Shown: positions 1 to 64,000 of the stretch, one piece after another | How the letters are laid out: each line of letters begins with the position of its first letter | Numbering within the stretch: the stretch's first letter is position 1 | Source of the DNA: a virus | IMG/VR virus record: IMGVR_UViG_3300011115_000874 | Location: 1 to 64,000 of that record | Reading direction: 5' to 3' (one strand) | DNA length: 64,000 nt | The notes under the pieces: generated by a model | Seen by the model: only the letters and a program-made list of their open reading frames with translations | The model's database searches: none | Told to the model about the DNA's origin: nothing | Position numbers and translations under genes: made by a program

Positions 1-580
1 TAAATGCAAATCTTACTTCAGCTGGGTTTTTAGAGTCGTATCCTTCTTCACGGGCAATATGATAAGCAGTATAAGGTATAACATTATATACACCAAATTT
101 TTCCGCTATTTCTAATTTTAAGAAAAAATCACCATACTTACACATTTGACGAATCCAAGACCATAAGTTAAACTCAATGTTCAACACATCATAGAATAAG
201 TTGTATAGTATTTTTTGTATGTCTTCGTCGCTACTCTTAATTTGAAGTACTTCACCCATATCATTCTTGAGAGTACATTCGTCTGCGATTATATCCAAAG
301 CAGACGCGATAATAGCGTCAGTATCCATAGCATCATAATCAGAATAGATTTGGGTGCGTAAATATCTCCAGTTAAGATTTAATTGAGCACCATAAAGTGA
401 TGTACTATTGTTAGAGTAAATACGACTATAACGGTCTATTAATGAGTTAGTTTGATATTCCCCAGTAGATTGAATACTGTTAACATCCATTACTTTAAGT
501 TCGTTACCTCCAGCATTTCTGATAATAACATCAGTAGAGAATAATCGTCTTAGTCGTGTAAATACACTTGTATCTGCCAT
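1..580 (-). CDS. Portal protein, T4 gp20-like (5' part; runs off the window)
   Basis: Manually translated from ATG at 580: MADTSVFTRLRRLFSTDVIIRN...YSDYDAMDTDAIIASALDIIADECT...WIRQMCKYGDFFLKLE, resembling the gp20 N-terminus; directly downstream of the terminase. Confidence 0.85.
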   Translation of the reverse strand, partial: MADTSVFTRLRRLFSTDVIIRNAGGNELKVMDVNSIQSTGEYQTNSLIDRYSRIYSNNSTSLYGAQLNLNWRYLRTQIYSDYDAMDTDAIIASALDIIADECTLKNDMGEVLQIKSSDEDIQKILYNLFYDVLNIEFNLWSWIRQMCKYGDFFLKLEIAEKFGVYNVIPYTAYHIAREEGYDSKNPAEVRFAF

Positions 581-606
581 TTTATATTAAATTATGTATA
601 TAAATA

Positions 607-2178
607 TTATAATAACCAGCTAATGTCCTCAGGCCCATTTCCAAAATCCATATTATATGGGTTGCTATTGAATTTATTTCCATAGATACCTTGTTGAGCT
701 GATTTAACTACAGTAATATTATTAAGCATTGCTCGAGTTAAATCCATTCCTTGTGTTTTAAATTTAAGAGCTGTGTCTCTTATATACATTGCTGTTCCAA
801 AACTTATAACTAAATCGTCATTATATCCTGATTGTGCTTCTGGTCGTCCATTTCTCCAAATAAACACTTTCATTTCTTCTAACAATCGTTTAGATTGTAT
901 AATAACACTTTTATCCCCAATATACTCTCTAAATTTACTAATCACAAGTGGTCTTGTTTTTAAAGACATTGTAAATCCAGGTGTCATTTTTGATGGGTCA
1001 TCAAATTTGTCTAAATAAGAATCAGCATTTGTTGTATCACTTTTTGGAGAATGATATAAATTTCTATATCCTCTTTCTTGAACTGCCTCAATTGTTGACC
1101 ATCCTATATTAGCATTTTCAATAACTAATAACGCTTCATTATATTCTGTAGCTATTGCTACTAGTAAATAGCCAAATTCTCTAGGTGATAATTGTCCTTT
1201 ATATTCACCTACTTGAGTATTTGTCTCAACATCTATAATATGAAATGCAGAAAAATCTTTACCATCTCCTCGAGCAACGTCAGCTACAACTATATAGCTG
1301 CGACTATAATCTGCTGGTTCCCATATCCATAAGTTATGATCGACTCCGCGCCTTTCCAAGGGATCCTTAATATATGTTTGAGCAATAAAGTCTATATACT
1401 CAGGATAGAATACTACATCACCAGATGTACTAAAATCACAGTCACATTCTTGTGCTGCCATTCTAGGATCACCTAATAATTCGTCTTGTCGTTTCCTCCA
1501 AGCCTCATCTCGCTCAGGATGAACATACCATGGTAATTTAATAGGTAAAAATTGGTTTTCACCTGCTTCTGCTTTAACCCATGTCTGATGGAACCAGTTA
1601 CCAGTACCATATGGGGTAGACAATACAATTGCTCCTCCTCCAGTGGCTAAGGTTTGTTGAGCGGATGCCCATATCTCACCAATACCATCAATGAATGCAG
1701 CCTCATCTATAATCAACAAAGAAACAGCTTCGGATCGACCTGCGTCACCAGCTGCTGATACTGCTTTGACTTGGGAGCCATTACTTAGTCGTAATGTTAG
1801 TTTATTATTTTCCTCTGCTGTTATTTTTAACCAAGAAGGTAGATTTTCAAACATGAACTTAACTTTCGTCACCATGTTTTTGGCTGTTTCTTGTTTAGTT
1901 GCTATACATAAGACATTTTTGTCTTGTTGAAATAGCATTAACCACAAGGAGTAACCTGCTACTAGAGTAGATATACCTAACTGTCTTGATTTAAGTATTA
2001 TATCATATGGATTGTCTTTCCATAAATTAAGTACTTTATCTTGGAAGGGATATAGGTTAAACATGATCCTACCACGTTGTGGATGTTGGATATAGCAGTA
2101 TTTACGCATAAAGTGCGCCGGATTAGAGGCGCACTTCAGGTATTCTTCACGAATTATTTGTTTTATATCTTGACTCAT
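607..2178 (-). CDS. terL: Terminase large subunit (T4 gp17-like)
   Basis: LKSRQLGIST Walker A, LLIIDEAAF Walker B, STPYG motif III, nuclease ADVARGDGKDFS and C-terminal NDDLV. Confidence 0.95.
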   Translation of the reverse strand: MSQDIKQIIREEYLKCASNPAHFMRKYCYIQHPQRGRIMFNLYPFQDKVLNLWKDNPYDIILKSRQLGISTLVAGYSLWLMLFQQDKNVLCIATKQETAKNMVTKVKFMFENLPSWLKITAEENNKLTLRLSNGSQVKAVSAAGDAGRSEAVSLLIIDEAAFIDGIGEIWASAQQTLATGGGAIVLSTPYGTGNWFHQTWVKAEAGENQFLPIKLPWYVHPERDEAWRKRQDELLGDPRMAAQECDCDFSTSGDVVFYPEYIDFIAQTYIKDPLERRGVDHNLWIWEPADYSRSYIVVADVARGDGKDFSAFHIIDVETNTQVGEYKGQLSPREFGYLLVAIATEYNEALLVIENANIGWSTIEAVQERGYRNLYHSPKSDTTNADSYLDKFDDPSKMTPGFTMSLKTRPLVISKFREYIGDKSVIIQSKRLLEEMKVFIWRNGRPEAQSGYNDDLVISFGTAMYIRDTALKFKTQGMDLTRAMLNNITVVKSAQQGIYGNKFNSNPYNMDFGNGPEDISWLL

Positions 2179-2202
2179 AAGTAACCCTTATTAAGGGAGG
2201 TA

Positions 2203-2718
2203 TTATCTGATAATGTCAGATATTAAAGCTTTAAGATCTTTACCTCCATCTTTAAACAACTTTTTAATTTCAGGTTTCTTAATAAGTTGTCTAACAATTT
2301 CGATATTATCTTTTGTTGGGTTAGCTAATTTTTTCTTAATACCAGCTTCTAATTTATCTAATCTTTCTTGATCAGCAGGTGGTAATTTTTTAGCTAATTT
2401 AGTTGAACTAAACTCTTTATCTAATTTCTTTAATTCAGATTTTGATGGTTCAGTGTTAGCTATTTTAGCATCTTTCTTATCATCTTCATCTTCCTTACCA
2501 TAAGTATCTTCTACTTCATCATCTTCATCTTTAGCTTCAACAAATGTTACTGGGTCAGTAGTTGTTCCTAATTTAGGATTTTTTGTTGTATTTCTAGCTA
2601 ACGTAATTGCAGTTCGTTGTTGGTCTGGGGTTAAAACTCCAGGTGCGTCTATAGTTGCCTCGTCTAAAATTTCAAAGATGTTTTCTTCAATGTATTTTTT
2701 TAATTCAGATGATTTCAT
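2203..2718 (-). CDS. Acidic hypothetical protein, probable head-internal protein
   Basis: 171 aa; starts MKSSELKKYIEENIFEILDEA; late-type motif upstream. Confidence 0.55.
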   Translation of the reverse strand: MKSSELKKYIEENIFEILDEATIDAPGVLTPDQQRTAITLARNTTKNPKLGTTTDPVTFVEAKDEDDEVEDTYGKEDEDDKKDAKIANTEPSKSELKKLDKEFSSTKLAKKLPPADQERLDKLEAGIKKKLANPTKDNIEIVRQLIKKPEIKKLFKDGGKDLKALISDIIR

Positions 2719-2742
2719 TATGTTTGGTTTTATGTATAAATA

Positions 2743-3273
2743 TCAAAAACCTAGACAAGATTTAACTTGTTTTATTCTTTCCTCAGTAGTACCCGATATA
2801 AATGCTAAACTTTTAATTTTATTTAAATTTTCACTTATAGTACCCTTAATAGTTATGTCAATTAACTTACGATAGTTAGCATCAGTTGTTCTGACTCCAT
2901 TATCTTCTATATCAACTCCAACAGGTGATACATAGAATATATAATCATATTCCCAAATTAATGGAGCGGCATAATCAGTGAATGCTATTTTATCATGAAT
3001 ATTAATTGACTCAGCACATTTAGCAAATGATATTACATCAATAATTGTTCTGTCAGTAATAACATTATCTCGCATTAACTCAGAACAACGTTCAGCTAAG
3101 AATATTGTTTGTCCTTTTAATGTACTATCCGTATTTAATGGAATACCTAAATCACGTAAATACTTACTACGTTCAGTAGCAAAATAATAATCTTTAAATT
3201 CAGGTAATTCCTTTAATGCATTTACTAGTGTAGACTTACCTACACTCATTGTTCCACAAAATCCTATTTTCAT
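2743..3273 (-). CDS. P-loop nucleotide kinase-like ATPase (AAA_28/NadR-like)
   Basis: GTMSVGKST Walker A, ITDRTIID motif. Confidence 0.8.
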   Translation of the reverse strand: MKIGFCGTMSVGKSTLVNALKELPEFKDYYFATERSKYLRDLGIPLNTDSTLKGQTIFLAERCSELMRDNVITDRTIIDVISFAKCAESINIHDKIAFTDYAAPLIWEYDYIFYVSPVGVDIEDNGVRTTDANYRKLIDITIKGTISENLNKIKSLAFISGTTEERIKQVKSCLGF

Positions 3274-3276
3274 ATC

Positions 3277-3534
3277 TTATGATCTAGTTCCTTTTCCTAT
3301 ACTACTTTTAAACCATGGCAAGCCAACACCATCTTTTCTAGCTTTTTTATGACTATCTTTAGTGTGTTGAACACCATTAATATAATACTCTTCTTTACCT
3401 TCAGATGTAATCAATGCTGGTCCTTCCCAGTTATGTAATTTACCATCTTTAATATGACGTACTGTACCATCAGGTGATGTATACTTCTTTGTTTTTAATG
3501 TTTCGTCTATGACTAATGGTTTTACTTCTTTCAT
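3277..3534 (-). CDS. Small protein with LHxxxGPA motif
   Basis: KLHNWEGPALI...EEYYINGV; own host-type promoter. Confidence 0.65.
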   Translation of the reverse strand: MKEVKPLVIDETLKTKKYTSPDGTVRHIKDGKLHNWEGPALITSEGKEEYYINGVQHTKDSHKKARKDGVGLPWFKSSIGKGTRS

Positions 3535-3589
3535 GTTGTTTGTTTATTTATTAAATATAACATCATTACTCCCAGTAGCCAAACAAGTG

Positions 3590-3829
3590 TTATATGTTTT
3601 CTAGGTAATCTAAAAAGTCTTCAAATACTTCACGTTGTTCATGTTCTGACTTTGTTATAGCTTCACGTAATAATGTTGGGACATCTTGGCTAGACTCAAC
3701 TAACAATAACTTAAATGTATTTAATGTTGATTCAGCTATCATTAAATCAGCTTGATTATCACCATAATCTTCTAAGTCGTTTAAATACAATTGAATGTAC
3801 TCGTTTAATTTATTTTTGGAGGGCTTCAT
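3590..3829 (-). CDS. Hypothetical protein
   Basis: 79 aa ORF overlapping the upstream gene end. Confidence 0.55.
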   Translation of the reverse strand: MKPSKNKLNEYIQLYLNDLEDYGDNQADLMIAESTLNTFKLLLVESSQDVPTLLREAITKSEHEQREVFEDFLDYLENI

Positions 3830-4292
3830 ATATAAGATTTTTTAAACGTTTAAATGCTTCAGTTAATTTTTGTACTTGTGAATTTAACCACTTTAAACGC
3901 TCTCCGAAACGTTTTCCTTTCATAGGATTTTCTATATTACTATCTGGGATGTATTGGTCAAATGGTTTCATGTATTCACTTCCTGTTAAGAATACAAATT
4001 GATCTTTTTCAGGGTTAATACCTGCTGATCTCATTTGTTTAATTGTTTCTTCACCCCATTTATCTTTTTCATCTTTAGGCATTTCCTTAAGAGTTTTATC
4101 ATATGGTTCTAATGTTTTAGTTAAAGGAACTAGATGATGTTTAGCAGATAAAATGAACATCTTATCTGGTTTGAGGGACTTACCATATTCTAATGTCTTT
4201 TGGAACATTGGAGAAGCAGAATACAGCTCCTGTGCTGGAGCTGCGTGTTTAGTCTTTGATTTGGTACAACTTAAAAGTACTACTTTAGCCAT
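3810..4292 (-). CDS. DUF6884-like protein
   Basis: LLSCTKSK...AQELYS...FILSAKHHLV...EPYDKTL pattern. Confidence 0.7.
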   Translation of the reverse strand: MAKVVLLSCTKSKTKHAAPAQELYSASPMFQKTLEYGKSLKPDKMFILSAKHHLVPLTKTLEPYDKTLKEMPKDEKDKWGEETIKQMRSAGINPEKDQFVFLTGSEYMKPFDQYIPDSNIENPMKGKRFGERLKWLNSQVQKLTEAFKRLKNLIYEALQK

Positions 4293-4314
4293 TAATATTG
4301 TTTATATATAAATA

Positions 4315-5415
4315 TTAAACAAGTACTATCTCTTTAATTACTTCTTTTTTAGCCATATAATTTAAATGATAAACTAAACAAGGTAGTTGTTGTGAGAGTA
4401 ACTCAGGACATACTTTAGTGAAGTGATTTAATAATGCTTCAAATGGTATATAAGAATTTCTACCAAAATAAAGACCATATTTTTTAGCCTGTATTGCTTT
4501 TTTAACTAAATTATAGTTTTTATTAGCACTAACTTTATGTAAGTCACCAAACATATTATATAAAGCTATAATATAGGCTTTTGATGCTTCAAACTCACAG
4601 TTAGCTATAATTTCTTTCGCTACCTCCCAGTTTTCTATATCAGTACTTCTTAACATTCCATATAAGTTTTGAAATATTTCAAAGTCAATAATTAATCCTT
4701 TATTAATATCCTCATTTACACTTGAGTCAAATACAACTTTTAAGTTATGTTTTTTAATATTGTCTAATAAATTAATATAAAATCCAAGTCCATCAAATGC
4801 TTTTTTAGAACCATGTGATCCTTCTAATATAATTCCTCTAACTATTGTAGATTTGTTTATGACATTTTTAAAATAAGGAATGTGAGTACATATACTATTA
4901 TACTCATCTATTGATACACAATAATGAGTAATTTTTTTCTTTCCTTTTTCAGTAATTGAATTCCAACGATTATTATGAGGATTAATATACTTTTTAAATC
5001 CACTATCTTTAGTTATAATATCTACTGGGAATATTAAATAGTCAGTTGTATAATTAATTTCATGATTTTTTGTATTCACATTCCATATTGAAATATTAAA
5101 ATAATGTCTTTCAATAAAATCTTTATTAAGTACTAATGTATCTAACTTATCAAGCTTACGAGCAGTAGTAATTTTTAGTTTATTTTCTTGAATGTAATTC
5201 TTTAATTTATAAGCTGGTAATTCAGATAATGGGGTAATATATGTTGTACTATTGTCTGTTAGTTTATTATCTTTTGATTCATCAAATAATTTTTTTATTC
5301 TAAGTTGATAGTCTTCAGGTATAATTCCTCCAACCATATTATAACTTGTATTAAACATTCTATTTCCTCTACCATCATGGCTGAGTGTTAAGCGGAATAT
5401 TGTTGCGTCTTTCAT
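4315..5415 (-). CDS. Hypothetical protein co-transcribed with the AAA ATPase
   Basis: 366 aa ORF starting 2 nt after the ATPase stop. Confidence 0.6.
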   Translation of the reverse strand: MKDATIFRLTLSHDGRGNRMFNTSYNMVGGIIPEDYQLRIKKLFDESKDNKLTDNSTTYITPLSELPAYKLKNYIQENKLKITTARKLDKLDTLVLNKDFIERHYFNISIWNVNTKNHEINYTTDYLIFPVDIITKDSGFKKYINPHNNRWNSITEKGKKKITHYCVSIDEYNSICTHIPYFKNVINKSTIVRGIILEGSHGSKKAFDGLGFYINLLDNIKKHNLKVVFDSSVNEDINKGLIIDFEIFQNLYGMLRSTDIENWEVAKEIIANCEFEASKAYIIALYNMFGDLHKVSANKNYNLVKKAIQAKKYGLYFGRNSYIPFEALLNHFTKVCPELLSQQLPCLVYHLNYMAKKEVIKEIVLV

Positions 5416-5417
5416 AA

Positions 5418-6611
5418 TTACTTAGTTAAGAATTTAATTAAAGTTTTATTTAACATTAATGACTTGTAAGCTGATGTGTTATTGTTATAAATGTTTTTAA
5501 CCATTTTGTATTTTAAGTCAACAGCAAATACATCTTCATTCATTAAAAATGCTAAACGATCAATATATGCTTTTTCAACTTTATTATTTTTAGCATAAAA
5601 TGAGCTAAAGTTAGTAATACGAGTTGTTAAAATTGATGCTAAATCTGCTCTATATTTATCGTCCTTACCAATAACACCTTTTAAAGTATTCAAAACATAC
5701 TCTTCACTTTCATGAGTCATAATAGTTTCTGGTGATATAATCTTATCTAGTTTATTGTTAATAAACATTGTGAACATAGTTGTAAATTCAGGTCCAACAC
5801 TACCTTCACCTACCATTTGAATCAAACCTAATTCATTATCAAACGAATTTATTGATGAAATTGAATTAAAGAATGTTGTAATACTTCTTGAGTTAGTATT
5901 TGTTGATACTAATTCTGGGTGTTTTAGTAAGAAGTTAATACATCTATTATCTATTGTAGCATCTTCAGCCCACTCACTCCAACAATTAATATCAAATTTT
6001 AAATTAACTGAGATGAATCGTGTTTTTTGAGCGCTATCTATACTATTAACTAAATAATCTCCGTTATCAGGATTACTTGTTAATATAATATGCCAGTCTT
6101 TAGGTAACTCCCAGCTAATATATTGCTGTCTATCAATTAACTCCATAACAGCTTGAATGAACCTCACATCAGCACGATTCCAGTCATCTAATAATAAAAT
6201 ACCTCCATTAGTTTTACCACTAATCCATTCAGGTGGACAGTAACTCATACGATTTAGACCTGTAAATTTGTATCCTTGTTTAGTATACTCTTCTACTGCG
6301 TGTTCATCAATCCATAAACAGTCATTATCAGTTTTACATACTTCAAATTGACGAATTGGAAAACCTACTAAGTCACCTAGTTCCTCAATTTGAGCTAAAT
6401 TCAGCTTAACAAAGTTTAAATTTGTTTCTTTAGCTAACTGTAAGATAGTTGATGTTTTACCAATACCTGAGTCACCAACTACTTCAACGGCTACTGGTGG
6501 TTTGCCTTGTGCTTGTAAATAACGATTGTTATTTATGATGTGTTTTAAGAATTGTTTAGCCTCTTTAATGTTTAGAGACACTTCAGCGTGTTTTGTTTTT
6601 TGTTTTGCCAT
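5418..6611 (-). CDS. MoxR-like AAA+ ATPase
   Basis: GDSGIGKT Walker A, LLLDDWNRAD Walker B, TSNP sensor, SAQKTRF arginine finger. Confidence 0.85.
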   Translation of the reverse strand: MAKQKTKHAEVSLNIKEAKQFLKHIINNNRYLQAQGKPPVAVEVVGDSGIGKTSTILQLAKETNLNFVKLNLAQIEELGDLVGFPIRQFEVCKTDNDCLWIDEHAVEEYTKQGYKFTGLNRMSYCPPEWISGKTNGGILLLDDWNRADVRFIQAVMELIDRQQYISWELPKDWHIILTSNPDNGDYLVNSIDSAQKTRFISVNLKFDINCWSEWAEDATIDNRCINFLLKHPELVSTNTNSRSITTFFNSISSINSFDNELGLIQMVGEGSVGPEFTTMFTMFINNKLDKIISPETIMTHESEEYVLNTLKGVIGKDDKYRADLASILTTRITNFSSFYAKNNKVEKAYIDRLAFLMNEDVFAVDLKYKMVKNIYNNNTSAYKSLMLNKTLIKFLTK

Positions 6612-6649
6612 AACCTTTATTTATTTGTTTTTAATATAATATTTGTATT

Positions 6650-7849
6650 TTAAGAAGCCAAACTTATCTTGATTGTGTGGCCCCATCCGTTTTCTTTTAC
6701 TGTTTCTATACTATCACCATTTGAACAGATAACCATCATCATTGGTTTAAACGTCTTAACTTCATTTTCACCTATATAGCCATCAGTTAATATGATTAGG
6801 CTATTAAACTCCCTATGCTCATTAAAATATTCAATGAACGGGTTCATATTAGTACCACCTCTACCTGTTATTTTATCAGGTATGTTACCTTTATATTCAT
6901 ATACATTATGAATGTCAGCATCTCCCTCAGCTATAGTAATTGATACACCAGTTTTATGCATATGATTGATTTCATTAAAGAACTCAATTAAATCTTTTTC
7001 GCCTACTGAGCCGGATGTGTCAACTCCTACTAATATTTTCTTTTTAGTTTTGATTTTTAATGCTGGGTTTTCTTGGAAACGTTTATTTAGTTTACGTCTT
7101 GTTTTTTTAGTGTATGTTTTATTAGAAGTACCCATAAATCGTCTAAAATATGTTCTCCAATCATATGAAGCTTCTGTTTCCTCAAACATCCCATCAATCC
7201 AACTCTGTAATTCTGAAGGTACAAATCCTCTACCTTGGCTTTGTGAATTAACAATGTCTTTAATTTGATGTTCAATTTGTGCTTTAGCTAATTTAGCGTC
7301 AGCTTCACTCATTCCATCAAATTCTTTCCATGTTGGGTGTAAACCTCCACCACATTCTTCATTCCCACATAAACCATCCATTAATTTTTGCAATGATGGA
7401 CTTGTACCTGCGTCTAAAGCTTGTTGTAATAAACCATAATACACCTTGGTACCAGCTTTCTCAGGTAAATTTAATTCTGGGAATGAAGTTAATAATATAA
7501 TGTCGTCAGATGGGTAATACTCTGGTGTTAGGTATTGGTTAATCTCCAAATCGGCAGCTATATTATGTAATTCTTGATTTGGGAAGCCTTCTCTATCTTC
7601 TAAGTGGTTAAAACATATGTGAAGTAGTTCATGTTTCAATAAACCTATCTTCTTTTTGTCATTATCTAATGAGTTCCAAAATTCCTCATTAACAGCTAAT
7701 TGATAATTAATGTTTTGTTTGCAAACCCCTGCAGTAGGTAAATCCTTTCTTACAACTTTATTAAGAGTTGATAGGAATATACCATAGAATGGTTCACTAA
7801 ACATTAATTGCTTGCCTATTCTTGATAGGTCTTCATGTAAATTTTGCAT
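6650..7849 (-). CDS. Metallopeptidase plus VWA domain protein (DUF2201-like)
   Basis: HELLH (HExxH), NIAADLEIN, VDTSGS MIDAS, GRGGT, LTDGY. Confidence 0.85.
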   Translation of the reverse strand: MQNLHEDLSRIGKQLMFSEPFYGIFLSTLNKVVRKDLPTAGVCKQNINYQLAVNEEFWNSLDNDKKKIGLLKHELLHICFNHLEDREGFPNQELHNIAADLEINQYLTPEYYPSDDIILLTSFPELNLPEKAGTKVYYGLLQQALDAGTSPSLQKLMDGLCGNEECGGGLHPTWKEFDGMSEADAKLAKAQIEHQIKDIVNSQSQGRGFVPSELQSWIDGMFEETEASYDWRTYFRRFMGTSNKTYTKKTRRKLNKRFQENPALKIKTKKKILVGVDTSGSVGEKDLIEFFNEINHMHKTGVSITIAEGDADIHNVYEYKGNIPDKITGRGGTNMNPFIEYFNEHREFNSLIILTDGYIGENEVKTFKPMMMVICSNGDSIETVKENGWGHTIKISLAS

Positions 7850-7930
7850 AAGTATTTATAATTATAGCTAAATATAACAAAAGGGTTCAGCAAAGCCAAA
7901 CCCTTCATGTCAAACGTTATGTATAGTTGG

Positions 7931-8539
7931 TTATATATATTTCCATTTATAACCATAAGCCGTTTTTTGCCTACCAGCAGCACAATCTGCTATGCTATTT
8001 CCACTTTTATTTAAGGCTTTTCCAGCTTCAGCAGCACTATTATATTGATTTATTAAATTATCATTAATATCATATTGGTATATAACTTTTTTATTAGGAT
8101 TAGGATAATTTTTAGGTATTCCTCTAAGAGCATCTCCTATTTTATCAGCCCAGAATATGGTTCGACCCTTATTAGCTTTACTTATTTTATCACACCATTC
8201 TTGTGTTTTAGGTCTTTTAGTGCCCATTTGTCCTTTACTTTGCCTAGCCTTTACTTCATCAGTATAAGACCATTTGGTTCCTCCAGAGGAATATAATGTT
8301 TGGTTAACTAATTCTATCCCAAGGAGTCTATAGTTGTTTATTAGTTCGTGTTCATATTTTATAGCTTGGTCTTCATTTTCAAAGTATTTAATAATTTCAA
8401 CTTTAAATCCTACTTTGTTAACTATTTTATTCCATCCTTTATTATTTCTCTTAGTACGAAAAGCCCTATCTTTACATCCTTTTCCTATATAAAATGGAAT
8501 ATTATTATCTAATCTTAAATGTTGGTATACGTAAAACAT
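7931..8539 (-). CDS. GIY-YIG homing endonuclease with NUMOD-like DNA-binding repeats
   Basis: FYVYQH...FYIGKG...RA; KISKANKG repeat; C-terminal IYQYD...YNSAAEAGKAL...TAYGYKW. Confidence 0.85.
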   Translation of the reverse strand: MFYVYQHLRLDNNIPFYIGKGCKDRAFRTKRNNKGWNKIVNKVGFKVEIIKYFENEDQAIKYEHELINNYRLLGIELVNQTLYSSGGTKWSYTDEVKARQSKGQMGTKRPKTQEWCDKISKANKGRTIFWADKIGDALRGIPKNYPNPNKKVIYQYDINDNLINQYNSAAEAGKALNKSGNSIADCAAGRQKTAYGYKWKYI

Positions 8540-8584
8540 AATGTATTTGATTATCGGATATAAATATTACCCGAAATTAAATAC

Positions 8585-9874
8585 TTACATTTTTCTTAAA
8601 ATGCCTTCAACAATATAAATACCTTGACTACCTGCTACTGTTATTCCTCTTGCAGATAGAGCGTCTCCAGCAAAATAAACATTATTATAAGTTGTGAGGC
8701 TTAAATCATTGTAGTTAACTAGAGGCTCTGCGGAGACATACTTTACTTCAGGAATATACATTCCCCAATCATTCTTAAACTCAAATACTTTATTCATTTG
8801 GTCAATAAAGTTAATAATGTAGTCAGCGTATTCACCCATTACTTCTTTAAATTGGTTTAAATTAAAAATTTGAACTGCGTTAACATTTTCGCCTTCAGAT
8901 GTTTGTGATGGTGTACGAGATGGACTATAGTATAATCCAATATTCCTAAATTGTAATTTACTTACTACTTCTCTTGACCATTCAAATGGATTTTCAATAC
9001 CTTTAATTTCCATTAAGATACCAAAGTTAGTCATATCATTTCTAAATTCTTCACCTTTTTTAGCATGACCATTATAGCTAATATCACCATATGTTTCTTC
9101 TACTGCTACATAAGCTGCGTTATTGTTTGTGCAGAATGAGCGTAATGATACATTATTGAATTTTTGGTATAGTTTAAAATCATAGCTAATATCAATTAGT
9201 TTTTGGAAGTATTTTTGTGGTGCTTCAAATCTAACTCCAATTTGTACTGATTTTGGTTCTGTAGGTAAATTATATTCGTCTGCTAATTGTTTACCAAAAT
9301 CAATGCCTGATTTGCCTACTGCAAATATTAGTTCATCATATGATATTACTTTTAAACTATCCTTAATATCAATATATTCAGCTTTAAAATCAATCGCTGA
9401 TACTTCAGTATTCCATTTAAACTTAACACCTTTATCAACTAAGTATGAGTACCATGTTTTAGCAATTTCATGTAGATAATTTGAACCAATATGCCATACT
9501 GGGAATAAACGTAATCCAAAGTATGGTTTAATAAAATCAGGTTCCGCTTGTGGATCAGAGCAAAATATTTCTTCTGGTTTAGGGTGGAAACGTCTAAAAT
9601 TACTAATAACTTGGTCCATCAATTCCATTGCTTTGTCTTCACCACAATACTTAGATAATACACCTCCGATTGCTGTGTGATATGTTAATTTACCATCACT
9701 CCATCCACCAGCACCTAACATACCAGTCATTACCTCTTCAGGTAAACGATTATGGGGGTCATTTCCTTTGTCTATAATGGTGATTAAGTCACCTGGGTAG
9801 CCGTTATCGACTAACTTGGTAGCTGCGTTTATACCCGCTACTCCCGCACCTATAATTACTATTTTCTTGTTCAT
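8585..9874 (-). CDS. FAD-dependent oxidoreductase
   Basis: IIGAGVAG dinucleotide motif, GAGGWSDGKL, SFCTN, YFAGD. Confidence 0.85.
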   Translation of the reverse strand: MNKKIVIIGAGVAGINAATKLVDNGYPGDLITIIDKGNDPHNRLPEEVMTGMLGAGGWSDGKLTYHTAIGGVLSKYCGEDKAMELMDQVISNFRRFHPKPEEIFCSDPQAEPDFIKPYFGLRLFPVWHIGSNYLHEIAKTWYSYLVDKGVKFKWNTEVSAIDFKAEYIDIKDSLKVISYDELIFAVGKSGIDFGKQLADEYNLPTEPKSVQIGVRFEAPQKYFQKLIDISYDFKLYQKFNNVSLRSFCTNNNAAYVAVEETYGDISYNGHAKKGEEFRNDMTNFGILMEIKGIENPFEWSREVVSKLQFRNIGLYYSPSRTPSQTSEGENVNAVQIFNLNQFKEVMGEYADYIINFIDQMNKVFEFKNDWGMYIPEVKYVSAEPLVNYNDLSLTTYNNVYFAGDALSARGITVAGSQGIYIVEGILRKM

Positions 9875-9916
9875 ATAATATTAATATAATAAATTTATTT
9901 TAAAAGCCAAACTAAG

Positions 9917-9941
9917 GTGGCCCACCTTTTGGGTGGGCCAC
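9917..9941 (-). terminator. GC-rich hairpin, likely terminator
   Basis: GTGGCCCACC-TTTTG-GGTGGGCCAC, extended by TAAGG/CCTTA; second hairpin GACTG..CAGTC at 9967-9985. Confidence 0.7.
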
Positions 9942-9991
9942 AGCTCCTTAGTAGTTTTATTAAATCGACTGGCTATGAATCAGTCTATATG

Positions 9992-12790
9992 TTACTTATT
10001 TATTTTGCTATATTCATTAGCAGCTTGAACAATAGCATTTTTTAATGCTCTTCTTTCACCACCATCTCCTTTTAATAATTTATCATTTAGATATGGTATT
10101 ATGTCTCGTAAAATTAATTGTATTGCTTCTTCAACAGTGTTAATTCTTTGAAGTTGAGCTTTAAGTGTAGTATCATTTAGAATTGCTTTAACAGTCGCTG
10201 ATACATCTTTAGCTTCTTCTTCTTGTATTCTGTTTCTTAAATTAAAGAATACAGATTTAGTTTTGTTTTTATCCTTTTTATATTCAGGATCTAAGAATTC
10301 ACTATTTTGATTAAAGATAGCTAGAACCAAATCTCTAAATTCAGCTACTGTATCAATTCTTTTTAGTAATGATTTTATTGAACTTCTAGAAGCAATAGTT
10401 TTACCTATACGATCAACGTCTGGTTGGGTTTTGTTTTTATCTTGTAACTTATCAATGTTTCGGAGTTGTGTAGCTGCATCGCCCGGTTTCATGAAAATAT
10501 AATTACCTCCAGGTTGAGATATAAATCCTAATCCTTTTAATTGTTTCTTTTCAGCGTCACTAAGCTTAGATGAATCTAAAATACTTAAAGTATTATCACC
10601 TTCTGCTGCGTACATACTACCTAATAATGCTAATAATCTAACTTTACTTGCTTGTATAATATCATCAGTTATTCCTAATTCTTGGAACACATCATCTACC
10701 ATTGCTTCATTAAGTATATTAATCAATTTAAACTCAGTTACTGTTTGAGTTTGAGCTCTAGTTGTAGCGCCAGGTTTAGTAGCAATAGCTTTAGCTCTTG
10801 GTTGAAGATCAACATCTAATGATTTTGATATTTTTTTAAGTAAAGTATCAGGAGATTTTCTTATATTAATAATCAATCTAGCTATTTTTTTAGCTTCTTC
10901 TGATGTTGTTATTTCTCCTTGAGCATTTTTGTATTTACCATTAATAATACCAGTTAAAATAGTATCAGTTAAGTTACTAACTTTATTATCTCCTAACTGT
11001 TTCCATATATTACTTTTATCACTTATACGAGCTAATACTAATCCTATTTGAGAATTTCTATTAAACTTATTTAAAGTAGATACATCTTGTTTAGTTTGAG
11101 CAGGAGTTTGTGTAACTGGGGCTGCATTTGATGTTGTATCAGATGTAGGTTTTTCTTTTTTAGTTTTACTATCTGTAGGAGTTGCTCCTTTTGCTTTACT
11201 TTTTTCAGAAGCGTTAAAACCTAATTTATCAGGATCAACTACAAACTGGGAGTATACTAACTTTATTGGTTCTCCTCCTTTTTCAGAAGTATCAATATCA
11301 GTTTCAGAACTTTGAAATGATGATTGTGTTTCTAAAAAATCTTGAGCGTTTTGAACTTTTTGATCATCAATTCCATTATGAGTATCTACTTCAGCAAATG
11401 ATATATCTACTGTAATTCCACTACCGTATGTTTTTTCTATAGCATCTTGTACTTTTTGAGCAGCTAATTTAGCTACTTTTTCAGATGAATCAAGACGTTG
11501 ATCTAATAAATCTCCTCCACTATTAGACACATTACTATCATCTCCTTGGTTATGAGATACAGCGGCTCCGTATTTTATTTTTAAGGTAATTTTAGTTAAA
11601 TTTTCACCCTTATTAGATTCAAGTTGATCATTTAAATCATCTATAGTTTTTTCAGCTAATTCATTTGCTGATTTTTCTAAACCTGCGTCATCTAATGTAC
11701 CTTCACCTGTCTCATATGTTTGAGTAGTAGCTGTATTATCTGTAACTTCTAAACCTTGAGTATCCACACCATTTTGATCTAAACCTCTAACAACCTCTGA
11801 GTCATCAATTTCAGTATTATATGGTGTTCCAGATGTTGGGATGTTTTGATCTATTTCTGTTCCTTCCTCTCCACTAGATTTATCAGCATCTTGACTATCT
11901 TGATCTGTGAAATCTTGTACTCCTGTGTCGTCAGGATTAGCTAAAGCTCCACTAGGACCATACATTCCAGTTACATCAGCATCTGTAAATAAACCTACAG
12001 TGCCTGCTGAGGCGTTTGATAAAGTCATTGCTGCTGTTAAGAACGCTAATGCTTTTTTACCACCTAATTTATTACCTACAAATCTAAAGAATTTCATTAT
12101 TTTGTTGCCAAAATTCTTTTCTCCTTGTTTTGCGATATAATCTACTTCTTTATTAGCCCAAATTTCAGCGGGTGCTGTGTATGTATATTCTTCTACATCT
12201 GGTTCAGGACCACCAAGTTTATAATCAACTGGGGGTTGGACTATATATTCCATATTAGGTTTTAACCCAAATTGTTTTTTACCAGCATCAATTACTATAT
12301 CTCCTCCATTCCATTTAACTTTAGAATTTGCTTTTCCTTTCCAAACAAATTTATCTCCAGGTTTTAAATTTTTTAATTGGTTAAAATCTGTAAATTCTTG
12401 CACATTACCTTCTTCAGCTTCTTGTAATTTGTTTGCTAAATTTAAAGTTTGAGTAGCTCTAAGTGTTTGAAAAAATTGATCTACATTTCTTTTATTAACT
12501 TTAGATAAATCACCAAGAATTTCTGTAGGGTTAAATCCTGTTTTCTTAATAGAGTCTACAACTTTTTTAGTTACTTGTTGTGCTTTAGCAGGTAATTTAG
12601 AAAATTTATCTTTAATTTTACTTGCTATACTTTTTAAATTAATCTCATTAATTTCCTCTTTTAAAATGCCTTTAGAATAATAATGATTATATAGGTATAC
12701 CTCAGTTAGTATACCTATAATTTCATTATAATTATCTTGAGCAGGCTTAACCCCTGCTAGTTGTTGCATTCTTAAAAATTCTTTATTCAT
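9992..12790 (-). CDS. Large putative virion-internal/ejection protein
   Basis: 932 aa; N-terminal EFLRMQQLAGV motif, several [LI]xE sites, internal hydrophobic segment, two C-terminal helical repeats. Confidence 0.55.
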   Translation of the reverse strand: MNKEFLRMQQLAGVKPAQDNYNEIIGILTEVYLYNHYYSKGILKEEINEINLKSIASKIKDKFSKLPAKAQQVTKKVVDSIKKTGFNPTEILGDLSKVNKRNVDQFFQTLRATQTLNLANKLQEAEEGNVQEFTDFNQLKNLKPGDKFVWKGKANSKVKWNGGDIVIDAGKKQFGLKPNMEYIVQPPVDYKLGGPEPDVEEYTYTAPAEIWANKEVDYIAKQGEKNFGNKIMKFFRFVGNKLGGKKALAFLTAAMTLSNASAGTVGLFTDADVTGMYGPSGALANPDDTGVQDFTDQDSQDADKSSGEEGTEIDQNIPTSGTPYNTEIDDSEVVRGLDQNGVDTQGLEVTDNTATTQTYETGEGTLDDAGLEKSANELAEKTIDDLNDQLESNKGENLTKITLKIKYGAAVSHNQGDDSNVSNSGGDLLDQRLDSSEKVAKLAAQKVQDAIEKTYGSGITVDISFAEVDTHNGIDDQKVQNAQDFLETQSSFQSSETDIDTSEKGGEPIKLVYSQFVVDPDKLGFNASEKSKAKGATPTDSKTKKEKPTSDTTSNAAPVTQTPAQTKQDVSTLNKFNRNSQIGLVLARISDKSNIWKQLGDNKVSNLTDTILTGIINGKYKNAQGEITTSEEAKKIARLIINIRKSPDTLLKKISKSLDVDLQPRAKAIATKPGATTRAQTQTVTEFKLINILNEAMVDDVFQELGITDDIIQASKVRLLALLGSMYAAEGDNTLSILDSSKLSDAEKKQLKGLGFISQPGGNYIFMKPGDAATQLRNIDKLQDKNKTQPDVDRIGKTIASRSSIKSLLKRIDTVAEFRDLVLAIFNQNSEFLDPEYKKDKNKTKSVFFNLRNRIQEEEAKDVSATVKAILNDTTLKAQLQRINTVEEAIQLILRDIIPYLNDKLLKGDGGERRALKNAIVQAANEYSKINK

Positions 12791-12816
12791 AGTATAGTTT
12801 CCTATAAAGTGATAGA

Positions 12817-13332
12817 TTACAGGTTAATTTTTTTCTCGTTATATTGAGCTTCAGTAATTACACCTGCTAATTTTTGCATTTTAAGGAATGTTTCGTTTAT
12901 TGCTTTTTCTTCCTCGTCCATTGGTTGATGTTTAGTTTGACCTGCATTCCATGGATCATCTACTTCTGCATCATTCCAATTGTTTTCAGGGTTGTACTTA
13001 TCACCTTCTTCAACAGCTGGTTCGTCAACTGGTTCGTCAGTCACTACTTCTTTACCTTTGTTTTTCTTAGTTTTAACTTTTTCTAATTTTTCTTTAGATT
13101 TTTCAAGAGTTTTTAAATGTTTTTTAAGTTCATTTAATTTAGTAGGATCTACTAATTCTTGCATTTCTTCAAGGCTTTCAGCCATTTCAATTTTCTTATT
13201 TACTTTTTCAATAGCTTCAGTGTAAGCATTTAATTTAGCTTCCATTGCTGCGTTTTCAGCAACATCTTCAATTTCTTTAAGATTGTTACTGATTGATTCT
13301 CTTATGATTGAACGTAGTCTGTTAATTTCCAT
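12817..13332 (-). CDS. Acidic putative head-internal protein
   Basis: LRSIIRESISNNLKE start; C-terminal ETFLKMQKLAGVITE motif. Confidence 0.55.
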   Translation of the reverse strand: MEINRLRSIIRESISNNLKEIEDVAENAAMEAKLNAYTEAIEKVNKKIEMAESLEEMQELVDPTKLNELKKHLKTLEKSKEKLEKVKTKKNKGKEVVTDEPVDEPAVEEGDKYNPENNWNDAEVDDPWNAGQTKHQPMDEEEKAINETFLKMQKLAGVITEAQYNEKKINL

Positions 13333-13368
13333 TTTGATTGTATTTTATTATAAATATGTTGAGGTTTA

Positions 13369-16300
13369 TTAAACTGTTTTCTTTTCTACTGATTTATTTA
13401 ATTTAAAGTTTCTAACACCTTTAATCGCTCTGATATCAGTAAATAATTGTTGTAAATCTTCATCTTTAAATCCATCAGGATATGGATGTGGATCAACTTT
13501 CATTTTAATTATTGTATAGTAGTTGGGATTACTAAACGCAGATGATTCGCCTGATAAATCATAATCTTTGCTTGATACAATTGTTACACCAGGTAGTGAA
13601 CGTATATCAGATAATATATCTTTTTGTGGGCGATCTTCAGTATTAGTTAATAATAATCCTTCAATATTATATTGAGTAGATTCTTCTTTAATTATTTTTA
13701 AAGTTAACTTACCATTACCTTTAATAACACGATGCCATTCACCTTTAGGTATTGAAATAGGTTGATTCATAGAAATTGGTAGTTGGTTTTCTAATTGTAT
13801 TTTCCAATCAGTTTTGCCTACAATTTCCACTACTCGATTTTCATTATCACGATGCCATTTAAGTTCAATAGGATCAATATTTTCATCAAACTCACGAATG
13901 ATATGTTCGTTGGTTACTTCTAAGTCCTTATACGGTTTAGTTTTAACTTTAGATTTAATTTCCTCTAGTTCTTCTGGTGTTGCTGCTCCCATTGCTACTC
14001 GTAATATATCTTCGGTTTCACGTAAGTTACGAGCTGTTAAAGTATCTATAAAGTTACCTACTCTACCCATATTAAACGCGGTATTAGTGGTTATAATATA
14101 ATGTCTGGCCTCAGGTTGGAACGATGCTTGTCCTATCATAGTACCACTAGCTAAACGAATGATATACATTCTACTTTGACCAGCAGATATAATTCTAGTA
14201 ACTTGCCCTCTGTCTCCTAATGCTCTATTACGACTTGCTACTCCATTGTCATTAGCTACTACTGTACCTGATAATATTCTACTTTTAAGTGAGTCTGGTA
14301 AAGCAGTGAATCCTTGTGCTAAGCCTGCTCCAATAATTACTTGTCGAACAGCATCATTTGGTTGGGCAGTAGTTGCTGGTGGTGTAGCTGCTGCGGCTGC
14401 AGGTGTTCTAGTACCTCTAACTGCTCCTGCAGGTGGTCTTGTTCCTAATATTGTGGATACTTTAGCTGGGGTAAGATTAGCTCTAAGTAAATTACCTGTT
14501 TGTGGGCTAAGTTTTCTACTTTCAGATGGATTATTTTGATTTATAATATACCATGTTCCTTCATATTGGGCTGGTTTGTATATATTATCAGCAGTTAAAG
14601 GAGGGTTAGCAGCTAAGAATTTTTGTCCAGCATAATATTGGGATCCAGCTAAAGCAAGGAATTGAGCAGAATCATAAGCTAAATTTTGAGATCTTAAATA
14701 ATTAAAATATTCAGACCATATTTCTTGGTTTGCCATTTTTCCACTACCAAATCTTCCATCTTCTCTGTAATTAAATGCTACAGAACTTCTATCTAAAGGA
14801 TTATTTGTATTCCATAAATTAAGTTCATTCCCTGTACTGCTAGGTATTATTATAAAACTTTCATCTCCTTTTCTTACTATTCTTTTTTCTGATGGAGTCT
14901 GTTTCACTATTGAGGCTACAGTTGACATAGGTAGTACTGATGGAGGAATACTATCAAATGCTGAAACTATCCTTATAATACCATCTTGAATACCACCACC
15001 TACTGTATCTGATTTTAATATACTTTGGACAGAATCATCTTCAAATGGTACTGGTGTGTATTCTCCATTTTCAGATTTATATGCCTTAAAAGTATTTGTA
15101 TCTAACACTATTTCGCCTTCATCAGTGTTTGCTGTTATAATAGCTGATTTAGAGTCTTCTTCTTTTGATTTATCAATTACTTTATCAACAGTATCTTTAG
15201 GTAAAAGATTATCTTTTGTTAGCTTTAATAAAGCATCAAAAGGCATCTCATCAAATCTAGGTAAACTCCTTAATATACTACTTGTACGAGAGTTTACTTT
15301 AACATTAGGATATGTATCTTTTTCAGTAAATAAACCCATTGATACATCATCACCACTAAATTTTAATTTAATTATAGCTTTATCATCATTAGAAACATAA
15401 TATCTTTCATCACTAGGGATATTAAGCAATTCACCTTTAACTACTGCTTTTTTAGCTGAAAAAGGGATACTACGTGATTTTAAAGTATCTGTGGATACTT
15501 TTGAAAATCTTCTAGCATTAGCTATAATTGATTTTTGATTTTGATTAGAAAAAGAATCAAATTCTTGTAATAATGTATTTATATCTATCATCCCATAGTT
15601 TTTAGCTACTATTGTAGCCATGTCTTGGTTATCTGGGAGGATAGTTTTTACAAATTTTTCATTAGTAATATCACTAAAAAGTCCTTTTCCTTTTCTAATA
15701 ATAAGATATCGTTCTTTAAAATCTGGTGGTGCTACTTCCCATTCTTCAACTGTTATAGCCATATTAGCATACTGTCGAGTTGATAACTCAACTTTACTAA
15801 CAGGAACATATCTAAATATTCTTTCTAAACCTTGAACTGATGGGAAATTTTGTTCAACAAATGACCATGGTTCCCATCTATTCCATTCTGTACCTCTACC
15901 ACCAACATCATTATTTGATCTATCTGATACTTTATAAGTATTATCACTACCTACTACAACAACAAAGAAACTTTTTCTATCACTATTTGGTAGATTAGTA
16001 TCTTTTACTAAATAAAATGTTGGATTTTTTCTATTTGAGTCGTAGCGATAATTACCAAATGATCCTTTAGTGATACACCATTGTTCACCTTTACCAAACT
16101 TTAAACAGTTTTCTTCATTATGACCACTATAAATTATAAGACCATTTTCATTATAAACAACGTCTGGGATGTTTGATGTATCTTCATCATCTTCTTCTTT
16201 ACTTGAACCTTTATAAGCGGATACAAGTTTAATTAAAGATTTTAATGGATATTTAGCTAAATCCTTTTCAGTTACTTTAGGATTATTTTTTAATCGTTCA

Positions 16301-16476
16301 TCAAAATAGTCAATATAATCGCTTAATTGTTTATCAGCAATTGTGATGTCGAAATCATCTGCTTCTTGTTTAAATTTGTCCATTAACTGTTGCTTAACTC
16401 TTGGAGCTAAAGCTTCAGATAAATTGTTTGACCAATTATTAACTAAATGTTCTATTAATTTATGAATATTACTCAT
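13369..16476 (-). CDS. Multidomain putative virion protein (WC-motif domain, cupin-like domain, ACT-like C-terminus)
   Basis: 1035 aa; GEQWCIT...YLVKD; WHRD..IPKGEWHRVIKG cupin-like; DILSDIRSLPGVTIV..IRAIKGV. Confidence 0.6.
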   Translation of the reverse strand: MSNIHKLIEHLVNNWSNNLSEALAPRVKQQLMDKFKQEADDFDITIADKQLSDYIDYFDERLKNNPKVTEKDLAKYPLKSLIKLVSAYKGSSKEEDDEDTSNIPDVVYNENGLIIYSGHNEENCLKFGKGEQWCITKGSFGNYRYDSNRKNPTFYLVKDTNLPNSDRKSFFVVVVGSDNTYKVSDRSNNDVGGRGTEWNRWEPWSFVEQNFPSVQGLERIFRYVPVSKVELSTRQYANMAITVEEWEVAPPDFKERYLIIRKGKGLFSDITNEKFVKTILPDNQDMATIVAKNYGMIDINTLLQEFDSFSNQNQKSIIANARRFSKVSTDTLKSRSIPFSAKKAVVKGELLNIPSDERYYVSNDDKAIIKLKFSGDDVSMGLFTEKDTYPNVKVNSRTSSILRSLPRFDEMPFDALLKLTKDNLLPKDTVDKVIDKSKEEDSKSAIITANTDEGEIVLDTNTFKAYKSENGEYTPVPFEDDSVQSILKSDTVGGGIQDGIIRIVSAFDSIPPSVLPMSTVASIVKQTPSEKRIVRKGDESFIIIPSSTGNELNLWNTNNPLDRSSVAFNYREDGRFGSGKMANQEIWSEYFNYLRSQNLAYDSAQFLALAGSQYYAGQKFLAANPPLTADNIYKPAQYEGTWYIINQNNPSESRKLSPQTGNLLRANLTPAKVSTILGTRPPAGAVRGTRTPAAAAATPPATTAQPNDAVRQVIIGAGLAQGFTALPDSLKSRILSGTVVANDNGVASRNRALGDRGQVTRIISAGQSRMYIIRLASGTMIGQASFQPEARHYIITTNTAFNMGRVGNFIDTLTARNLRETEDILRVAMGAATPEELEEIKSKVKTKPYKDLEVTNEHIIREFDENIDPIELKWHRDNENRVVEIVGKTDWKIQLENQLPISMNQPISIPKGEWHRVIKGNGKLTLKIIKEESTQYNIEGLLLTNTEDRPQKDILSDIRSLPGVTIVSSKDYDLSGESSAFSNPNYYTIIKMKVDPHPYPDGFKDEDLQQLFTDIRAIKGVRNFKLNKSVEKKTV

Positions 16477-16503
16477 TACTAAATTTATTATAAATATGGG
16501 TAA

Positions 16504-16929
16504 TTATTCTTCAGTTTTATCAACTAATGGACCTCCAACAACCCAAGCATCACAAGTTCGAGCAGCAGCACATTTAAATTTTAAAAATCTGCAATATCCT
16601 AATTTACCAGCATCAATTACATCAAATGGATCTTCTGATCCTCCATCGTTACCTATACCTTTAGCGATACAGTCTAGTGTTTTTGTTGTGATATCAAATG
16701 CAGCACAGTTACCACATAATGAAGTTTTAGCTTCTTCTATAGAATCAAGCTGCCACATATCTGCTTTAGCTTGCCAAAATTTTTCATTTGGTTCATTTGG
16801 ATTTAAAGGACCATATCCTTGATTTTTAATAGCTTTTTGTCTATTTTGAAGATTTAATTCTATGTTTTGTGTAGCAGCAGGACATTTATCTATATCTGCT
16901 TCATTTAAGATATCTACTAATTTTATCAT
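16504..16929 (-). CDS. Cys-rich protein with HiPIP-like cysteine spacing and MIKL leader
   Basis: Start reassigned to MIKLVDILNEA (ATGA overlap with upstream stop); CGNC..GYC..C..TCDAW. Confidence 0.6.
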   Translation of the reverse strand: MIKLVDILNEADIDKCPAATQNIELNLQNRQKAIKNQGYGPLNPNEPNEKFWQAKADMWQLDSIEEAKTSLCGNCAAFDITTKTLDCIAKGIGNDGGSEDPFDVIDAGKLGYCRFLKFKCAAARTCDAWVVGGPLVDKTEE

Positions 16930-17636
16930 TTTGTTTTCCCCCATTTTTTACCTTTACCTTTAGTTTTACATTGAGATGGTGTAGGACGACATGATGGGTA
17001 TTTAGATCGTTTTTCACCTTCTTTACGCCCACAAGGTTTACATTTACCATTTCTACATGTATTGCAATCTACCCACCCACCTTCTTTACCTGGTGTGCCT
17101 TTACGTTTAAACCATTTATGCAATGATTCGTCTTCAGTTAAAATATCTTGAAATTCTTGAGGTAATTTTTTAATGTTTACTAATTTAGCAGGAATTGATT
17201 TTAATTCAGCATCTATAGCTTTATTAGCTCTATGATTACCATCTATAATATATTTATAATCTCTATTATCATCTACAATAATAATAATAGGATATTTAAA
17301 ATCAGCAGCACTTAACCTATCTGATTCTATACCACCACTGTCTTTTTTAATAACTATTTTTTTAATTTTTTCAATAGGGGCTTGAATAATAGGATAATCT
17401 TTTATAATATTCAAAAGTTGTGTTAATGTTATTTTTTGTCCATTTTTTCCTGTCCAAGATGTTTTTTGCCAATCTTCTTTTAAATCTTTCCAGATTTTAC
17501 CTTGACGACATCTAACAATAGCACCTGATTTGTAAGCAGATGGTTTATCGTATTTACGATCAGCAATACGTTTACAGCGATCTGCTTTTTTCTTTTTCTC
17601 CTCAAGGAGTTGTTTTAATATCTCTGTAAGTTTCAT
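16926..17636 (-). CDS. Basic Cys-rich protein with an internal ParB/sulfiredoxin-like domain
   Basis: YPIIIIV..IIDGNHRANKA ParB-like motif between two basic Cys-containing segments. Confidence 0.65.
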   Translation of the reverse strand: MKLTEILKQLLEEKKKKADRCKRIADRKYDKPSAYKSGAIVRCRQGKIWKDLKEDWQKTSWTGKNGQKITLTQLLNIIKDYPIIQAPIEKIKKIVIKKDSGGIESDRLSAADFKYPIIIIVDDNRDYKYIIDGNHRANKAIDAELKSIPAKLVNIKKLPQEFQDILTEDESLHKWFKRKGTPGKEGGWVDCNTCRNGKCKPCGRKEGEKRSKYPSCRPTPSQCKTKGKGKKWGKTK

Positions 17637-17637
17637 A

Positions 17638-18282
17638 TCACCAGAATCCTGAAAATGTTGTTTTAAATCCTAATAACTTTGCATAACGAGGTAAACGACA
17701 TGACCAGTATGATGCCTTAGTACGATCTTTTTTATTAGCACAGTTATGTCTTTTGGCAAAGGCTTGACGCGCTTTAGGATTGTTAAGTTTAGCTCTTAGT
17801 CCACCACCTGCCATACCAAATGATACTTTTTTAATACGTTTAGTTTTAGGATCTTTAACATAAACATAGAATTTTTTAGAACCACCACGTTTTGGTTTAC
17901 CTAATGCGGGTTGTTTCTTTTCTTCTTCTAATTCGGCTTCTGTTAATATTTCAATTTCCATCATTGGTAAGTCTAAAGATACTATTTCACCTTCAAACAT
18001 CCCAAAACGACCTAAATCTGTATTTTCAAATAATTTTTTATCTTCAGCTAAAAGTTCAATAATACCTTGTTTCCATAGTATACGAGCTTCATGGATTAAT
18101 TCTATATGTGATTTAGAACCAGGACGGAATATATTCTCATGGATAGGTATTTTATTAGAAATATGATATCTCATTTCCTCAGATATAGGAGAATTATATT
18201 GTTTAGACTCATTTAATGTTGGGGCAACATTAGGTTGTTCTAGTAAAGCTGATTTTATTGCTTCTATTATTAGTTGCTTCAT
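17638..18282 (-). CDS. Conserved-type phage protein with basic C-terminal domain
   Basis: KKFYVYVKDP..KKVSFG..ARQAFAKRHNC..ASYWSC. Confidence 0.6.
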   Translation of the reverse strand: MKQLIIEAIKSALLEQPNVAPTLNESKQYNSPISEEMRYHISNKIPIHENIFRPGSKSHIELIHEARILWKQGIIELLAEDKKLFENTDLGRFGMFEGEIVSLDLPMMEIEILTEAELEEEKKQPALGKPKRGGSKKFYVYVKDPKTKRIKKVSFGMAGGGLRAKLNNPKARQAFAKRHNCANKKDRTKASYWSCRLPRYAKLLGFKTTFSGFW

Positions 18283-19250
18283 TATTTAAACAATTGGTTA
18301 AAATTCATTGATATCTCAGAAGATTTAACTGTAATTCCATTATTTAATAAATTTTCATCTGGGATTTGAGATATTATATCACTAGTAATTTTTGTATAGT
18401 CTCCTTTTCCAACATAATTAACATTTAAAATATATCCTACTTCTTGATTCATGTTAGGTTTTTTAATTAATTTTGTCCATAAAAGTTTACGTAGTAAAGC
18501 TACAGTTGCTTGTTCTGGGGTTGGGTTAGAATCTAATCCTAATGCTTTATATAAAGTATCTATCTTACTAAAAAAAGGTTTAGTTATATCTAATTTTCTT
18601 AAATCATTATTAGAATAAATTTCAAATATAATTTTAAAACCACTTAATAAATCTTGAGGTTTAAAATTACCTGTGTTAGCTTGAATAGCTTCTTCATTAA
18701 ATAATGATAATGTACCAAATACTTTATTTAAAAGACTAATTGTTTCTTTATCAGTTCCAAATTTACCTAAAGTAATAGTTTTAGTATCATATGCTTTAAC
18801 TTCAACTCCAATCCCACTAATAATTAAATCTGGGTTTTCTCCTCCTCTACCATCTATAACATTTATTGATTTTATATTATGTTGATAAGCCCAATAAGTA
18901 GCTATCTCTCCATTTCCTGATCCTGCTGTAGGTGTACCATCTGATTTTAATGGTTTGATTGGGTATAAAGCAGCCCAAATTTTTTCATCGTCTCCTTTTA
19001 AATTAAAAGACTCACCTACAGATAGAGGAGTTTTACATTTTGGGATATCATTAGTTTTTAAAGCTGATTGTATTAGGGCATCATATGGACTATTACTTTC
19101 AGTTAAAATATTTGTTATATTCACATTTTCTCCTAATTTTTCATTTATTAGAGACTCAAGTAATGAAATATCAGTAGGGTTACTCATATCTGGGTAACCC
19201 TTAGGGAATTTGTAAGAAACACTGTGTAGAAATTTATCGAATATATTCAT
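18282..19250 (-). CDS. Putative PD-(D/E)XK nuclease-fold protein with N-terminal targeting-like segment
   Basis: GNGE..PDLIISGIGVEVKAY; N-terminal SYKFPKGYPD..LLESLINE. Confidence 0.5.
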   Translation of the reverse strand: MNIFDKFLHSVSYKFPKGYPDMSNPTDISLLESLINEKLGENVNITNILTESNSPYDALIQSALKTNDIPKCKTPLSVGESFNLKGDDEKIWAALYPIKPLKSDGTPTAGSGNGEIATYWAYQHNIKSINVIDGRGGENPDLIISGIGVEVKAYDTKTITLGKFGTDKETISLLNKVFGTLSLFNEEAIQANTGNFKPQDLLSGFKIIFEIYSNNDLRKLDITKPFFSKIDTLYKALGLDSNPTPEQATVALLRKLLWTKLIKKPNMNQEVGYILNVNYVGKGDYTKITSDIISQIPDENLLNNGITVKSSEISMNFNQLFK

Positions 19251-19262
19251 ATTGATAAATAT

Positions 19263-19715
19263 TTAATGAACTAATAAATAAACTAAAGGCGCTATAATTA
19301 TTACTGCTACTCCACCAGTTACAAATGTTGATGTGACCCATTTATTCTTTTTATCAGTCATATCATCCAATTTAATTTTTGTGTTTTCATGAGTAATATA
19401 CTCATCATTATACTTTTTTTGAAAATCTTTTGATACATCTAATAATTTGTCATATTCACCATTTAAGTGATCATATGCTGATCTTTCTCTTTCAATTTGT
19501 AAATCAGCATCCATCGCATATCTTTCCCATTTTGCTTTTTCAAGCTTACATCCTTCAAACTGTTTAAATTTTACTAATAATTCAATTTCTTGTTTATAAG
19601 TAAAAAATATACCAGTATCACCGCTAAAAACAATACGTTTAGGGGTTAAGTGTTGACCACATGCTATCGCGCTGGTCAAGAGTAAAATTATGGATATTAG
19701 AAATGTCTTTAGCAT
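19263..19715 (-). CDS. Secreted or lipoprotein with C-terminal TM helix, spanin-like
   Basis: Start reassigned to MLKTFLISIILLLTSAIAC; coiled coil; C-terminal hydrophobic helix; overlaps upstream gene. Confidence 0.5.
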   Translation of the reverse strand: MLKTFLISIILLLTSAIACGQHLTPKRIVFSGDTGIFFTYKQEIELLVKFKQFEGCKLEKAKWERYAMDADLQIERERSAYDHLNGEYDKLLDVSKDFQKKYNDEYITHENTKIKLDDMTDKKNKWVTSTFVTGGVAVIIIAPLVYLLVH

Positions 19716-19971
19716 TTTTGATTTGGATATATTGGATTTCTGTTTTAACATTTGTTTGAGCACTATCATAATCTCGTTTTAGTTTAGTATAAGATATATT
19801 TAATGAATCTACAATATGACTTAAACTATCAATACGATTGTCTATAGGAGGCACTATTGGTCTTATAGGTTTATTATATGTTATTATAATATGAACTAAA
19901 AATGCTATAGTAAAAAACCAAGGTAGCATTATATACCAATTCTTTTTTATAAATTTAATTGATGTGTTCAT
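19639..19971 (-). CDS. N-terminal TM plus coiled-coil protein, i-spanin-like
   Basis: WYIMLPWFFTIAFLVHIII then IDSLSHIVDSL heptads. Confidence 0.5.
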   Translation of the reverse strand: MNTSIKFIKKNWYIMLPWFFTIAFLVHIIITYNKPIRPIVPPIDNRIDSLSHIVDSLNISYTKLKRDYDSAQTNVKTEIQYIQIKNAKDISNIHNFTLDQRDSMWSTLNP

Positions 19972-20528
19972 TATGCTGGTAGTGTTTCTTCAGGTGCTTC
20001 TTCTGTAGGTGGGGTTTCTTCTGTTGATGCTTCAGGTGTTGTTTCATCTGCTGGCATCTCTCCTCCCATTGGTACTTCTCCTACTGGTGCGTCTTTATCT
20101 GGTTCTGCTCCTCCACCATAACGTAATATACGAGCTATAGCTGCTGCAGCACGTTGTTCTTCATTTAAACTAGCTAAATAGAATTTTTTACCTTCAACTT
20201 GAGCAATCCAAGAACGTTCAGTGTATATCAAATAAAAATGTTGGTCATTAGCTAACATAATTTTAAATGTAGTAGGACGAGGAGCTACCCACCATATATC
20301 AGATATAAAATCTCCATATTGGTCTGTGAGTAAATCTATTATGACTTCTTTTAGTTTAGGAAATTTAGCTAATACAGGGAATAATTCCTCCTCAAAATTA
20401 ACATCATCTGGTGTTACACCGAATGTATCTTCTTGAGCTTCTTCTGAATTTTCTCCTGCTTTTCTAGCAGCATAGACACGTTTAGCTATAGCCTGTATTT
20501 TATCTACTAGTTCTTTTCTACTTGCCAT
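19971..20528 (-). CDS. Hypothetical protein with acidic Pro-rich tail
   Basis: 185 aa; WVAPRPTTFKIML core. Confidence 0.6.
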   Translation of the reverse strand: MASRKELVDKIQAIAKRVYAARKAGENSEEAQEDTFGVTPDDVNFEEELFPVLAKFPKLKEVIIDLLTDQYGDFISDIWWVAPRPTTFKIMLANDQHFYLIYTERSWIAQVEGKKFYLASLNEEQRAAAAIARILRYGGGAEPDKDAPVGEVPMGGEMPADETTPEASTEETPPTEEAPEETLPA

Positions 20529-20529
20529 T

Positions 20530-21198
20530 TTATTTATCTAAAGTGTATTCAGTTTTTTCATCTATTCCTGGCTTATTAGCTGCTTGGAAACCTAAGTATT
20601 GACTAACTGACGCTATGTAGTCAGCGGCTTTAGTAATTTTACTTTGTACCCAAGCTTCTAATTGAGTATCATCATCTAGCATTTGCATTAACTCTTGAGA
20701 GTTTTTAACTAAACGATATAATTCAGACTTAGCCATTTCACCTTCATAGTCAACTTCTTCTTTAAGATCTACCCCACGTCCTTTTAATATATCCGCTTTA
20801 GTCACTTTACCATCACCTGTTAAATCAGGGAATTCTTTACTTTTTTTCTCACTTACAGGAGGTGTAGATAATTTTTTCTTAATTATATCTTTTAATTTAG
20901 TCTCACTCATAGTTTGTACTTGTTTTTTAGCTATATTAATTGCACGACCCCATAGTACATCTTCAGCGTTACTATTGTGGTTGGTAATAGCGTTTATTAT
21001 TGCTCCATCATCAGCTTTCATCGCTGAATATATGTCTTTTGCTCTGTCTTTAACAGCATCTGATAATCCTTCATTAATAGGTTCAGAAGCATATAATGCT
21101 TTCATATAAGCCTTAGCTTTTTTAACAGATGAAGAACATCCTTTCTTCTTACCTGTCTCTTTATTATAAACACATTTGCCTCTTAATTCGTATGGCAT
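20530..21198 (-). CDS. Modular putative head protein with EF-hand-like loop
   Basis: PDLTGDGKVTKADIL; DYEGEMAKSEL..AWVQSKITKAADYI; modules separated by INE and LKEE. Confidence 0.6.
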   Translation of the reverse strand: MPYELRGKCVYNKETGKKKGCSSSVKKAKAYMKALYASEPINEGLSDAVKDRAKDIYSAMKADDGAIINAITNHNSNAEDVLWGRAINIAKKQVQTMSETKLKDIIKKKLSTPPVSEKKSKEFPDLTGDGKVTKADILKGRGVDLKEEVDYEGEMAKSELYRLVKNSQELMQMLDDDTQLEAWVQSKITKAADYIASVSQYLGFQAANKPGIDEKTEYTLDK

Positions 21199-21218
21199 AT
21201 CTATTTATTTTAAAGTTA

Positions 21219-21237
21219 AGGGGAGCAATGCTCCCCT
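21219..21237 (-). terminator. Hairpin terminator
   Basis: AGGGGAGC-AAT-GCTCCCCT downstream of the Hc1-like gene. Confidence 0.7.
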
Positions 21238-21257
21238 ATAACTAAATTTTACAATTC

Positions 21258-21431
21258 TTATTTCGTTTTGTCTTCAGCAGTAGAAGCTTTACGGTATTCC
21301 GCAATTACCTTCTTAATCTCACCAGCTGTTTTGCGAGCACGTCCATGTGCTGCTTTGGCGGGTTTTGAGTGTTCTGCTACTAATAACTCGAATAACTCTT
21401 GCATTCTTTCTAATAACTCTTGACTGTTCAT
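21258..21431 (-). CDS. Histone H1-like (Hc1-type) small basic protein, 57 aa, not in ORF track
   Basis: MNSQELLERMQELFELLVAEHSKPAKAAHGRARKTAGEIKKVIAEYRKASTAEDKTK; KAAxxRARK..EYRKAS pattern. Confidence 0.75.
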   Translation of the reverse strand: MNSQELLERMQELFELLVAEHSKPAKAAHGRARKTAGEIKKVIAEYRKASTAEDKTK

Positions 21432-21454
21432 AGATTTTATTTGTTTGGTTTATA

Positions 21455-21808
21455 TTATGCTTGATCCTTGGTGATTTGTGTTTTCAAAAAGAATAAAGCG
21501 GTGTTTCCGATTTGGCGTACTAATTTATCTTTATTTTCTCCGTCTGGTAGTTGTTTAGCAGCGTCTAATGCTGTTTGTAAACCTTGACCAACTTGTTTTT
21601 CAACAGAATCACCACCCATATCTGCTCCCATATCAGCAGTAGGTTCAACATCTATATTATCTACAGGTGCTTCTTCAGCAGGTGCTTCTTCAGCATCCAC
21701 TTCAAGATCTAAATCTAAAGGAGGTAATTCGTCTTTTTTCTTTTTTTCAAATAAAGCAACTTCCTCTTTAATGATCTGTTGTATTAGTGATTTTAATTTA
21801 GTATTCAT
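21455..21808 (-). CDS. Acidic putative head-internal/scaffold-like protein
   Basis: KLKSLIQQIIKEE start, acidic linker; late motif upstream. Confidence 0.55.
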   Translation of the reverse strand: MNTKLKSLIQQIIKEEVALFEKKKKDELPPLDLDLEVDAEEAPAEEAPVDNIDVEPTADMGADMGGDSVEKQVGQGLQTALDAAKQLPDGENKDKLVRQIGNTALFFLKTQITKDQA

Positions 21809-21828
21809 TGTATTTTATTATAAATATG

Positions 21829-22047
21829 TTATTTCTTCATGGTTTTACACTCATAACATTTCTTTTTAGATAATGCTTCTTTAGCGATATTTTTAATCTT
21901 ATCTTGAAGATCTTGAGAAAGTTCAGATTGTTTTTCGTCCCATTCTTTGTCCCACTGTTGTAAAAATTTCTTATCCCAGTCTTTAGTACCAGCGTGTGTG
22001 TTGGTTTTTTTATTTTCAACTTCAGCCAATTTATATTTAAAAGCCAT
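21829..22047 (-). CDS. Hypothetical protein
   Basis: 72 aa; TAATG coupling with upstream gene. Confidence 0.55.
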   Translation of the reverse strand: MAFKYKLAEVENKKTNTHAGTKDWDKKFLQQWDKEWDEKQSELSQDLQDKIKNIAKEALSKKKCYECKTMKK

Positions 22048-22409
22048 TAATGTAAGTTTTGTAATTTGTAGATAGTTGATTTGATTAAATCTGTGATACC
22101 ATCTAGTAGATTTTGTATGTTAGTATCTTCAATTGATTGGTATACTTCATAGACTGCTTTACATAATGCGTCTAAGTATGCTATTACTTGTTGAACGTTA
22201 TTATATTCCATCAAGTTAAAATTAGAATATCCTTTTACAATACCATATTTACCTTGATATGCTTCTACAATACTATCAATTAATGGTACTATACCATCAT
22301 AGTAAACATTTAAAGCCATATGTTCTGCAAATGACTGTGTTTGTAGATGAAAAATGTGAGCTTGGGTACGAGAGTGAAATAAATACGATATTAGTTTTGC
22401 AAAATCCAT
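22047..22409 (-). CDS. Ferritin/Dps-like four-helix protein (DUF5856-like)
   Basis: QAHIFHLQT.SFAEHMAL..YYD..DSIVEAYQG.YG. Confidence 0.75.
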   Translation of the reverse strand: MDFAKLISYLFHSRTQAHIFHLQTQSFAEHMALNVYYDGIVPLIDSIVEAYQGKYGIVKGYSNFNLMEYNNVQQVIAYLDALCKAVYEVYQSIEDTNIQNLLDGITDLIKSTIYKLQNLH

Positions 22410-22434
22410 GTTTAATTTTAATTATAAATATCGG

Positions 22435-23004
22435 CTATTTTTTCAAGCTCTCAAGATATTTAATGGTTTCTTCTTTACTCTCAAGAAGTTTATGTTTAGC
22501 ATCACCAGACCAACGTTCCATATCACCTGCTTCAGTTATATATGAATCATTTTTAGTATCCATTTCTTCATCAATCCAAATATTAAATTCATGAATCATA
22601 CCATCAATATCTGAGTTACCTATGAATTTTTCATATTCTTCAAGTAATCCTTTTTTTCTAAGGTCATACTCGAAATCTACTTGGCAATTAAAACATCTTT
22701 TATATTGTAAGTAAAAGCGTTTATCTAAATGTGGTTTCATTACTTTACTACAACATGGGCAAAATAATGGTAAATTAATTTCTTTTTTAGCAGCATCTAA
22801 TTTGGTGATATTTTGTTTAACACCATTTTTAATAGTCCAAGTCCGATCATCTTCTTCCCATACATCACCTTCTTCATGATGTTCATGTTGTTTAGTATAA
22901 CCAGTACCTACAGTATTTTTCTCACCATATTTACCTTGCATAAGGTTACGAAGACGTTGTACGTCTTTTTCCTTAAATTCTTTTTTCAAAACATTTTCTG
23001 CCAT
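22435..23004 (-). CDS. Hypothetical protein with zinc-finger-like cysteines
   Basis: EGDVWEE..WTIKNG; CPCC..CFNC. Confidence 0.65.
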   Translation of the reverse strand: MAENVLKKEFKEKDVQRLRNLMQGKYGEKNTVGTGYTKQHEHHEEGDVWEEDDRTWTIKNGVKQNITKLDAAKKEINLPLFCPCCSKVMKPHLDKRFYLQYKRCFNCQVDFEYDLRKKGLLEEYEKFIGNSDIDGMIHEFNIWIDEEMDTKNDSYITEAGDMERWSGDAKHKLLESKEETIKYLESLKK

Positions 23005-23008
23005 AATA

Positions 23009-23461
23009 TTATTTTGATGGAACCTTTTCTATATCACATTTTATTTTAGCACTATCTAAAATTACTTTTAAATCATTCTCCATTTGAACTAAAGTAAGTG
23101 TATTTTTAGATTGAGGAAATCTTAAAGAATTACCTTCAACTTCAAAGTTAAACTTATTAGGATTTTTAAGATCTTCTTTAAATTTATTTATTTCAGTAGA
23201 GGTTTTTATAGGGAATGCTTTTCCTCTTTCTTTTTCTAGTGCTTTTCGTTTTGCTGGGTTTTGAGGACCAAAGTATTTTTCTAGGTCTGATTTAGAAATT
23301 TTAGCAAATAATTTTTCGTAGTTTTTAGGATTTTTAATAGCCTTTTCTACATCTTCAACTGTTGCGTTAGTTGGAGTTAACAATAAATCATTTGTTTGTT
23401 TATTAATTGAAAATGTTGCTTCTTCTTCATTTTCCATTAGTCTTACTAAACTGTATTTCAT
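23009..23461 (-). CDS. Hypothetical protein
   Basis: 150 aa; MKYSLVRLMENEE start. Confidence 0.55.
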   Translation of the reverse strand: MKYSLVRLMENEEEATFSINKQTNDLLLTPTNATVEDVEKAIKNPKNYEKLFAKISKSDLEKYFGPQNPAKRKALEKERGKAFPIKTSTEINKFKEDLKNPNKFNFEVEGNSLRFPQSKNTLTLVQMENDLKVILDSAKIKCDIEKVPSK

Positions 23462-23958
23462 AGTCCTAGTTCTTTTAATTGTTTAATTGTATCCGCAGCT
23501 GATGTATGTAGTATTCCTATTCCACCTTTGTCTCTCCATTGTTGAATATTTTTTTCCATATCATCAATAAGTATTTTATTCTCCCCAGCATATTTTTGTT
23601 TAAACTTAGCTGGTGTCAAAATCATTTTAGCATCAGGTAAGTTATTTTTCTTCCATACTCGTTTACCTATTCTAGATGACTCTTCTTGTGAGGGTGCTGA
23701 TAATAATGTTGGGTTAAATGGTTTAATATAATTCCATAATGTTTGTCCATCAGGTAACCATTTTAATTTAATCCAAAATGAAGCTCCCATTTTATGTATT
23801 GGTTCCCAAAATTCTGCTCCTTCACCTGCAGCAGACATTGGTTTGCCTGTTGCTTCTTCATAACCTTTTTCAAAATCAACTAACACACCATCTAAATCAC
23901 AATAGATAGTATACTTGTTGTTTTCAACTTCTTCTAATAACTCTTTTAATTTAATCAT
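23458..23958 (-). CDS. HAD-family 5'(3')-deoxyribonucleotidase-like protein
   Basis: YCDLDGVLVDF motif I, LIDD motif IV; MIKLKELLEE leader. Confidence 0.85.
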   Translation of the reverse strand: MIKLKELLEEVENNKYTIYCDLDGVLVDFEKGYEEATGKPMSAAGEGAEFWEPIHKMGASFWIKLKWLPDGQTLWNYIKPFNPTLLSAPSQEESSRIGKRVWKKNNLPDAKMILTPAKFKQKYAGENKILIDDMEKNIQQWRDKGGIGILHTSAADTIKQLKELGL

Positions 23959-25240
23959 TTCCTTTTATTGAATTTTCCCAACCTCTAAATAATAAACCAT
24001 TACCATATTCATACGCTTCACGTTCTAATTCTTTTAAATAATCGTCTTCATTTATGTTATGTCCTTCTATATTTTGTAACTTTCCTTCAAGATTTTGTTT
24101 ATGATGTACCATTTCATGAGCAAAAGAGCGCAATATATCTTTAGGATGACGTTTTAGTGTGTATAACGTGATTGACTTGTCATTTGGGTTATAATACGCT
24201 GTTTTGCCGAAGAAATCATCAGCGTTCTTAGTATCATCATCAACAAAATTAACATCAGGTAATGGTTCAATATTAATATGACCAATCATATAGCTTGTTA
24301 ATGATACTAATTTTTCTATAAAATCAGTGTCATGTTCTAGACCTTTTTTACTAATGTTAGATATTACTATTTTATCTTTATCTTTATCAACTTTAAAACC
24401 TGATGGTGATAGATTTTTATAATAATTTTTATAATAATCTACTTTAGTAGGTTCTGATGATATGTTTATGTCTAACTGTTTATTTTGGAGTGGCTCAAAG
24501 AAATTATTTGTTTCTTTTTTAGGTGTATTATCATGTCCACATTTATGACACATAAATAAATCATTACCACCATCTTTTATTTTCCAAGTCCAACCACAAC
24601 CATCACAAACTATACTATCACCTTCTATAGATTCTTCAACCCAAGTTGTTATTTCTTCACTCTCAGACATTGGATTAAGTATATTAAATACTTCATCTTG
24701 TTCTTTAGGTTCTAATTCATCTGGTAGGTAATTAAATAATGATTCTTTATCTGTTAATACTTGTCTAGCTTTAGTACCACTAACATCATTAGCAGTAACA
24801 ATATTAATTGCTTCTAAATTATCACGAGTATCTGTTGCTTTAGAACGTTTTTCAAAATCTTCAAAATCTTGGTTGCTACCTTGTCTAGATCCTAAAAACC
24901 ATTTAATATCTTCAAATGGATGTTCTTTAGTGTATCTATAAATTGAAGATACAGGATTAGGTGATGCTTCAATTTTAACATTATCTGGTAAGTATTTTTT
25001 ATATATGTTCCAAATTGCTAATGATTGATCTTGAGTAATGTTTGATCTTCCACCTCCTGTTCCAACAAATATAATAAATTTGTTTGGATTATATTTTTCT
25101 ATAGCTTGTTTAACTACCTCAAAATGACCCTTAGTTGGTGGTTGAAACCCACCACCAAACAAACCTACAGTTTTTCCTTCACCTAAAGAATCAACCTCAG
25201 TTAAAAATGGTAATATAAGTGATTTAACTAATGAGTTCAT
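23951..25240 (-). CDS. HIGH-type nucleotidyltransferase fused to a Zn ribbon and HExxH metallopeptidase-like domain
   Basis: GGGFQPPTKGH, VSGTKAR; CDGC..CHKC; RSFAHEMVHHKQ..EREAY. Confidence 0.75.
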   Translation of the reverse strand: MNSLVKSLILPFLTEVDSLGEGKTVGLFGGGFQPPTKGHFEVVKQAIEKYNPNKFIIFVGTGGGRSNITQDQSLAIWNIYKKYLPDNVKIEASPNPVSSIYRYTKEHPFEDIKWFLGSRQGSNQDFEDFEKRSKATDTRDNLEAINIVTANDVSGTKARQVLTDKESLFNYLPDELEPKEQDEVFNILNPMSESEEITTWVEESIEGDSIVCDGCGWTWKIKDGGNDLFMCHKCGHDNTPKKETNNFFEPLQNKQLDINISSEPTKVDYYKNYYKNLSPSGFKVDKDKDKIVISNISKKGLEHDTDFIEKLVSLTSYMIGHINIEPLPDVNFVDDDTKNADDFFGKTAYYNPNDKSITLYTLKRHPKDILRSFAHEMVHHKQNLEGKLQNIEGHNINEDDYLKELEREAYEYGNGLLFRGWENSIKGND

Positions 25241-26034
25241 TTAATAAAATTATTAACAATAGTAGGTAATTGCTTACTATCTATAGGATTTAATTTAGAT
25301 TGAATATCCCCGTAAGTATTAGCTATTTTATCGATATTTTGATAAAGTTGTTGTTTTGTTTTTTCTCTTGACTTTTCTCTCTTTTCTTTCTCTTCAGGTG
25401 ATAAATCTGTGTCATCTTTTCTGAATGAAGATGTGAATTGACCTGTAGATAATAAGTTGTCGAAATATTCTTTTAAAGTACCATCTTGATATGCTTTTTC
25501 GAAATTAGCAATTTCTGTTGCTTCTTCTGGTCCTGATGGTGTATTTACTAAAACAAAATTGTCTCCAAATATATTTTTGTATTCATCTAATAAGTTGTAA
25601 ACATTACCCCAAGTACCTAAAACACCGGCTGCTGGTACTTTACGTTCGCGCTTATAGTTTCTTAAGAATGATACTATAGGATGAGCATAAACCATTATCA
25701 TCATTACATCATATCCACCTTCATTTAACATATCTAATGTTGGTTGAAGGGTAGATAAATTAGAAGCAGTAGTATCGTAAATTAAATTACGTTTAGCTTC
25801 TATAGCGCTTGGTAAATCTCTTTTTCTTATTTGAGTTGATGCGGCTGATAAATTACCAAACATAGGTGAGTCTTTATCTTCTACATATTTGTCAGCATTT
25901 AGATTTTCAAATCCACTTAATTGTGACTCAATTGTTTTTAATATTGTTGATTTACCTACTGACGCTCCTCCAGCCATTATGATGGCTTTTGGTTTATTTT
26001 GTACTTCTTTTAATAGATCCGTTAGTTTTATCAT
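25237..26034 (-). CDS. Zeta-toxin-like P-loop kinase
   Basis: Start reassigned to MIKLTDLLKE; AGGASVGKS, NAD, IYDTT, RNYKRERKVP. Confidence 0.7.
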   Translation of the reverse strand: MIKLTDLLKEVQNKPKAIIMAGGASVGKSTILKTIESQLSGFENLNADKYVEDKDSPMFGNLSAASTQIRKRDLPSAIEAKRNLIYDTTASNLSTLQPTLDMLNEGGYDVMMIMVYAHPIVSFLRNYKRERKVPAAGVLGTWGNVYNLLDEYKNIFGDNFVLVNTPSGPEEATEIANFEKAYQDGTLKEYFDNLLSTGQFTSSFRKDDTDLSPEEKEKREKSREKTKQQLYQNIDKIANTYGDIQSKLNPIDSKQLPTIVNNFIK

Positions 26035-26087
26035 CTTGCTAAATATAATAAAAAAATTTGGCAAAGCCAAACATTTTATCATAAATA

Positions 26088-26858
26088 TTACAAGTCTTCT
26101 CGTTTTGCGGTAGTTCTAAACGACTCAAATATAGGTGCTGATTTAGGATTTTCAAGATCAAATAACTTACGTACTGTTTTAAATATTTCTAAATTTTCTT
26201 CAAATGTACGTTCTGATCCAGCTATTTCCCATCCTTTACCTTGCATTTTTTCTTTACTAGCCTTACGTTTAGATGATTTCAACCATAATACAGCAGCGTG
26301 ATCAGCTTCTAAACCATAGCATTCTTTGTAACATTGTTTGTAAACAGCTGTTTGCAATTCATATACTGTTTGTAAATGGTTAGATGTCTTAAAGTCAATA
26401 ATCCATAACTCACCATCAATTTCGCAAACTAAATCACATGTACCAGCTACTTTTAATTCATCTGAAAATAAATGTACTTCTGTTTCTATTAATTTAGGTT
26501 TGTATGTTTCCCAAAAGTCTACAAAACGTAAGAACATAATCCAAACATTTGGATCATATTGTGGTACACCATATGAACTTAAAAATGTTAATTCTTCACC
26601 GTTTAAGTATTCCTCAATCATTTCATGAGTTTGAGTACCATCTTCAGCTGCTTTCTTAACTATATATTCTGATGCATAACCTACTTTCTTTAACCAATCT
26701 TCAAAATGTTTACCTTTAGGGTAAGTACCTAATACATAAGTAACAGATGGGTAATAATCACTATTTCTTCTATAGTATCTAGAATCTGGTAGTGTTATTT
26801 GTTTATGGTCATCAGAAATTTCTAATATACGTTTATACGAGTGCTTTATTTTGCTCAT
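26088..26858 (-). CDS. PD-(D/E)XK exonuclease
   Basis: YPSVT, GTQTH, E..AGTCDL..IIDFKTS, LQTAVY. Confidence 0.85.
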   Translation of the reverse strand: MSKIKHSYKRILEISDDHKQITLPDSRYYRRNSDYYPSVTYVLGTYPKGKHFEDWLKKVGYASEYIVKKAAEDGTQTHEMIEEYLNGEELTFLSSYGVPQYDPNVWIMFLRFVDFWETYKPKLIETEVHLFSDELKVAGTCDLVCEIDGELWIIDFKTSNHLQTVYELQTAVYKQCYKECYGLEADHAAVLWLKSSKRKASKEKMQGKGWEIAGSERTFEENLEIFKTVRKLFDLENPKSAPIFESFRTTAKREDL

Positions 26859-27784
26859 ACTAATTGGAGTTTTTTCTCAAATAGACTTGAGAATGTTAAT
26901 GGAACAGTATGTTGGATTAGATTTGTAAAATTTTCAAATCCCATTTCACCAGGATCTTTATCTTGCATATCTACCAAATATACTTCTTTACCTTCATTGA
27001 TCAGCTCCTCACAGAATGATAGAGCCTGTTTAATAGCATCTTTATCTAATGCTATATATATTTTTTGTACTTTAGAAGTAACTAATTTTTTTCTTAAGTT
27101 TTGTTGGATATTTTTACCTAACAGTGGGATAACATTACGTTTAATAGCAAGTGCATCAAATGGTCCTTCACATAATATAATTGGTATATTCCAGTTAATA
27201 AACAACTCAAACGGTATTATATCGCGAGATACATCTGGGTTTTTATATTTTATAGATGAGTTTTTATCAAAACTACGAGCAGTAAAATAATTTAAAATTC
27301 CATCTTTATCATATGATGGTACTACAATACAGTTGTTATATTGGCCAGATTCACAATAACCTATATTGTATTTAATAATGTCGTTAGATGTAACTTGTCT
27401 GCGTTTTAAATAGCTGATTGCGTGCTTATATGCGATGCTATTATATTGGTTTGACAGTGGTTTAAATTCTTTAGGTAATTCTACTTTTTTATCAACTACT
27501 ACTGTTTCTACACCTGATGTGTATTTTACTAGTGATTTTAGTTCATTTATTTTTTCAGCAGTTACCTCTATTAACTTAAATAGTTTAACTAAGCTTTTAC
27601 CTCTTTTATCACACACCCAACAATGCCATGGATGTTCACCTTTTTCATTCTCAGATAAATTAACTTCAAGTTTAGGCTTATGATGATTACAGAATGGACA
27701 ATGGTAAGCAAAATTACCTTTAGAGGTAGACTTACCAGTACCTAAAACAGAATTTATTGTTGCTACTAAAGCTTGATTTACCAT
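26855..27784 (-). CDS. dnaG: DNA primase
   Basis: CPFC..HCWVC zinc finger; CEGPFDA and LDKDA TOPRIM motifs; KDP. Confidence 0.9.
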   Translation of the reverse strand: MVNQALVATINSVLGTGKSTSKGNFAYHCPFCNHHKPKLEVNLSENEKGEHPWHCWVCDKRGKSLVKLFKLIEVTAEKINELKSLVKYTSGVETVVVDKKVELPKEFKPLSNQYNSIAYKHAISYLKRRQVTSNDIIKYNIGYCESGQYNNCIVVPSYDKDGILNYFTARSFDKNSSIKYKNPDVSRDIIPFELFINWNIPIILCEGPFDALAIKRNVIPLLGKNIQQNLRKKLVTSKVQKIYIALDKDAIKQALSFCEELINEGKEVYLVDMQDKDPGEMGFENFTNLIQHTVPLTFSSLFEKKLQLV

Positions 27785-27786
27785 AC

Positions 27787-28254
27787 TTACAATATATCAA
27801 TAGGACTTGGAGTCGCCAAATCTTTCTTAAAATATCGTCCTTGTATATTATCATTATAGCTATTTGTTTCTAAACATCCAGTCACAAACTGATATTTAGC
27901 TTCGAGGTATGATAGATGTTTTGATGTCCATGCTAGGTCTAGTATTTCTCTATAAAATTTGTCTTCACCTAAACGTGATACATCTTCTAGTAATGGTTTA
28001 CAACTACCCCAATATGTTTTCCAATCTGATTCAGCGTATGATACTTCTTTAGTTTTCTTACGGCCAGGACCAGTTTGTTCAGCTATAGCTTTCTTACCTA
28101 GTTTTTTAGTCTTTTTATGTTGTAAGAATTTTTTACCAATGTATATTCTACCATCAATAGTATTAGAAATAAGATAAACAAACCCAAATGGAGTTTGTTC
28201 ACCAAAGTCTTCTATATTTTCAATTTTATTACCTTTATATAACCAATTTATCAT
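27787..28254 (-). CDS. GIY-YIG endonuclease
   Basis: GFVYLISN..RIYIGKK, YWGS, E..YN motifs. Confidence 0.8.
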   Translation of the reverse strand: MINWLYKGNKIENIEDFGEQTPFGFVYLISNTIDGRIYIGKKFLQHKKTKKLGKKAIAEQTGPGRKKTKEVSYAESDWKTYWGSCKPLLEDVSRLGEDKFYREILDLAWTSKHLSYLEAKYQFVTGCLETNSYNDNIQGRYFKKDLATPSPIDIL

Positions 28255-28258
28255 AATC

Positions 28259-29215
28259 TTATTTATCTATATTAACTAATATTGTTGTGTCAGTTGTTCG
28301 ACTTGTTGGTAATGGTTGACCTAATTTGGCTACCATTAATAACTCTTGAGCTTCATTATAAAATCCTACAGTTGTGACATATGGACTAAAATATGAACCT
28401 GTTACAAAATTATAAACTGTACCTTCTGTAGAACCTGATATTAATGATGGATTTAAACTAAAATTAAATTCCTCAGGTCTAATAGTACATTTGTATTGTG
28501 TCTCATATATTGTTCTTGAACTTTGGAAACTGCAAGTAACATTATTATCTTGGAATAAACATTCATCTATATTTATCCCCATATTATATGGAAATATTAT
28601 AGTGCCATGACTATAGTTTATAATTCCTATAGCTAGAGAGCTAGATATTAATATTCCTTCTCCATTATCTGTAACTGTAATAAACTCTCCTGGGGTTGCG
28701 GGTGCTTGTTCTAGTCTTAAATAGAAAGTATTTGGGTTTATATAATCTCCAAATAAATCTCTAGGTATAGATAACATAACAAAACCAGCTAAATCAAAAT
28801 ATCTACTAAATCCATAGTTAGAAGTATACCCAAATGAATTAGTTTGGAATAATGTTGTAGATTCATAATTATAAAATCTACTATAAACATTAGTTCTAGA
28901 ATCATCTTCAACTACTTGTCCTAGATAATTAGTAACATAAGGTGAACCACTAATTGGGTTAGGGATATAATTAGTATAATATAACTGTTTTACAGAATTA
29001 TATAACCCTCCCATAGATATTGAAGAACTTACTGCTGGGTTTATGTAAGAAGCAGAAATAAAGAAGTTAGAGGAACTTTTATTAAAATTTATTCCTGTTA
29101 ATTCAATAACCCCAGCATTAATTAAAGACGCAGTACCCTCAAAAGAAAAACTTTTGTTAACAACTAACGGAGATACAATGACATCCGTGCTTAGAAATTG
29201 TTTGTAAGCACTCAT
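28259..29215 (-). CDS. Structural protein (baseplate/tail), paralog of the next gene
   Basis: EFNFSLNPS..PYVTTVGFYNEAQELLMVAKL; Ser/Thr-rich. Confidence 0.65.
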   Translation of the reverse strand: MSAYKQFLSTDVIVSPLVVNKSFSFEGTASLINAGVIELTGINFNKSSSNFFISASYINPAVSSSISMGGLYNSVKQLYYTNYIPNPISGSPYVTNYLGQVVEDDSRTNVYSRFYNYESTTLFQTNSFGYTSNYGFSRYFDLAGFVMLSIPRDLFGDYINPNTFYLRLEQAPATPGEFITVTDNGEGILISSSLAIGIINYSHGTIIFPYNMGINIDECLFQDNNVTCSFQSSRTIYETQYKCTIRPEEFNFSLNPSLISGSTEGTVYNFVTGSYFSPYVTTVGFYNEAQELLMVAKLGQPLPTSRTTDTTILVNIDK

Positions 29216-29218
29216 TCA

Positions 29219-30289
29219 TTAAAAGTCTAATTTAACACGTATTAATGCCTCTTTTGTAAAATCTTTCTTAAGTGGTTTAGATAATTTAGCTACTGCTAAT
29301 AATTCATTTGAATCATTATACATTCCTACTGTTGTGATATAAGTAGTTGGACTATTAATAAATAAATCATATAGTACAGCTCCTGTGCTACCCGATATAA
29401 AACTTGGATTTTCAGTGTAGTTAAATTCAGCATTTCTTGCTCTACAAAATACAAAATCTGAAGTTATTGTTTCATTACTATTTAATGAGAAACTGCTTGT
29501 TATAGATCCTGTAGTTAGTCCTCTTGTTCCACTACCTGTTGAGAATAAACGAGCTGGGTTTGCAGCGTTAACATTTGATGTTCTTACTGTGTTTAAAGCA
29601 ATACCTCCACTAGCATGTGGTAAATCTAAAGCAGATGCATTTAATATAATAGTTCCAATATCTGGTAAAAATAAACCATATGATCCTGAGATAGTCATAC
29701 CATTACTTACTGCTCCTAAAGCACTATTTGCTGTTGATACAGCTGTTCCATAACTTCCTGATACTATTTGGAATACTCGACCTGCATCACAATATGTAAT
29801 AGTAGTTGTATCTAAACTATTATCTGTTAAAGTAATTGATTTAGAAGAAGAATATAATGTTAGGTTTAATGATCCTGGGAATAATGATTCTTTAAATCTT
29901 GCTCTATCAATTGTTATAGAATAGAAATCTTGTTGTGATGGAGTAACTGATGAGAATGAAAATTGAGTGTTTTCATCTCCATAAATTAAATTACGGAATT
30001 GACCATATATTGTTCTAGAAGGAGATAATCCATTTATACCAGCATCATATAATAATGAACCAGATCCAAATATGTTACCATATGCTATATTAAATTGTAT
30101 TTCAGATGAAACATCTGTTAAAGGATTAGTGTTATATACATTTAAGTAATAATTACCTGATGTTCCAACTGCTTGAACAGATGATGTGTATAGAGCAGTT
30201 ATAGGATTAGCATTACCAGTCCAACATGGAGCTGTTATAGTATCAGCACTAACTAAGAAATCTTGAGGGTCTAAGGCTTTATATGACAT
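29219..30289 (-). CDS. Structural protein (baseplate/tail)
   Basis: EFNYTENPS..TYITTVGMYNDSNELLAVAKLSKP, similar to tail-collar attachment domains. Confidence 0.65.
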   Translation of the reverse strand: MSYKALDPQDFLVSADTITAPCWTGNANPITALYTSSVQAVGTSGNYYLNVYNTNPLTDVSSEIQFNIAYGNIFGSGSLLYDAGINGLSPSRTIYGQFRNLIYGDENTQFSFSSVTPSQQDFYSITIDRARFKESLFPGSLNLTLYSSSKSITLTDNSLDTTTITYCDAGRVFQIVSGSYGTAVSTANSALGAVSNGMTISGSYGLFLPDIGTIILNASALDLPHASGGIALNTVRTSNVNAANPARLFSTGSGTRGLTTGSITSSFSLNSNETITSDFVFCRARNAEFNYTENPSFISGSTGAVLYDLFINSPTTYITTVGMYNDSNELLAVAKLSKPLKKDFTKEALIRVKLDF

Positions 30290-30305
30290 TTTTTATAATA
30301 TTTTA

Positions 30306-30962
30306 TTAGCTAACTTTTGTTATAGTAATTGGAATAGTTACTCTTGCTCCACTATCTCTACCAGTTATAATTAATACTGTTTGTAATTGGGTTTGTGAAC
30401 CAAATAATGAATTAATAGTAGTTCCAGTCATATTCAATGTAGTACCAATTACTGTTTTAGATACGTTAGTTCCAAGGGTAGTTGTTGAGTTTAAAGCAGT
30501 AGATGAATTAGTATTAACACCTACTCCATTAAATACACTCATTGTTCTAACATCACCTATAGTAAAATTATAACCAGATGTTTCATATGTTTGAGATCCA
30601 CCTAAATAATTTAATGTTTGAGGTGTAATTGATAATGAAGCACCTTGTTTTAATACTATGTTAGTATAACCAATATTAAGAATAGGCATTTTAGCTGTAC
30701 CACGAGGTAATGTAGTGAGTTGATACTTCATTATTTGAGTTTCATCTGAAAATGCTTCTAATAAAGGCATACCTTCAATTGCTTGACCATAATACGCTGA
30801 TCCTGAAGGATTGGTTGGGTTGAACAATGTGTAATCAATTTCATCATCTGATAGTGAGAATTGAGTGATACGGAATGAGCCGTCATTTTTAGCTAATAAC
30901 TCTCTACCTTTTTTAGTTAAAATAGCGTCAACTGTTACTATTTGGTTATTTAAATATCCCAT
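30306..30962 (-). CDS. Baseplate/tail-collar-like structural protein
   Basis: AILTKKGRELLA..ITQFSLSD resembles the N-terminus of tail-fibre attachment domains. Confidence 0.6.
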   Translation of the reverse strand: MGYLNNQIVTVDAILTKKGRELLAKNDGSFRITQFSLSDDEIDYTLFNPTNPSGSAYYGQAIEGMPLLEAFSDETQIMKYQLTTLPRGTAKMPILNIGYTNIVLKQGASLSITPQTLNYLGGSQTYETSGYNFTIGDVRTMSVFNGVGVNTNSSTALNSTTTLGTNVSKTVIGTTLNMTGTTINSLFGSQTQLQTVLIITGRDSGARVTIPITITKVS

Positions 30963-30990
30963 TTTTTATTTTAATTTATTATAAATATTA

Positions 30991-32505
30991 TTATATTGTA
31001 CCTTCTGCGGCAAGTTTTTGAACTATAGTTGTAAAATTATCTTCTAATTCTTTAGTCATATATTGTGGTTTAATAAAACCAGTTAGTGGTTGACCAGTTG
31101 TACCTGTAGGTTTAGGTACATCTAATATTATTTGATTACCAGCATTTGGATTTATCCTATATACAGTAAAATGATCTAAAATAGATCCTGATGGTATTGG
31201 TGGGCTTATTTCTAAGTAGATATATCCTCCAGTAAATGAACTAACATTATATACTTTAGATTGTTTTGTTTTATCATATTCAAATCTAATATAATCTCCA
31301 GGTCGAATATGAGCTAAAGATGTTATATTATTAAATCCTAATGATAAAGATGCTGTAGGTGTTATTTGGATGTAATCATTTTGAGAATTTAATATACTTG
31401 AAAATGGTAAGGTAGCAATTAAATATTGGACATTATTAGATGATGTAGGATAATTTACAGCACCTAACCAATATGAAGATGTTAATAATAAATCATTAGA
31501 ATAATTGGTTGTAGCAATAAATGAAGTATTTGTATTATTATCATTTGATCCTAATATTGTAGCGCTAGGAGTAATGCCTGGGTTTCCTCCTAGTTTATAT
31601 CTTACTTTTATTTGAGAACCACTTTCAAATACTTGTGGAAATGTTCCAACAATATTTACGCATGCTGATGGGAATAAAAAAGTACCTGTTCCTCTAGCTA
31701 TATAAAATTTACCTTCAGAATCAGATGATATTACTTGTATACTAGGTAAAGTTAAATTTGAAGGAGTTGGTAATATTTCTAAATCTAAAGATTGAGATGT
31801 CACAAAATTATCATTAGATTTTATTATTTGTAAGTAAAATTCTTCTTGGTCACTGAGATTAAATAACAACACACTAGCTTTAAAAGCTACTTTAGTACTA
31901 TAATCATATGTGTTAGTACTAAAAGAATATGTGTATGTAGATGGATTATAACTACCTGAAGGATCTAATAATTCAGTTGCAAATGGAAGGTCAGTCCATG
32001 TTGTACTGGTAATAGTTGTGTTTGAAGATCTTACAGCTGTGAAAGTATAATTTGGGGTAAAAGATATTTGTGATGTGGTTCCACCTTGATAAAAACTCAT
32101 TGTTCTTAAATAATCTATTCTTCCAGATCCGGTTTCTGTGGTTAGAACAGTATCTATTCTTCCTATGTCAGTTACAGTTTTAGTTCCTAATAATGATCCA
32201 AATAATGTAGTACCTTCTAAACTAGTAACATTAACTTGTTTTCCTGCTTCAAAATTTTGTAGTAAATTTAATACATCAATAGAATTTGGTTGGGGAGTAA
32301 CCACATTACCTTGAGCATCAATTAAATACTTTACAAAGTAAGCTGTTTGATCTATAAGTTCAGGACCTGTTCCTCCTATACTACTAAAATAAGCAAAATA
32401 AGTTTGATTTTTTTCAGCTGCTGGGAGTGAACCATATCCACTATCATCGGTAGTAGGGTCATTAAAATCTCCTTGAATATTTGCACTATATAAATTATCT
32501 GACAT
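30991..32505 (-). CDS. Putative tail/baseplate structural protein
   Basis: 504 aa, beta-rich Ser/Thr composition, in structural operon. Confidence 0.55.
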   Translation of the reverse strand: MSDNLYSANIQGDFNDPTTDDSGYGSLPAAEKNQTYFAYFSSIGGTGPELIDQTAYFVKYLIDAQGNVVTPQPNSIDVLNLLQNFEAGKQVNVTSLEGTTLFGSLLGTKTVTDIGRIDTVLTTETGSGRIDYLRTMSFYQGGTTSQISFTPNYTFTAVRSSNTTITSTTWTDLPFATELLDPSGSYNPSTYTYSFSTNTYDYSTKVAFKASVLLFNLSDQEEFYLQIIKSNDNFVTSQSLDLEILPTPSNLTLPSIQVISSDSEGKFYIARGTGTFLFPSACVNIVGTFPQVFESGSQIKVRYKLGGNPGITPSATILGSNDNNTNTSFIATTNYSNDLLLTSSYWLGAVNYPTSSNNVQYLIATLPFSSILNSQNDYIQITPTASLSLGFNNITSLAHIRPGDYIRFEYDKTKQSKVYNVSSFTGGYIYLEISPPIPSGSILDHFTVYRINPNAGNQIILDVPKPTGTTGQPLTGFIKPQYMTKELEDNFTTIVQKLAAEGTI

Positions 32506-32506
32506 G

Positions 32507-33475
32507 TTATATTGTTCTATATGAATTTGTTCTGCTGCCGTTGTATCTTAAATTAGACCAAGCTTTTGAACTATAATTTGAATCTTGGACAAATGCTCTA
32601 TCAGCTGTTCCTGATATGATAAGGCCAAAGTTAATAGGGACCAAGGGATTTTGAGAATAATCTACATCCATCCATGTAGTTGAGTATTGAGGAGTCTCAG
32701 CATTATCTAATAATGGGTTATAATCATTATAATCAAAATTAATAGAGTCTGGGTCGTATAATATTAATGATGGTGAAGCATTAAATGGGGTAGCATCATA
32801 TAAAGACATACTAACATAAAATTTAGTTATAGTAGTTGCTCCAATTAAAGAAGTAGTTACAAATCCTATTTGGTCATTTTCTAAAATTTGAAATGAGGAT
32901 GTAAGATACAATGTAAAATCAAAATTACCTCCAGCCCAACTATTAACAGCTGTTAAATAATTTGAATCATTAAACTCAACATTTTCATTCTTAACTATAG
33001 AAAATCCATTAGCTACAGCGGTAGTGGTGCCACTTCCACTTATTTGTACTTTAATAAATTTATTAGGTGTTTGGCCTGATAGGTATGAGCCTAGAGATGC
33101 AGTCATGAATCCTAAGGTATTTCCACTTATTGAACCAAAAGATGTTACTCTCTTATTGTAGATATCAGATGCTGTGCCTACCCCACCACCATCAGGAGAA
33201 GTAAAACTACTAGCTGAGGTAGCTAAAAAACTATAATCATTTATATCTCCTAATGATGAAGTAAATGGTTGTGGTGATGTTAAACCAAATATAAAATAAT
33301 CATTTTGAACTTGTGTTGTTGCTATATTATATTGTTTAACCCCAATATCTGGGTGGTTGATTCGAATTGAAGTCATTTGAGCTAGGTAATCAGACTTATC
33401 TGTACCATTAGTATCAAACTTATTAATTTTTAAATATTTTACACCTTCATTAAAGGTTGTACCGTATGTTGGCAT
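32507..33475 (-). CDS. Putative tail/baseplate structural protein
   Basis: 322 aa; C-terminal AFVQDSNYS..RYNGS. Confidence 0.55.
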   Translation of the reverse strand: MPTYGTTFNEGVKYLKINKFDTNGTDKSDYLAQMTSIRINHPDIGVKQYNIATTQVQNDYFIFGLTSPQPFTSSLGDINDYSFLATSASSFTSPDGGGVGTASDIYNKRVTSFGSISGNTLGFMTASLGSYLSGQTPNKFIKVQISGSGTTTAVANGFSIVKNENVEFNDSNYLTAVNSWAGGNFDFTLYLTSSFQILENDQIGFVTTSLIGATTITKFYVSMSLYDATPFNASPSLILYDPDSINFDYNDYNPLLDNAETPQYSTTWMDVDYSQNPLVPINFGLIISGTADRAFVQDSNYSSKAWSNLRYNGSRTNSYRTI

Positions 33476-33491
33476 ATAATTTTATTTAGTT

Positions 33492-36400
33492 TTAACCTAT
33501 ATTTCCTCCACCTCCAGTTGGTACACCTGGGCCTACTGGGGAGAGTGTACTACCTGTATCAAACCATAAATATATCTCTCCTTGGTTTGGTGAAGTATTA
33601 ATATTTAAAAAATTCTCTAAAGATGTTATAGTACTTATATACAATGTAGGAGTATATAAATTTTGTGTGGTTGAAGGATACTTAAATTCATTATTTGGAT
33701 TTAATTCACCATTTGTTACTACAAACTCAGTTCCAGGTAATTCCCCATTATAAAACTCATCTTGTGATGAATGAGAGATATAAGATATGCCTGTTGGTCC
33801 ATCATAAGTTTGTATCCAAGATTGAGTGAAGTTTAAATTATTAAAATTATTAAATGTTCCCCCAGTACTACCACTTATAAAAGCAGTATCAATAACACCT
33901 TCATATGTTAAATCCTCCCCATAATTAAATGAACTACTTAAACCTAAACTTGAAGAATAAGTAGTTGAGTTTTGATATTGAGTATCATAAACTTGTGGTT
34001 GTGGGTATTTATTTCTTTCTAAAATATGTTGTTTGATAACTACACCAGTTGTAAGACTTGTTCTTGCAGGAACAAAATCCTTAATCATTTTAAATAATGA
34101 GTTATCAAAATATTTAATTAATCTTACATAATCAGTTAAATCGTAAGTATCAAAATACTTTTGGAAGAAATTATTACTTAAAGTGTTTAAATCAGGATAT
34201 GAAGTAGCAGATGAAGATACTTGTCTTGGGTCACCAATATATTCACCTATATTAAAGTATCCTAATGAATCAATAATATCATCGTTAACTTCGTTTTGAG
34301 GTGAAAATGCTACCTCTAACATGTTGACATCAGGTGATTCACTACCTAATGATGGATAATATTGTTCTATAGAAGTATATTGTGATAATACACTTCCTGT
34401 AGGTAAACTAGATGATACAATTTGTATTTTGTCTGTTACTCTACCTTTTAAACCTATTACTGGTGAATTTAAAAATCGTGCTTCAATATTTGGTTTAAAA
34501 GTAACATTAGTTAATGTAGCGTCATTAGATGCTATAAATGAAGCTGTTTGAGCCCAAGAACCTGTTATTCTAGGATGTACAGATTGTGATCCAGTATATA
34601 AATCTCCTCCTAAAGGTAATCTAAATGCTAAATAATCATCATATAAAATCTCTCCAGAATAATCTATAGATTGAGGATTCATCACATAATCTTTAAATGA
34701 ATCTACACTTCCTGTTTTGATCCAATATCTTATTTCTTGTAATGAACCTGTGAATCTATTATATGTTGTTCCTCCTATACTTGAAGAAGAAGATACGAAT
34801 ACTGATACACTACTACTCCCAGTCCATGATGTGTTAGCTAATACAACTGATGAAGAAGCTAAATATCCTATTTGGTTACCATCATACCCATCATAATAAA
34901 GTTTATTACTAGCATATAATGTATAAGTATCTTGAAACTTATTAATCATAACTGACCACCACCCATGATCAAAAAATGGTAAGTATACACTTGCTGTATT
35001 TACAATATCATTTACTTTAGGGTAAAATGTTAAATAAGCATGTTGGTAATAAGGATTTACTGATGATCCACTATATGAACCTGAGGTTAAACCTGATCCA
35101 CTATATCTAAGAACTAATGAAGATGAAGGTGGAGTAGTTGGTCCTGTATTTAGACTCCAAATTTGGTAATTAGATCCTGTGTCAAAATCACTAGTTTTGA
35201 ATCTAAATTGTATTGATGATGCTTTAAAATTATTAATACTAGCACTCCACGCTGTATTTAAAAGCCATGGGGTAATAATTAATGATGATGCACTTGCCTC
35301 AGCAGCGTAATTAAATTGTTGGTCAAAATAATCATAAGTAGAAGTATCTTTGTCTCTACCTCCAAACTCACTAATTCTTAAAATAGTATCAGGTACACCA
35401 AAACAATTTATTAACGCTCGTAAACCAGGTATAGTACCCTTAGTTTTAGCTAAATAAGGTAAGTTATGATAAATACGTTTATATATTTCTTTATTTAAAT
35501 CATCTATTGGTGTAACAGATGCTTCATATGAAGCAGTTATATAGTTTGTAATTAAATCTGATCCTGTTGGATTTAGATTTATACCTGTACTTCCTGAGTT
35601 AAATCCAGTGAAGGCGTTAAATAAATCACTAGTAGTAAAATTATTTTGATATAATTTAACTCCAAATGACTTTAATGCCTCAGCTACTAAATCTTTTGAA
35701 ATACCATAATCTAATCTATTATCAGCATTATAATGGTTAGTAACATCTTTATAATATGTCCATAAGTAATCATAATGTTGTCCTACTAATTGTACAAAAG
35801 AATAATATGGTGAATTTCTTTCATCATCACGTATATATTCAGGTATAGTATAGTATAAATAATCTTGATTATTTCTATCATATATAGATGCACTAAGTAA
35901 TCTTCCCCCATAGTAAGGAGATGTATAATCAGAACTACCTAACCAGTTTAAAACTTGAGTACTACCTGTTGAATATAAAGTATAAGGTACTTTATTATTA
36001 GATTTAGGCCATGTATATGATCCTGATTCATAGTACATATAATATTCGTATCCATCAAAATTTTGTATTATATCTGTTATTTTATTTTTAATAATAACAG
36101 AACTTGTTAATGATGATGTAACACTAGATAATAAATTTAATTCATTATTATAGGTTTCTATTTGTTTTACTTTATAGTAAAAATTATCTAATCTAGTTTC
36201 AGCTGAAGAAAAATGTATGAAATTAGAAAAATCAGTGTAATCAAGGCTAATATCAATTGCTTTTTCTTCTAATATACTTTTAATTTGGTTTACAGATGAA
36301 GTAAGAGTATTAGATAATAATAAATTATAATTTGTATAATCAGTTGAGTTATTTAGTCTATCCTGTATATTAACATTAAAATTTGGGCCTTTTATACCAA

Positions 36401-37070
36401 ATGTGACTACAGGAGGAGTAAAAGGTTCAGGTGTGTAAATTATATTAAAAGCTAAAGAATTAGCTATTTTAGTTACAACCCAAAAATCTGAGTTGGTGCT
36501 AATATTAGATGGAAGAGGATTATATAAATTAATTAATATATCATTTGTAGTAGGATTAACTTGTATGTTGTTAGCTACTAATAATATATTGTTACCAAAA
36601 TTTAAATAAAAATCACTAAAATAAAAAGAAGTATTATTAGTAAAATTATTAACTATAAGAACAGGATCTATTGATGGTGAAGTATATTTAACAACTAACT
36701 CAGTTCTATCAGCTGATATACTTTTTATAAAAAGGCCTTTATTTATAGAATTAGTTAATAATTCATTCCTGTAAAAGTTATAATATGTGTTATAGTCTCC
36801 AGATGTAATTCCTCTATTACTTAAATCAACTTCAGGATTTATTTCTATAGAACTAATATTATTTGATACAACTGTCCCATCTATTGGAAATGAAAAAGCA
36901 TTATAGTTATAATCTACAGTTTGAAATGAATTATTCTTTGTAGAAATTACATACTCAATATAATCAGTAGATGGATTAAATGTAGCCTCAATTTGAGTTG
37001 GGTTAATTAATCTTTCATCTTGTGAAGAATAAGGAGAAGAAGAAAATATTTGGGATATAGTTACAGCCAT
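33492..37070 (-). CDS. Baseplate wedge-like protein with LamG-like region
   Basis: NLPYLAKTKGTIPGLRALINCFG (KGT wedge motif), FTGSLQEIRYW, IKDFVPART. Confidence 0.7.
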   Translation of the reverse strand: MAVTISQIFSSSPYSSQDERLINPTQIEATFNPSTDYIEYVISTKNNSFQTVDYNYNAFSFPIDGTVVSNNISSIEINPEVDLSNRGITSGDYNTYYNFYRNELLTNSINKGLFIKSISADRTELVVKYTSPSIDPVLIVNNFTNNTSFYFSDFYLNFGNNILLVANNIQVNPTTNDILINLYNPLPSNISTNSDFWVVTKIANSLAFNIIYTPEPFTPPVVTFGIKGPNFNVNIQDRLNNSTDYTNYNLLLSNTLTSSVNQIKSILEEKAIDISLDYTDFSNFIHFSSAETRLDNFYYKVKQIETYNNELNLLSSVTSSLTSSVIIKNKITDIIQNFDGYEYYMYYESGSYTWPKSNNKVPYTLYSTGSTQVLNWLGSSDYTSPYYGGRLLSASIYDRNNQDYLYYTIPEYIRDDERNSPYYSFVQLVGQHYDYLWTYYKDVTNHYNADNRLDYGISKDLVAEALKSFGVKLYQNNFTTSDLFNAFTGFNSGSTGINLNPTGSDLITNYITASYEASVTPIDDLNKEIYKRIYHNLPYLAKTKGTIPGLRALINCFGVPDTILRISEFGGRDKDTSTYDYFDQQFNYAAEASASSLIITPWLLNTAWSASINNFKASSIQFRFKTSDFDTGSNYQIWSLNTGPTTPPSSSLVLRYSGSGLTSGSYSGSSVNPYYQHAYLTFYPKVNDIVNTASVYLPFFDHGWWSVMINKFQDTYTLYASNKLYYDGYDGNQIGYLASSSVVLANTSWTGSSSVSVFVSSSSSIGGTTYNRFTGSLQEIRYWIKTGSVDSFKDYVMNPQSIDYSGEILYDDYLAFRLPLGGDLYTGSQSVHPRITGSWAQTASFIASNDATLTNVTFKPNIEARFLNSPVIGLKGRVTDKIQIVSSSLPTGSVLSQYTSIEQYYPSLGSESPDVNMLEVAFSPQNEVNDDIIDSLGYFNIGEYIGDPRQVSSSATSYPDLNTLSNNFFQKYFDTYDLTDYVRLIKYFDNSLFKMIKDFVPARTSLTTGVVIKQHILERNKYPQPQVYDTQYQNSTTYSSSLGLSSSFNYGEDLTYEGVIDTAFISGSTGGTFNNFNNLNFTQSWIQTYDGPTGISYISHSSQDEFYNGELPGTEFVVTNGELNPNNEFKYPSTTQNLYTPTLYISTITSLENFLNINTSPNQGEIYLWFDTGSTLSPVGPGVPTGGGGNIG

Positions 37071-37420
37071 TATTTTATATTTAAGCTAGATGAAAATTGA
37101 AGATTTAAAACTTGTTGGTTAGCTGCTAACAGTTGTTGTCTTAATGATGATATTTCATCTAATAAAAGTTGAGTTTCATCATTTGGAATAGCAACATTTA
37201 TATAATCTCCACTTGTTTTAACTAAATATTCATGTGAATTTATATTCCCTTCAGCAGGAATATCATAAAATATTTTATTATAATACCCAAAAAATTGTTC
37301 TACAGTTATAGTATCTTCAACTGGTGGTGGTGGAAGTTGTAACTGTGTAAAAGAAGTATCAATAACGTTAGTATATTCTCTTCTATTATAAACTGTTTTA
37401 TTTAAATTATAATTAGCCAT
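37070..37420 (-). CDS. Hypothetical structural protein
   Basis: 116 aa with C-terminal coiled coil; coupled to neighbours. Confidence 0.6.
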   Translation of the reverse strand: MANYNLNKTVYNRREYTNVIDTSFTQLQLPPPPVEDTITVEQFFGYYNKIFYDIPAEGNINSHEYLVKTSGDYINVAIPNDETQLLLDEISSLRQQLLAANQQVLNLQFSSSLNIK

Positions 37421-38501
37421 TTATTACTTTAAAATAATAATTATCATCAAATATTATTGTACTACCATTTATAGTGGTCTTGATCAATATACTATAGAAT
37501 CGTTCTGGTTCCAAGCCGTTCATGTAAAGCTTAAAATAACTTCCATTAGCATCTACACTTAATTGAGTAAATTGGTTATCAAAATCAATCACATACTCAT
37601 TAGTATATAAATCTTTAATAGCGTAATATGATGCTGTAGGTAAATAATAATTTTGAGTGAAATATGAGGCAGTAGCAAATACTCTATTAGGATATTCAGG
37701 TCTACTGTTTACTCTAAAAATATTATCACTATCAGGATAAAAAATACCTGGGTTATTGTCTACCGCTATAGTAGCAGGGAAGACATTTATTTCAGTTAAA
37801 GAACCAGTACTAAATGAATAGTCTCTCCATTTTATTTCTAATTGAGGAGGATATATAGTATGGGTATCTCTTGAAAAATAATCTAAATTAATATTATATA
37901 AAAGATTGTTTACAAACTCAGCAGCTTGTTTAATAATAAATCCATTATTAGCTATTGAACCTGAGTACCAACTTCTAACTATAGGTGTAACATCTACGTT
38001 TATATCTTTATCATCATAGTATGAAAATGACTGCGTATAAGATGAAGTATACCAATTACCTCCACCACTCACGGAACCATATGATCCTGTTATTCCAACA
38101 GGGAATCCCGTTGTTCTCCAAGCACCACTACCAGAAGATAATCTATTATACCAACTTACTCCATTAGTATATTCTGGGGAGTAAGAATATTTTCCTGTAC
38201 CCATGTTCCAAGAACCAGTCACAGCGTATATTTCTAAAGTAGTGTCTGAGTTTAATCCATTAACTTCAGATATAAATCCTTTTAATGAAGCACTCCAAAC
38301 TGACCCACTTATTTTATTATTAATTACATCAGCTATTTCAGTGGATGAAAATTGGATTAAAGTTCTAGCAGCTTGTGTGTTACCACTATCTTGAGCATCC
38401 TCAATACTTACAGATAATATTTCATTTAATCCTGCATTTTTATTAGGATATCTAGAATATATTGTAGCGTCTTGTGAAGGGAATAATTTGTATATAGCCA
38501 T
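37413..38501 (-). CDS. Structural protein with DNRLRE/disaggregatase-like domain
   Basis: FPSQDATIYS..RTLIQF..DVTPIV..NNGFII..YFSRD..PQLEIKW. Confidence 0.6.
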   Translation of the reverse strand: MAIYKLFPSQDATIYSRYPNKNAGLNEILSVSIEDAQDSGNTQAARTLIQFSSTEIADVINNKISGSVWSASLKGFISEVNGLNSDTTLEIYAVTGSWNMGTGKYSYSPEYTNGVSWYNRLSSGSGAWRTTGFPVGITGSYGSVSGGGNWYTSSYTQSFSYYDDKDINVDVTPIVRSWYSGSIANNGFIIKQAAEFVNNLLYNINLDYFSRDTHTIYPPQLEIKWRDYSFSTGSLTEINVFPATIAVDNNPGIFYPDSDNIFRVNSRPEYPNRVFATASYFTQNYYLPTASYYAIKDLYTNEYVIDFDNQFTQLSVDANGSYFKLYMNGLEPERFYSILIKTTINGSTIIFDDNYYFKVING

Positions 38502-38520
38502 TTGTTATAAATATAATTTA

Positions 38521-40383
38521 TTAAAAGGATACAACTTTACCTTTAATATCAACATTAGGGTATTTAACTTCAAATATCATTGGGTCTAAACTTGGATATA
38601 CAACATTATTTTGAGTAGCACCTGCTATGTCATAAGCATATTCTGAGTATCCTAATATTGCTCCAGTTTTATTAACTATAGCTACATTTTTAACTGTTTG
38701 AACTCCTTCTATTTTATCTAAAAGTAAATAAATATCTTTTAATATAATAGGTTCATTTATTTGCCAATTATTTAAATTAAAAAATTGTTTTAGTTGAGTA
38801 ATACAATTAAATATAACTTCATTACTATTATATTGAGGGTAGACAGTAATATTAAAATCTACACCTATATTAATAATAAATGCGTCTTTAATTTTAATAG
38901 AGTCATTTATTACTCTATTTTGTGAGATATATGTAGAAAGATTTTGTTTTAGCGCTGGTGATGCTTGGGTTAGATTCCCATTAACATCATAAGATAAAAC
39001 ATATAAATCTAAAACAGATGGAGTTTCTCCTGGGAGGAGAGATGATATTTTTTGAGTTTCAATATATGCTTTTGATATTGAGCCATAATCTGGGGGTAAA
39101 CTCATAGCCCTAACTAAATAATCATCTAATGTGACACTTCTTTGTTGGGATGTAAAACTAACTAGAGAATTTAATCTTATTTGTTCAATTGTATCTCCAG
39201 GTGAACCACCATTAGCTGCTGATGGATTATTTGTAGCTACAGAATTAAAAACATATTGTGCTAAAGTAGCGTCTAGTCCATTATTTACCTTAATATTATT
39301 TTTATTGGTTATAACATTTAATACACCAGAAGCTACATTAGATGTAATCCCACCACCAATTAAATACCTTACTGTTAAAGTAGTATTATTAGGAGCTATA
39401 CCATAAGTATCAGTGTATAAAAAGTTAGATGGAGAGAATGCTGTTGTTAATAATGATCTTTTATATGGTAAACCTAAACCTATATTATTAGGGTTAGGAG
39501 TAATTTCTTCATCTATATTTTGAGTATTAGTACCTGCTCCAAATTGGATTTGAAGTGTTGTTGGAGTCATAAATCTAGTTACAAATCTACGAGGTATTTT
39601 TTTAAGTTGAAGAAGAAATGGAACATCACTTTGATTAACTGAGAGGTTAGGATTGTTTATATTAGTATTTTTAATAGTATCATATACCATTTCTTGAGCT
39701 AAATATGGTACTTCATACCATTTATTTCCGTCACTATCAGTTATATCTAATATTTTAATTATATTAGAATCTTCTATTTCTATTGTTGGATATTTTTCTA
39801 CAGATCCAAAAGAGAATGTTGTTGTTTTAATTTCAGCTGATATAGCTTTTCTAGTTTTCTTTAAAAGGAAATAATCAATATTATTTCCAGTTGTTTGATA
39901 AATAGTTACAGTTGTAGGGTCTTGTGAACTAGAGAATGAAAAATCAACTGAGTCTTGCATCAAAAATGAAGTATTTTGAGTTAAAGATGAGTTAATTTGA
40001 GTGTTTTCAAGTAATTGAACAGCATAATTATAATCAGGAGTATAATTTGTTCCTGATAATATAGATGGGATTTGTTGGTATACATCAATATCAACTGTAG
40101 CTGCTCCAGTGACTTTTGGAGTATAACCTAACATATATGCTAATGAATATATATTATTTTGCTGTCTAGCATATTGGATAAAATTCTCTTGAATTTGATT
40201 ATCAAGATAAAAAGATAATACGTCACCAACATAAGCTGACATTTCAAGAAACATAGTACCAGGGGAACTAGGAGTAAAATTAGCGTAAGTTGAAGGGAAA
40301 TAAGTTTTAGCAAATTCAGTTAATGTATTTTTGAATTCACTAAAATCCTTATTAATGTATTTAATGTCAATATTTTCAGCCAT
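38521..40383 (-). CDS. Baseplate wedge subunit (T4 gp6 / P2 J-like)
   Basis: DFSEFK..L..YVGDVLSFYLD..QENF..A..LAYMLGY; QFGAG; GG..DTIEQIR; QRSVTLDDY. Confidence 0.88.
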   Translation of the reverse strand: MAENIDIKYINKDFSEFKNTLTEFAKTYFPSTYANFTPSSPGTMFLEMSAYVGDVLSFYLDNQIQENFIQYARQQNNIYSLAYMLGYTPKVTGAATVDIDVYQQIPSILSGTNYTPDYNYAVQLLENTQINSSLTQNTSFLMQDSVDFSFSSSQDPTTVTIYQTTGNNIDYFLLKKTRKAISAEIKTTTFSFGSVEKYPTIEIEDSNIIKILDITDSDGNKWYEVPYLAQEMVYDTIKNTNINNPNLSVNQSDVPFLLQLKKIPRRFVTRFMTPTTLQIQFGAGTNTQNIDEEITPNPNNIGLGLPYKRSLLTTAFSPSNFLYTDTYGIAPNNTTLTVRYLIGGGITSNVASGVLNVITNKNNIKVNNGLDATLAQYVFNSVATNNPSAANGGSPGDTIEQIRLNSLVSFTSQQRSVTLDDYLVRAMSLPPDYGSISKAYIETQKISSLLPGETPSVLDLYVLSYDVNGNLTQASPALKQNLSTYISQNRVINDSIKIKDAFIINIGVDFNITVYPQYNSNEVIFNCITQLKQFFNLNNWQINEPIILKDIYLLLDKIEGVQTVKNVAIVNKTGAILGYSEYAYDIAGATQNNVVYPSLDPMIFEVKYPNVDIKGKVVSF

Positions 40384-40384
40384 G

Positions 40385-40801
40385 TTATAAAGTTATATCT
40401 ATAGAATTTTTGTTACCAGCAAATGAATAATCAATAATAATATTAATTGAGTTAACATCATAATTTGGATTAATAATTACACTATTTGTAGTGATTTGTG
40501 GAAAATTTGCTTTTAATCCTTCTATAATTTGTAATTTAAGATTATTTAAATTTACTTCAGTTGTATTTTGAAATATAAATCTTCTTAAATCACTACCATA
40601 ATTTGGATTAAGAACACGTTCACCTTTATTAGTTAACATATAATTAATAACATCTGATCTTAATTGTTCTGTAGTAGTGTATGTTGAACTAAATACAGCA
40701 TCTGAACCACTAATTATTGAACCAACAAATGGTAGACTTACCCCAATAGCTAGTTGATAATCAAGATCTAATGGATTATTATTTTCTATTCTATATGCCA
40801 T
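40385..40801 (-). CDS. Baseplate gp25-like protein
   Basis: MLTNKGERVLNPNYGSDL motif. Confidence 0.9.
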   Translation of the reverse strand: MAYRIENNNPLDLDYQLAIGVSLPFVGSIISGSDAVFSSTYTTTEQLRSDVINYMLTNKGERVLNPNYGSDLRRFIFQNTTEVNLNNLKLQIIEGLKANFPQITTNSVIINPNYDVNSINIIIDYSFAGNKNSIDITL

Positions 40802-41148
40802 TATTTACTATTCATTAGTCCCATTATTTGATCTAAACCTACTTCACCGCCTGGGAGACTTGATCCTTCACCCATTGTGTTAATTGGTGGAGGTGTGTAA
40901 GCAGGTTGAGCATGAGATGAGTTTGCAGTAATTGTAGCATCAAATTCACCTCCAATCATACTTCGTAAATTACGTTTAAGATCATGATTTACAGGAGAAG
41001 ATTGTTGATAGGTAGGAACGGGAGTATAAGTTTCCTGTATTACTGTTTTAGGTGATTTAACTGCTTCAAGAAGGATATCTTTAATTTCCTCTTGAATTGC
41101 TTCACGTACTGCTTCTTTAATTAATTTTTTTAGTCCGTCGATTTTCAT
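40801..41148 (-). CDS. Hypothetical protein
   Basis: LKKLIKEAVREAIQEEIKDILLEA start; late motif upstream. Confidence 0.6.
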   Translation of the reverse strand: MKIDGLKKLIKEAVREAIQEEIKDILLEAVKSPKTVIQETYTPVPTYQQSSPVNHDLKRNLRSMIGGEFDATITANSSHAQPAYTPPPINTMGEGSSLPGGEVGLDQIMGLMNSK

Positions 41149-41166
41149 ATGATTATAAATATTTGA

Positions 41167-42576
41167 TTATTCAGTTGTTATATTAGGAGTTGTATCTATT
41201 ATGAATTTTAATTGAGATATTAACACTGATGGGTCTGAAGCAAATGAAGAGTCAGTTCTTAGTACATCTACACCTTGCTTATTTTGAGCTACAGCATAGC
41301 GTCTAATATATTTACTTTCATTTTTTTCATCAATTTTCACTCCTAAAGTAAATCCTTTATAAGTATTAGTATTTTCATTTTGAGTAGCTACTACTGTAGG
41401 ATTAGCTAAAGCATTAATTTCAGCATTAATTTGTTCTAAATCCATATTTTGGCTCCCAGAACAATGTTCTAATATAACATCTAATATATCTAAAAATTTT
41501 AAAATTATTCCTAAAAATGTTGCAAATGATGCTATTGTTATATTTACAGTGGTAATTGTTTTTTCATTAACTACTATTTCATTTTTTATTTTAGCTATAA
41601 ATGAAGATATTTTAGCTTGAAGTCCTGCAGTCATTGGGGGTAGTCCTAAAGGAGGTACACCTGTTGCTGGGTATGGGTTAGATTCAGCTAAGTTTATTGC
41701 AAGCTGTATAGCAGATATAACTGTGGCTGTTATTCCTAATATTGTGGCTGTTTTTTTAATTGTATCATACATTCCATTTATTTGAGTAACTAATGAAGCT
41801 CGTAACTTAATAACAGATTGTATTTTTGATGATGATGGGCAATCTATTAAATCTATCAATTGATCTTTAGTAATTTTCCCTAGTATAAAAGCTGCTCCAG
41901 CACCCGCTGCTCCAGCTGCTGCTGCTTTTAAAGCTTCTTTATCTTTAGCTGTTTCTTTAGCTCCATCTGCTGCATTTTTAGCTTGGTTGGTTTTATCTTG
42001 GGCATTTGCTTTAACAGAATCTAAAGTTGAATCTTCACTTATACCTAAATTAGAGATTACTAAAGGAATAACTTGTGGTGCAAATGGAGTTATTAAACCT
42101 ATAATAAATGGGATTAATCTTTTTTTAATAGTTACTTTTTGACTATTAACAAAATTAGAAAATTTAACTTCAGGTGGTAATTCAGCGTTTAATGTTTTGT
42201 TTAGAGCTTTATTATCTTGAGATAGTATTTCTTTGTTAGTTTTGGCTGTGTTTAAAGCTGTTTCGTCTGTTGCTTCAGACATTGCTTTTCTAGGAATCTC
42301 ATAAACAATATTATTTCCTTTAGAATTTTGAGTAGATGAGTCTTGTCCTCCCTCAACAGTATACGGTAATGGTGCTCCTCCAGCGTTGTAATCAACTATA
42401 TTATTAGCTAGCAATATTTCCTCAGCTATACCAGGATAGTCAATAGCACTAGACATCCATTCTCTACCTTTAATTACTTCTCCATTAGATTTAGTTAAAA
42501 TAGCTGATCTTAAAGGACCACGAGTACTAAATGTGATCACACTACCATCACTAACTTTATATATAGGTGTACTCAT
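41167..42576 (-). CDS. Hypothetical helical protein in the tail module
   Basis: 469 aa, Ala-rich and hydrophobic helices; late motif upstream. Confidence 0.55.
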   Translation of the reverse strand: MSTPIYKVSDGSVITFSTRGPLRSAILTKSNGEVIKGREWMSSAIDYPGIAEEILLANNIVDYNAGGAPLPYTVEGGQDSSTQNSKGNNIVYEIPRKAMSEATDETALNTAKTNKEILSQDNKALNKTLNAELPPEVKFSNFVNSQKVTIKKRLIPFIIGLITPFAPQVIPLVISNLGISEDSTLDSVKANAQDKTNQAKNAADGAKETAKDKEALKAAAAGAAGAGAAFILGKITKDQLIDLIDCPSSSKIQSVIKLRASLVTQINGMYDTIKKTATILGITATVISAIQLAINLAESNPYPATGVPPLGLPPMTAGLQAKISSFIAKIKNEIVVNEKTITTVNITIASFATFLGIILKFLDILDVILEHCSGSQNMDLEQINAEINALANPTVVATQNENTNTYKGFTLGVKIDEKNESKYIRRYAVAQNKQGVDVLRTDSSFASDPSVLISQLKFIIDTTPNITTE

Positions 42577-42667
42577 GTTTGGTTATTTACAATAAATATG
42601 CGAAATATATGAAATTGTGTTTGGCTTTCCAAGTTATGTTTATTATATTTAGGTATAAATAAAGGTT

Positions 42668-42997
42668 ATGAAAAAGTTAATTATTTTAGGATTCGCAGCA
42701 TTTTTAATTCAATCATGTACTGTTTTTAAACATAAACCTAATTGTGGTCAAGATATTGTAGATTTAATTAATTATGAAGATACAATTAAAATTGAATTTA
42801 AAGGTATTGACTCATTAGTTTTTAAAAATAAAGACTACAAACATGTTGCTGATTCATTAATGTATAATCATAATGATGTTTATATGCGAATTGATGTTCA
42901 GAATATTCATACTGGTTATATCCATCGAATTGTTTTTACAAGAAATGCGTTTAGTCGTTACCCATATGATGAAGTTAATTATAAATGGGTAGAATAA
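42668..42997 (+). CDS. Lipoprotein, the only supported plus-strand gene
   Basis: MKKLIILGFAAFLIQSC signal II; own TTTG-N20-TATATTTA promoter at 42620-42651; TAAAGGTTATG leader. Confidence 0.8.
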   Translation: MKKLIILGFAAFLIQSCTVFKHKPNCGQDIVDLINYEDTIKIEFKGIDSLVFKNKDYKHVADSLMYNHNDVYMRIDVQNIHTGYIHRIVFTRNAFSRYPYDEVNYKWVE

Positions 42998-42999
42998 TA

Positions 43000-44556
43000 T
43001 TAACTATCGGATTTAATTAAGCTAAGAGCGTTAGTTGAAAATACATCTGGGTTAGTTTCAATTATTTTATCTTTACATACATCATATTTAAATAACCATA
43101 TTGTCTCATCTCTATTTGATGGTGTTTTACCTTTTAATGTTTCAGAAGCATATGTAACTACAAATGAATTATTTTGTGGTTTTATTTTATATAATTTAAA
43201 AGCTCCAACTCCTTCATGACATTTATTAACTCCCCAAAAATCTTTATAATTTTCAGTTCCTGGAGGTTTAAAGCATGTTATGCTAAAAGTTATAATTTTT
43301 TCATCTAACCCAGTGGTTAATTCTTTTAGTTTAGATGAATTAATTATGAATCTATTATATCTATATCCTCCAATTCTTTTAACTTTTGGTGGAGTTGTAT
43401 CACTAATAGGAAATTGGTCACCTGGTTGTAAAAATTTAAATCTTTCATCATTTTCAGGTGAGGTAGGAGAATGATATCCTGTTATGATGTTTTCATAGTC
43501 TTTTACTTCAGTGTATATGTTATTAAAATTACTTTCAGCAAAAGATTGAGGTATATTATTATTTAAACTAGCGTAATTATTTCCATCATCTCTTAATAAT
43601 ATTTGGTTATTAGCTTTTACTTGATATGTAGCTGAGTTACATTGGTGGCCATCACCTATATACATTACATCAAATGCTAAATTATTAGCTAAACAATCAT
43701 TATCTTTAGATGCTAATTCAACTGTTATACGTGTATATTGATCATTTTTATATTTAGGCAAATCAGCTGTTCTTTCTATTTTAGTATTAGGATCTAAAGA
43801 ACTAGAATTTAATTGTTCTAATAATTGCTTATTTGTTGCTATAACATCAGATCTTTCATTTATTACTAAATCATTAGGATTAGTAGGATTTGGGGTGAAA
43901 TACCTTTCCCAAGGTTCTAAACCTACTTTAGTTATATCTCCAAACTCTATTGTAGGTCTATTATTAATATTAAGAGTTGGGTTTTCAATATATTTTTTAT
44001 CTAAGAAATCATTAACATATTTTTTTAATGCTTCTGCTCTTGCTTTGGCTAACGATCCTGGTGTTCTTCTAAATTCATCTGTTCTATTAACTCCATCTCC
44101 TTCTTCATTATCAGAATTAGTTACTTGTGATTCAGATGAAGTAATTGTAATTTTTGTATTACCTGGATTATTTTTTATGAACTGGAACATGTCTTCAAGT
44201 TCTTGTTTTATTACTTCTTTAGATTCATTACTTAATGAATCAACAAGATATGTTCCTGATTCGTAAAGTCCTTGAAGATTAAGAGTACCTCCTTTTACAG
44301 GATCAATATAACTTGGTAATTCAGCTGTTTGTTGAGGATTAGTGATAGATGTAGTTTCTAAACCAGATTTAGAAAAGGTAACAGTTATATCTTTTGGATC
44401 AAGATCTACAGGAATGGTAATTAACCATTTACCTTCAGAATCAGTTGTTGTGAATTTACCAGATGGTATTCCATTTCCACTTATAGTAACCTTTACTCCT
44501 TCTAATTTATTTCCTGCTGGGGTGTCAAAAACTTGTCCATTAAATTGGTTTGGCAT
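43000..44556 (-). CDS. Protein with carboxypeptidase-regulatory-like N-terminus and OmpA-like segment
   Basis: LEGVKVTI..TTTDSEGKW..TFSKSG; ITITSSES..SLAKARAEALKKYV. Confidence 0.55.
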   Translation of the reverse strand: MPNQFNGQVFDTPAGNKLEGVKVTISGNGIPSGKFTTTDSEGKWLITIPVDLDPKDITVTFSKSGLETTSITNPQQTAELPSYIDPVKGGTLNLQGLYESGTYLVDSLSNESKEVIKQELEDMFQFIKNNPGNTKITITSSESQVTNSDNEEGDGVNRTDEFRRTPGSLAKARAEALKKYVNDFLDKKYIENPTLNINNRPTIEFGDITKVGLEPWERYFTPNPTNPNDLVINERSDVIATNKQLLEQLNSSSLDPNTKIERTADLPKYKNDQYTRITVELASKDNDCLANNLAFDVMYIGDGHQCNSATYQVKANNQILLRDDGNNYASLNNNIPQSFAESNFNNIYTEVKDYENIITGYHSPTSPENDERFKFLQPGDQFPISDTTPPKVKRIGGYRYNRFIINSSKLKELTTGLDEKIITFSITCFKPPGTENYKDFWGVNKCHEGVGAFKLYKIKPQNNSFVVTYASETLKGKTPSNRDETIWLFKYDVCKDKIIETNPDVFSTNALSLIKSDS

Positions 44557-44558
44557 GA

Positions 44559-45839
44559 TTATATCGTTTTAACTGTTTTAGATAATAAATTTTTAGCGTT
44601 TACTATATTTAAAATATCATTACTTAAAGTTTCAGCATCACATGCTATAGCTTGTAAAGATACAATTGGAGCACCATTACTATCAATAGATGTTTTAAAT
44701 GCTATATTAAGTGTCTGTAAAAATACAGCTATATCAGATAATAAAAAATTTAAATTTTCACCTAATACAACTGACTGTATTTTGCTTCCTTCTATTCCTT
44801 CAGATGAACCTAAATAAACTTTTTCGGCTGTTAATGAGATTTGTTTAGCATTCACTCCTAAGGTTTCACCACATGATAATTGAATTGCTTTACTAGATAA
44901 TAATAATATTGAATCAGATTTAGCATTAAATACTAATCTTCCTGAGTTAAGTACAATTTGGTTTCCTTCATATTGTCCTACATTAGTAGGAGGTGTTGAT
45001 TTAGTAAATGAAGAATTATTTATATTAGCTGGGAATAGTGGTAGTTGTTGGTTTGAAGTTAAATAAATTGATGATTTATCATTATTAATATCTTCAGTCA
45101 CAGGGACCCAAGGATCAGTAGTATATGATGCTTGTCCGTTTCTTATTATAACAATGGGATCACCATTACTATAACTAGCTCCATTAGACCACCCATTAGG
45201 TATAAAAGAATTACCTACAGTTGAACCAAAACGAATTGAGTTACCCCATCTACCTTCATATATTATGTCTCCTTCATATGGTAATAAAGGATGAATATCT
45301 GTTCTTTCATCAAATGTTTTACCTAAATTGATATCAGTACTATTATCAGTTACTCGTCTATAAGATCCTAATGTAGTAGAAACATAGTCTCTATCTTCAG
45401 CTTCTGTTAAATTTGGTGATACAGGAACAGCATTATGATGTTGGCTATTCCAAACGTTTGAAGGAGGAAAATAATAAGCTACAGATGAATTAGGATTTTC
45501 GGTTAAATTAGCCCCAGGTAAGAATATAATATATGTTAACTCATTAATAAGAGGATACTGTTTTATATTAGGAAATAATGGGATAGCAATTGTATTAGAT
45601 GTAGTATTATTATTATTTACAGCACTTAATCCATAATATGCTTCTTCATAAAAAATAGTTCCAATACTATTCCATTCTCCATATTCTTTAAATTTAGGAT
45701 GAGAATTATCTAAAATAATATCTAATACTCTAATGGGTGTAATTTTAATATCACCTCTACCTAAATTAGCAATTGAAGAAGGATTTGTAGTAAAAGTATT
45801 TTGATATGTACCTGCTACTCCGAACCTAATTTGAGTCAT
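44559..45839 (-). CDS. Baseplate hub/spike (gp5-like) protein
   Basis: YPLINE, PYEGDIIYEGRWGNSIRFGS, beta-helix-like C-terminus QIVLNSGRLVFNAK..VVLGE. Confidence 0.65.
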   Translation of the reverse strand: MTQIRFGVAGTYQNTFTTNPSSIANLGRGDIKITPIRVLDIILDNSHPKFKEYGEWNSIGTIFYEEAYYGLSAVNNNNTTSNTIAIPLFPNIKQYPLINELTYIIFLPGANLTENPNSSVAYYFPPSNVWNSQHHNAVPVSPNLTEAEDRDYVSTTLGSYRRVTDNSTDINLGKTFDERTDIHPLLPYEGDIIYEGRWGNSIRFGSTVGNSFIPNGWSNGASYSNGDPIVIIRNGQASYTTDPWVPVTEDINNDKSSIYLTSNQQLPLFPANINNSSFTKSTPPTNVGQYEGNQIVLNSGRLVFNAKSDSILLLSSKAIQLSCGETLGVNAKQISLTAEKVYLGSSEGIEGSKIQSVVLGENLNFLLSDIAVFLQTLNIAFKTSIDSNGAPIVSLQAIACDAETLSNDILNIVNAKNLLSKTVKTI

Positions 45840-46180
45840 TATTCTTCAGTTTTAAATTTATCTAACTCAGCTAATAATTGTTGTTTTTCTTCTTCAGAAA
45901 TACCAAAACTACCATCATTAGGTCCAGCACTATTATTCATAATACGTTGGATAATAGTAGCCATTTTAATCAATTGTTCATCATTCTTAACACTTATCTC
46001 TAAGTATTCTTTAATCAAAGGAACAATAAGAGTAGCATCACCTATTTCTTGTACAAGTGGTTTAAGTTCTGATATTAAGATAGATATTTGTTTGTCTTTT
46101 TTCTGTTGGTTAGTATAAATCTCTTCTAATATATCTGAAAATTTCTTTTTACCAAATACAACATTGTCTAATCCATTCAT
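45839..46180 (-). CDS. Hypothetical protein
   Basis: 113 aa; late motif upstream. Confidence 0.6.
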   Translation of the reverse strand: MNGLDNVVFGKKKFSDILEEIYTNQQKKDKQISILISELKPLVQEIGDATLIVPLIKEYLEISVKNDEQLIKMATIIQRIMNNSAGPNDGSFGISEEEKQQLLAELDKFKTEE

Positions 46181-46205
46181 AATATTTTATCTATAAATAT
46201 GAGCA

Positions 46206-46922
46206 TTAGAAATTTGTATATCCGTTTTCTAGATAGAAATAATAATATTGTTTAAATATACCATATAATTTGTCGGCTATCTTAGTGATTTTAGGGGTTT
46301 TAGCGTCAATAATCTCACGAATGTATATATACAGTGCTTTTTTATTAAAGATGTCTATATGCTCTCTCTTACGGAATAACTCAAGGATGGCATCTGCAAT
46401 TTGAGCGTCTGCTTCTTTAGGAAATAAAGTATAAATATTAGATGTACAATAAGTAACATATTCATCTAAAAAATTAGATAATCTATCTTGAGATGAACCT
46501 TCATCAATTCTATAGGAAAAGTTTTCATTTGATTCAATTTCTTCAATAGGGGCTTTATCTACTCGTTTTTTATAATTTTTAGTGTTAGTAATAATTAAGT
46601 AACGTTTAGCAATAGTGCCGAAATATGAGAATGCTTTTGCTCCCCTAGCTGGGTTGAATAGATGTATTTTAGAAAGTAAAAATGTTATTACTTCGTGTTG
46701 TAAATCCTGGATGTTATCTACCTCAGTATAATAGAACTTAAAAGTATGGATAATGTTTTCGGTTAATTTAAAGAAAGCATAATGAATACGTTCACGATAT
46801 ATTTTATCTTTTAATTCAAAGTCAGTAGTACTATTATACTCATTAATAGCATTTTCTGTATCTTGGGTAAAATATTGAACACCTTTAGGTTTTCTTTTTT
46901 TAGCCTCTTGTATTTCGATCAT
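46206..46922 (-). CDS. Phage sigma factor, T4 gp55-like (late)
   Basis: YFTQ..KLTENII..DLQHE..FNPARGAKAFSYFGTIAKRYL region 2-like pattern. Confidence 0.75.
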   Translation of the reverse strand: MIEIQEAKKRKPKGVQYFTQDTENAINEYNSTTDFELKDKIYRERIHYAFFKLTENIIHTFKFYYTEVDNIQDLQHEVITFLLSKIHLFNPARGAKAFSYFGTIAKRYLIITNTKNYKKRVDKAPIEEIESNENFSYRIDEGSSQDRLSNFLDEYVTYCTSNIYTLFPKEADAQIADAILELFRKREHIDIFNKKALYIYIREIIDAKTPKITKIADKLYGIFKQYYYFYLENGYTNF

Positions 46923-47194
46923 AAATTTTTAATTTTAAAAGCATTCAATGTTTCTTGAATTTGCTTTATTTCTTGAAAAAAGAATCCTACTTCATCATCA
47001 GATTCAAATGAACCTTTACGATCTACTTCTTTAAGTTTTTTATCTGAGAATTCAATCACTCCAGATATTTTACTTAAGTATTCCATATACCCTGTTAAGA
47101 TATCTTCTTGTTTTTCATTCTTTTTAAGAAGATTAAAGGTCGTGAATCCAAGAGCCACGACCAATATTCCTAATATAATTACTAATATTATCAT
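46919..47194 (-). CDS. Membrane-anchored hypothetical protein
   Basis: N-terminal TM; FESDDEVGFFF. Confidence 0.65.
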   Translation of the reverse strand: MIILVIILGILVVALGFTTFNLLKKNEKQEDILTGYMEYLSKISGVIEFSDKKLKEVDRKGSFESDDEVGFFFQEIKQIQETLNAFKIKNL

Positions 47195-47961
47195 ATACTA
47201 TCTAACATATTCATTAAACCTTGAGACTTAACATTACTTAATGTCTTAGTTTTAATTGTTTGTTTAGGTGCTTTAGTGACAGCAAAATTATTTACTTTTT
47301 TAACTTCACCTTTTAATTTTGGATTCCATTCACGTTCAAACTCAATACGAGCAGCCATTAAATCAGCTTGATGAACAATGTAAATTAGTGAAGTACGAGG
47401 CTTAGTTTCTGGTGACCAAGACATCAAGTATGGTTTATTAGCATCATCATATAAACCATCATGTAATTTAATTGCTAACCATTCATTTTTAGACATCTGG
47501 ATACCATGAGACAGTAGTAAATGTAAACTACGATCTGGTACTGACATGAATTCTAAACGATCATTAAATTTATAGTCTTCACCTAATTTATCTTTACGCC
47601 ATTGGTCATCTTGAGGGATATAAGCATCATGTTGTTCATCACCCATTTTACCTAGGTCATGATTTAAGGCTGCGAATACTAATTCTTCTTTAGTATAAGT
47701 AGATTCGTCTACTCCCATTTCAACCCATACATTATTTACTTTAAGAGCACAATCAATAACTCGTAACACGTGGTCTACATAACCACCTGGGAAAGCATTA
47801 TGGTATTCTTTCTTATGTGCCGCGGGCATTAACATAAGACGTTCTGAGTATTTAGAATAAAAATCTAATAATTGTGAACGACGTGGTTCACTAATATAAA
47901 CCTCTATTCTAGACATTAATTTATTCCAGTTATCCTGGATTTGTTCTGCTGTTAGATTCAT
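47191..47961 (-). CDS. HD-domain phosphohydrolase
   Basis: Start reassigned to MNLTAE; HNAFPGGYVDH, NHDLGK, LHDG, HQAD. Confidence 0.85.
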   Translation of the reverse strand: MNLTAEQIQDNWNKLMSRIEVYISEPRRSQLLDFYSKYSERLMLMPAAHKKEYHNAFPGGYVDHVLRVIDCALKVNNVWVEMGVDESTYTKEELVFAALNHDLGKMGDEQHDAYIPQDDQWRKDKLGEDYKFNDRLEFMSVPDRSLHLLLSHGIQMSKNEWLAIKLHDGLYDDANKPYLMSWSPETKPRTSLIYIVHQADLMAARIEFEREWNPKLKGEVKKVNNFAVTKAPKQTIKTKTLSNVKSQGLMNMLDSI

Positions 47962-47962
47962 A

Positions 47963-48145
47963 TTAATTATACATTGTTTGTTCAGACTCAACAAATAAGC
48001 GAGTTTGCTCAATCATATCTTTTAATCTATCAATACCTTCTAAATATACTTCTAGAGGTTGTTCTTGTTTAACGATAAAGTTTAATTGGTTAGCAAGATT
48101 ATCCATCTTATCTAATTGATGTAATACGTTGTCTTTGTTTTTCAT
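47963..48145 (-). CDS. Hypothetical protein
   Basis: 60 aa; host-type promoter at 48232-48263. Confidence 0.6.
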   Translation of the reverse strand: MKNKDNVLHQLDKMDNLANQLNFIVKQEQPLEVYLEGIDRLKDMIEQTRLFVESEQTMYN

Positions 48146-48269
48146 ACGTTTATTATTTGTTTTATGTACCCGTGGTCACATTCCACGTTCTTTATTTCCT
48201 ACGTTTTAGATGTTTCCTAAAACCCGTATCTATATAATACGAATTAGGACTTGCGAGGCCAAGCTATTT

Positions 48270-48683
48270 TTAAGAGGGATTTGCTATGTCTTGTATTTTT
48301 TTAAGAAGAGCACAATTCTCATATTCTTCTAAATCTTCAAAGTGGGAGAGTGCTGATGATAATGCTTTTAAAAATTGTTCATCTGAGTATAGTATAAGAC
48401 AATCACGATGCATTTGGTTAGTAGTATCTATTTTAGAAATATGATCCATAGCTCTAGCAAACACCATCATACCACCAGCTAACTTAATGTCATCTACATT
48501 TAATTTAGGATCAGATGATTCGAAGAACTCTACCATCTGTTTACTAAATACTTTATAATTTATAATTAACTTTTTAAACATTCCCATCCAAACAATAGGA
48601 TGATTAGACATATCTACTTGAGTAGTAGTCTCAACTTTCTCTTCAGGGGATTTAAATAAGTTAAAAATATCATCAATATTCAT
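48270..48683 (-). CDS. Hypothetical protein with UvrB/C-like C-terminal motif
   Basis: FEDLEEYENCALLKKI. Confidence 0.6.
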   Translation of the reverse strand: MNIDDIFNLFKSPEEKVETTTQVDMSNHPIVWMGMFKKLIINYKVFSKQMVEFFESSDPKLNVDDIKLAGGMMVFARAMDHISKIDTTNQMHRDCLILYSDEQFLKALSSALSHFEDLEEYENCALLKKIQDIANPS

Positions 48684-48710
48684 ATATATAAATATATGTT
48701 AAACAGGAGA

Positions 48711-48731
48711 ATAGCGGCTTTAGGCCGCTAT
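48711..48731 (-). terminator. Hairpin terminator
   Basis: ATAGCGGC-TTTAG-GCCGCTAT. Confidence 0.7.
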
Positions 48732-48739
48732 AATAAAAA

Positions 48740-49159
48740 AATTGTGGATGTGTTATTGACGGTTTAAATTTATCCTTTAATTAATTGTTTTTGCTCTTTT
48801 AATGTAGCAGACATTTTATCAATTCTTGAGTCTACATAAGACACAGTGTTATTAAATTTAATATCTAATTCACGCTGTAACTCAGTGACATGATGATCGG
48901 AATGGCGTCCTATTTCATCTAATCTACGATCCAAATCTTGACGTAGATGATTTAAATTTTCCCATCCATCACGTTCAATATTCTTACTTTGTTGTTCTTG
49001 TTCTTTAATTGCTTTTAACAATTTAGTAATCTTAACTACACCCCAAACGATTGCAGCTACAAATGCAGCTCCAACAATCGAGAGCATACCTAAAACGAAA
49101 TATATTGTTTCCATATTTATTTTCTCCTTATTATTATGTCAAAGAACACATCCACAATT
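48740..49159. repeat. 15-bp perfect inverted repeat enclosing the 48770-49114 gene
   Basis: AATTGTGGATGTGTT at 48740-48754 and AACACATCCACAATT at 49145-49159, extended by TTGAC/GTCAA. Confidence 0.85.
48770..49114 (-). CDS. N-terminal TM plus coiled-coil protein
   Basis: IYFVLGMLSIVGAAFVAAIVWGVV; SYVDSRIDK. Confidence 0.7.
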   Translation of the reverse strand: METIYFVLGMLSIVGAAFVAAIVWGVVKITKLLKAIKEQEQQSKNIERDGWENLNHLRQDLDRRLDEIGRHSDHHVTELQRELDIKFNNTVSYVDSRIDKMSATLKEQKQLIKG

Positions 49160-49160
49160 G

Positions 49161-49234
49161 TGCGCCCTCCTGGGATCGAACCAGGTACCTACTGATTATG
49201 AGTCAGTTGCTCTAACCTAATGAGCTAAGGGCGC
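49161..49234 (-). tRNA. tRNA-Ile2/Met (CAT)
   Basis: GCGCCCTTAGCTCA..ACTGA-CTCATAA-TCAGT..GGTTCGATCC..GGGCGCA cloverleaf; D arm resembles Ile2. Confidence 0.9.
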
Positions 49235-49240
49235 TATTTG

Positions 49241-49311
49241 AGGTCCTGAACGGAATCGAACCGCTGTATAAGCTTTTGCAGAGCTCCACCTAACCACTCG
49301 GCTACAGGACC
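49241..49311 (-). tRNA. tRNA-Cys (GCA)
   Basis: GGTCCTG..GAGCT-CTGCAAA-AGCTT..GGTTCGATTCC..CAGGACC, U discriminator. Confidence 0.9.
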
Positions 49312-49317
49312 TTTTTG

Positions 49318-49458
49318 TACTCAAGGCAGGAGTTGAACCTGCACGGGCTGCCATTATAATGACCACATCTTGTTCAGATGATTTTTTACCCACGTTGTTA
49401 TAACCATACGTTGCGTCTACCGTCGAACAGGGCCTCCTGATCCTTTCGCCACTTGAGT
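49318..49458 (-). ncRNA. 141-nt expanded tRNA-like RNA
   Basis: Acceptor ACTCAAG/CTTGAGT-A, Leu-type TGGCGAAA..GGTAGACGC with D-loop insert, T arm GCAGG-TTCAACT-CCTGC, branched variable region. Confidence 0.75.
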
Positions 49459-49511
49459 ATATGATGAATATAATATCTATATATTATAAAGCCAAACTCT
49501 TCTTGATAAAA

Positions 49512-49534
49512 AAAGCCGGGCTTAACCCGGCTTT
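49512..49534. terminator. Hairpin terminator, possibly bidirectional
   Basis: AAAGCCGGG-CTTAA-CCCGGCTTT with a T tract on the minus strand. Confidence 0.8.
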
Positions 49535-49557
49535 AAACGACTACTTATATTTTAGCG

Positions 49558-49845
49558 TTATAGTTGTTCGTCTGTATTAGTAGGTGGGGTATTGCCGTTA
49601 TTTGGCGTGTTATTCTTGGCTTGTTGTTTCATCTTAACAACGTTTTCTATAACAGTTAAACCTAAACCACCACCAGCAATTAACGCGATTGAATCGAACA
49701 TGAATTCGGGTGTGATGTGTTCTTCGTTCTTATAGGTAGCTATGTACGCTAGAGATATAACTACAGCTAATGCTAATAACGATGCGAAACGCTTACTTGA
49801 AGTATCTGAAGTGCCTGATAATAGGTCTTTAAGGAATTTTTTCAT
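49558..49845 (-). CDS. Putative holin
   Basis: SSKRF then two TM helices and a charged tail; late motif upstream. Confidence 0.6.
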   Translation of the reverse strand: MKKFLKDLLSGTSDTSSKRFASLLALAVVISLAYIATYKNEEHITPEFMFDSIALIAGGGLGLTVIENVVKMKQQAKNNTPNNGNTPPTNTDEQL

Positions 49846-49876
49846 AGTGTGTGTTTTATGATAAATATATAGTGAT

Positions 49877-50404
49877 TTACACTAGTAATGATTTTAACTT
49901 TATAGCTAGATCAGGTAGTTTTTTAATAGATAATATCTCTGACCAAGCATTAGGGATATAACTTTTTATAACGGTTACAACCTCAGGTATTTTAGACATA
50001 TCTAAACTATATAAAATTCCAGCTATTATTAATACTGTAGCTTTTAAAATATTAGCTAATTTATTTCTTTGACCATCATCTTTCACAAATGGTTTTAACA
50101 TTAACCTAATTGGAGAGTCTAATTTAGAATCTAATTTACTTGATAAATTAATTATCCAATCTACTTTTTGTCTCATTGGATCTCCACCTTTTTTAAGACT
50201 AATTCTAGACATTAAGGCTTTTACAACTCTAGCTAAGTTATTAACAATCCCTGGTATGGCTGGTGCTATCAAAGCTATATCTCCAATTGTAACTTCATTT
50301 TGAGGTACCTGTTTAATAGCATTTAATATAGCGTCATCTACACCTGATAAATCAATATCTTCTTGTGAGTCTAGTTCTTTTAATAAATCAACTAATTTAA
50401 TCAT
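49877..50404 (-). CDS. MIKL-leader protein with hydrophobic helices
   Basis: MIKLVDLLKE; IALIAPAIPGIV; ATVLIIAGILYS. Confidence 0.6.
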   Translation of the reverse strand: MIKLVDLLKELDSQEDIDLSGVDDAILNAIKQVPQNEVTIGDIALIAPAIPGIVNNLARVVKALMSRISLKKGGDPMRQKVDWIINLSSKLDSKLDSPIRLMLKPFVKDDGQRNKLANILKATVLIIAGILYSLDMSKIPEVVTVIKSYIPNAWSEILSIKKLPDLAIKLKSLLV

Positions 50405-50423
50405 AATAATAAATACAACAGAG

Positions 50424-50444
50424 AAAGGAGCTTTCGCTCCCTTC
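50424..50444 (-). terminator. Hairpin terminator
   Basis: Minus strand GGAGC-GAAA-GCTCC followed by TTTCTCT. Confidence 0.75.
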
Positions 50445-50465
50445 CCCTAATCAACCTTTAACTAA

Positions 50466-51269
50466 TTAGGCAGCAAACTCAGCTGCTAACTCATATAACT
50501 TAGCATTCAAATCTAAATCTTGTTTGAAGTTCTTAATCTTACGAGCCTTTCTAACCTTAGCTCCTGATTGGTATTCAAACATTCCTTGAGTAATTTTTTC
50601 TTGAATCACATTAAACACACTCCACAAATCAGTACCACGGTCTTCAGGTCTAGTAGCTGTAGTTAAGGCGTTATAATCAATTGCAATGTTTTGCGCTTGT
50701 TCTTCACCAAAACGTATTTGAACTGCTTTACGAGCAAACTCTAAAATTTGTTCTTGGGCCAGTTGCGTTTGTTTGAATTGATTCATTGACTCAACTGCTA
50801 ACGGTAACGCTTCTACCATTGTATTAATAACAGTTTGTAACTCTGTAAAATCATATCCGTAGTGACGAATCTTCATATTCTCAAACTCTTGAGTTGAAAT
50901 TACTAAACCATTCTCACAAATCATTCGAAACAAACCAGCAGTGAATGTAAACGCATTTTTACCATCATGACTATTAGTTAATAGAATTTGTGGAAAAACA
51001 TTATCACCATCTGCACCCTCAATGAACAAATCATTGTTACGAAACACTACTAAGTGTTTTTGAAATCCTTCACCTTTACGGGCGCGTACTTGTTTAACGT
51101 CTACTACACCCCATCCTAACTCTTCCATATCATCAATGATCTGTTTAGTTGAGATATGTGAATACTTCTGACTAGTACCTGGAGCACTTGTAGTTGTGAA
51201 AATTGAACTTGCTTTCTCTTTAATTTCAGAAGCAGTTAAAAACGTGTTGTTGTTTAAATCTAGTGGCAT
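50466..51269 (-). CDS. DUF932/DUF945-family protein
   Basis: LTNSHDGK..AGLFRMICENGLV..IRH; DLWSVFNVIQE. Confidence 0.85.
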   Translation of the reverse strand: MPLDLNNNTFLTASEIKEKASSIFTTTSAPGTSQKYSHISTKQIIDDMEELGWGVVDVKQVRARKGEGFQKHLVVFRNNDLFIEGADGDNVFPQILLTNSHDGKNAFTFTAGLFRMICENGLVISTQEFENMKIRHYGYDFTELQTVINTMVEALPLAVESMNQFKQTQLAQEQILEFARKAVQIRFGEEQAQNIAIDYNALTTATRPEDRGTDLWSVFNVIQEKITQGMFEYQSGAKVRKARKIKNFKQDLDLNAKLYELAAEFAA

Positions 51270-51291
51270 AACCTTTATTTATTTATTTTAT

Positions 51292-51588
51292 TTATAATTC
51301 GTTAATTAATGAACACATACGACTAATTGTGTTTCTGTATTTTTCTCTATAATCCATTCTCCATGGATCCCTATCTATATCCTGAGCTAAAAGAACTGCC
51401 TGGTCTGCATATATCTTTAACTTCTCAGATGTAGTGCCTTCAAATTCACCTTCTAAGGCGTCAATTGTAGGTACAATAAATATCTTTTGAACTGCCTTAC
51501 GGCCTCTTTTTTTAGGTTCAGCTGTGCTTACTTCTAATTTAACTTCTTGTTTTTTTGTCCCTGGTGGACGACCTCTTCTTTTTTCCAT
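51292..51588 (-). CDS. AT-hook DNA-binding protein
   Basis: KRRGRPP and KKRGRK motifs. Confidence 0.65.
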   Translation of the reverse strand: MEKRRGRPPGTKKQEVKLEVSTAEPKKRGRKAVQKIFIVPTIDALEGEFEGTTSEKLKIYADQAVLLAQDIDRDPWRMDYREKYRNTISRMCSLINEL

Positions 51589-51651
51589 AACCTTTATTTG
51601 TGTTTTTAATTATACCTAAATATAACATCCTTATCCTGGTGAGCCAAACTT

Positions 51652-51825
51652 TTAGTTGAATAGGCTAAGAATAGTAATAATGATAAAAAATATTGTAAAA
51701 TTAAAAACAAGACTACGTGAAACATTAATTACTTCTTCTTTAAATGTAGGCTTTACTTCAGCTTGTTGAGTGAGAATCATACGTGTAATCACTACTCCTA
51801 AAATCAAAATCATAATTGCGTTCAT
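51652..51825 (-). CDS. Small two-TM protein, 57 aa, not in ORF track
   Basis: MNAIMILILGVVITRMIL..LVFNFTIFFIIITILSLFN; own promoter at 51855-51886. Confidence 0.65.
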   Translation of the reverse strand: MNAIMILILGVVITRMILTQQAEVKPTFKEEVINVSRSLVFNFTIFFIIITILSLFN

Positions 51826-51938
51826 AGTCGTTGTTATTAATTATTATTATGAACTAAATATAACATCAACTCACCAGGAAGCCAAACACTCAACCGGAAA
51901 GGTCACAAGAAAATACTAGAACGTTGAAAATTAATGGA

Positions 51939-52898
51939 TTAGACGATTTCTAGGATAACATCGTCACCTACCTCACGAATCACTGCCAAAGCATCCTGAG
52001 TCGCTACTACTATAACTGGGTAGTTATCATCATCATTCAACCCAACCATTTGCATTAAATCAGCTCCTTCAATTACTTCCTCAATTGAACCAGCTTGATC
52101 TACAACTGCGTCTAACTCAGTTACTTTAATTTTTGTAGTTGATTCATAAATACCATAATCACCTTTAGATAATGATAACCCAGATAAAGCTTGTTTAATA
52201 TCAAGTAACACTTGAGGTGGATCAGTAGATAGTATTAAGTGGTCTACCCCTATACCTTCCATCAAACTAGAATTACTTATATCCTCAGGGGTGAATGGAA
52301 CAATAATTCCTCCTACTTCACCTCCAATAAAATTACCTTGTTTTAAACCTATAGGAGCTAACTTACTAATCCATAAACTCCAACTACCTGGGTATAAGAT
52401 GTTATCTGAGAAAATTGTTTTATATGCTTCTAATAACATAGTATACATCTTAATACCCAATCCTTTACCGCGGTACTTCGGGCTAACGTACGTTAAATGT
52501 ATCTCTGCACCAGGTAGGCGATATGGTTTAGTACGCCCAGAATTCGCATTGATGTATATTTTCTCCACCTCTACTTGTCCTATAACATAATCATCTAAAG
52601 TAGTGCCTTTAGTATTTACTAAATATAAAGTACCACGGTAAGTTGAAGGTACTATAAACTCAAAGTCACCATCAGCTGTGATAACACTTTTTTTAATCAT
52701 ACGAGGATTAAATGTAGCATCAGGCTTTAGATTAAAGTCCTCAGAGTTAAACTTACCTCTACTAACAGTAAAGAACTCATCTTCAGGTATTTGAAAGTCT
52801 TCTAAGAATGCAATCAATACTTGTTCTAAAGTAATGTTATCATCTAGATCGCCACCACGTAGGTCTAATTCTTTAAGTAAGTCGGTTAATTTAATCAT
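51939..52898 (-). CDS. GNAT acetyltransferase with MIKL leader
   Basis: YVSPKYRGKGLGIKMY acetyl-CoA motif A; MIKLTDLLKE. Confidence 0.75.
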   Translation of the reverse strand: MIKLTDLLKELDLRGGDLDDNITLEQVLIAFLEDFQIPEDEFFTVSRGKFNSEDFNLKPDATFNPRMIKKSVITADGDFEFIVPSTYRGTLYLVNTKGTTLDDYVIGQVEVEKIYINANSGRTKPYRLPGAEIHLTYVSPKYRGKGLGIKMYTMLLEAYKTIFSDNILYPGSWSLWISKLAPIGLKQGNFIGGEVGGIIVPFTPEDISNSSLMEGIGVDHLILSTDPPQVLLDIKQALSGLSLSKGDYGIYESTTKIKVTELDAVVDQAGSIEEVIEGADLMQMVGLNDDDNYPVIVVATQDALAVIREVGDDVILEIV

Positions 52899-52900
52899 AA

Positions 52901-53950
52901 TTAAAAATTCTTGCTGATTTCATCAGCTAATTGAGGTGATTTAGGAATAGTACTATGTAATGCATCAATTGGTATTACTTTTGATGACGCGTTTGTAGTT
53001 GCTTTTTTAGCGTTTTCTTCTTCTGTTTTAATTTCTTCAGGTGTTTTAGCACCTTCTTTTTTCTTAGAAGCAATTAATGATATTACTTCAACACCATTTA
53101 AGGGTCCTAATTTTTTACCTCCTGGTAATTCTCGTCCTAACCCTGCTTTCTTTTTAGTATCGTTAGTAGCGAACCATTTATAATCTATTGGATCTCCTTC
53201 TTTAAAAGTTTTACCTTTCACAGTGGGTGCTTTATTACTATATCGTTTTTCAAAATTTGTAGTATCAAATTTATCTTCTATTATCCAAGGATCTGATTGT
53301 TTAATATTAGATGCTTGTTTCTTGATTCCACTATCAGATGGAGGGAAATTACTACCAACGTATTCTATATATTTTCCTTCATTACTCTTTTTAAAACCAT
53401 CTAACTCATCATCAGTATAAAAAGTTTTAATCTTTTGTTCCTCAGTTGGTGAAAGATCACCTCCAACTCTATTCTTTACAAATACACTTAATGGTTGAGC
53501 AATTGCTACTCTAGGTTTATTACCTGCTACCATGTTATCAATAAAACTATCTGTACTATCAGCTATACCACTATCTATAAAGAATAATTTGTTATTAAAT
53601 TTCTTAGAGTCTAATGCTTTTAACTCTTTAGCTAAATGCCAAGCCATAGCACCTCCAATAGAAAAACCACCTACTCCAAATTTACTTATGTTAGGATTAC
53701 TTTCAATCTCATTAGCAATGTCTTTAGCATATTTTCTTACATCTAATTCATTAGCAAAATCAGCAGTATAAACAGAAAAATTTTTACCTAAATTATTTGC
53801 TAATGTAGTAAAATCACTTCCACCTTGACCTCCTCCAGCTCCAGAACCAGGTAAGAGTATGAGTGTGTTAGCTCCACCTTTAGATAAAGCGTAGAGTTTA
53901 GGTTTGTTTTCCTCTATTACTTCTTTTAATAAGTGGGTTAGTTTTATCAT
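52901..53950 (-). CDS. Alpha/beta hydrolase (thioesterase-like) with MIKL leader
   Basis: LLPGSG oxyanion region, GFSIGG nucleophile elbow, FFIDS, C-terminal His (ALHSTI). Confidence 0.75.
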   Translation of the reverse strand: MIKLTHLLKEVIEENKPKLYALSKGGANTLILLPGSGAGGGQGGSDFTTLANNLGKNFSVYTADFANELDVRKYAKDIANEIESNPNISKFGVGGFSIGGAMAWHLAKELKALDSKKFNNKLFFIDSGIADSTDSFIDNMVAGNKPRVAIAQPLSVFVKNRVGGDLSPTEEQKIKTFYTDDELDGFKKSNEGKYIEYVGSNFPPSDSGIKKQASNIKQSDPWIIEDKFDTTNFEKRYSNKAPTVKGKTFKEGDPIDYKWFATNDTKKKAGLGRELPGGKKLGPLNGVEVISLIASKKKEGAKTPEEIKTEEENAKKATTNASSKVIPIDALHSTIPKSPQLADEISKNF

Positions 53951-54026
53951 GGTTATAAATATTTAAAAAGTAAGAGAGGTCCATATGTGGACCCCATCTT
54001 ATTGCACTTTAATACGTATATACGAT

Positions 54027-54197
54027 TTATAGGCAAGCTACAATAGCATCACCAATAGCGTATATAAGGGACAGTGTTGACCATCCTAAGAAAAACCAAG
54101 ATGATTTATACCAAAATGTTTTTGGTTCATCTTTCCATACATGAATGTTAAGCGCGTGTAGGCCTGTTAGTAGTGCCCATCCAATAATTGATATCAT
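54027..54197 (-). CDS. Small membrane protein, 56 aa, not in ORF track
   Basis: MISIIGWALLTGLHALNIHVWK..WFFLGWSTLSLIYAIGDAIVACL; starts 1 nt after the upstream stop. Confidence 0.6.
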   Translation of the reverse strand: MISIIGWALLTGLHALNIHVWKDEPKTFWYKSSWFFLGWSTLSLIYAIGDAIVACL

Positions 54198-54198
54198 A

Positions 54199-54438
54199 TT
54201 ATTCTATTGTTAAGTTATCTTCTTGTAACATTTCTCTAATAACGTCTCTTAGACGGTAACATACATCCATTTCCTCAGATGTTGCTTCACCTTGACCTTG
54301 TAGCGCAGCTCCATACTTATGGACACTACGCAATTTTTGGTCTAGTTCCCAAATGAGATGTCTATACTTATATCCGTCTATTGCAGCACGAGCATCATTT
54401 TCTTCGTCTTCTGTAAATTCTAATATTATTTTTGCCAT
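54199..54438 (-). CDS. Hypothetical protein
   Basis: 79 aa; own promoter. Confidence 0.7.
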   Translation of the reverse strand: MAKIILEFTEDEENDARAAIDGYKYRHLIWELDQKLRSVHKYGAALQGQGEATSEEMDVCYRLRDVIREMLQEDNLTIE

Positions 54439-54488
54439 ATGTTTTTATTTTAAATATAACATTGTTTAGCCTGAAAGCCAAACTTTAG

Positions 54489-54594
54489 TAGTCAGGACAG
54501 GAATCGAACCTGCTTCAGCTTTATCATTTTGAGTGCCATTAGCTGTTAATCTCAACCCTGGAAGGTGCCGCGCTTTCCAAAACGCCACCTGACT
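54489..54594 (-). ncRNA. 106-nt tRNA-like RNA with aberrant anticodon/variable region
   Basis: Acceptor AGTCAGG/CCTGACT-A, D arm GCGT-TTTGGAAA-GCGC, T arm GCAGG-TTCGATT-CCTGT. Confidence 0.75.
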
Positions 54595-54597
54595 ATA

Positions 54598-54681
54598 TTA
54601 GTTTATTAAGAATAGTAAAACGAATCCTCCTGTTCCAATAAACAATATCCAAAACAACGACCATTTTTCTTCATTTTTCAT
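54598..54681 (-). CDS. 27-aa single-TM peptide between tRNA-like RNAs
   Basis: MKNEEKWSLFWILFIGTGGFVLLFLIN; A-rich leader. Confidence 0.55.
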   Translation of the reverse strand: MKNEEKWSLFWILFIGTGGFVLLFLIN

Positions 54682-54697
54682 AACTTTTTAATTTTAG

Positions 54698-54773
54698 TAG
54701 TCAGGACAGGATTCGAACCTGTACTCGGTGATACATTCTAGATTGCTCATTCCGATGCCAACTTTACCTGACT
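54698..54773 (-). ncRNA. 76-nt tRNA-like RNA lacking a canonical D arm
   Basis: Same acceptor AGTCAGG/CCTGACT-A; T arm ACAGG-TTCGAAT-CCTGT; single long irregular central stem. Confidence 0.75.
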
Positions 54774-54778
54774 ATGTT

Positions 54779-54984
54779 ACTATTAGTTCTTTAGCATTCT
54801 ACTCCCAGCTTGAGGAATTGTATCTAACTTAGCCCTACTCACGCTGTGCGGGTACTAAAGTTAACTAATAGTTGCCTTTTTGAACGACGTCGAGAAGGCT
54901 AACTCTATCTCCTATACGATGAGAACAGTTACTTGAGCTTATGTCAGAGGCTTACTGTGTTTTACGATCCCCTCGCGAGCGGGG
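54779..54984 (-). ncRNA. Putative structured non-coding RNA
   Basis: ACTATTAGTT/AACTAATAGT and CTTTAG/CTAAAG closing stems plus four further hairpins; no ORF in track. Confidence 0.5.
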
Positions 54985-55269
54985 CTAATTTTTATTATCA
55001 AAAACTACTCCATCTTGGTTTTCCATATAGATTCGTTTTCCATCTTTATCATATGTGGTTTTGAACCAATATCCATTATCATCTTCATGATATGTCACTT
55101 TCTCTTCAATGTGATTATGTATTAATTTTAATATCCAAGCGTTTTCGTGCTCATATACACCACATACAATACCTGCTTCTTCTTCGGTGTCATAGTATTT
55201 TATAATACCATCTTTATCCTTCATAAAATCCATAGTTCTAAGATCTATGATTACGTATTTACCTTCCAT
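54985..55269 (-). CDS. Hypothetical protein
   Basis: 94 aa ORF. Confidence 0.6.
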   Translation of the reverse strand: MEGKYVIIDLRTMDFMKDKDGIIKYYDTEEEAGIVCGVYEHENAWILKLIHNHIEEKVTYHEDDNGYWFKTTYDKDGKRIYMENQDGVVFDNKN

Positions 55270-55271
55270 AA

Positions 55272-55400
55272 TTATCCTAATAATTTAACTATAACAGGAC
55301 ATAATAACGCTATTACCATAAATAAATAAATTGGAAATGGATCTATTGGGTAACAAGCTTCCTCCATTTCCTGGTGAAATCTTTTAATTAATTTCTTCAT
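55272..55400 (-). CDS. Small TM protein, 42 aa, not in ORF track
   Basis: MKKLIKRFHQEMEEACYPIDPFPIYLFMVIALLCPVIVKLLG. Confidence 0.55.
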   Translation of the reverse strand: MKKLIKRFHQEMEEACYPIDPFPIYLFMVIALLCPVIVKLLG

Positions 55401-55412
55401 AACTTTTGATTT

Positions 55413-55520
55413 TTAAATTATTCCATTTTGAACTAAATTTAGGATTGTAATCCCAACTATTCCACCTACAAGAAATCCTATTAAAAATGCATTAAATTGT
55501 TTTTCTTCAATCTTATTCAT
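55413..55520 (-). CDS. Small TM protein, 35 aa, not in ORF track
   Basis: MNKIEEKQFNAFLIGFLVGGIVGITILNLVQNGII. Confidence 0.55.
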   Translation of the reverse strand: MNKIEEKQFNAFLIGFLVGGIVGITILNLVQNGII

Positions 55521-55524
55521 AATC

Positions 55525-55782
55525 TTAAAATCGTGCTAAAGGATCTGAAGTGATGATACCACCATCTTTTTCACCTCGTGAAGTTAACATTTGCTCCTGT
55601 GGTATTACTTCCACTATAACACCGTTAGCAGTGAATTTACCACCCTGCTTTAGCAACTTCGTGAATAGCGTTGCGTGCTTAGGTTCCCATGTTTTACTCG
55701 CCTCTATGACAGCTGGTTTCTCTACTACCTTACCATCGAACTTGATGGTAATACCTTTTCTAATTGCTCTTGATGAAATCAT
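55525..55782 (-). CDS. Hypothetical protein
   Basis: 85 aa; own promoter. Confidence 0.7.
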   Translation of the reverse strand: MISSRAIRKGITIKFDGKVVEKPAVIEASKTWEPKHATLFTKLLKQGGKFTANGVIVEVIPQEQMLTSRGEKDGGIITSDPLARF

Positions 55783-55972
55783 ATGTTTTTATTTTATATC
55801 TAAATATACGTATATACTTCCCGATAGCCAAACCTTTTGTTAAAGGAGTTCTTTTGAGTTTTACGATTGTTGGTTGAAGGGATTATTTCGGAATCGTAGT
55901 GTACTGTTGATAATATATATGTATATACAAATCGATTCGTAAAGATCGTTTACGATCTGAGAATTGATCCAC

Positions 55973-56075
55973 TCGCGGGAGTTTCAGGACTACCGGGTAT
56001 ATGGATATCAACGCGCATGGTAGCGCTTACGTCGTACTGTATATGTACATACCGTGTACACGCGCACTCCCGCGA
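55973..56075. other. GC-rich structured non-coding element
   Basis: 10-bp inverted repeat TCGCGGGAGT/ACTCCCGCGA enclosing CTACC/GGTAG and GTACA/TGTAC hairpins. Confidence 0.5.
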
Positions 56076-56085
56076 CATAGGAAGA

Positions 56086-56250
56086 TCAAGCGTGGTCAGA
56101 AATGTAAACCACTTCTTCACTGGTCAACGACACCGAAATTTGCTCGGCGATCGTCTTCACTAGGTTAGGTGACAGTTCACCATGTGGCACTTGCTGGCGA
56201 TGGACCTCCATCATCACTAGTGCGGCGTTGTAGCTCATTGTTGTCATCAT
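56086..56250 (-). CDS. Hypothetical protein, 54 aa, not in ORF track
   Basis: MMTTMSYNAALVMMEVHRQQVPHGELSPNLVKTIAEQISVSLTSEEVVYISDHA; ATGA overlap. Confidence 0.55.
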   Translation of the reverse strand: MMTTMSYNAALVMMEVHRQQVPHGELSPNLVKTIAEQISVSLTSEEVVYISDHA

Positions 56251-56432
56251 GCTTGGAAGTATGATTGGATGAATTCATTACACATATCAGCTGTGCCTAC
56301 CATTCGAACAGCACCATTCCAGTCTAGTACCTCATAGGCGGGTGAGCTTGATGGGCAGTTAGAATAATTGTCTTCGGGGAACTGGCTCATTGTTTTACCA
56401 GTGGATTTGATTTGAAATCGTTTCATGTTCAT
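56247..56432 (-). CDS. Hypothetical early protein
   Basis: 61 aa; TAAAACATATG leader. Confidence 0.6.
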   Translation of the reverse strand: MNMKRFQIKSTGKTMSQFPEDNYSNCPSSSPAYEVLDWNGAVRMVGTADMCNEFIQSYFQA

Positions 56433-56441
56433 ATGTTTTAA

Positions 56442-56684
56442 TTAGTGTTTAATATCGTAACTGAATAAGTAACCACAATCGTCATCATAAAAATCTATCT
56501 CACGCGTTACCAGATCACCTAATTGATCTAATATTGTTTGGTCTAGCGGTTGCCAGTAACCAACTCTTAAGTAACGATTGTTGTCTCGGAATTGGATATC
56601 GTTCTGCTTGATACCATTGTTGGTTAAGATGTTCTCGATTGTTCTTTCAATCGTGGTTTGAGGTGCTTCGTTTTCTAATCTCAT
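56442..56684 (-). CDS. Hypothetical early protein
   Basis: Start reassigned to MRLENE downstream of promoter 56709-56740. Confidence 0.65.
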   Translation of the reverse strand: MRLENEAPQTTIERTIENILTNNGIKQNDIQFRDNNRYLRVGYWQPLDQTILDQLGDLVTREIDFYDDDCGYLFSYDIKH

Positions 56685-56747
56685 GTTATATGTGTTTTTA
56701 ATTATACCTGAATATAACATCACCTGATCGGGAAGCCAAACAAGAGG

Positions 56748-57296
56748 TTACTTACTTATGTACCATCTATCACTGTTATACCTAGCGATGTCATTTGTCT
56801 CTGCTAGCAAGCGGTATTGATGACCTACACTGGTATGTATTTCATCCATAGCGTCTGACACCAGTAAACGTTCACCTAACAACTGTGCGAACATGTCGTT
56901 GGACCTGTCTACTGTGTTCTGGTCTGTGTATATCTTGAAGTAAGACGCTTCCGCTACCTCGCTGATGAACATCCCGGAGTACATACCCTTGAGCTTATAT
57001 CTGTTAACAAACTGGTCGGCGTTGCACCAGATGAATATGCTGTTGTCCTTAGCCGCTAGTGCTTCGGCCACCAGTGAGTCCACAATGTACATACCTGATC
57101 TGAATCCTGATACGTTCAACAGTCCACCTGGTGTTCCATGGCCTAACATGATCACCTGATCGTGTTCATCTATCATATCCATGAGCTCGAGTCGGCTACA
57201 TCCTGTAGTCACTAATGTGACATCAGGTAAACGATTGTATATTGGCGCTAGGAAGTCTGTGGACTCGTCTGTCGGGTGTATTACTAATCGTTTCAT
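56748..57296 (-). CDS. Possible caspase/gingipain-fold protein
   Basis: VIMLGHG and IFIWCNA, His-Gly and Cys each after a hydrophobic strand. Confidence 0.5.
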   Translation of the reverse strand: MKRLVIHPTDESTDFLAPIYNRLPDVTLVTTGCSRLELMDMIDEHDQVIMLGHGTPGGLLNVSGFRSGMYIVDSLVAEALAAKDNSIFIWCNADQFVNRYKLKGMYSGMFISEVAEASYFKIYTDQNTVDRSNDMFAQLLGERLLVSDAMDEIHTSVGHQYRLLAETNDIARYNSDRWYISK

Positions 57297-57557
57297 TTAT
57301 GCTGTTGTATTATTATCCTTACTGGCTATCATATTCATGACCTCGAGTACCTCGTCTGGTGAACACCATCCGCGGACATCATCATGCTCGCTCAATTTTA
57401 TCCACCCACCTGGACCCCATGCTGCGATTTCAGCTGTGGTCTCACCTCCATCTGAGTAATTGGTTTTACTGAATTGGACACTTATAGTGTATCCATTTTT
57501 GAATGTCATATGGAACCCATTATTGTATTCGTTTTGTGTTGCTCTAAATTTACTCAT
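57297..57557 (-). CDS. Hypothetical early protein
   Basis: FKNGYTISVQF..AEIAAW..DVRGW pattern. Confidence 0.65.
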   Translation of the reverse strand: MSKFRATQNEYNNGFHMTFKNGYTISVQFSKTNYSDGGETTAEIAAWGPGGWIKLSEHDDVRGWCSPDEVLEVMNMIASKDNNTTA

Positions 57558-57817
57558 ATGTCTAATGCTTTTCTTTGTATATTAATAAACCACTCAATTG
57601 TCTCACCATCCTCCTTAACCTTATCACTAGTGTCATTTAAAACGCAAACGTCAAAACGTGATTTGTGATACTCAATACTGTCATGATAATTTTTATGATC
57701 AGGTTTGATAAACGTTACTCGTCCTCCGTCCCCATCATCTACTACCTCGTAACCTAATCCTGTTACCATTTCAAATACTAGCTTGTTAAGCGCTTTTCTT
57801 GATTCTGTTTTGTTCAT
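57554..57817 (-). CDS. Hypothetical early protein
   Basis: 87 aa; own promoter. Confidence 0.65.
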   Translation of the reverse strand: MNKTESRKALNKLVFEMVTGLGYEVVDDGDGGRVTFIKPDHKNYHDSIEYHKSRFDVCVLNDTSDKVKEDGETIEWFINIQRKALDI

Positions 57818-57886
57818 GTTCGTGTTATTTAATTATGACTAAATATAACATCACTCTCACCAGAGGCCAAACCTAGGTACGGAAAA

Positions 57887-57903
57887 GGGCCCCAATGGGG
57901 CCC
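57887..57903 (-). terminator. Hairpin terminator
   Basis: GGGCCCC-AAT-GGGGCCC followed by TTTT on the minus strand. Confidence 0.75.
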
Positions 57904-57937
57904 ACATCCTATATAATTAAAAACACACACATGCTAC

Positions 57938-58456
57938 TTAACTGATCCTCTCTAGGTACATGTCCCCAAAGATATCATCTATCTCATCACTTATCGAATC
58001 TACATCCAAGCAAACCGCATCCTCGATTTCACTATTGACATTATTAGATAGTGTATTGTTGTCTAACTCCACCTCAATCACATTACTCCAGTTATTCAAC
58101 TCTAGTGTGACCAAGTCATCCGCGTTTAATTCCATATCAGTAACTGCTTTCTTAATTGATTCGATTACTCGTTCTGTCAACCTAGTGGCGAAGTCGATCA
58201 ACTCTGCTTTGGTAAGGTGAACATGTCCCGCGTACTTATCATCCTCTGTTACCATGTACTGGCCATCCACAACTCGGTCCTCTTTACTGAAACCAGCGCT
58301 ATCAAACTCAGGACCTTCGTCTTCCACTTCCACAGGTGACTCATCACATCCGCATCCACAAGCACCATCACTACAGATGGTTTCACCACACACTGCAATT
58401 TCAATTGCGCTAATCTTATCTTTTAACTCCATTAATTGTTCTAATACTGTCTTCAT
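57938..58456 (-). CDS. Highly acidic early protein, paralog of 62924-63268
   Basis: HLTKAELIDFATRL vs TFTKEELIEFTKTI; own promoter. Confidence 0.65.
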   Translation of the reverse strand: MKTVLEQLMELKDKISAIEIAVCGETICSDGACGCGCDESPVEVEDEGPEFDSAGFSKEDRVVDGQYMVTEDDKYAGHVHLTKAELIDFATRLTERVIESIKKAVTDMELNADDLVTLELNNWSNVIEVELDNNTLSNNVNSEIEDAVCLDVDSISDEIDDIFGDMYLERIS

Positions 58457-58518
58457 GTTATCTGTTTTTATTATTGATCTAAATATAACGTCCTAATTCC
58501 CCTAAGCCAAACCTAAGG

Positions 58519-58701
58519 TTATTTAAATCTGTATTTCTTTACCTTATAATCAGTTACTTCTTCATCCACCTCATCCTCCTCATCAACGTCCTTCTGATGA
58601 CTCATCACTCGGTGAACCGCTGTTTCCTCATCTTCAGCATCCACAAAATAAATTCGTTTAATTGTTTTCAAAACTGTTTCTTCTACCTTAAATGTCTTCA
58701 T
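58519..58701 (-). CDS. Small acidic early protein
   Basis: Start reassigned to MKTFKVEE. Confidence 0.65.
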   Translation of the reverse strand: MKTFKVEETVLKTIKRIYFVDAEDEETAVHRVMSHQKDVDEEDEVDEEVTDYKVKKYRFK

Positions 58702-58764
58702 ATGTTTATGTTTTTTAATTATGTCTGAATATAGCATCCCTGTCCCGTTAAGCCAAACAAATGG

Positions 58765-59034
58765 TTAGTTAAGGTAAAACCCAATCTCATGTATTTCATT
58801 CTTAGCGAATGATTTAGCAGAGTCTAGGAAGTGTAGGTGCAAGTGCAAGGCGTTTATGTCGTCCATGATCTCCCTAGTTGGTCTCATATCCAGGTACATC
58901 ATTGAGTTGTGCTCTAGTTCCTGTATCTGTGTTAACGCCTGGCTTATTGACTTATTAGCCATAGCCAATATCTCTAGGACTTGATGTGCCTGTAAGCGTT
59001 CTAATACTTCGTCTGTGTGTTTATTGTAGTCCAT
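58765..59034 (-). CDS. Hypothetical early protein
   Basis: Start reassigned to MDYNKH. Confidence 0.6.
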   Translation of the reverse strand: MDYNKHTDEVLERLQAHQVLEILAMANKSISQALTQIQELEHNSMMYLDMRPTREIMDDINALHLHLHFLDSAKSFAKNEIHEIGFYLN

Positions 59035-59044
59035 GTGTCTATAA

Positions 59045-59254
59045 TTATAGGTTATCAATAAATTCTTGTACTTCTTCAACCAAATTTGCATCATCAATTT
59101 CATATCCATCTTTACTACGTAAAATGAAATCAATACATTTACCATTACTAGAGTCAATAAACTCTTTATACACTAATACTCCTTCCTTTAGATGTTGAAT
59201 AGTGTAAGTGTTTTCAACTACTTGACCCTCAATTTCATGTTTTAATAATTCCAT
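59045..59254 (-). CDS. Hypothetical early protein
   Basis: 69 aa; own promoter. Confidence 0.65.
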   Translation of the reverse strand: MELLKHEIEGQVVENTYTIQHLKEGVLVYKEFIDSSNGKCIDFILRSKDGYEIDDANLVEEVQEFIDNL

Positions 59255-59329
59255 TGTGTTTATGTTTTTTAATTATGGTTAAATATAACATCAATTGTTC
59301 ACAAAGCCAAATAAGGGTGTAAGGGAGTT

Positions 59330-59578
59330 TTAAAATAGAAAATCCTCACCCTCTACAAACCCACTAACATCACCATACTCCCACTCAAATCTCCAAGTCC
59401 CATCTGGTCCTATATGACCAGAAATTAATTTACCATACTTTGAAGTACCATGACTTCGCCAAAATTCTCCTTTAGTAAATTGTCTTTCTCCTTCATGGTC
59501 AAGTAATTTATCTGTAGAACATAATGGTTTATCATACCAATACCACTTAAGTTTGTCAAAATCAATTTTGTTTTTCAT
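59330..59578 (-). CDS. Hypothetical early protein
   Basis: Start reassigned to MKNKIDF (alternative 59584). Confidence 0.65.
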   Translation of the reverse strand: MKNKIDFDKLKWYWYDKPLCSTDKLLDHEGERQFTKGEFWRSHGTSKYGKLISGHIGPDGTWRFEWEYGDVSGFVEGEDFLF

Positions 59579-59638
59579 ATTCATGTTTTTAATTATACCT
59601 GAATATAACATCCATGCTCCGCAGAGCCAAGCAAGGGG

Positions 59639-59869
59639 TTAAACCCCTTTAAAATCAAAATCAATACATCTACCTAACATCATACCATACCCATCATGGC
59701 CTTCTATAAAAATTATATTATTATCATTTAATATCTTTTTACATTTAACCCAATTCACTCTCCCATCAACCCTACAAATTCTAAATCTATCCTTATCATC
59801 CATTCTCATTATAAAAATTCCATCACCACACTTAACAAACATTCCTCTTAACATTTCTAATCTTTCCAT
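59639..59869 (-). CDS. Hypothetical early protein
   Basis: 76 aa; own promoter. Confidence 0.6.
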   Translation of the reverse strand: MERLEMLRGMFVKCGDGIFIMRMDDKDRFRICRVDGRVNWVKCKKILNDNNIIFIEGHDGYGMMLGRCIDFDFKGV

Positions 59870-59962
59870 AATATTACATTTTTTAATTATGGTTAAATAT
59901 AATAAATATTACCCACAAAGCCAAACAATGGTACATGGGTCTTTAAGGAAGGTACATGGAAA

Positions 59963-59991
59963 CAAGGTGGGACCCCGTTGGATCCCACTTG
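59963..59991 (-). terminator. Hairpin, likely terminator
   Basis: GTGGGA..TCCCAC stem with CAAG/CTTG extension. Confidence 0.6.
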
Positions 59992-60015
59992 TAAAAACAC
60001 ACACATGGCTGGGTA

Positions 60016-60225
60016 TTAACCCACTAGCTCGATAGTCTTCATACGACGACGAGACATATTGTACATAGCGTTCGCTACGTCTTGGTTCACCGAACGGTTA
60101 CCATTAATGATGTTTGAAACATGACTGGTAGAATAACCAGTTGCTTCTGCTAGGCGAGCAGTGTCACCTTGTCTTTGACGTGCATTGTAGAACGCCAATT
60201 TTGCTGTACGATTTAATTTACGCAT
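60016..60225 (-). CDS. Cro/C1-type helix-turn-helix protein
   Basis: GDTARLAEATGYSTSHVSNIINGNR. Confidence 0.8.
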   Translation of the reverse strand: MRKLNRTAKLAFYNARQRQGDTARLAEATGYSTSHVSNIINGNRSVNQDVANAMYNMSRRRMKTIELVG

Positions 60226-60292
60226 AACTTTAATTAATTATTTATTTATATCTCAATATACGATAGTACTAGTGATAGAGCAAGCTATCCTT

Positions 60293-60433
60293 AAGAAGGG
60301 GTGAGGCATGAACTGATCAGGTCCATGCCTCGGTTAAGGGAGCTTTGCATCGCTTTCGAATCCCATGAGTAAGTGGTTATTCATCTTCCGGCATACGTTC
60401 CAGTTGATATAGCAGTGCCTACCTGCCTCCCTC
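60293..60433 (-). ncRNA. Putative multibranch non-coding RNA downstream of the tRNAs
   Basis: Hairpins GAGGCATG/CATGCCTC, GGGA/TCCC, ATGAGTAA/TTATTCAT, GGCA/TGCC with closing GAAGGGG/CCCTC. Confidence 0.55.
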
Positions 60434-60451
60434 ATTGTTACCAGATTAAAT

Positions 60452-60486
60452 GTCTCATAATCAACTTAGGCGTCTCATAATCAACT
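60452..60486. repeat. 15-bp direct repeat, period 20
   Basis: GTCTCATAATCAACT at 60452-60466 and 60472-60486, flanked by TACCAG/CTGGTA. Confidence 0.85.
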
Positions 60487-60494
60487 ACTGGTAT

Positions 60495-60569
60495 TGGTTG
60501 CGGGAGGGGGATTCGAACCCTCGACCTCAAGGTTATGAGCCTTGCGAGCTACCACTGCTCTATCCCGCG
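60495..60569 (-). tRNA. Initiator-type tRNA-Met (CAT) with encoded CCA
   Basis: CGCGGGA..CAAGG-CTCATAA-CCTTG..GGTTCGAATCC..CCCGCAACCA; C1:A72 mismatch. Confidence 0.92.
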
Positions 60570-60574
60570 ATATG

Positions 60575-60658
60575 TAGCCGGGGCGGGAATCGAACCCGCA
60601 CACCTGTTAGAGTACAAGATTTTAAGTCTTGCGTGTCTACCTATTTCACCACCCGGCC
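60575..60658 (-). tRNA. tRNA-Leu (TAA)
   Basis: GGCCGGGTGGTGAAATAGGTAGACAC..CAAGA-CTTAAAA-TCTTG, long variable arm, GCGGGTTCGATTCCCGC. Confidence 0.92.
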
Positions 60659-60667
60659 ATTTGAGGC

Positions 60668-60841
60668 TTACGCCTCCGGAGTTGCCTCCGTTTGTTCAAC
60701 CTCGACTTGATCAACCTCAGCCTTAGGCTTAGATGGACGTCCACGTTTAACTGTTCCTCCGTTTGCTGCAACTCGTGCTGCGCGGGCCGCTAGACGTGCT
60801 TGACGTGCGCTACCCTCTACTACTGGTCTTCCTTTTTGCAT
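60668..60841 (-). CDS. AT-hook small protein, 57 aa, not in ORF track
   Basis: MQKGRPVVEGSARQARLAARAARVAANGGTVKRGRPSKPKAEVDQVEVEQTEATPEA; promoter 60873-60904. Confidence 0.7.
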   Translation of the reverse strand: MQKGRPVVEGSARQARLAARAARVAANGGTVKRGRPSKPKAEVDQVEVEQTEATPEA

Positions 60842-60905
60842 AACCTTTATTTATTTGTTTTTATTATTTGATTTAATATAATATCCAATCCTAACATAGC
60901 CAAAC

Positions 60906-61175
60906 TTATTCGTGGATAAGATTCACTTCTTTTACCACTTCTGAAACACTAAACTCTCGTTCCTCAGCCACGGCTATAAGTTGTTGAATCTGTCTTGCGT
61001 CGAAGACGTTATCTGGGTCTAGTACGTCGGTTAAGGCCGTTATAAACGTCTTAAATACCGCATCATCCACATTGTGGTAACTGATAACTCCTTTAATAGT
61101 TCCAATCAACTTACCGTAACGGGCGTGTATTGATTGTTCTGCATCTTTTCCTGGCTCAATGATTAAATTTTTCAT
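60906..61175 (-). CDS. Hypothetical early protein
   Basis: Start reassigned to MKNLIIE. Confidence 0.65.
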   Translation of the reverse strand: MKNLIIEPGKDAEQSIHARYGKLIGTIKGVISYHNVDDAVFKTFITALTDVLDPDNVFDARQIQQLIAVAEEREFSVSEVVKEVNLIHE

Positions 61176-61235
61176 ATATCTGTTTTTAATTATACCTGAA
61201 TATAACATCCCTGTCCCACTAGGCCAAACAAGAGG

Positions 61236-61463
61236 TTACACATTGTAAACCTCTTTTTTATTCACTGACCATATATCTCCATCCTTATCCATACAATGAA
61301 CCGTAGTGGGTCTTACCTTAACTATTTCTCCTACCCAATTTATTTCCCCAAAAAGACCATTTCGGATTAATTCAATTGTGGACCATTTAACTGATTCCCC
61401 TACCTTAAATGAACGTTTTGCTCTTGGTTTTTTAACTGCTGCTGTTTTGATAATCTTTGCCAT
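61236..61463 (-). CDS. Small SH3/KOW-like early protein
   Basis: Start reassigned to MAKIIK; FKVGESVKW..GEIVKV. Confidence 0.6.
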   Translation of the reverse strand: MAKIIKTAAVKKPRAKRSFKVGESVKWSTIELIRNGLFGEINWVGEIVKVRPTTVHCMDKDGDIWSVNKKEVYNV

Positions 61464-61532
61464 GTGTTTATATTTTTTAATTATGATTAAATATAACATC
61501 ATGTTCCCCAGAAGCCAAACATATCTTGACCC

Positions 61533-61673
61533 TCCTATCCGGATCTCCCTACCGGATCCACCTACCCGATAATCCTGCGGCCATAACCGGGCATTAGGCG
61601 GCCTTAGGCGGCCCTCAATGCAATACGTTACCCGATACCCCTAGACCGGGTTAGGCCGGGTCCTAGACCGGGT
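61533..61673. repeat. GC-rich cluster of short direct repeats
   Basis: CCGGATC x2, TACCCGATA x2, tandem TTAGGCGGCC x2 (61594-61613), TAGRCCGGGT x3 (61642-61673). Confidence 0.8.
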
Positions 61674-61688
61674 ATGGATTCTACGCAC

Positions 61689-61718
61689 GAGAAATGGGCA
61701 CGTTTCCGTACCCATCTC
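61689..61718 (-). terminator. Hairpin after the RadA-like gene
   Basis: GAGA-ATGGG-ACG-TTTC-CGT-CCCAT-CTC imperfect stem (GAAA loop on the minus strand). Confidence 0.6.
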
Positions 61719-61741
61719 CCTATAATTAAAAAACACACACT

Positions 61742-62545
61742 TTATTCCTCTTCGTCCGCCTCTGGCAAACTGTACTCTACTTTACTAAACCCAATTCTAT
61801 ATTTGATATACGATTCAGTATCACAATCTCTGTTTTTACTAAAATATACCTTTCTACTATCACTACCTTTAATTCTATCAATATGACACATTGCTTCGGT
61901 CATGTGTTTCAATCTGTTACTACCTGCAAAATCACCTGCTTTAGTTACTTGTTGAATGTTAATGAACGATGTGTACTTTTTTAATTTGTTACCACCTTTC
62001 TTAACAATACATTGTAAATTCAAAAACCATAACTCAGCAGCGCTTTCAGTTGTACGGTAAGTATCTTTATACATTTCAATTACCTCAGCAATACTATCAA
62101 TCGCAATCACATCATAACCTTGGTCGAACACATACTCCATTGTTTCCTTAACTGTCTCAGTGTAATTCTTCAAAAATAATGTCGGTACAACCTTAAAACC
62201 AGGCATACGTTTGCAATATTTGAAGTGACCAATTTCATCCATCTCACCGCTCACAAACAATACCTTTTTACCTCTCGCCGCTAACTTAGATAACATATCT
62301 AATACCACCGTACTCTTACCTGAACCTGGTCCGCCACATATAATCATGTTAACCGCAGGCATTAAACCTTTATCCGTTGATAAAATCGAATCCATCAACG
62401 TTCCAGTTGACATTGGGCGAAATACAGATTCGTTAAACGATAACTCAGAACCTTTAAATATTTGAACTGATTTTGGGTCGAACGCTACTGTCTCTTTAAC
62501 TTTTGGCTTGCGACCTCTTTTCTTTTGCATTACTAAATTTTTCAT
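61742..62545 (-). CDS. RadA/Sms-like RecA-fold ATPase, ATPase domain only
   Basis: GGPGSGKST, FVSGE, IAIDSI, QVTKAGDFAGSNRLKHM, KNR. Confidence 0.8.
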   Translation of the reverse strand: MKNLVMQKKRGRKPKVKETVAFDPKSVQIFKGSELSFNESVFRPMSTGTLMDSILSTDKGLMPAVNMIICGGPGSGKSTVVLDMLSKLAARGKKVLFVSGEMDEIGHFKYCKRMPGFKVVPTLFLKNYTETVKETMEYVFDQGYDVIAIDSIAEVIEMYKDTYRTTESAAELWFLNLQCIVKKGGNKLKKYTSFINIQQVTKAGDFAGSNRLKHMTEAMCHIDRIKGSDSRKVYFSKNRDCDTESYIKYRIGFSKVEYSLPEADEEE

Positions 62546-62610
62546 GTGTGTGTTTTTTATTATGAATTAAATATAACATCCCTTGTCCCGAAGGCCAAAC
62601 AAGTTGTGTA

Positions 62611-62823
62611 TTATTTTTTATTAAGAGAAGTTTTATAATTGTAAACAAAATCTCTCAATGTTTCACCTCGACAGATATCATACCCATTTTTTGCAGTGGT
62701 ATTATTTCTAGTAGCATATTCCTCTAACGCAGCATATGTTTCTGGGTATAATATTGTCTTCCACTCACTCAACTGTGTTTGTTGGATTCGAATACCTTCT
62801 CCTACGGTTAACTTCTTTGCCAT
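62611..62823 (-). CDS. Hypothetical early protein
   Basis: 70 aa; own promoter. Confidence 0.65.
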   Translation of the reverse strand: MAKKLTVGEGIRIQQTQLSEWKTILYPETYAALEEYATRNNTTAKNGYDICRGETLRDFVYNYKTSLNKK

Positions 62824-62882
62824 TGTATTATGTGTTTTTAATTATATCTGAATATAACATCACCTAACCCAAAGGCCAAACA

Positions 62883-62904
62883 GAGGGCACCATTTTGTGC
62901 CCTC
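62883..62904 (-). terminator. Hairpin terminator
   Basis: GAGGGCAC-CATTTT-GTGCCCTC. Confidence 0.7.
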
Positions 62905-62923
62905 CTCTACCTTAAAGGTAATT

Positions 62924-63268
62924 TTACTTACCTAAACCCTCTAATACAGTCTCAACTACACTCTCAACATTCTCATCATCTAATACCCAATCAATACTAT
63001 CTACAACCTCATTTAATACTCTACCTCTACTAACTTTAACTTCAATTCCACCAATTACATCACTCTTTTTAGAGTATAAGGCATTTGTAAAATCAAAATT
63101 ATCCTTTTTACTTAACTCAAACTTCACACCATTTGCAACGGCATTACTAATTGTTTTAGTAAATTCAATTAACTCCTCTTTTGTGAAAGTAACAGTTTCG
63201 TTGTTAATTTCGTTTTCTAATTTAGCAACTTGTGCTTTTAATCCTAACAATTCTGCAATTTTGCTCAT
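62924..63268 (-). CDS. Acidic early protein, paralog of 57938-58456
   Basis: 114 aa; own promoter. Confidence 0.65.
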   Translation of the reverse strand: MSKIAELLGLKAQVAKLENEINNETVTFTKEELIEFTKTISNAVANGVKFELSKKDNFDFTNALYSKKSDVIGGIEVKVSRGRVLNEVVDSIDWVLDDENVESVVETVLEGLGK

Positions 63269-63338
63269 TTTGTTTTTGTTTTTAATTATTATTTTTTTAT
63301 TTGATTAAATATAACATCCATTTCCCACAAAGCCAAAC

Positions 63339-63563
63339 CTAACTTACCCTCTCTAAAAACTCTTCTTTACTAATCTTATTCTTAATAGCCCAAGATGCGG
63401 CATCACAAAAATAACCTTTAAAGAATATAAGATGATTGTATTTAGGTCTATTTATTATTTTAGGGTTAATTTTATAACCTTTTTCTCCAGCTATTTTAGC
63501 TAATAATTTTAACTCAGCTCTATCTTTACAGATAACTCCTTCATAATCTTTAAATTCTTTCAT
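63339..63563 (-). CDS. Hypothetical early protein
   Basis: 74 aa; own promoter. Confidence 0.65.
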   Translation of the reverse strand: MKEFKDYEGVICKDRAELKLLAKIAGEKGYKINPKIINRPKYNHLIFFKGYFCDAASWAIKNKISKEEFLERVS

Positions 63564-63619
63564 GTTTGTGTTTTTTAATTATGACTGAATATAACATCTC
63601 TATTCTACAAAGCCAAACA

Positions 63620-63853
63620 TTACACAATAGTTCTTTTAACTGCTTTATACTCCACTAACTCATAACTTAACCAGTTTAATGGAATTTTTACTTTACCAAA
63701 ATTAATGGCCCCCATATTGGTGTTTGGGTCAAATTCCTCCATTATTTTAGATTTATTACCTACAATTTCTCCTACCTTAAACTCCATATCAAAGTGTTTA
63801 GTTATTTCTTTAACACCTTTTTTACTTAAACCTCTGTTGAAAATCTTTACCAT
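63620..63853 (-). CDS. Hypothetical early protein
   Basis: 77 aa; own promoter. Confidence 0.65.
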   Translation of the reverse strand: MVKIFNRGLSKKGVKEITKHFDMEFKVGEIVGNKSKIMEEFDPNTNMGAINFGKVKIPLNWLSYELVEYKAVKRTIV

Positions 63854-64000
63854 TTTTATGTGTTTTTAATTATGACTGAATATAACATCAATGTTCGGCG
63901 AAGCCAAACAAAGTGGTGAGGGAGTTTAAATACTCACCTCACACACCACATAATCTAACTCCTCACCTTCCTCATCTTCACATGGGAACCCACTATCCTC

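Follow-up and report, generated by a model that had tools for sequence, protein, structure and literature searches.

An almost invariant ten-residue leader, MIKLxDLLKE, opens a series of otherwise unrelated proteins in an uncultured lake or sea phage, a distant relative of T4 that encodes a prohead protease of the gp21 type. We consider it reasonably likely that this tag is a T4-type capsid-targeting propeptide of a large, mostly uncultured clade of T4-like phages from aquatic habitats. As the tag looks like the T4 signal by which proteins are loaded into the head and then clipped, the virions probably contain the tagged enzymes. According to this scheme, a short amphipathic N-terminal helix would dock the new protein onto the scaffolding core during prohead assembly, a gp21-type prohead protease would cut after Glu10 (L8-x-E10), and the freed cargo would remain in the head until it exits together with the DNA during infection. 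An address of only ten residues that works on any body could be gained and lost by genes, and the clade would thereby have brought dozens of enzymes and small basic proteins, unrelated to one another, under one loading signal.

The window (the whole 64,000-nucleotide stretch that was analyzed) belongs to a 160,798-bp genome, in all of which we scored the 1155 ATGs with at least 40 codons downstream using a position-weight matrix. Exactly seven strict MIKLxxLLxE starts were identified, six within the window (16929, 23958, 26034, 50404, 52898, and 53950) and one outside of it (104173), and these scored 29–35 bits versus 7.5 bits for the next-best start. An eighth tagged gene, at 17636, has a decayed tag in which I2 is missing and residue 10 is Q, with LLEE coming next; the orthologues encoded by the related complete genomes G002 and G003 carry the canonical tag MIKLT(D/N)IL(K/L)E. 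The tagged genes are spread over at least five genome sites. These results bear out the claim of the first-pass annotation that a near-identical leader begins unrelated proteins, and the seven N-termini that it quoted (tagged genes 1–7) are all present at the minus-strand starts in Table 1. The starts at 16929 and 26034 are internal ATGs within slightly longer ORFs, and they are supported by homologues elsewhere that begin at the MIKL methionine.

Table 1. Genes in the window that encode strict, decayed, different, or looser N-terminal leaders (positions are those of the window).
Feature	Position	Strand	Length (aa)	Leader and other features
Tagged gene 1	16504..16929	-	141	MIKLVDILNE (16900-16929), then Cys-rich domain
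Tagged gene 2	16926..17636	-	236	decayed leader MKLTEILKQLLEE; mature pI 9.8
Tagged gene 3	23458..23958	-	166	MIKLKELLEE, 5-residue linker, HAD 5'(3')-deoxyribonucleotidase-type domain
Neighbor with different leader	23951..25240	-	429	15-residue N-terminus ending FLTE
Tagged gene 4	25237..26034	-	265	MIKLTDLLKE, then zeta-toxin/AAA_33-type P-loop kinase
Tagged gene 5	49877..50404	-	175	MIKLVDLLKE, then hydrophobic stretches; pI 9.3
Tagged gene 6	51939..52898	-	319	MIKLTDLLKE, then GNAT-like domain
Tagged gene 7	52901..53950	-	349	MIKLTHLLKE, then weak alpha/beta-hydrolase match
Looser leader	2203..2718	-	171	MKSSELKKYIEE; just upstream of large terminase; late-type motif upstream
Looser leader	12817..13332	-	171	MEINRLRSIIRE; C-terminus with scaffold-tail-like motif FLKMQKLAGVITE
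Looser leader	21455..21808	-	117	…LKSLIQQIIKEE; late-type motif upstream
Looser leader	40801..41148	-	115	…LKKLIKE; within baseplate/tail block; late-type motif upstream

The proteins behind the tag are varied. Tagged gene 1 had no Pfam match and yielded a poor AF2 model (pLDDT 41), its family alignment (A4) has invariant M1, I2, K3, L4, L8, and E10, its GenBank relatives are labelled 'high potential iron-sulfur protein', and its Cys-rich domain adjoins prohead-protease-type genes in Actinomycetia phage DSL-LC01. The leader of tagged gene 2 is followed by a DUF5872-like basic region, a DGNHR (ParB-like) motif, and a Cys/Lys-rich tail, and a partial homologue is encoded by Flavobacterium phage immuto. 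Tagged gene 4 matches Zeta_toxin (Pfam, E = 3e-13, residues 11–132); homologues of this kinase in Pelagibacter phage HTVC008M and Methylophilales phage Melnitz have different short leaders that likewise end in L-x-E. Tagged gene 5 had no family match in profile searches, and its hydrophobic stretches are unusual for T4 internal proteins, which weighs against packaging. Tagged gene 6 matches Acetyltransf_1 (Pfam, 21.9 bits versus a cut-off of 20.7) and has orthologues with an identical leader at three other loci (L029, L080, and L104). A tagged stand-alone ART-PolyVal domain (42 bits versus a cut-off of 31.2) is encoded in the complete genome G002, and some of the cargo belongs to families, such as ART-PolyVal, for which delivery together with the phage DNA is known or predicted.

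The HAD protein (tagged gene 3) matches phrog_2643 (E = 5e-26) and, weakly, Pfam Hydrolase, and its AF2 model has a core pLDDT of >90 and a leader helix (residues 4–13) at ~61. Most of its 120 closest homologues carry the tag and some begin directly at the HAD domain. In the neighboring 25240 protein, the leader precedes an HxGH-type nucleotidyltransferase, a Zn ribbon, and an HExxH zincin-like domain (Pfam matches to CTP_transf_like and Peptidase_M91, both weak), and this unit is fused to the HAD domain in 906 database proteins of ~600 aa with the leader MIDLNTILNE and a PEIFEE junction. The HAD domain is found in three ways: tagged, untagged, and fused behind another leader-bearing protein via an I-F-E junction. 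The tag is portable, as the same domain exists with and without the leader. Most tagged proteins are single-domain, the multi-domain ones being the 25240 protein and its HAD fusions alone, and we rejected their classification as polyvalent proteins, which have 2–15 effector-type domains per chain.

Conservation of the tag resides in the protein and not in the DNA. In a set of 155 distinct starts of tagged genes, the tag codons were used much as in the gene bodies, and no conserved upstream DNA sequence was found at tagged gene starts. Within this genome, tag copies differ at synonymous sites and are preceded by unrelated DNA, two of them having only ~22 of 30 bases in common, and the amino acids D6, L8, and E10 are kept despite codon changes. 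These observations make it very unlikely that the conserved start is a nucleic-acid feature with the peptide as a by-product, whether a sequence that enhances translation initiation on mRNAs with short leaders and poor Shine-Dalgarno sites or a joint at which recombination swaps gene cassettes, even though ribosome-binding sites are not evident at the tagged genes and several of their mRNAs may be nearly leaderless, since these genes start 12 nt after a promoter-like motif. At the protein level, conservation in the tag family stops at residue 10, while position 9 varies and position 7 is L or I. Members of the HAD family, which were collected by domain homology and not by the tag, have invariant M1, I2, L4, L8, and E10; among 57 unrelated cargo families, which were chosen by a pattern already demanding the conserved residues, M1, I2, K3, and E10 alone were invariant, L4 and L8 alone nearly so, and nothing else aligned. 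A variable linker of 4–6 residues separates the leader from the first domain element. A Sec/Tat-type signal peptide, with a hydrophobic core of at least 10 residues after a basic N-region, was considered and rejected, given the charged K3, D6, K9, and E10 followed by polar linkers.

The tag is widespread and confined to viruses. The first-pass annotation had proposed scanning the full genome and relatives and testing for absence of the tag from cellular homologues of the cargo domains. The tag proved to be virus-specific: a degenerate DNA pattern for MIKLxDLLKE matched at least 120 IMG/VR loci versus 23 loci in 596 Gb of prokaryote genomes, ~5 of the latter being on mis-binned phage contigs, while a control with the same codons in reversed order matched 4 loci. 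Among the IMG/VR matches listed, 122 of 122 were located at ORF starts, and at least 62 unrelated families (clusters) of cargo were found behind the tag. T4-type head or packaging genes were identified in 44 of the 120 tag loci listed. A prohead protease is encoded in all four complete tag-bearing genomes, and the cultured tag-bearing Microcystis phage Mel-JY01 encodes one of the gp21 type. The closest cultured relative, immuto, has just one strict tag copy and uses other leaders, an observation that weighs against packaging. A literature search found no paper describing the MIKLxDLLKE tag and none on Mel-JY01.

Components of a T4-type head are encoded in the genome. The large terminase has 61% identity to that of immuto and matches T4-type terminases, a Peptidase_S77/gp21 protease (PF03420, E = 7e-30) is encoded at genome positions 156453–157061, and BLAST identified homologues of gp20, gp21, and gp23, with a gp22-like scaffold gene adjoining that of the protease; no gp24 paralogue was detectable by BLASTP in the clade. 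The expected specificity of the protease is conserved across the clade. In 12 of 12 clade capsid proteins aligned, L-[VLI]-x-E occupies the position at which T4 gp23 is cleaved (FLTE|A), and the N-terminus of the protease itself, M.K.(L/V)LIE, is retained by four of five aligned clade proteases and is similar to that of T4 gp21. In related genomes, a tagged 142-aa gene is located between the protease and scaffold genes (G004), and a tagged 429-aa protein has a scaffold C-terminal motif at its end (G003).

The motif ATATTTAT, which is also found upstream of tail, baseplate, and portal genes, is located at 53955–53962, 12 nt upstream of the ATG of tagged gene 7, and at the same distance upstream of 104173, and a version with one mismatch is located upstream of 50404. 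The 26034 gene has ATATTTAG at -12 and ATATTTAT at -54; that its nearest motif is the ATATTTAG variant, which heads early genes elsewhere, weighs against packaging. The other tagged genes sit within operons. Thus, the earlier statement that several tagged genes sit behind a late motif holds for 53950, 104173, and, with one mismatch, 50404, is mixed for 26034, and does not extend to the remainder. Looser LKxLIxE starts do exist at the four positions originally described (Table 1), and 13 of 210 proteins have a motif of this type within their first 20 residues, versus 6 of 2067 internal windows; however, the class is not specific because it includes the large terminase, and the membership of 2718 is uncertain.

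Several observations support a T4-type leader: its length, conserved positions, and L-x-E ending match those of the T4 capsid-targeting sequence (CTS); the genome encodes a protease of the gp21 type, a scaffold like gp22, and a capsid protein like gp23; the expected protease specificity is conserved; a tagged gene stands between protease and scaffold genes in a related genome; the tag is portable and virus-specific; some of the cargo would suit delivered effectors; and two tagged genes, 53950 and 104173, stand 12 nt behind ATATTTAT. The capsid-targeting interpretation offered by the first-pass annotation is partly supported: it fits every computational check that was run, with the qualifications that the link to the late motif is incomplete and that the looser leaders include the terminase.

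Two further explanations accept a functional peptide but assign it another role. The leader might be a docking or localization peptide for a non-prohead partner (a phage or host chaperone, the membrane, or a nucleotide-enzyme complex) or might control protein stability, such that the tagged proteins go unpackaged and do their work inside the infected cell. The genes for the kinase, the nucleotidyltransferase, and the HAD protein, which are directly downstream of the primase and a PD-(D/E)XK nuclease, encode enzymes that look to belong to nucleotide metabolism and could function within that cell, and their position near replication genes, which could equally mean that they act there, argues against packaging and for docking of this kind. 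Moreover, a late-type motif does not precede all tagged genes, and the prediction of the leader as a separate, low-confidence amphipathic helix on a confidently folded domain would suit any docking. We nevertheless consider this explanation unlikely, as it does not account for the invariant L-x-E of a gp21-type site at residue 10, the likeness to the T4 gp24 and gp21 propeptides, the tagged gene between protease and scaffold genes in G004, or the tagged protein with a scaffold C-terminal motif, and no partner gene consistently co-occurs among the 120 loci listed. Alternatively, the shared start could be a recognition leader for a RiPP-like or radical-SAM-linked modifying enzyme, since shared N-terminal leaders on unrelated bodies are a hallmark of such systems. 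We regard this as very improbable: no radical-SAM or other modifying enzyme recurs beside tagged genes among the 120 loci listed, where the recurrent neighbors are primase, nuclease, terminase, portal, protease, scaffold, and capsid genes; the sole radical-SAM match in the genome, at 109.5 kb, is far from seven of the eight tagged genes; and the tagged genes are scattered over the genome.

If the tag is a head-loading signal, any protein that starts with it could be read as virion cargo from sequence, providing an inexpensive inventory of what many abundant phages of lakes and oceans deliver ahead of any gene expression, the likely members of which are counter-defence and host-takeover enzymes, mostly from families of unknown function. 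It would also mean that the CTS principle of T4 is both ancient and general and is exploited far more heavily beyond the T-even phages, and there would be a second natural tag by which T4-type capsids could be loaded with foreign proteins. A broader proposal, which we put forward tentatively and with some doubt, is that a very large uncultured aquatic T4-like clade loads a freely exchangeable capsid arsenal of dozens of families by means of this ten-residue address and injects it with the DNA. Such an arsenal would comprise ADP-ribosyltransferases, kinases, nucleotidyltransferase-zincin proteins, nucleotidases, and 2H-phosphoesterase-like and acetyltransferase-like proteins, and the tag alone would be a search key for hundreds of effectors of first-minute host takeover and anti-defence. 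If the tag instead does something else, it still ranks, in phage genomes, among the short peptide signals of widest distribution, and we found no published description of it.

In T4, the CTSs of IPI, IPII, IPIII, and Alt and the 10-residue propeptide of gp24 are removed by the prohead protease gp21 (Mullaney and Black, 1996; PMC9026906, PMC3012670, PMC5694885), and in IPIII residues 4 and 7 function in targeting and residues 8 and 10 in processing (PMC9026906). The leaders in the T4 record are MAKINELLRE (gp24), MNEPQLLIE (gp21), and MKTYQEFIAE (IPII/IPIII); the tag has 5 identities and 3 conservative matches to the gp24 propeptide, although ten residues are too short for a significance test. 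As in T4, an N-terminal leader of ~10 residues on unrelated proteins has hydrophobic residues at 4 and 7 and [LI]-x-E at 8–10, in a genome with a gp21-type protease, a gp22-like scaffold, and a gp23-type capsid protein, and the fixed positions of the tag (L4, L/I7, L8, and E10) are those that matter in the T4 CTS. It differs in its consensus, MIKLxDLLKE, in its distant, mostly uncultured clade without a BLASTP-detectable gp24 paralogue, and in its far more varied cargo (at least 62 families), which includes many enzymes in addition to small basic proteins. Packaging and cleavage, which take place in T4, are predicted here.

The idea of a shared address on diverse internal proteins is not new. 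T-even phages have polymorphic internal-protein loci, the diverse products of which are described as having only the CTS in common (PMC3012670, PMC9026906). One conserved address with changing bodies, and a tag whose presence varies between related phages, are features of both systems, but the tagged genes here are scattered over the genome and not in one locus, and they include kinase, nucleotidase, acetyltransferase-like, hydrolase-like, and ADP-ribosyltransferase domains. The head-protein propeptides of phiKZ, 201phi2-1, and SPN3US are cut after (S/A)-x-E by gp21-related proteases (PMC5694885) and are similar in that a related protease cuts after Glu and that they are thought to target inner-head and ejection proteins; in contrast to the tag, they are mostly >100 residues and have no single shared short sequence. 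T4 Alt is a packaged ADP-ribosyltransferase, and packaging is predicted for the domains of polyvalent proteins (Iyer, Burroughs, Anand, de Souza, and Aravind, 2017; PMC5512222). The ART-PolyVal domain, the HExxH zincin-like domain of the 25240 protein, and the ParB-like motif of the 17636 protein are reminiscent of those proteins, and delivery with the DNA is proposed for both, but the cargo here consists mostly of single domains, each with its own putative clip-off address.

The virus record (160,798 bp, 31.7% G+C), of which the window is the first 64 kb, has direct terminal repeats and carries nearly all of its genes on the minus strand. Its large terminase shares 61% identity with that of Flavobacterium phage vB_FspM_immuto (immuto), 51% with that of Microcystis phage Mel-JY01, and about 30-36% with those of T4-like cyanophages. 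A gp21-type prohead protease, a gp23-type capsid protein, and a gp20-type portal are encoded in the genome, an acidic gp22-like scaffold adjoins the protease gene, and a gp6-like baseplate wedge protein is encoded inside the window. Judged by this set of T4-type head and tail genes (protease, capsid, portal, scaffold, and baseplate wedge), the phage belongs, distantly, to the T4 superfamily. When the structural block was compared with GenBank phages by megablast, no match was returned, indicating that cultured relatives are only distant; tblastn against immuto returned a match for only 88 of 227 ORFs. A 202-aa ORF in the window with a GIY-YIG-type start (…YIGKG…) and a late-type motif upstream probably encodes a homing endonuclease.

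Seven N-termini quoted in the first-pass annotation as variants of one leader, MIKLxxLLxE (consensus MIKLxDLLKE, here the tag), were all found in the sequence. A position-weight matrix built from them and scored on every genome ATG with at least 40 codons downstream set apart exactly seven starts (16929, 23958, 26034, 50404, 52898, 53950, and 104173) at 29-35 bits, with the next best at 7.5. The start at 17636 reads as a decayed copy of the tag, which is canonical in the orthologues from two related complete genomes.

In IMG/VR, a degenerate DNA pattern for MIKLxDLLKE had matches in at least 120 stretches; the contigs have about 30% G+C, and among the matches listed all 122 of 122 lay at an ORF start; the control, comprising the same codons in reversed order, matched four stretches. 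Without their first ten residues, the tagged proteins formed at least 62 BLAST clusters. A scan of prokaryote genomes is in keeping with virus specificity: only 23 stretches in 596 Gb matched, of which about five were plainly phage contigs binned into MAGs (three of them with 6-10 genes homologous to those of this phage, terminase and portal among them), and the rest were mostly short or internal chance matches. Full-text literature searches for spellings of the tag and for capsid targeting sequences (CTS) in T4-like phages or metagenomes found no paper describing it, and a search for Mel-JY01 found nothing relevant.

That the tag is an add-on to existing domains is seen in the HAD nucleotidase family, which was gathered by domain homology and is therefore free of tag bias. 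Most of the best 120 homologues begin MIKL(T/K)(D/E)(L/I)L(K/E/N)E, with five variable residues separating this start from the first strand of the domain. Some homologues begin right at the domain, and others bear unrelated extensions. Residues M1, I2, L4, L8, and E10 are invariant among 34 aligned tagged members. In 906 longer database proteins, the HAD domain is the C-terminal part of a ~600-residue protein, the fusion partner corresponding to the window gene that starts at 25240. These fusions start MIDLNTILNE, on the same template as the tag, and the junction to HAD reads PEIFEE, an I-x-E site. The 25240 protein itself begins with 15 residues whose last four, FLTE, are also the four before the T4 gp23 cleavage site. 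When the tagged HAD protein was modelled with AF2, pLDDT was above 90 for the domain, and the leader formed a separate low-confidence helix (about 61); a predicted complex between its first 40 residues and the clade protease scored 0.00, which counts neither for nor against. Kinase, transferase, and nucleotidase form a conserved gene trio that is also syntenic in Pelagibacter phage HTVC008M.

Pfam and PHROG scans of 50404, 104173, 16929, the 932-aa and 1035-aa neighbours, and small head-module proteins found no families, and the AF2 model of the Cys-rich cargo, i.e., the protein body behind the tag of 16929, was unusable (pLDDT 41). The Cys-rich domain also makes up the C-terminal half of a protein of 244 aa in Actinomycetia phage DSL-LC01, whose neighbours are a giant ~3290-aa protein on one side and, on the other, two genes with the annotation 'capsid maturation protease'; one of the two has a weak Peptidase_S78 match. 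A Pfam search of 57 cluster representatives from other contigs identified hydrolases, GNAT, DUF5872, and DUF6934 proteins, a PARP-like domain under the cut-off, a weak 2H-phosphoesterase/Acb1-like match, and, in the related complete genome G002, a stand-alone tagged ART-PolyVal ADP-ribosyltransferase (42 bits versus a cut-off of 31.2). The cultured cyanophage Mel-JY01, which encodes a gp21-type protease, has four tagged genes, three with MIKLK(S/Q)LL.E and one with the variant MIKLMSLVTE; a fifth match is at the start of an ORF of just 18 codons. Three of its tagged proteins (216, 60, and 220 aa) are paralogous and annotated as hypothetical, and a …RVWH(L/V)T… motif in the paralogues is reminiscent of H-Y-E-class ADP-ribosyltransferases.

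Features of the phage genome and of related loci, with their coordinates
Feature	Location	Detail
Tagged zeta-toxin/AAA_33-type kinase	window	E=3e-13
Tagged HAD 5'(3')-deoxyribonucleotidase type	window	phrog E=5e-26
Tagged GNAT-like protein	window	just above Pfam cut-off
Tagged alpha/beta-hydrolase candidate	window	weak match
Tagged basic DUF5872-like protein	window	DGNHR motif
Tagged Cys-rich protein	window 16504-16929	
Two tagged proteins		without match
HxGH nucleotidyltransferase (NMNAT-like)	window 23951-25240	429 aa; also CxxC…CxxC Zn ribbon and HEMVHH (HExxH) zincin-like domain
(F)LKMQKLAG(L/V)ITE sites	window 9992-12790, 12817-13332; genome 99795-100307, 154344-155405, 155607-156449	
Large terminase	window 607-2178	
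Prohead protease	genome 156453-157061	Peptidase_S77, E=7e-30
Capsid protein	genome 152639-154312	
Head-module protein	genome 157991-158479	162 aa
Putative homing endonuclease	window 7931-8539	202 aa
Promoter-like motif examples	window 53955-53962, 41155-41162, 38507-38514, 19255-19262	
ORFs with MLYS… starts (minus strand)	starts 56723, 58737, 59611, 61208, 61502	
DSL-LC01 244-aa protein	63051-63785 (L146, phage locus)	
Mel-JY01 tagged paralogues	60276-62718 (L196, phage locus)	

Upstream motifs fell into two classes. Class 1, ATATTTAT(A/T) (ATATTTATAA-type), lies ahead of portal, tail, and baseplate genes, and class 2, (T)GTTATATTTAG followed by TATAAT, ahead of small genes at 51-80 kb. The claim of the first-pass annotation that several tagged genes sit directly behind the late motif holds for 53950 and 104173, where class 1 occurs 12 nt before the ATG, and, with one mismatch, for 50404; 26034 has a ATATTTAG form at -12 and ATATTTAT at -54. 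However, 52898, 23958, 17636, and 16929 are operon-internal (the last two behind 19250, which has class 1), and late expression of tagged genes is therefore only partly supported. Many class 1 motifs start only 12-14 nt ahead of the ATG, which suggests that the mRNA leaders of these genes are very short or absent. Five early-region ORFs seem to begin MLYSGIIKN or MLYS.IIKK and are preceded by similar G-rich DNA; these starts probably represent a repeated DNA element of early-gene cassettes rather than a protein leader.

Of 210 proteins, 13 have a looser motif type, [LIM][KRQ]x[LIVM][LIVM]xE, within their first 20 residues; among internal windows, 6 of 2067 have it. This N-terminal enrichment is real, but the large terminase and the protease belong to the same set, and the starts at 2718, 13332, 21808, and 41148 are thus not assigned to cargo by motif alone. 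One MIKL copy was found in immuto, together with comparable looser classes (MKKSQLR.II…) and a common leader of its own, ending FLVE, on at least four proteins. Lineage-specific common leaders sought in HTVC008M and Methylophilales phage Melnitz amounted to weak pairs with no clear class; the kinase homologues of both phages begin with short L-x-E leaders.

Four complete tag-bearing genomes (173-209 kb) were examined, and all four encode the protease along with 2-6 tagged genes each. A tagged 142-residue gene lies between the protease and scaffold genes in one of them (G004), and its family was seen in several other loci; in another (G003), the motif found at the C-terminal end of the clade's scaffold proteins also ends a tagged 429-residue protein. 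Among the at least 120 tagged loci, 44 of the 120 listed contained homologues of head or packaging genes from this phage, and 20 the protease; as fragments with head genes are themselves more readily detected as viral contigs, this is not taken as enrichment. A second address-like motif, (F)LKMQKLAG(L/V)ITE, occurs at several sites in the genome: N-terminally on the 932-aa protein (12790), a 170-aa protein, and a 280-aa gene product encoded just after the protease, and C-terminally on the 13332 protein. The scaffold has a similar C-terminal tail (…RMQRLAGLRK), kept in the four related genomes (G001-G004), and the motif may mimic this shell-binding tail.

[quoted passage not shown] The tag is fixed at these same positions, 4, 7, 8, and 10. 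In the T4 record, gp24 starts MAKINELLRE, gp21 MNEPQLLIE, and both IPII and IPIII MKTYQEFIAE; the gp24 propeptide and the tag match at M1, K3, (I/L)4, (E/D)6, L7, L8, (R/K)9, and E10, and four of five aligned clade proteases have an M.K.(L/V)LIE start resembling that of gp21. When 12 capsid proteins of the clade were aligned with T4 gp23, a conserved L-[VLI]-x-E fell at the T4 maturation site, which makes a T4-like specificity of the clade protease likely. The 162-aa head-module protein and the predicted mature capsid N-terminus have …ATG.GASFTSG..GENY… in common, directly after an L-K-E-E site in this comparison.

The best explanation of the tag, and in our judgement a fairly probable one, is a T4-type capsid-targeting propeptide that would be cut after E10. 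The main rival, that the same peptide docks its cargo at another destination, appears doubtful. A leader recognised by a maturase is unlikely: no modifying enzyme recurs beside the tagged genes among the 120 loci listed, and the genome has a single radical-SAM match, at 109.5 kb; on these gene neighbourhoods the reading was rejected. A nucleic-acid feature is likewise unlikely. The copies in this genome vary at synonymous sites and the DNA upstream of them is unrelated; across 155 distinct starts of tagged genes, taken from many contigs, synonymous codons of the conserved residues occur in about the same proportions as in gene bodies, and no conserved sequence was found in the 40 bases upstream. 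The conserved entity is therefore the peptide and not a DNA element, and a DNA repeat or recombination joint as the cause of the common start was rejected given the synonymous variation.

The principle of a capsid targeting propeptide is already known from T4; new are the consensus, a clade of this size, and a cargo that is broad in range, enzymatic in nature, and overlapping in its domains with polyvalent proteins. T4 Alt is an ADP-ribosyltransferase that is packaged and injected. In polyvalent proteins, domains of the ART, zincin, and ParB types are predicted to travel with the DNA (PMC5512222).

What the first reader, a model, noticed from the sequence alone, without database searches (positions are those of the whole stretch)
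54489..54773. Two tRNA-like RNAs share the same acceptor stem and T arm but have unrelated, non-canonical cores
Seen: both have acceptor AGTCAGG/CCTGACT with discriminator A and T arm RCAGG-TTCGAWT-CCTGT. The 106-nt copy keeps a D arm but has no proper anticodon stem and a long CAGCT/AGCTG-closed insert. The 76-nt copy has no D arm and one long irregular stem. They flank a 27-aa TM peptide gene. Established: RNase P, RNase Z, the CCA-adding enzyme and EF-Tu recognise the acceptor/T half. Inference: an intact top half with a freely varying bottom half fits a selected tRNA-mimic scaffold (processing punctuation, decoy for tRNA-targeting defences, or carrier for variable RNA cargo) better than random decay.
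Basis: partly seen in the sequence, partly recalled or inferred. Interest (0 to 1): 0.8.

Follow-up and report, generated by a model that had tools for sequence, protein, structure and literature searches.

The report
Phage tRNA-shaped RNAs, swappable inserts
Two small genes of an uncultured lake phage keep the upper half of a leucine tRNA but carry unrelated inserts instead of a codon-reading arm; they belong to a very large, apparently undescribed phage RNA family in which the insert, whose job is unknown, seems to be the working part.

Summary
On the minus strand, 54594..54489 (106 nt) and 54773..54698 (76 nt) share the acceptor stem AGUCAGG/CCUGACU, discriminator A73 and T arm RCAGG-UUCGAWU-CCUGU. 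Neither has an anticodon arm.

They are not decayed tRNAs. No cultured-phage record holds it, and the only bacterial hits are 20 MAG contigs. The constant part is a leucine-tRNA top half. Relatives with other acceptor stems covary.

The 106-nt RNA is 95-100% identical across relatives whose flanking genes are 75-93% identical. The 76-nt RNA plus the 27-aa ORF is an insertion placed exactly at the 5' edge of the 106-nt RNA. A covariation-supported pseudoknotted RNA abuts the elements.

Best reading (0.6): host tRNA enzymes process these into stable carrier RNAs for variable functional inserts, which may be leucylated. Insert function is unknown.

The closest known RNAs are T5 RNA1/RNA2 and T4 rnaC/rnaD, also of unknown function. 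Earlier agents of this scan reported the same family on other genomes.

The parts
54489..54594 (-). RNA1: 106-nt anticodon-less tRNA-Leu-like RNA with acceptor AGUCAGG/CCUGACU, A73, a D arm, a T arm and a 56-nt insert
   Evidence: model R1, 51.6 bits. 13 orthologues are 95-100% identical while flanking ORFs are 75-93% identical.
54698..54773 (-). RNA2: 76-nt member of the same family with no D arm and an insert closed by UCGG/CCGA
   Evidence: 53.7 bits. Orthologues in L099, L219, L220 and L221 sit in unrelated contexts. It is absent at this site in seven relatives.
54598..54681 (-). 27-aa hydrophobic ORF between RNA2 and RNA1, part of the inserted RNA2 cassette; coding status unproven
   Evidence: No homologue by tblastn in the fetched loci. 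Missing together with RNA2 in relatives.
54779..54872 (-). About 94-nt pseudoknotted RNA whose closing helix ends 5 nt before the 5' end of RNA2
   Evidence: Nine copies; 26 pairs 98% paired, 14 with compensatory change, both pseudoknot helices 100% paired. Its motif is followed at a fixed 40-41 nt by an element's 5' strand in 14 of the 17 sequences that hold it. No Rfam match.
54875..54993 (-). 119-nt conserved non-coding stretch at the head of the RNA cluster, beginning with a GC hairpin after the ORF94 stop codon
   Evidence: 97-99% identical in seven relatives. Not thermodynamically structured, z +1.1. Function unknown.
54439..54482 (-). Early-promoter copy (TTTGGC-N17-TTATATT) starting 7 nt after the RNA1 3' end; it drives the next gene (79 aa)
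   Evidence: Relatives lack it and place the ATG 12-14 nt after RNA1.
55783..55832 (-). Nearest upstream early-promoter copy; probable start of the transcript that ends with the RNA cluster
   Evidence: No other copy lies between 55832 and 54482 on this strand. The transcription unit is inferred.
49318..49458 (-). RNA3: 141-nt relative with a covarying acceptor stem ACUCAAG/CUUGAGU, a hairpin inserted in a Leu-type D loop, and T arm GCAGG-UUCAACU-CCUGC; it heads the tRNA-Cys/tRNA-Met pair
Evidence: Orthologues in L105 and L171 are 93-96% identical in the insert.
49459..49496 (-). Early-promoter copy whose -7-like box ends 6 nt before the first base of RNA3

Best explanation
RNA1 and RNA2 (and RNA3 at 49458..49318) are expressed phage small RNAs built on a leucine-tRNA 'chassis': acceptor stem, D arm/elbow and T arm. 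A variable insert replaces the anticodon and variable arms.

Proposed mechanism:
1. They are transcribed early. RNA2 and RNA1 lie at the 3' end of the unit that starts at the 55832 promoter. RNA3 has its own promoter.
2. Host RNase P cuts at A1, host 3'-end enzymes trim to A73-C74, and the host CCA-adding enzyme completes the end. This also frees the upstream pseudoknotted RNA and the neighbouring small ORFs.
3. The tRNA-like L-shape makes the product stable and presents the insert.
4. The insert is the functional, phage-specific part (binding or decoy module, target unknown).
5. The chassis keeps the known bacterial LeuRS determinants, so the RNAs may be leucylated.
6. The identical chassis ends also act as homology handles, through which insert-plus-ORF cassettes are exchanged between phages.

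Shown here: the anatomy, family size, covariation, insert conservation, cassette insertion and promoter positions. Inferred: transcription, processing, stability, charging and what the inserts do.
For: Family and distribution:
- Among bacterial genomes it occurs only in 20 MAG contigs, a plurality labelled Bacteroidota. No GenBank phage holds it.

RNA-level selection:
- 149 of 173 distinct copies have a perfect helix, and 16 of 19 single-base variants preserve pairing as wobble.
- Anticodon-less relatives found through the D arm alone carry 20 or more other acceptor stems, with 11 of 12 pairs compensated.

Leucine-type chassis:
- U8 96%, G9 90%, A14A15 77%, U48 81%.
- Model R1 scores the window's own tRNA-Leu(UAA) at 51.5 bits, like RNA1 (51.6) and RNA2 (53.7), against 23.8 for tRNA-Cys.

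tRNA-like gene context:
- 54 of 54 copies within 500 nt of a canonical tRNA are co-oriented with it.
- U at -1 in 132 of 167 and C74 in 164 of 167. All four canonical tRNA genes of the window also have C74.
- The phage encodes no CCA-adding enzyme or RtcB, so maturation must be done by the host.

Inserts are constrained:
- RNA1 is 95-100% identical against 75-93% for flanking ORFs, with changes confined to about 6 positions.
- Inserts fold better than shuffles (mean z -0.67, p 2e-11).
- Insert subfamilies recur between contigs.

Cassette behaviour:
- RNA2+ORF27 is inserted exactly at the RNA1 5' edge relative to six relatives (L205, L194, L188, L216, L171, L161).
- RNA2 orthologues sit in unrelated contexts.

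Leucylation:
- Bacterial LeuRS needs A73 and the U8-A14/G18/G19 core; the anticodon arm is dispensable (PMC2377443).
Against: - Transcription, ends, CCA addition and charging are all unobserved.
- No function for any insert was found. No 7-mer is shared by more than 7 of 163 inserts, no Rfam family matches, there is no excess complementarity to the phage's own genome, and no protein is linked (250 flanking ORFs fall into 200 clusters).
- The RNA1 fold is not exceptional (z -0.82), and its stems are invariant, so its insert structure is untested.
- RNA2 lacks the D arm and so lacks part of the LeuRS and elbow determinants.
- Near-total sequence invariance of the AGUCAGG chassis goes beyond what structure alone needs. 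It could reflect a DNA-level role or a sequence-specific partner.
- The exact-match search inflates apparent invariance.
- The sequences counted were chosen by requiring complementarity, so their percentage paired is partly built in.
Confidence: 0.6

Rival explanations
1. Processing punctuation only. The elements exist to be cut by RNase P and 3' enzymes, so that polycistronic early transcripts are split, the 3' end of the upstream pseudoknotted RNA is set (as mascRNA does for MALAT1), and short leaders are made for the small ORFs. The inserts are tolerated filler.
For: Elements sit within about 5-20 nt of ORF stops and starts. The knotted RNA's motif is followed at a fixed 40-41 nt by an element's 5' strand in 14 of 17 sequences, which in the window leaves 5 nt between its closing helix and RNA2. 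A second hairpin module sits 5-7 nt upstream in at least 10 loci. U at -1 and C74 are conserved.
Against: Filler should drift, yet the RNA1 insert is nearly invariant while neighbouring genes diverge. Insert subfamilies recur and covary. A 54-nt minimal element shows that long inserts are not needed for the shape, yet the median length of everything between the acceptor stem and the T arm (D arm plus insert) is 71 nt.
Confidence: 0.15
2. Top-half decoy or sponge. The constant half is the active part. It titrates a host or defence protein that binds tRNA acceptor/T/elbow regions, such as 3'-end-modifying toxins, LeuRS, EF-Tu or RNase P. The inserts vary to avoid recognition or are irrelevant.
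For: The chassis is extremely conserved at the sequence level. LeuRS determinants are retained. Several copies occur per genome.
Against: This does not explain insert conservation within orthologues or the structured, recurrent insert types. No bacterial genome holds the same 3' half outside MAG contigs, so it mimics no known host tRNA exactly. RNA2 has lost the D arm.
Confidence: 0.1
3. DNA-level cassette boundaries. The constant ends are recombination sites, in the manner of integron attC sites or the conserved junctions of phage early-gene cassettes, and RNA function is secondary or absent.
For: The RNA2+ORF27 insertion is bounded exactly by the chassis 5' edge. The same insert occurs in unrelated contexts. 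Chassis ends are identical in contigs of 4-288 kb whose flanking genes are unrelated.
Against: The variants tolerated are those that keep RNA pairing. Other acceptor stems covary. tRNA-specific tertiary nucleotides (U8, A14, G18G19, T loop, U48) and C74 are kept. Orientation relative to tRNA genes is strict. No recombinase is linked.
Confidence: 0.07
4. Decaying tRNA-Leu pseudogenes, or real decoding tRNAs with odd structures or introns.
For: Rfam tRNA scores lie just above threshold. ARAGORN of 180 family copies as tRNAs.
Against: Those ARAGORN calls have scattered and implausible anticodons on one identical acceptor stem. RNA1 and RNA2 get no call. The helices are intact and covary. Conservation exceeds that of coding neighbours. 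No splice-type boundaries or group I intron signal occur in the inserts.
Confidence: 0.04

Closest known systems
Phage T5 RNA1 and RNA2 (NC_005859 T5s03 and T5s06, annotated 'tRNA-like stable RNA with unknown functions')
   Same: They lie in the phage tRNA gene region, co-oriented with the tRNAs. RNA1 carries a Leu-type D arm (GCCGGAAUUGGUAGACGG) and a T arm. RNA2 carries the same T arm, GCAGGUUCGAAUCCUGU, plus an internal T-arm-like hairpin CUCG-UUCGAUU-CGAG, which also occurs in family inserts. They are 125-144 nt long and have no anticodon arm.
   Different: The acceptor stems differ and are partly mismatched. Model R1 finds only a partial, mis-registered match to RNA2 (24.8 bits) and none to RNA1. 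The host is a proteobacterium. No hypervariable multi-copy repertoire is known for T5.
Phage T4 rnaC and rnaD (species 1 and 2 stable RNAs)
   Same: They are small stable RNAs encoded beside the tRNA genes. rnaC ends in a T arm CCGGG-UUCGAAU-CCCGG and an acceptor-like stem. They are expressed and their function is still unknown (PMC9697503).
   Different: The match to R1 is weak and partial (17.8 bits, E 0.04). They are classed as late RNAs in T4. They have no Leu-type D arm that I could see and no known insert variability.
Engineered 'tRNA scaffold' for recombinant RNA expression (Ponchon and Dardel approach; PMC3753655)
   Same: As I recall the design, a cargo RNA replaces the anticodon arm of a tRNA so that the cell's tRNA enzymes process and stabilise it; that is the working principle proposed here. 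[quoted passage not shown] I did not read the design details in the paper.
   Different: It is man-made, whereas here the design is natural, multi-copy and diversified. The equivalence is an analogy and was not tested.
Minimal tRNA-Leu substrates of bacterial LeuRS
   Same: A73 plus the U8-A14, G18-U55 and G19-C56 core suffice for leucylation. Deleting the whole anticodon stem-loop costs only about 2.5-fold in affinity (PMC2377443). The chassis keeps these features.
   Different: Charging of these phage RNAs is untested. [quoted passage not shown] RNA2 lacks the D arm.
tRNA-like 3'-end processing modules (MALAT1-mascRNA, MHV68 tRNA-miRNA RNAs)
   Same: A tRNA-like fold placed next to another non-coding RNA, so that RNase P or RNase Z cleavage sets that RNA's end. 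This is the arrangement of the knotted RNA and RNA2. The comparison rests on my own knowledge of those systems.
   Different: Those are eukaryotic or herpesviral. Here the tRNA-like part itself carries a conserved insert.

Membership tests
Canonical tRNA (Rfam RF00005) | 7-bp acceptor stem with discriminator base, and a 5-bp T stem with a UUCRANY loop | tested here: met
   both elements have perfect helices.
Canonical tRNA (Rfam RF00005) | Anticodon arm with a 5-bp stem and a 7-nt loop carrying U33 and an anticodon | tested here: not met
   No ARAGORN call. The Rfam alignment skips 47 nt and about 37 nt through local ends. Folding shows no such arm.
Canonical tRNA (Rfam RF00005) | D arm with G18G19 | tested here: inconclusive
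   RNA1 has GCGU-UUUGGAA-AGCG. RNA2 has no D stem, only a UUGG tract.
Phage anticodon-less tRNA-Leu-chassis RNAs (uncatalogued family defined by this scan) | Acceptor stem AGUCAGG/CCUGACU with A73 and T arm RCAGGUUCGAWUCCUGU | tested here: met
   Model R1 gives 51.6 and 53.7 bits.
Phage anticodon-less tRNA-Leu-chassis RNAs (uncatalogued family defined by this scan) | Leu-type D arm (U8 G9 GGYGRAAUWGGUAGACRC-like) | tested here: inconclusive
   121 of 165 family members have a Leu-like start. RNA1 has a related but shorter D arm, RNA2 has none, and RNA3 has the Leu type with a loop insert.
Phage anticodon-less tRNA-Leu-chassis RNAs (uncatalogued family defined by this scan) | Variable insert in place of the anticodon and variable arms; co-oriented with tRNA genes and small ORFs in phage DNA | tested here: met
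T5 RNA1/RNA2 and T4 rnaC/rnaD stable RNAs | Sequence or profile homology to those RNAs | tested here: inconclusive
   R1 gives T5 RNA2 24.8 bits (partial), T4 rnaC 17.8 bits (partial) and no hit to T5 RNA1. Shared motifs were seen by eye.
T5 RNA1/RNA2 and T4 rnaC/rnaD stable RNAs | Accumulates as a discrete stable RNA during infection | not testable with these tools
tmRNA tRNA-like domain | G3-U70 alanine identity, tag reading frame and pseudoknots; Rfam RF00023 | tested here: not met
   Position 3-70 is U-A. There is no tmRNA match in the window, although the same search finds a tmRNA in L009.
Bacterial Y RNA (YrlA) and other catalogued tRNA mimics (skipping-rope and others) | Match to the curated Rfam models | tested here: not met
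   No match at E up to 10 in 54300-55100 other than tRNA and chance-level hits.

The most novel reading that the evidence does not exclude
Phages of aquatic Bacteroidota and other hosts maintain and exchange a library of RNA modules (aptamers, decoys or inhibitors aimed at host defence or translation factors). Each module is mounted on one invariant, leucylatable tRNA-Leu top half. That chassis recruits the host's tRNA maturation, and possibly its charging and EF-Tu machinery, and doubles as the homology handle for cassette exchange. This would be a natural, evolvable 'tRNA scaffold' system and a new class of aminoacylated non-decoding RNAs.
Probability: 0.2. Interest if true: 0.9.

Novelty: new variant of a known kind. 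Interest (0 to 1): 0.72.

Why it matters
If these RNAs are made and processed as proposed, phages have used the 'tRNA scaffold' trick of RNA engineers for a very long time, and on a large scale. Hundreds of uncultured phages would carry repertoires of small RNAs that standard annotation either misses or mislabels as odd tRNAs. The inserts would be a large untapped set of natural RNA modules, probably aimed at host takeover or counter-defence.

The family would also give a first comparative handle on the 50-year-old question of what the T4 (rnaC/rnaD) and T5 (RNA1/RNA2) tRNA-like stable RNAs do. Retention of the LeuRS determinants makes a concrete and unusual hypothesis directly testable: charged RNAs that do not decode.

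For annotation, Rfam tRNA hits of about 30-50 bits in phage tRNA arrays should not be read as tRNAs.

Tried and rejected
- Cultured relatives: a distant blastn of a six-copy locus against 50,697 GenBank phage records found only generic T-arm matches inside ordinary tRNA genes. The window region itself has no match.
- Linked protein: 250 ORFs flanking the elements fall into 200 clusters, and none is consistently present. Pfam on ten neighbours of the window elements gave only DUF932, weak GNAT and weak hydrolase hits.
- Phage-encoded tRNA enzymes: there is no CCA-adding enzyme (PF01743) or RtcB (PF01139) in the complete 160.8-kb genome.
- Shared insert motif: no 7-mer occurs in more than 7 of 163 inserts.
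- Known RNA families in inserts: none at Rfam gathering scores in 17 loci, and none at E up to 10 around the window elements. The FMN riboswitch hit (18 bits against a cut-off of 66) was rejected as chance.
- Antisense targets in the phage's own genome: the longest complements (12-13 nt) are typical of shuffles. A 16-nt match of the knotted RNA at 104362 lies inside an ordinary coding region and is not a second copy.
- Host tRNA or attachment-site origin of the constant half: rejected, because the exact 3' half is absent from isolate genomes.
- A possible pseudoknot in RNA1 (UUGAG with CUCAA across the CAGCU/AGCUG hairpin) was seen by eye. The stems do not vary among 13 orthologues and two orthologues weaken it, so I do not claim it.
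- Membership of T4 and T5 stable RNAs by covariance model: inconclusive.

Full report
**Observation**

The window is the first 64 kb of a complete 160,798-bp uncultured virus record with direct terminal repeats. Genes in the region run on the minus strand.

On that strand, 54594..54489 (RNA1, 106 nt) and 54773..54698 (RNA2, 76 nt) both begin AGUCAGG and end with a T arm, then CCUGACU and A. The shared 24-nt 3' half occurs exactly twice in the window. Shuffles give 0.00 matches even with three mismatches allowed.

Rfam's tRNA model just clears its threshold (32.7 and 29.3 bits against 29). It does so only by jumping over 47 nt and about 37 nt where the anticodon region should be. ARAGORN calls the window's four real tRNAs and neither of these.

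RNA1 has a D arm and a CAGCU/AGCUG-closed insert. RNA2 has no D arm and one irregular stem. A 27-aa hydrophobic ORF lies between them. The description is therefore accurate.

**A very large phage family**

There were 157 copies, up to six in 3.4 kb (L010), on contigs from 4 to 288 kb. With the 5' strand located, the elements are 54-182 nt long and 129 of 135 are distinct.

The constant parts are:
- the acceptor stem;
- U8 (96%) and G9 (90%);
- a D arm of the class II leucine type, GGYGRAAUWGGUAGACRC, with A14A15 in 77%;
- U48 (81%);
- the T arm and A73.

Everything between the D arm and the T arm differs, and no 7-mer is shared by more than 7 of 163 inserts.

The same pattern in 185,579 species genomes hits only 20 contigs. 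All are from MAGs, and a plurality are labelled Chitinophagia, Flavobacterium, Saprospirales or other Bacteroidota. GenBank phages have no member. So this is neither a host tRNA end nor an attachment-site remnant.

A covariance model built from 40 members (R1) scores the window's own tRNA-Leu(UAA) at 51.5 bits. That equals RNA1 (51.6) and RNA2 (53.7), and compares with 23.8 for tRNA-Cys. This fits a leucine-tRNA origin.

**Selection acts on the RNA**

My search fixed the 3' strand, so I asked what the 5' strand does. Of 173 distinct copies, 149 are perfectly paired. Sixteen differ by one of the three transitions that keep a G-U pair (A1G, C4U, A5G). Three have a mismatch. Only 3 of the 21 possible single changes preserve pairing.

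I then searched by the D arm alone, leaving the acceptor free. This gave 102 distinct closed molecules:
- about two dozen ordinary tRNA-Leu;
- about 55 with AGUCAGG-type stems;
- about 20 further anticodon-less RNAs with quite different, fully complementary acceptor stems.

On an alignment of 26 such RNAs, 11 of 12 acceptor and T pairs show changes on both sides. Register-shifted controls fall to 34-46% paired. The set was chosen by requiring complementarity, so the percentage paired is partly built in; the diversity of compensated stems is not.

The window's third element, RNA3 (49458..49318, 141 nt), is one of these variants.

**tRNA-like gene context**

All 54 copies that lie within 500 nt of a canonical tRNA are co-oriented with it. 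Position -1 is U in 132 of 167 elements and position 74 is C in 164 of 167. The window's four real tRNA genes also have C74.

The complete phage genome encodes no CCA-adding enzyme or RtcB. Any maturation must therefore be done by the host.

ARAGORN 'calls' 31 of 180 family copies, but with scattered and often implausible anticodons on one identical acceptor stem. These calls look like artefacts of chance folds.

**The inserts are constrained**

Thirteen RNA1 orthologues were recovered. They differ from the window copy at only about six positions: 19, 26, 46, 64-66, and U65C in the T stem, which turns a G-U pair into G-C.

Against seven relatives, RNA1 is 95-100% identical. The downstream 79-aa gene is 75-93% identical and the upstream 94-aa gene 76-87%.

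As a class the inserts fold better than dinucleotide shuffles (mean z -0.67, p 2e-11). Insert subfamilies recur between contigs. Nine of 165 hold a second T-arm-like hairpin, where 0.2 would be expected.

No insert function emerged:
- no Rfam family matches;
- there is no excess complementarity to the phage's own genome;
- no protein is linked, since 250 flanking ORFs form 200 clusters with a median length of 71 aa.

**Anatomy of this locus**

The phage's early promoter (TTTGGC, about 17 nt, TTATATT) recurs on the minus strand.
- One copy ends 6 nt before the first base of RNA3. RNA3 therefore heads its own unit together with tRNA-Cys and tRNA-Met.
- For RNA2 and RNA1 the nearest upstream copy is at 55832.
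- Another copy starts 7 nt after the end of RNA1.

The inferred transcript therefore carries four small ORFs and then an RNA-only tail, in this order:
- a 119-nt stretch (54993..54875) that is 97-99% conserved but not thermodynamically structured;
- a 94-nt pseudoknotted RNA (54872..54779);
- RNA2;
- the 27-aa ORF;
- RNA1.

The knotted RNA is well supported. Across nine copies, 26 pairs are 98% paired, 14 show compensatory change, and both pseudoknot helices are 100% paired. Its conserved motif occurs in the window and 16 loci. In 14 of these 17 the next 5' acceptor strand follows 40-41 nt after the motif, which in the window means the closing helix ends 5 nt before RNA2. In three loci another element ends just before it. 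An RNase P cut at the element would set its 3' end.

**Cassette behaviour**

In six relatives (L205, L194, L188, L216, L171, L161) the knotted RNA abuts RNA1 directly, with the same junction ...AGUAACAU|AGUCAGGUGGCG. In the window the same junction leads into RNA2 (|AGUCAGGUAAAG), followed by 16 nt, the 27-aa ORF, 3 nt and then RNA1. RNA2 plus the ORF is therefore an insertion bounded exactly by the constant 5' edge of the chassis.

L105 has lost the knotted RNA instead. RNA2-type inserts occur in four other contigs in unrelated contexts, usually inside arrays of sister elements and next to small membrane-protein ORFs. The 27-aa ORF has no homologue in any fetched locus.

**Mechanism**

The best-supported reading is a natural tRNA scaffold. 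The leucine-tRNA top half recruits host RNase P, 3'-end trimming and CCA addition, and gives a stable L-shaped body. The insert is the phage-specific working part. This explains the tRNA-type constraints, the conserved -1 and 74 positions, the co-orientation with tRNAs and the constraint on inserts.

Two additions are plausible:
- The cuts also free neighbouring RNAs and ORFs (punctuation).
- The invariant ends serve as homology handles for cassette exchange.

The chassis also keeps what bacterial LeuRS needs: A73 and the U8-A14, G18-U55 and G19-C56 core. The anticodon arm is dispensable for aminoacylation (PMC2377443). Leucylation is therefore a concrete possibility, though untested and less likely for D-armless RNA2.

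Pure punctuation, top-half decoy, DNA-only recombination sites and pseudogenes each fail to explain at least one strong observation; details are under rival explanations. I put the carrier reading at about 0.6, because nothing about expression or insert function could be observed.

**Comparison with known RNAs**

The closest described RNAs are T5 RNA1 and RNA2, annotated 'tRNA-like stable RNA with unknown functions', and T4 rnaC and rnaD, whose function is still unknown (PMC9697503).
- T5 RNA1 has a Leu-type D arm.
- T5 RNA2 has the very same T arm and an internal T-arm-like hairpin.
- T4 rnaC ends in a T arm and an acceptor-like stem.

Model R1 gives only partial, weak matches to them. They work alike, but family membership is not shown.

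Full-text searches found no description of an invariant-chassis, variable-insert phage RNA family. A 2023 survey of IMG/VR structured RNAs mentions only a few tRNA-like candidates (PMC10690425). A 2026 preprint on bacterial tRNA mimics concerns other families.

**Verdict**

Earlier agents of this scan reported the same family on other genomes, so it is not new to the scan, but it appears to be new to the literature.

This window adds:
- a dated cassette insertion at the chassis edge;
- an ultra-conserved insert (RNA1);
- promoter-defined transcription units;
- a covariation-supported knotted RNA butted against the elements.

Noticed in passing
window 54875-54993 (-): A 119-nt non-coding stretch after the stop codon of the 94-aa gene. 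It is 97-99% identical in seven relatives whose neighbouring genes are 75-93% identical. It is not thermodynamically structured (z +1.1) and has stops in all sense frames. It starts with a GC hairpin, GCCCCGCUCGCGAGGGGAU. Its function is unknown.
   Followed up: partly
window 54779-54872 (-); also L009, L011, L050, L062, L108, L161, L171, L194 and others: A conserved pseudoknotted RNA of about 94 nt with no Rfam match. Its motif occurs in 17 sequences, and in 14 of them an element's 5' strand follows at a fixed 40-41 nt. There are 14 compensated pairs.
   Followed up: yes
L219 6391, L030 1928, L099 5513, L010 2995, L038 4298 and others: A second recurrent module, ...UGACRGCUCGGAAAGACGAGCAACAU (hairpin GCUCG-GAAAGA-CGAGC), sits 5-7 nt upstream of AGUCAGG elements in at least 10 distinct loci.
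   Followed up: partly
L009 7609-8193 (-): An Rfam tmRNA match (49 bits) directly abuts a group I intron match (98 bits) beside tRNA-like elements. This is possibly an intron-interrupted phage tmRNA.
   Followed up: no
window 48000-64000 (-): About 18 copies of one early-promoter cassette (TTTGGC-N13-14-GATGTTATATT...ATAATTAAAAA-ATG), one per small gene. Relatives lack the copy at 54482, so promoters are also gained and lost here.
   Followed up: partly
window 51939-52898 (-) and 52901-53950 (-): Two proteins begin MIKLT(D/H)LLKE. One carries a weak GNAT match and the other a weak alpha/beta-hydrolase match, 1-2 kb from the RNA cluster. No link to the RNAs was found.
   Followed up: no
L012 587-742, L037 5302-5469, L051 12256-12431, L092 836-992: A further subfamily of long (150-176 nt) tRNA-like RNAs with U1-A72 stems (UGUCAGG, UGUAAGG, UGUAGAG, UGACAGG), discriminator G and D region UGGUGAAAG...
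   Followed up: no

Follow-up and report, generated by a model that had tools for sequence, protein, structure and literature searches.

Recurrent 3′-UTR trailers complementary to early leaders at three gene ends of an uncultured lake phage

In this phage, three early transcription units carry a conserved G/U-rich trailer just ahead of their terminators, which is complementary to the leaders of the early genes and most closely to that of a RadA/KaiC-like ATPase gene. The sequence, position, conservation and predicted pairing of this trailer were established directly. The feature is real and selected, and the mechanism proposed below is plausible. We consider the chances about even that the trailer is a 3′-UTR anti-leader, which would mask start regions in cis or in trans in a manner similar to icaR, hbs and OppZ/CarZ.

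The window analysed here comprises the first 64 kb of a genome of 160,798 bp (31.7% G+C), in which nearly all genes lie on the minus strand. When cultured phage records were searched at the nucleotide and protein level, no close relative was found, and an Rfam search returned two tRNAs and nothing else. From about 51 to 66 kb the genome carries an array of small genes, each with its own promoter and a short leader. We collected 23 early promoters and leaders. The promoters have the form TTGGCy-N17-TATATTyA, and the leaders follow the consensus yATAATTAAAAA(A)CA...ATG, without a Shine-Dalgarno (SD) sequence. The promoters of the array also fit TTG-N20-TAnnTTTR, and we take this spacing and the TAnnTTT box to be of the Bacteroidota type. 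The array is subject to shuffling, with cassettes gained and lost between strains.

The exact 12-mer AAAAACACACAC was found on the plus strand at only three positions of the whole genome (57919, 59993 and 61729), each time with a minus-strand stop codon on one side and a terminator hairpin on the other. An earlier note on this DNA had described three such copies on the minus strand, the first two followed by a GC hairpin, and had read them as the reverse complement of the early cassette leader; both observations were borne out, the leader consensus being backed by the 23 collected promoters and leaders. Enrichment over background had been set as a test of that idea, and with at most one mismatch the 12-mer has 6 matches against 0.75 expected, a number to which none of 100 shuffles came. 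Of a second leader class, AAATAAAGGTTATG, the genome contains no inverted copy other than at a genuine plus-strand gene at 42.6 kb. The features of the three sites are as follows.

57881..57903, minus strand: terminator 1, whose 7-bp stem consists of GC pairs only and encloses a loop of 3 nt, followed by UUUUCC
57904..57937, minus strand: trailer 1 (T1), the 3′ UTR of the 172-aa acidic-protein gene; core 57910-57933, RNA CAUGUGUGUGUUUUUAAUUAUAUA
57938..58456, minus strand: 172-aa acidic protein with a Cys cluster; a family search found none
59962..59992, minus strand: terminator 2, a 13-bp interrupted stem (outer part ACAAG...CUUGU), followed by UUUCC
59989..60015, minus strand: trailer 2 (T2), the 3′ UTR of the 69-aa HTH_3 gene; core 59993-60007, RNA CAUGUGUGUGUUUUU
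60016..60225, minus strand: 69-aa Xre-type HTH protein (HTH_3, scoring 25 bits, cut-off 23)
61689..61720, minus strand: terminator 3, a GAAA loop on a stem of 14 bp (-24.1 kcal/mol, z = -5.9)
61721..61741, minus strand: trailer 3 (T3), the 3′ UTR of the 267-aa RadA/KaiC-like ATPase gene; RNA AGUGUGUGUUUUUUAAUUAUA
61742..62545, minus strand: 267-aa P-loop ATPase, presumptively of the RecA/KaiC/DnaB-C type, all Pfam matches being below or at cut-offs
62543..62564, minus strand: start region of the ATPase gene (leader plus AUG), CAUAAUAAAAAACACACACAUG, which ranks first as predicted target for each of the trailers

Read on the transcribed strand, all sites share one layout: a stop codon, (CAU)GUGUGUGUUUUU(U), usually AAUUAUA(UA)GG, the hairpin and a U-tract. 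The distance from stop codon to trailer is 1-11 nt in all three copies, the terminator hairpin follows directly 3′ and the orientation is the same throughout. At site 1, after the 172-aa gene, the minus strand reads TAA-GTAG-CATGTGTGTGTTTTTAATTATATAGGATGT-GGGCCCCATTGGGGCCC-TTTTCC, with the stop codon at 57938-57940 and the hairpin GGGCCCC ATT GGGGCCC at 57887-57903. At site 2, behind the HTH gene, the sequence is TAA-TACCCAGC-CATGTGTGTGTTTTT-ACAAGTGGGATCCAACGGGGTCCCACCTTGT-TTCC (stop codon at 60016-60018), and the hairpin is ACAAGTGGGATCC AACG GGGTCCCACCTTGT. Site 3, behind the 267-aa gene, has TAA-A-GTGTGTGTTTTTTAATTATAGGGAGA-hairpin-TTTCTC (stop codon at 61742-61744). The AAUUAUA part, which had been ascribed to the first two copies, is present at copy 1 and lacking at copy 2, because there the hairpin stem begins right after the U-run; it thus occurs at two of the three sites. 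In fold predictions for the last ~60 nt of each unit, the G/U stretch is open or pairs weakly, and a strong hairpin forms at the end.

Only 3 of the 17 stringent minus-strand terminator hairpins of the whole genome are preceded by the motif, and these are the three sites described here; the early-region terminators at 62902 and 65068 lack it. The plus-strand matches of AATTAAAAAC at 39243 and 51699 are located within coding sequence, and none lies in a trailer. A likeness of copy 3 to the end of a T7 promoter (TATAGGGAGA) was dropped, since the other copies do not share this resemblance.

Copies 1 and 3 complement the whole early 5′ UTR, from UAUAAUU to the AUG, and the identity ends there. 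UAUAAUU probably marks the approximate start of transcription, 5-7 nt after the TATATTyA box. None of the promoter boxes is copied into the trailers. That the complementarity stops at the limits of the 5′ UTR, with no promoter box included, indicates a role at the RNA level. For all three trailers the best match is the start region of the RadA/KaiC-like ATPase gene, with 15, 15 and 14 identical bases, respectively. T1 and T2 are identical to AAAAACACACACATG of the ATPase gene across 15 nt, start codon included, and T1 matches 20 of 21 bases of the ATPase leader plus AUG. T3 matches this leader perfectly over 14 nt and over 5 more beyond a bulge; it forms a 14-bp perfect inverted repeat with the leader of its own gene. 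The (AC)4 repeat occurs in no other early leader than that of the ATPase gene, and the matches of the trailers to the remaining early leaders are partial and A-U-rich. The leader of the HTH gene itself does not match, as the earlier note had stated.

The earlier note had also asked for the trailers to be checked for duplex formation with the leaders of the phage. When the three trailers were paired with the 23 early leaders, the mean predicted duplex energies lay between -13 and -17 kcal/mol; shuffled trailers reached -6 to -8 kcal/mol, and leaders outside the early array -5 to -6 kcal/mol. Among the leaders, that of the ATPase gene was the best target for both T1 (-24.5 kcal/mol) and T2 (-21.9 kcal/mol), and it ranks first as predicted target in most relatives as well. 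In a duplex scan of the whole sense strand, the top matches of T1 were mostly leaders; T2 and T3 had many non-leader sites of equal predicted energy, mainly via their G+C-rich flanks. By these predictions, T1 has good target specificity, and that of T2 and T3 is moderate. Elsewhere on the sense strand, anti-leader 8-mers show no depletion, with 108 occurrences where 112 are expected. The earlier interpretation is supported in part: the trailer lies in the untranslated gap between stop codon and terminator, complements a leader, is mostly single-stranded by prediction and is constrained, as a 3′-UTR seed should be. Targeting of the whole class is not supported, and class-wide early silencing is an extrapolation, because the only near-perfect target is the start region of the ATPase gene.

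We also folded the complete transcripts. In the full-length ATPase mRNA (877 nt), 17.2 of the 22 leader bases are predicted to pair with the trailer, with probabilities near 1, and the minimum free energy fold contains 18 leader-trailer pairs. The mRNA of the acidic gene gave 18.7 expected leader-trailer pairs, and for the 1.7-kb transcript that starts at promoter P59630 (position 59630) 16.1 of 17 leader bases are predicted to pair with the trailer. For the HTH mRNA no panhandle between its 5′ and 3′ ends is predicted (0.56 pairs). The ATPase panhandle is predicted in the relatives L002, L005, L006, G001 and G004 despite altered leaders, and in a weaker form in L007. In G004 one A-U pair is changed to C-G on both sides of the pairing, a single and anecdotal case. 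Native pairs were not preferred in a cross-lineage matrix of leader-by-trailer energies; covariation is not established, because the lineages have a nearly identical leader consensus. From these predicted folds, pairing in cis would seem at least as likely as action in trans.

Relatives of the ATPase were found on 19 viral contigs (55-100% identity), and pattern and whole-record searches added more. The trailers recur behind the same three genes in some 30 instances among related contigs, a distant lineage included, and the one after the ATPase orthologue is present down to 83% protein identity. In L001-L007, the gene ends that carry a trailer encode YSLPxADxEE* (ATPase), RRMKTIELVG* (HTH protein) and FGDMYLERIS* (acidic protein); trailer 1 is also kept after acidic-protein orthologues ending in LSEMYSESIS*. 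The distant record G004 has three trailers at the same gene ends, in the same position and orientation, and its promoters belong to another subtype, GGTCGTACATTTA.

At site 3 the mean pairwise identity was 0.875 for the G/U core and 0.877 for AAUUAUAGG (AATTATAGG), compared to 0.60 for third codon positions of the adjacent gene end and 0.61 for the hairpin. At site 2 the corresponding values were 1.00 for the core, which is 100% identical in 8 distinct relatives, 0.91 for third codon positions and 0.75 for the hairpin. The hairpins of site 3 have at least 7 different stems among the relatives, the outer stem of site 2 is altered on both sides (CAGAA/TTCTG and GCAAAG/CTTTGT), and terminator 1 is replaced by a different stem, GGGGCCGCTTGCGGCCCC, in the same place. 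Since the trailer is less variable than synonymous sites and the hairpin, its primary sequence is under selection, while in the hairpin only the structure is.

The element is nevertheless not indispensable, and its distribution is restricted. The complete 163-kb relative G001 has the ATPase trailer only; this, together with the terminators at 62902 and 65068 that do without a trailer, shows that the element is not general. In L013 the trailer is lost, and in L011 an inserted gene separates the ATPase gene from its trailer. Outside the family, most occurrences of the 14-mer are genuine leaders of the opposite strand, with an ORF behind 58 of 111 matches; trailer-type contexts were found in this phage family only, L066 and L069 being one or two possible exceptions. 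In metatranscriptome runs from several studies, the relatives were present as assembled contigs only and with small shares. These contigs span gene and trailer, and cassette gains and losses are visible among them. Reading the strand from adapter remnants at the contig ends gave inconsistent results and was dropped.

Other explanations of the trailers have to be weighed against leader pairing. The motif might act on the RNA without such pairing, as a G/U-rich protein-binding site or as an element of stability or termination efficiency, with the complementarity being a by-product of its origin. The motif always adjoins a terminator, the G/U run is invariant with AAUUAUA absent at site 2, and there is no clear covariation with the leaders, all of which would fit. 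We nevertheless regard this as unlikely, as 14 other terminators of the genome lack the motif, and a 15-nt match that contains the complement of the AUG, along with a block matching the 5′ end of the leader, would be hard to gain or keep as a by-product. Less likely still is an operator-like box of double-stranded DNA, in which a regulator, possibly the neighbouring HTH protein, would bind AAAAACACACAC at one promoter-proximal copy in front of the ATPase gene and at three gene ends. The presence of the same 12-mer at the ATPase leader and in the three trailers, with an HTH gene within the cluster, speaks for such a box. However, an operator need not be transcribed, yet the copies in several lineages are all found upstream of a hairpin and in one orientation; moreover, the promoter of the HTH gene has no copy and the motif no dyad symmetry.

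It is improbable that the plus-strand copy is the functional one, serving as leader or promoter of antisense transcripts or of micro-ORFs that run into the upstream gene. Antisense promoters are known in other phages (PMC10914365), copies 1 and 3 read TATAATTAAAAA... on this strand, which contains a TATAAT hexamer, and two copies have an ATG. However, TTGGC-N17-TATATTyA matches the plus strand of the whole genome at 27341 and 42621 only, neither of them near a trailer, and TATAAT is missing in copy 2 and ATG in copy 3. The mini-ORFs MLLN and MAGY, which the first reading of the sequence had pointed out, do exist but are not conserved: they vary between relatives, L002 and L004 reading MNYLTDPL. 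The lack of a nearby phage-type promoter, the missing TATAAT or ATG and the drifting mini-ORFs therefore make a function of the plus strand unlikely. To a neutral scar, that is, inverted copies of the ATPase leader left by recombination between cassettes, we assign the lowest probability. The trailers do lie in a shuffling cassette array with gains and losses, of which the gene inserted upstream of the L011 trailer is an instance, but the motif is kept at three orthologous sites and changes less than synonymous sites, with the hairpins next to it turning over. RNA pairing with leaders is favoured because the plus-strand, DNA-operator, neutral-scar and termination or stability readings each fit worse.

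On the pairing model, the trailer would be an RNA element in the 3′ UTR of three early transcription units, exposed ahead of the terminator hairpin and made up of a run of G and U only, with AAUUAUA added at two sites. Its partner would be the short, A/C-rich, SD-less early 5′ UTR, the pairing being near-perfect for the ATPase mRNA including its AUG. After transcription of the 3′ end, pairing of the trailer with a leader could occur, either within the same molecule, closing a 5′-3′ panhandle, or between molecules. This would hide the unstructured landing site needed by a Bacteroidota-type ribosome, and the duplex may in addition form a double-stranded target for decay. The outcome would be negative feedback on the synthesis of early proteins, with the ATPase affected most. 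That the pairing takes place in the cell, its direction (cis or trans) and its effect are what we infer from the data above. As counterpoints, the A-U-rich part of the trailer gives weak helices, and ribosomes loading during transcription could block pairing in cis.

Several known systems resemble this arrangement. In icaR of Staphylococcus aureus and hbs of Bacillus subtilis, the 5′ and 3′ UTRs pair within one mRNA (PMC7821165). As in these mRNAs, a short 3′-UTR stretch complements the start region of its own gene (14 nt in hbs and 14 nt in the phage ATPase gene), and blocked initiation, altered decay or both are predicted. Such complementarity to the own start was found for the ATPase and acidic genes and not for the HTH gene. 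Unlike icaR and hbs, the phage trailer would mask an A/C-rich, SD-less leader rather than an SD sequence, its anti-leader recurs at three unit ends and also fits the leaders of other genes, and it is known here from sequence and folding predictions. OppZ and CarZ of Vibrio cholerae are autoregulatory sRNAs derived from 3′ UTRs, released by RNase E and dependent on Hfq (PMC7398697). They likewise have a conserved seed just upstream of their own terminator that complements a start region in the same transcription unit and results in negative feedback. A conserved seed, single-stranded by prediction, directly upstream of an intrinsic terminator and complementarity to start regions, the marks of OppZ, CarZ and CpxQ, are both found in the phage trailers; release by RNase E and the need for Hfq are traits of the Vibrio sRNAs.

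PeSL cassettes of T4-type phages combine an early promoter with a stem-loop, and the papers on them describe no complementarity (PMC2839356, PMC4122927). The phage array is similar in its strong early promoters, in the stem-loop terminators that flank small orphan genes and in cassette gain and loss. The composite of early promoter and stem-loop is thus found in the array, as the context of the trailers and not in the trailer itself. The array does not fit the pattern of a T4-type hyperplastic region with sigma70-like -35/-10 promoters; its promoters fit TTG-N20-TAnnTTTR and, unlike those of PeSL cassettes, would be of the Bacteroidota type. T4 also encodes RegA, a translational repressor protein that acts at the start regions of many early mRNAs and so silences them as a class. 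Class-wide repression of early mRNAs at start regions would be common to both phages, but RegA is a protein, whereas the repressor proposed here would be an RNA carried on the early messages. To our knowledge, post-transcriptional shut-off of early genes by virulent phages is known for a few model phages, such as T4 with RegA, and for none of Bacteroidota.

In Bacteroidia, translation starts independently of SD pairing, and the structure of the leader tunes initiation (PMC6847099). As Bacteroidota hosts start translation on bare A-rich leaders, any complementary RNA should be a potent brake. Anti-RBS sequences located hundreds of bases away have been shown to repress and destabilise mRNAs in vivo (PMC12697547). 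What is new here is the best match to the ATPase start that all trailers share, their conservation at three gene ends and the panhandles predicted for the ATPase and acidic-protein mRNAs, which make the trailers a candidate variant of 5′/3′-UTR or 3′-UTR-seed regulation in a phage of an SD-less host. A more far-reaching idea, which we consider doubtful, is that phages of SD-less hosts equip their early units with a built-in, wobble-tolerant 'universal anti-leader' at the 3′ end, serving as a protein-free timer of early shut-off. In such a device G would pair with C or U and U with A or G, so that the finished message, or its neighbours, would be closed into a 5′-3′ panhandle and each early mRNA would be translated only within a short window, with no need of a protein repressor. 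If leader pairing is true, the trailers would be a natural case of start-site masking over long range, for which the evidence to date comes mainly from mutagenesis, and a conserved anti-leader on early messages would provide these phages with a simple and portable feedback device.

Gene cassettes are still being shuffled between 61179 and 61490 and at trailer 3, the anti-leader stretch (61721..61741, minus strand) between the stop codon of the RadA/KaiC-like ATPase gene and terminator 3. In a contig assembled from the metatranscriptome run X1, position 61179 is joined directly to 61490, and the whole cassette of the 88-aa gene is therefore missing from that strain. In another metatranscriptome contig, trailer 3 and the same stop codon stand behind a different gene end (loose end at 61745). 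The related contig L011 (IMGVR_UViG_3300016474_000704, 4805-5294) carries an additional gene whose upstream motif is of the TATTTAT type. Its insertion separates the ATPase gene from the trailer and terminator of that gene, so that the trailer now stands behind a different gene.

Two non-coding stretches were recorded in this part of the window:
61520-61690, G+C-rich, about 170 nt, directly downstream of terminator 3
60300-60490, between the promoter of the Xre-type HTH gene and tRNA-Met

The stretch at 61520-61690 contains repeated CCGG-containing units (CCGGTCTAGG, CCGCCTAAGG/CCGCCTAATG and GGATCCGGTAGGGAGATCCGG) and may represent either an RNA or a region of iteron-like type. It is found in some relatives and is absent from others (L004-L007), and one metatranscriptome contig has a 12-nt indel within it. 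A long hairpin, GAGGCATG...CATGCCTC, lies inside 60300-60490. RNA-library contigs of relatives skip 60421/60436-60574, which indicates that the tRNA-Met gene is missing from some strains. At 60242, 11 nt downstream of the TATATTGA box of the HTH gene, an adapter-joined RNA-library fragment from X1 ends; this may be the transcription start of the gene.

Outside this phage family, the unrelated viral contigs L066 (~6471) and L069 (~1630) harbour CATGTGTGTGTTTT after a long ORF, with a strong hairpin and then a T-run behind it; these are possibly independent trailer-type modules. Within the window, at 49830-49860, a gene with the late-type upstream motif TATATATTTAT has the leader AAAACACACACTATG, a possible second trailer target outside the early array of small-gene cassettes. 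As a genuine leader, AAAACACACACATG is common in the viral contigs L058-L134: in 58 of the 111 matches an ORF begins at its ATG. This start-site design, the CA-repeat leader, thus seems to be widespread among these phages.

Follow-up and report, generated by a model that had tools for sequence, protein, structure and literature searches.

What role can be assigned to a perfect inverted repeat whose two arms touch the start and the stop codon of a single phage gene, and does such a repeat belong to that gene alone? The question is raised by a gene for a RadA-like ATPase in the window analysed here, which covers the opening 64 kb of a virus record consisting of one contig (160,798 bp).

The RadA-like gene and its inverted repeat

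The phage genome has a G+C content of 31.6% and carries nearly all of its genes on the minus strand; four tRNA genes are present. A core SD is found in 19 of the 222 ORFs (8.6%) of the whole-genome set, in which upstream positions -3 to -15, excepting -8 and -9, are 51-64% A. Ribosomes of the Bacteroidota type disregard the SD, and their start choice is made largely by leader accessibility (PMC6847099); an SD-independent initiation that depends on an open leader agrees with the A-rich leaders and the rare core SD of this genome. Thus, given the scarcity of SD, the A-rich leaders, and the form of the promoter described below, the host is probably a Bacteroidota-type, SD-independent organism; its type is inferred in this way, no isolate relative having been found. 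The initial annotation, which had linked the locus to the A-rich leaders of Bacteroidota-type initiation, agrees with the genome in this respect. In public phage records, the locus has no DNA match and a 518-aa protein of the phage is likewise unmatched. A search of Rfam returned two tRNAs as its sole matches and no family for the repeated 3'-UTR elements (anti-leaders) or the GC-rich spacer discussed below. It should be noted that the ORF caller starts some genes wrongly, at an ATG within the promoter box; leader statistics are based on promoter-anchored starts where such mis-starts matter. All energies were computed for 37 °C, all transcript ends are predictions, and related loci are not independent samples.

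The features of the RadA-like unit are as follows:

62570..62599, minus strand: promoter of the RadA-like cassette (TTTGG and a TATATTTA box, 20 nt apart; approx. 37 copies on the strand)
62546..62563, minus strand: leader arm of 14 nt, with 4 nt more beyond a bulge; accounts for essentially all of the predicted 5' UTR
61742..62545, minus strand: RadA-like gene (start codon 62545-62543, stop codon 61744-61742) for a 267-aa stand-alone RecA-fold ATPase with a RadA/Sms-like core and a Walker A motif
61721..61740, minus strand: trailer arm, i.e., anti-leader element T3, reverse-complementary to the transcribed leader and placed 1 nt past the RadA-like stop codon
61689..61720, minus strand: hairpin 3' of T3 (14 bp, GAAA loop), terminator-like with a poor T run

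The product is a member of the RecA-superfamily P-loop ATPases, with a Walker A motif in the translation and matches to RecA and RadA in the PDB. The name RadA-like, however, is apt only in part. The ATPase domain does match that of RadA/Sms (PDB 5lkm; E 1.6e-5), but the match is loose and restricted to residues 59-240, and the full RadA/Sms layout (an N-terminal zinc finger, a RecA-like ATPase, and a Lon-like C-terminal domain, approx. 450 aa) is not found in this protein of 267 aa, from which the zinc finger and the Lon domain are judged absent by length. Pfam matches to KaiC, AAA_25, and DnaB_C fall below the cut-offs (narrowly so for KaiC), PHROG matches are to DnaB-like and Sak4-like families, and matches in public phage records are only distant.

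The sequences and positions of the two arms are firmly established. Segments 61727-61740 and 62546-62559 are complementary at 14/14 positions, both by inspection of the sequence and in an inverted-repeat search; the leader arm reaches the base directly preceding the ATG, and a single nt separates the stop codon from the trailer arm, exactly as the initial annotation had described. The extension by 4 bp past a bulge and the subsequent hairpin, which it had also reported, reappear when the predicted 876-nt mRNA is folded: MFE and centroid structures alike contain an 18-bp helix with a single 1-nt bulge (positions 62560-62563 pair with 61722-61725 beyond it), followed by the 14-bp hairpin. In a genome-wide leader/trailer scan with controls, the RadA-like gene stands alone among the 222 genes of the 160.8-kb genome in having complementarity of more than 9 nt. 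Among non-cognate leader/trailer pairs, 14 nt is reached by 3 of 8841, which corresponds to approx. 0.075 such genes expected per genome; this null includes both of the sequence families to which the arms belong, and against random sequence the match is far rarer.

Other readings of the repeat as DNA or as a coding sequence were set aside. The ends of a mobile element and a plus-strand antisense promoter were both dropped, as the two arms lie inside transcribed UTRs and belong to sequence families. Upstream promoter boxes are missing for an antisense promoter, and the plus-strand ATGs open only 4-codon frames, while an extra gene can sit within the supposed mobile-element bracket (loci L011 and L013 of relatives). 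A conserved mini-ORF that starts at the ATG inside the element was also rejected; neither its frame nor its length is conserved.

Promoter-leader cassettes, anti-leaders, and their conservation

The repeat had first been taken for a device of a single gene, and in this respect the initial annotation has to be revised: the trailer arm is one member of a three-member family, and the leader arm is a variant of a repeated cassette. On sequence grounds, the gene-bracketing repeat is the intersection of two repeat families, not the private device of one gene.

The first family is a promoter-leader cassette of approx. 57 nt. Approx. 37 copies lie on the gene strand, each belonging to one small early gene, and the RadA-like leader arm diverges slightly from the others. 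The repeated promoter can be read in two ways: as TTTG and a TAnnTTT-type box separated by a 20-nt spacer, or as TTGGCy, 17 nt, and an extended -10. The upstream TTTG box lies within the 5' arm of a small hairpin (e.g., 62570-62601, 61490-61521, and 62851-62882; approx. 37 sites), the outer stem of which varies by compensatory pairs among the cassette copies. Each module thus has the appearance of terminator and promoter in one and resembles the PeSL promoter-terminator cassettes of T4-like phages, which have been described as recombination modules (PMC2839356, PMC4122927). Here, as in the PeSL arrays, a repeated stem-loop and an early promoter precede small variable genes, and indels between relatives occur at the modules; however, the inverted copy of the leader alone, which is found here in 3' UTRs, is absent from the PeSL description.

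Leaders of this type are not confined to the phage: an A-rich, CA-repeat leader before the ATG and 3' of a TAnnTTTG-type box is also seen in three unrelated IMG/VR contigs (L029, L031, and L036). The leader motif is therefore widespread in the host range, and the inverted 3'-UTR copy is specific to the element-bearing clade. Metatranscriptomes (24 runs with small shares, 20 of them recorded as RNA; four of the 24 were examined) yielded contigs of relatives only, which carry no start, end, or strand information; contig breaks near 61714-61719 lie in repeated sequence. One of these contigs joins 62550 to 62828, i.e., 277 nt are skipped and the RadA-like leader is fused to the promoter region of the preceding cassette. 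This joint is a natural variant without the 70-aa gene 62611..62823 and fits cassette gain and loss by repeat recombination. Between the T3 hairpin and the next promoter lies a GC-rich spacer of approx. 170 nt (61520-61688) with short direct repeats; its fold z-score is only -2.1, and similar but variable spacers are present in several relatives (L001-L003, L008, and L061).

The second family comprises, in addition to T3, two further elements:

57911..57933, minus strand: T1, 4 nt past the stop codon of an acidic 172-aa gene (57938..58456) and followed by terminator hairpin 57887-57903
59991..60007, minus strand: T2, 9 nt past the stop codon of a 69-aa HTH gene (60016..60225) and followed by terminator hairpin 59967-59988

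The GU-repeat and U-run motif that characterises these elements occurs on the coding strand at just three places in 160 kb, namely T1, T2, and T3. All of them lie on the transcribed strand, 1-9 nt past a stop codon and 4-8 nt before a GC-rich hairpin; the hairpins of T1 and T2 pass a terminator scan, whereas that of T3 has no clean T run. Read backwards, the elements represent the generic early leader, which in T1 and T2 is copied together with the CATG of the start codon. The similarity stops approximately at the predicted transcription start, and the promoter is not copied. All three copies greatly surpass shuffles of matched composition in their complementarity to the promoter-anchored early leaders. 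Among 26 such leaders, 16 pair with T1 and 13 with T3 at -12 kcal/mol or better; composition-matched shuffles of T1 and T3 reach a mean of 0.2-0.4 leaders, and none of 200 attains the observed counts. The excess over shuffles is also seen in a complete 163-kb relative (G001). Within the present genome, the best leader partner of T1, T2, and T3 is that of the RadA-like gene (15, 15, and 14 nt, respectively), and the matches of T1 and T2 cover the AUG. Dedication of all three elements to this leader was nonetheless rejected, because it holds here and is not conserved in G001. Complementarity between leaders and 3' ends as a general design of early units was rejected as well: cognate and non-cognate pairs are alike, both in this genome (-7.06 vs. 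-6.91 kcal/mol) and in G001 (-6.30 vs. -6.50 kcal/mol). Anti-leader 11-mers on the sense strand show no genome-wide excess (70 vs. 57 control sites), and only the three hairpin-adjacent sites stand out among them. For the family as a whole, the best-supported interpretation is that the anti-leaders at the three early-unit ends are real, selected, RNA-level elements.

The conservation of the element is equally well established. Two scans yielded 67 related loci, among which the element-bearing ones form a clade with support of 100/100; the element follows the RadA-like unit in all members of the clade but one (L061), and the remaining 36 loci, which lie outside it, have SD-like leaders and lack the element. 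Since the bearers form one clade, their shared possession of the element and CA-type leaders amounts to one event; independent gains were rejected, as the tree allows a single origin. In 15 aligned trailers, 11 of the 13 invariant columns fall in the element. Across the clade, the adjoining hairpins are replaced or changed by compensatory pairs and the leaders drift, whereas the core of the element is nearly invariant. In L011 and L013, the RadA-like stop codon and the element have an inserted gene between them, with the element still closing the unit; what the element marks is therefore where the transcription unit ends, not the RadA-like stop. The two most distant members carry it on the same three orthologous genes despite a different gene order and protein identities of 63-64% (RadA-like), 66% (HTH), and 36-37% (acidic protein). 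The element-bearing HTH and acidic genes of these two members are located as follows:

L059:1610-1813 and 3448-3957: HTH gene and acidic gene, respectively
L060:2187-2390 and 3450-3893: HTH gene and acidic gene, respectively

In general, the genes linked to the element encode an HTH protein of 67-69 aa, a RecA-like ATPase, and an acidic protein of 147-172 aa with a CxxGxCxCxC-like motif.

Predicted pairing on the mRNA and on read-through RNA

The reading preferred here, which is given somewhat less than an even chance, is that the trailer arm is a conserved 3'-UTR anti-leader that acts at the RNA level and is placed between the last stop codon of the unit and the terminator hairpin. The transcribed element would pair in cis with an A/CA-rich leader, thereby occluding the initiation region; in an SD-independent host of the Bacteroidota type, this region must be single-stranded, and the pairing would thus block translation. 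On the RadA-like mRNA, the strongest partner appears to be its own leader, and the finished transcript would therefore close end to end, while the nascent transcript would be open. The helix could be reopened for a short time by a ribosome terminating 1 nt upstream of the element. On transcripts that read through, the element would instead mask the leader of the next cassette. More generally, T1-T3 could plausibly act in three ways, i.e., by closure of their own mRNA (for which the RadA-like gene is the strongest case), by masking of the next leader on read-through RNA, or in trans.

The predicted thermodynamics of closure are well established; pairing in vivo and an effect on translation or stability are inferred. 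In the predicted full mRNA, the pair probability within the end-to-end helix is at least 0.97 for 13 of the 14 pairs, and leader nt 5-18 are almost fully paired. By contrast, in nascent RNAs of 200-820 nt the leader is predicted to be 84-96% unpaired. Scrambled trailers reduce the pairing of the leader without abolishing it, a G/U-rich sequence still finding the A/C-rich leader. When leader/element variants of relatives are folded, leader-trailer pairing is part of the MFE structure in eight of nine, the exception being L007. The registers differ among variants (14 bp; 9+3 bp; and 10+7 bp or 11 bp, both with the AUG included). In this genome the pairing extends from -1 to -18, and in variants e, f, and g it takes in the AUG itself. 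Leader and element are also predicted to pair in L011 and L013 despite the extra gene 3' of the RadA-like stop codon, and across a two-gene RNA of 1267 nt they do so over 10+8 bp. The initial annotation had proposed that the completed mRNA pairs end to end and hides its initiation region. The prediction bears this out in that the 5' UTR is buried with high probability, but the element also pairs elsewhere. Likewise, the opening of the leader while the transcript is nascent is upheld by the predicted folds of the intermediates. As for compensatory changes in homologues, pairing is kept in the eight variants by register shifts and indels, but clean compensatory substitutions of leader and element were not found among them; in L006 and L007, the leader change A6 -> AATTAA has no compensation in the trailer, and pairing falls to 9+6 bp.

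Comparison of partners is informative about specificity. The own leader of T3 ranks 1-5 among 7-20 local leaders in 11 of 11 loci, which indicates modest specificity, and it beats the next leader in 12 of 12 loci (-14.8 to -22.3 kcal/mol for the own leader and -7.8 to -17.4 kcal/mol for the next). Because these energies are consistently superior, it can be argued from the models that own-leader closure is real for the RadA-like gene, and a 'timer' in cis is plausible as one of the three modes of its element. The own leader of the HTH gene, however, never matches T2 (-3 to -16.5 kcal/mol) and is usually its worst local partner. As T2 is unmatched to its own leader and the core of the element is frozen, it is argued that own-leader closure alone is not the common function of the family.

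An alternative is that the element serves as insulation against read-through only. It would then sequester the next initiation region, and RNA from the gene's own promoter alone would be translated, the match to the own leader being a by-product of the likeness among leaders. For T3, the relevant partner is the following:

61466..61484, minus strand: leader of the next cassette (gene start 61463), which pairs with T3 at 16/19 positions on the predicted read-through RNA

The order of features is the same at 26 of 26 junctions: element, terminator, next promoter, next leader. On predicted read-through RNA, T3 pairs with the next leader in both MFE and centroid structures (z -3.45), and T1 pairs with the next leader including its AUG (z -4.62; 0/200 shuffles). 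For these 26 junctions, which come from 12 loci, folding predicts an unpaired fraction of 0.13-0.49 for the next initiation region on read-through RNA, compared with 0.60-0.97 on own-promoter RNA, and the mean unpaired fraction is 0.31 at junctions with the element vs. 0.59 at those without it (Mann-Whitney p 1.7e-8, the loci not being independent). For T1 and T2, the next leader also outdoes the own leader as a partner in 13 of 14 cases. Yet for T3 the next leader is inferior in all 12 loci and only mid-field among the local leaders. Moreover, with a terminator between the arms, read-through RNA may be rare, and the element is present at just 3 of approx. 20 early junctions. Insulation as the sole function is considered rather unlikely.

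The same layout is known from the T4 genes e, soc, 49, and I-TevI, in which hairpins sequester the initiation region on read-through transcripts (reviewed in PMC3014915). In both cases, the upstream arm lies 5' of the proximal promoter and outside the RNA that this promoter makes, so that only upstream-initiated RNA has both arms and is masked; here, the predicted pairing buries the downstream initiation region. The arms of T4 are, however, local and gene specific, whereas in the present phage a generic anti-leader is separated from its partner by a full promoter in addition to a terminator hairpin, and the leader of the element's own unit is matched as well.

Trans-acting and other alternatives, and known systems

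With regard to closure of an mRNA on itself, the preferred reading has precedents in the 5'-3' UTR pairing of icaR mRNA in Staphylococcus aureus (PMC3868564) and the 5'/3'-UTR interaction of hbs mRNA in Bacillus subtilis (PMC5737220). In those mRNAs, as in the RadA-like one, a 3'-UTR sequence is complementary to the ribosome-binding part of the own 5' UTR, and control of translation and of RNase access has been proposed. The RadA-like mRNA has complementary 5'- and 3'-UTR segments (14/14 plus 4 bp) that cover the ribosome-loading region, its ends being predicted from the promoter box and the hairpin. The 3' UTRs of icaR and hbs mimic the anti-SD and pair with the SD, whereas here the whole A/CA-rich leader, which has no SD, is matched. 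The present elements differ further in that they form a three-copy phage family located 1-9 nt from a stop codon, and in that their pairing is predicted.

A different possibility is that the anti-leaders act in trans. The three 3' UTRs, either as part of the mRNAs or as processed fragments of seed and terminator, would pair with many early leaders and progressively shut off early translation. The layout of T1 and T2 (a conserved single-stranded seed, a hairpin, and a U run) is in favour of this proposal, as are the many predicted targets among early leaders, with the RadA-like leader as the best partner of all three elements here. A multi-target seed would be expected to keep its core frozen while hairpins and leaders drift, as is the case here, and T2 is conserved even though it has no partner in cis. 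Regulation of one mRNA by another has a precedent in Listeria (PMC8722363). This system and 3'-UTR-derived sRNAs resemble the present elements in having a conserved single-stranded seed just 5' of an intrinsic terminator, complementary to several initiation regions; the targets here are, however, the phage's own repeated early-leader cassette, and a processed species is only hypothetical. On the other hand, there is no sign of a processed small RNA, Rfam has no match, and the T2 copy of G001 prefers other leaders, i.e., the RadA-like leader as a specific target is not conserved. Bimolecular pairing would also be kinetically disfavoured relative to both of the options in cis, and no chaperone is known. 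Action in trans is considered an unlikely explanation.

The modes might also be combined. The 3' ends of three early mRNAs would then form a multi-copy anti-leader system that targets the shared early leader both on the same RNA and in trans, limiting early translation as a timer; this proposal is held to be improbable. If it were true, early translation would shut itself off as early RNA accumulates, exploiting the dependence of SD-less initiation on unstructured leaders. 

Because start choice rests largely on leader accessibility, a short complementary RNA is an unusually powerful switch in hosts of the Bacteroidota type. To our knowledge, few such switches are known in these hosts, and none in their phages. 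Being predicted to close or mask leaders, the conserved element offers a concrete model, testable by mutation, of how early protein synthesis is limited or timed in a phage whose genes each have a promoter.

It is also conceivable, at a low probability, that the function of the element is unrelated to leader pairing, i.e., that it is a site for a protein or an RNase, a module for terminator efficiency, or, as DNA, a reversed copy of a site for a factor that binds the leader DNA as well; complementarity to the leader would then be incidental or would follow from the shared site. The core of this GU/U-rich element is nearly invariant and does not covary with the leaders, the element always accompanies a stand-alone hairpin, and element and leader are identical sequences when considered as double-stranded DNA; CA-repeat, A-rich leaders of the same type also occur in unrelated contigs. 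However, neither the orientation to transcription nor the position within the 3' UTR differs among the copies, a uniformity that a DNA site would not require. In addition, the similarity spans the whole transcribed leader, including the start-codon CATG, and goes no further than the predicted start site, some terminators lack the element, and no candidate binding protein was identified.

That the element is a functionless relic, an inverted leader fragment left by recombination between promoter/leader cassettes, is extremely improbable: cassette repeats do mediate indels between relatives, including the 62550-to-62828 joint, and such indels match those of PeSL-type cassettes of T4-like phages (PMC2839356, PMC4122927), but the element is kept beside the same three genes across lineages with 36-66% protein identity in which the neighbouring hairpins have been replaced, whereas a relic would decay, and conservation over so deep a divergence therefore rules out a decaying one.

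Three further observations concern relatives of the phage. In L060, the element of the HTH gene lies directly 5' of the RadA-like promoter and leader. In the complete relative G001, a U/A-rich, anti-leader-like stretch (134340-134380, in the region of L008) is found after the 3' end of a tRNA and before the HTH gene. The same genome has a second, divergent element at 139139-139170, which matches its own RadA-like leader variant over 14 nt.
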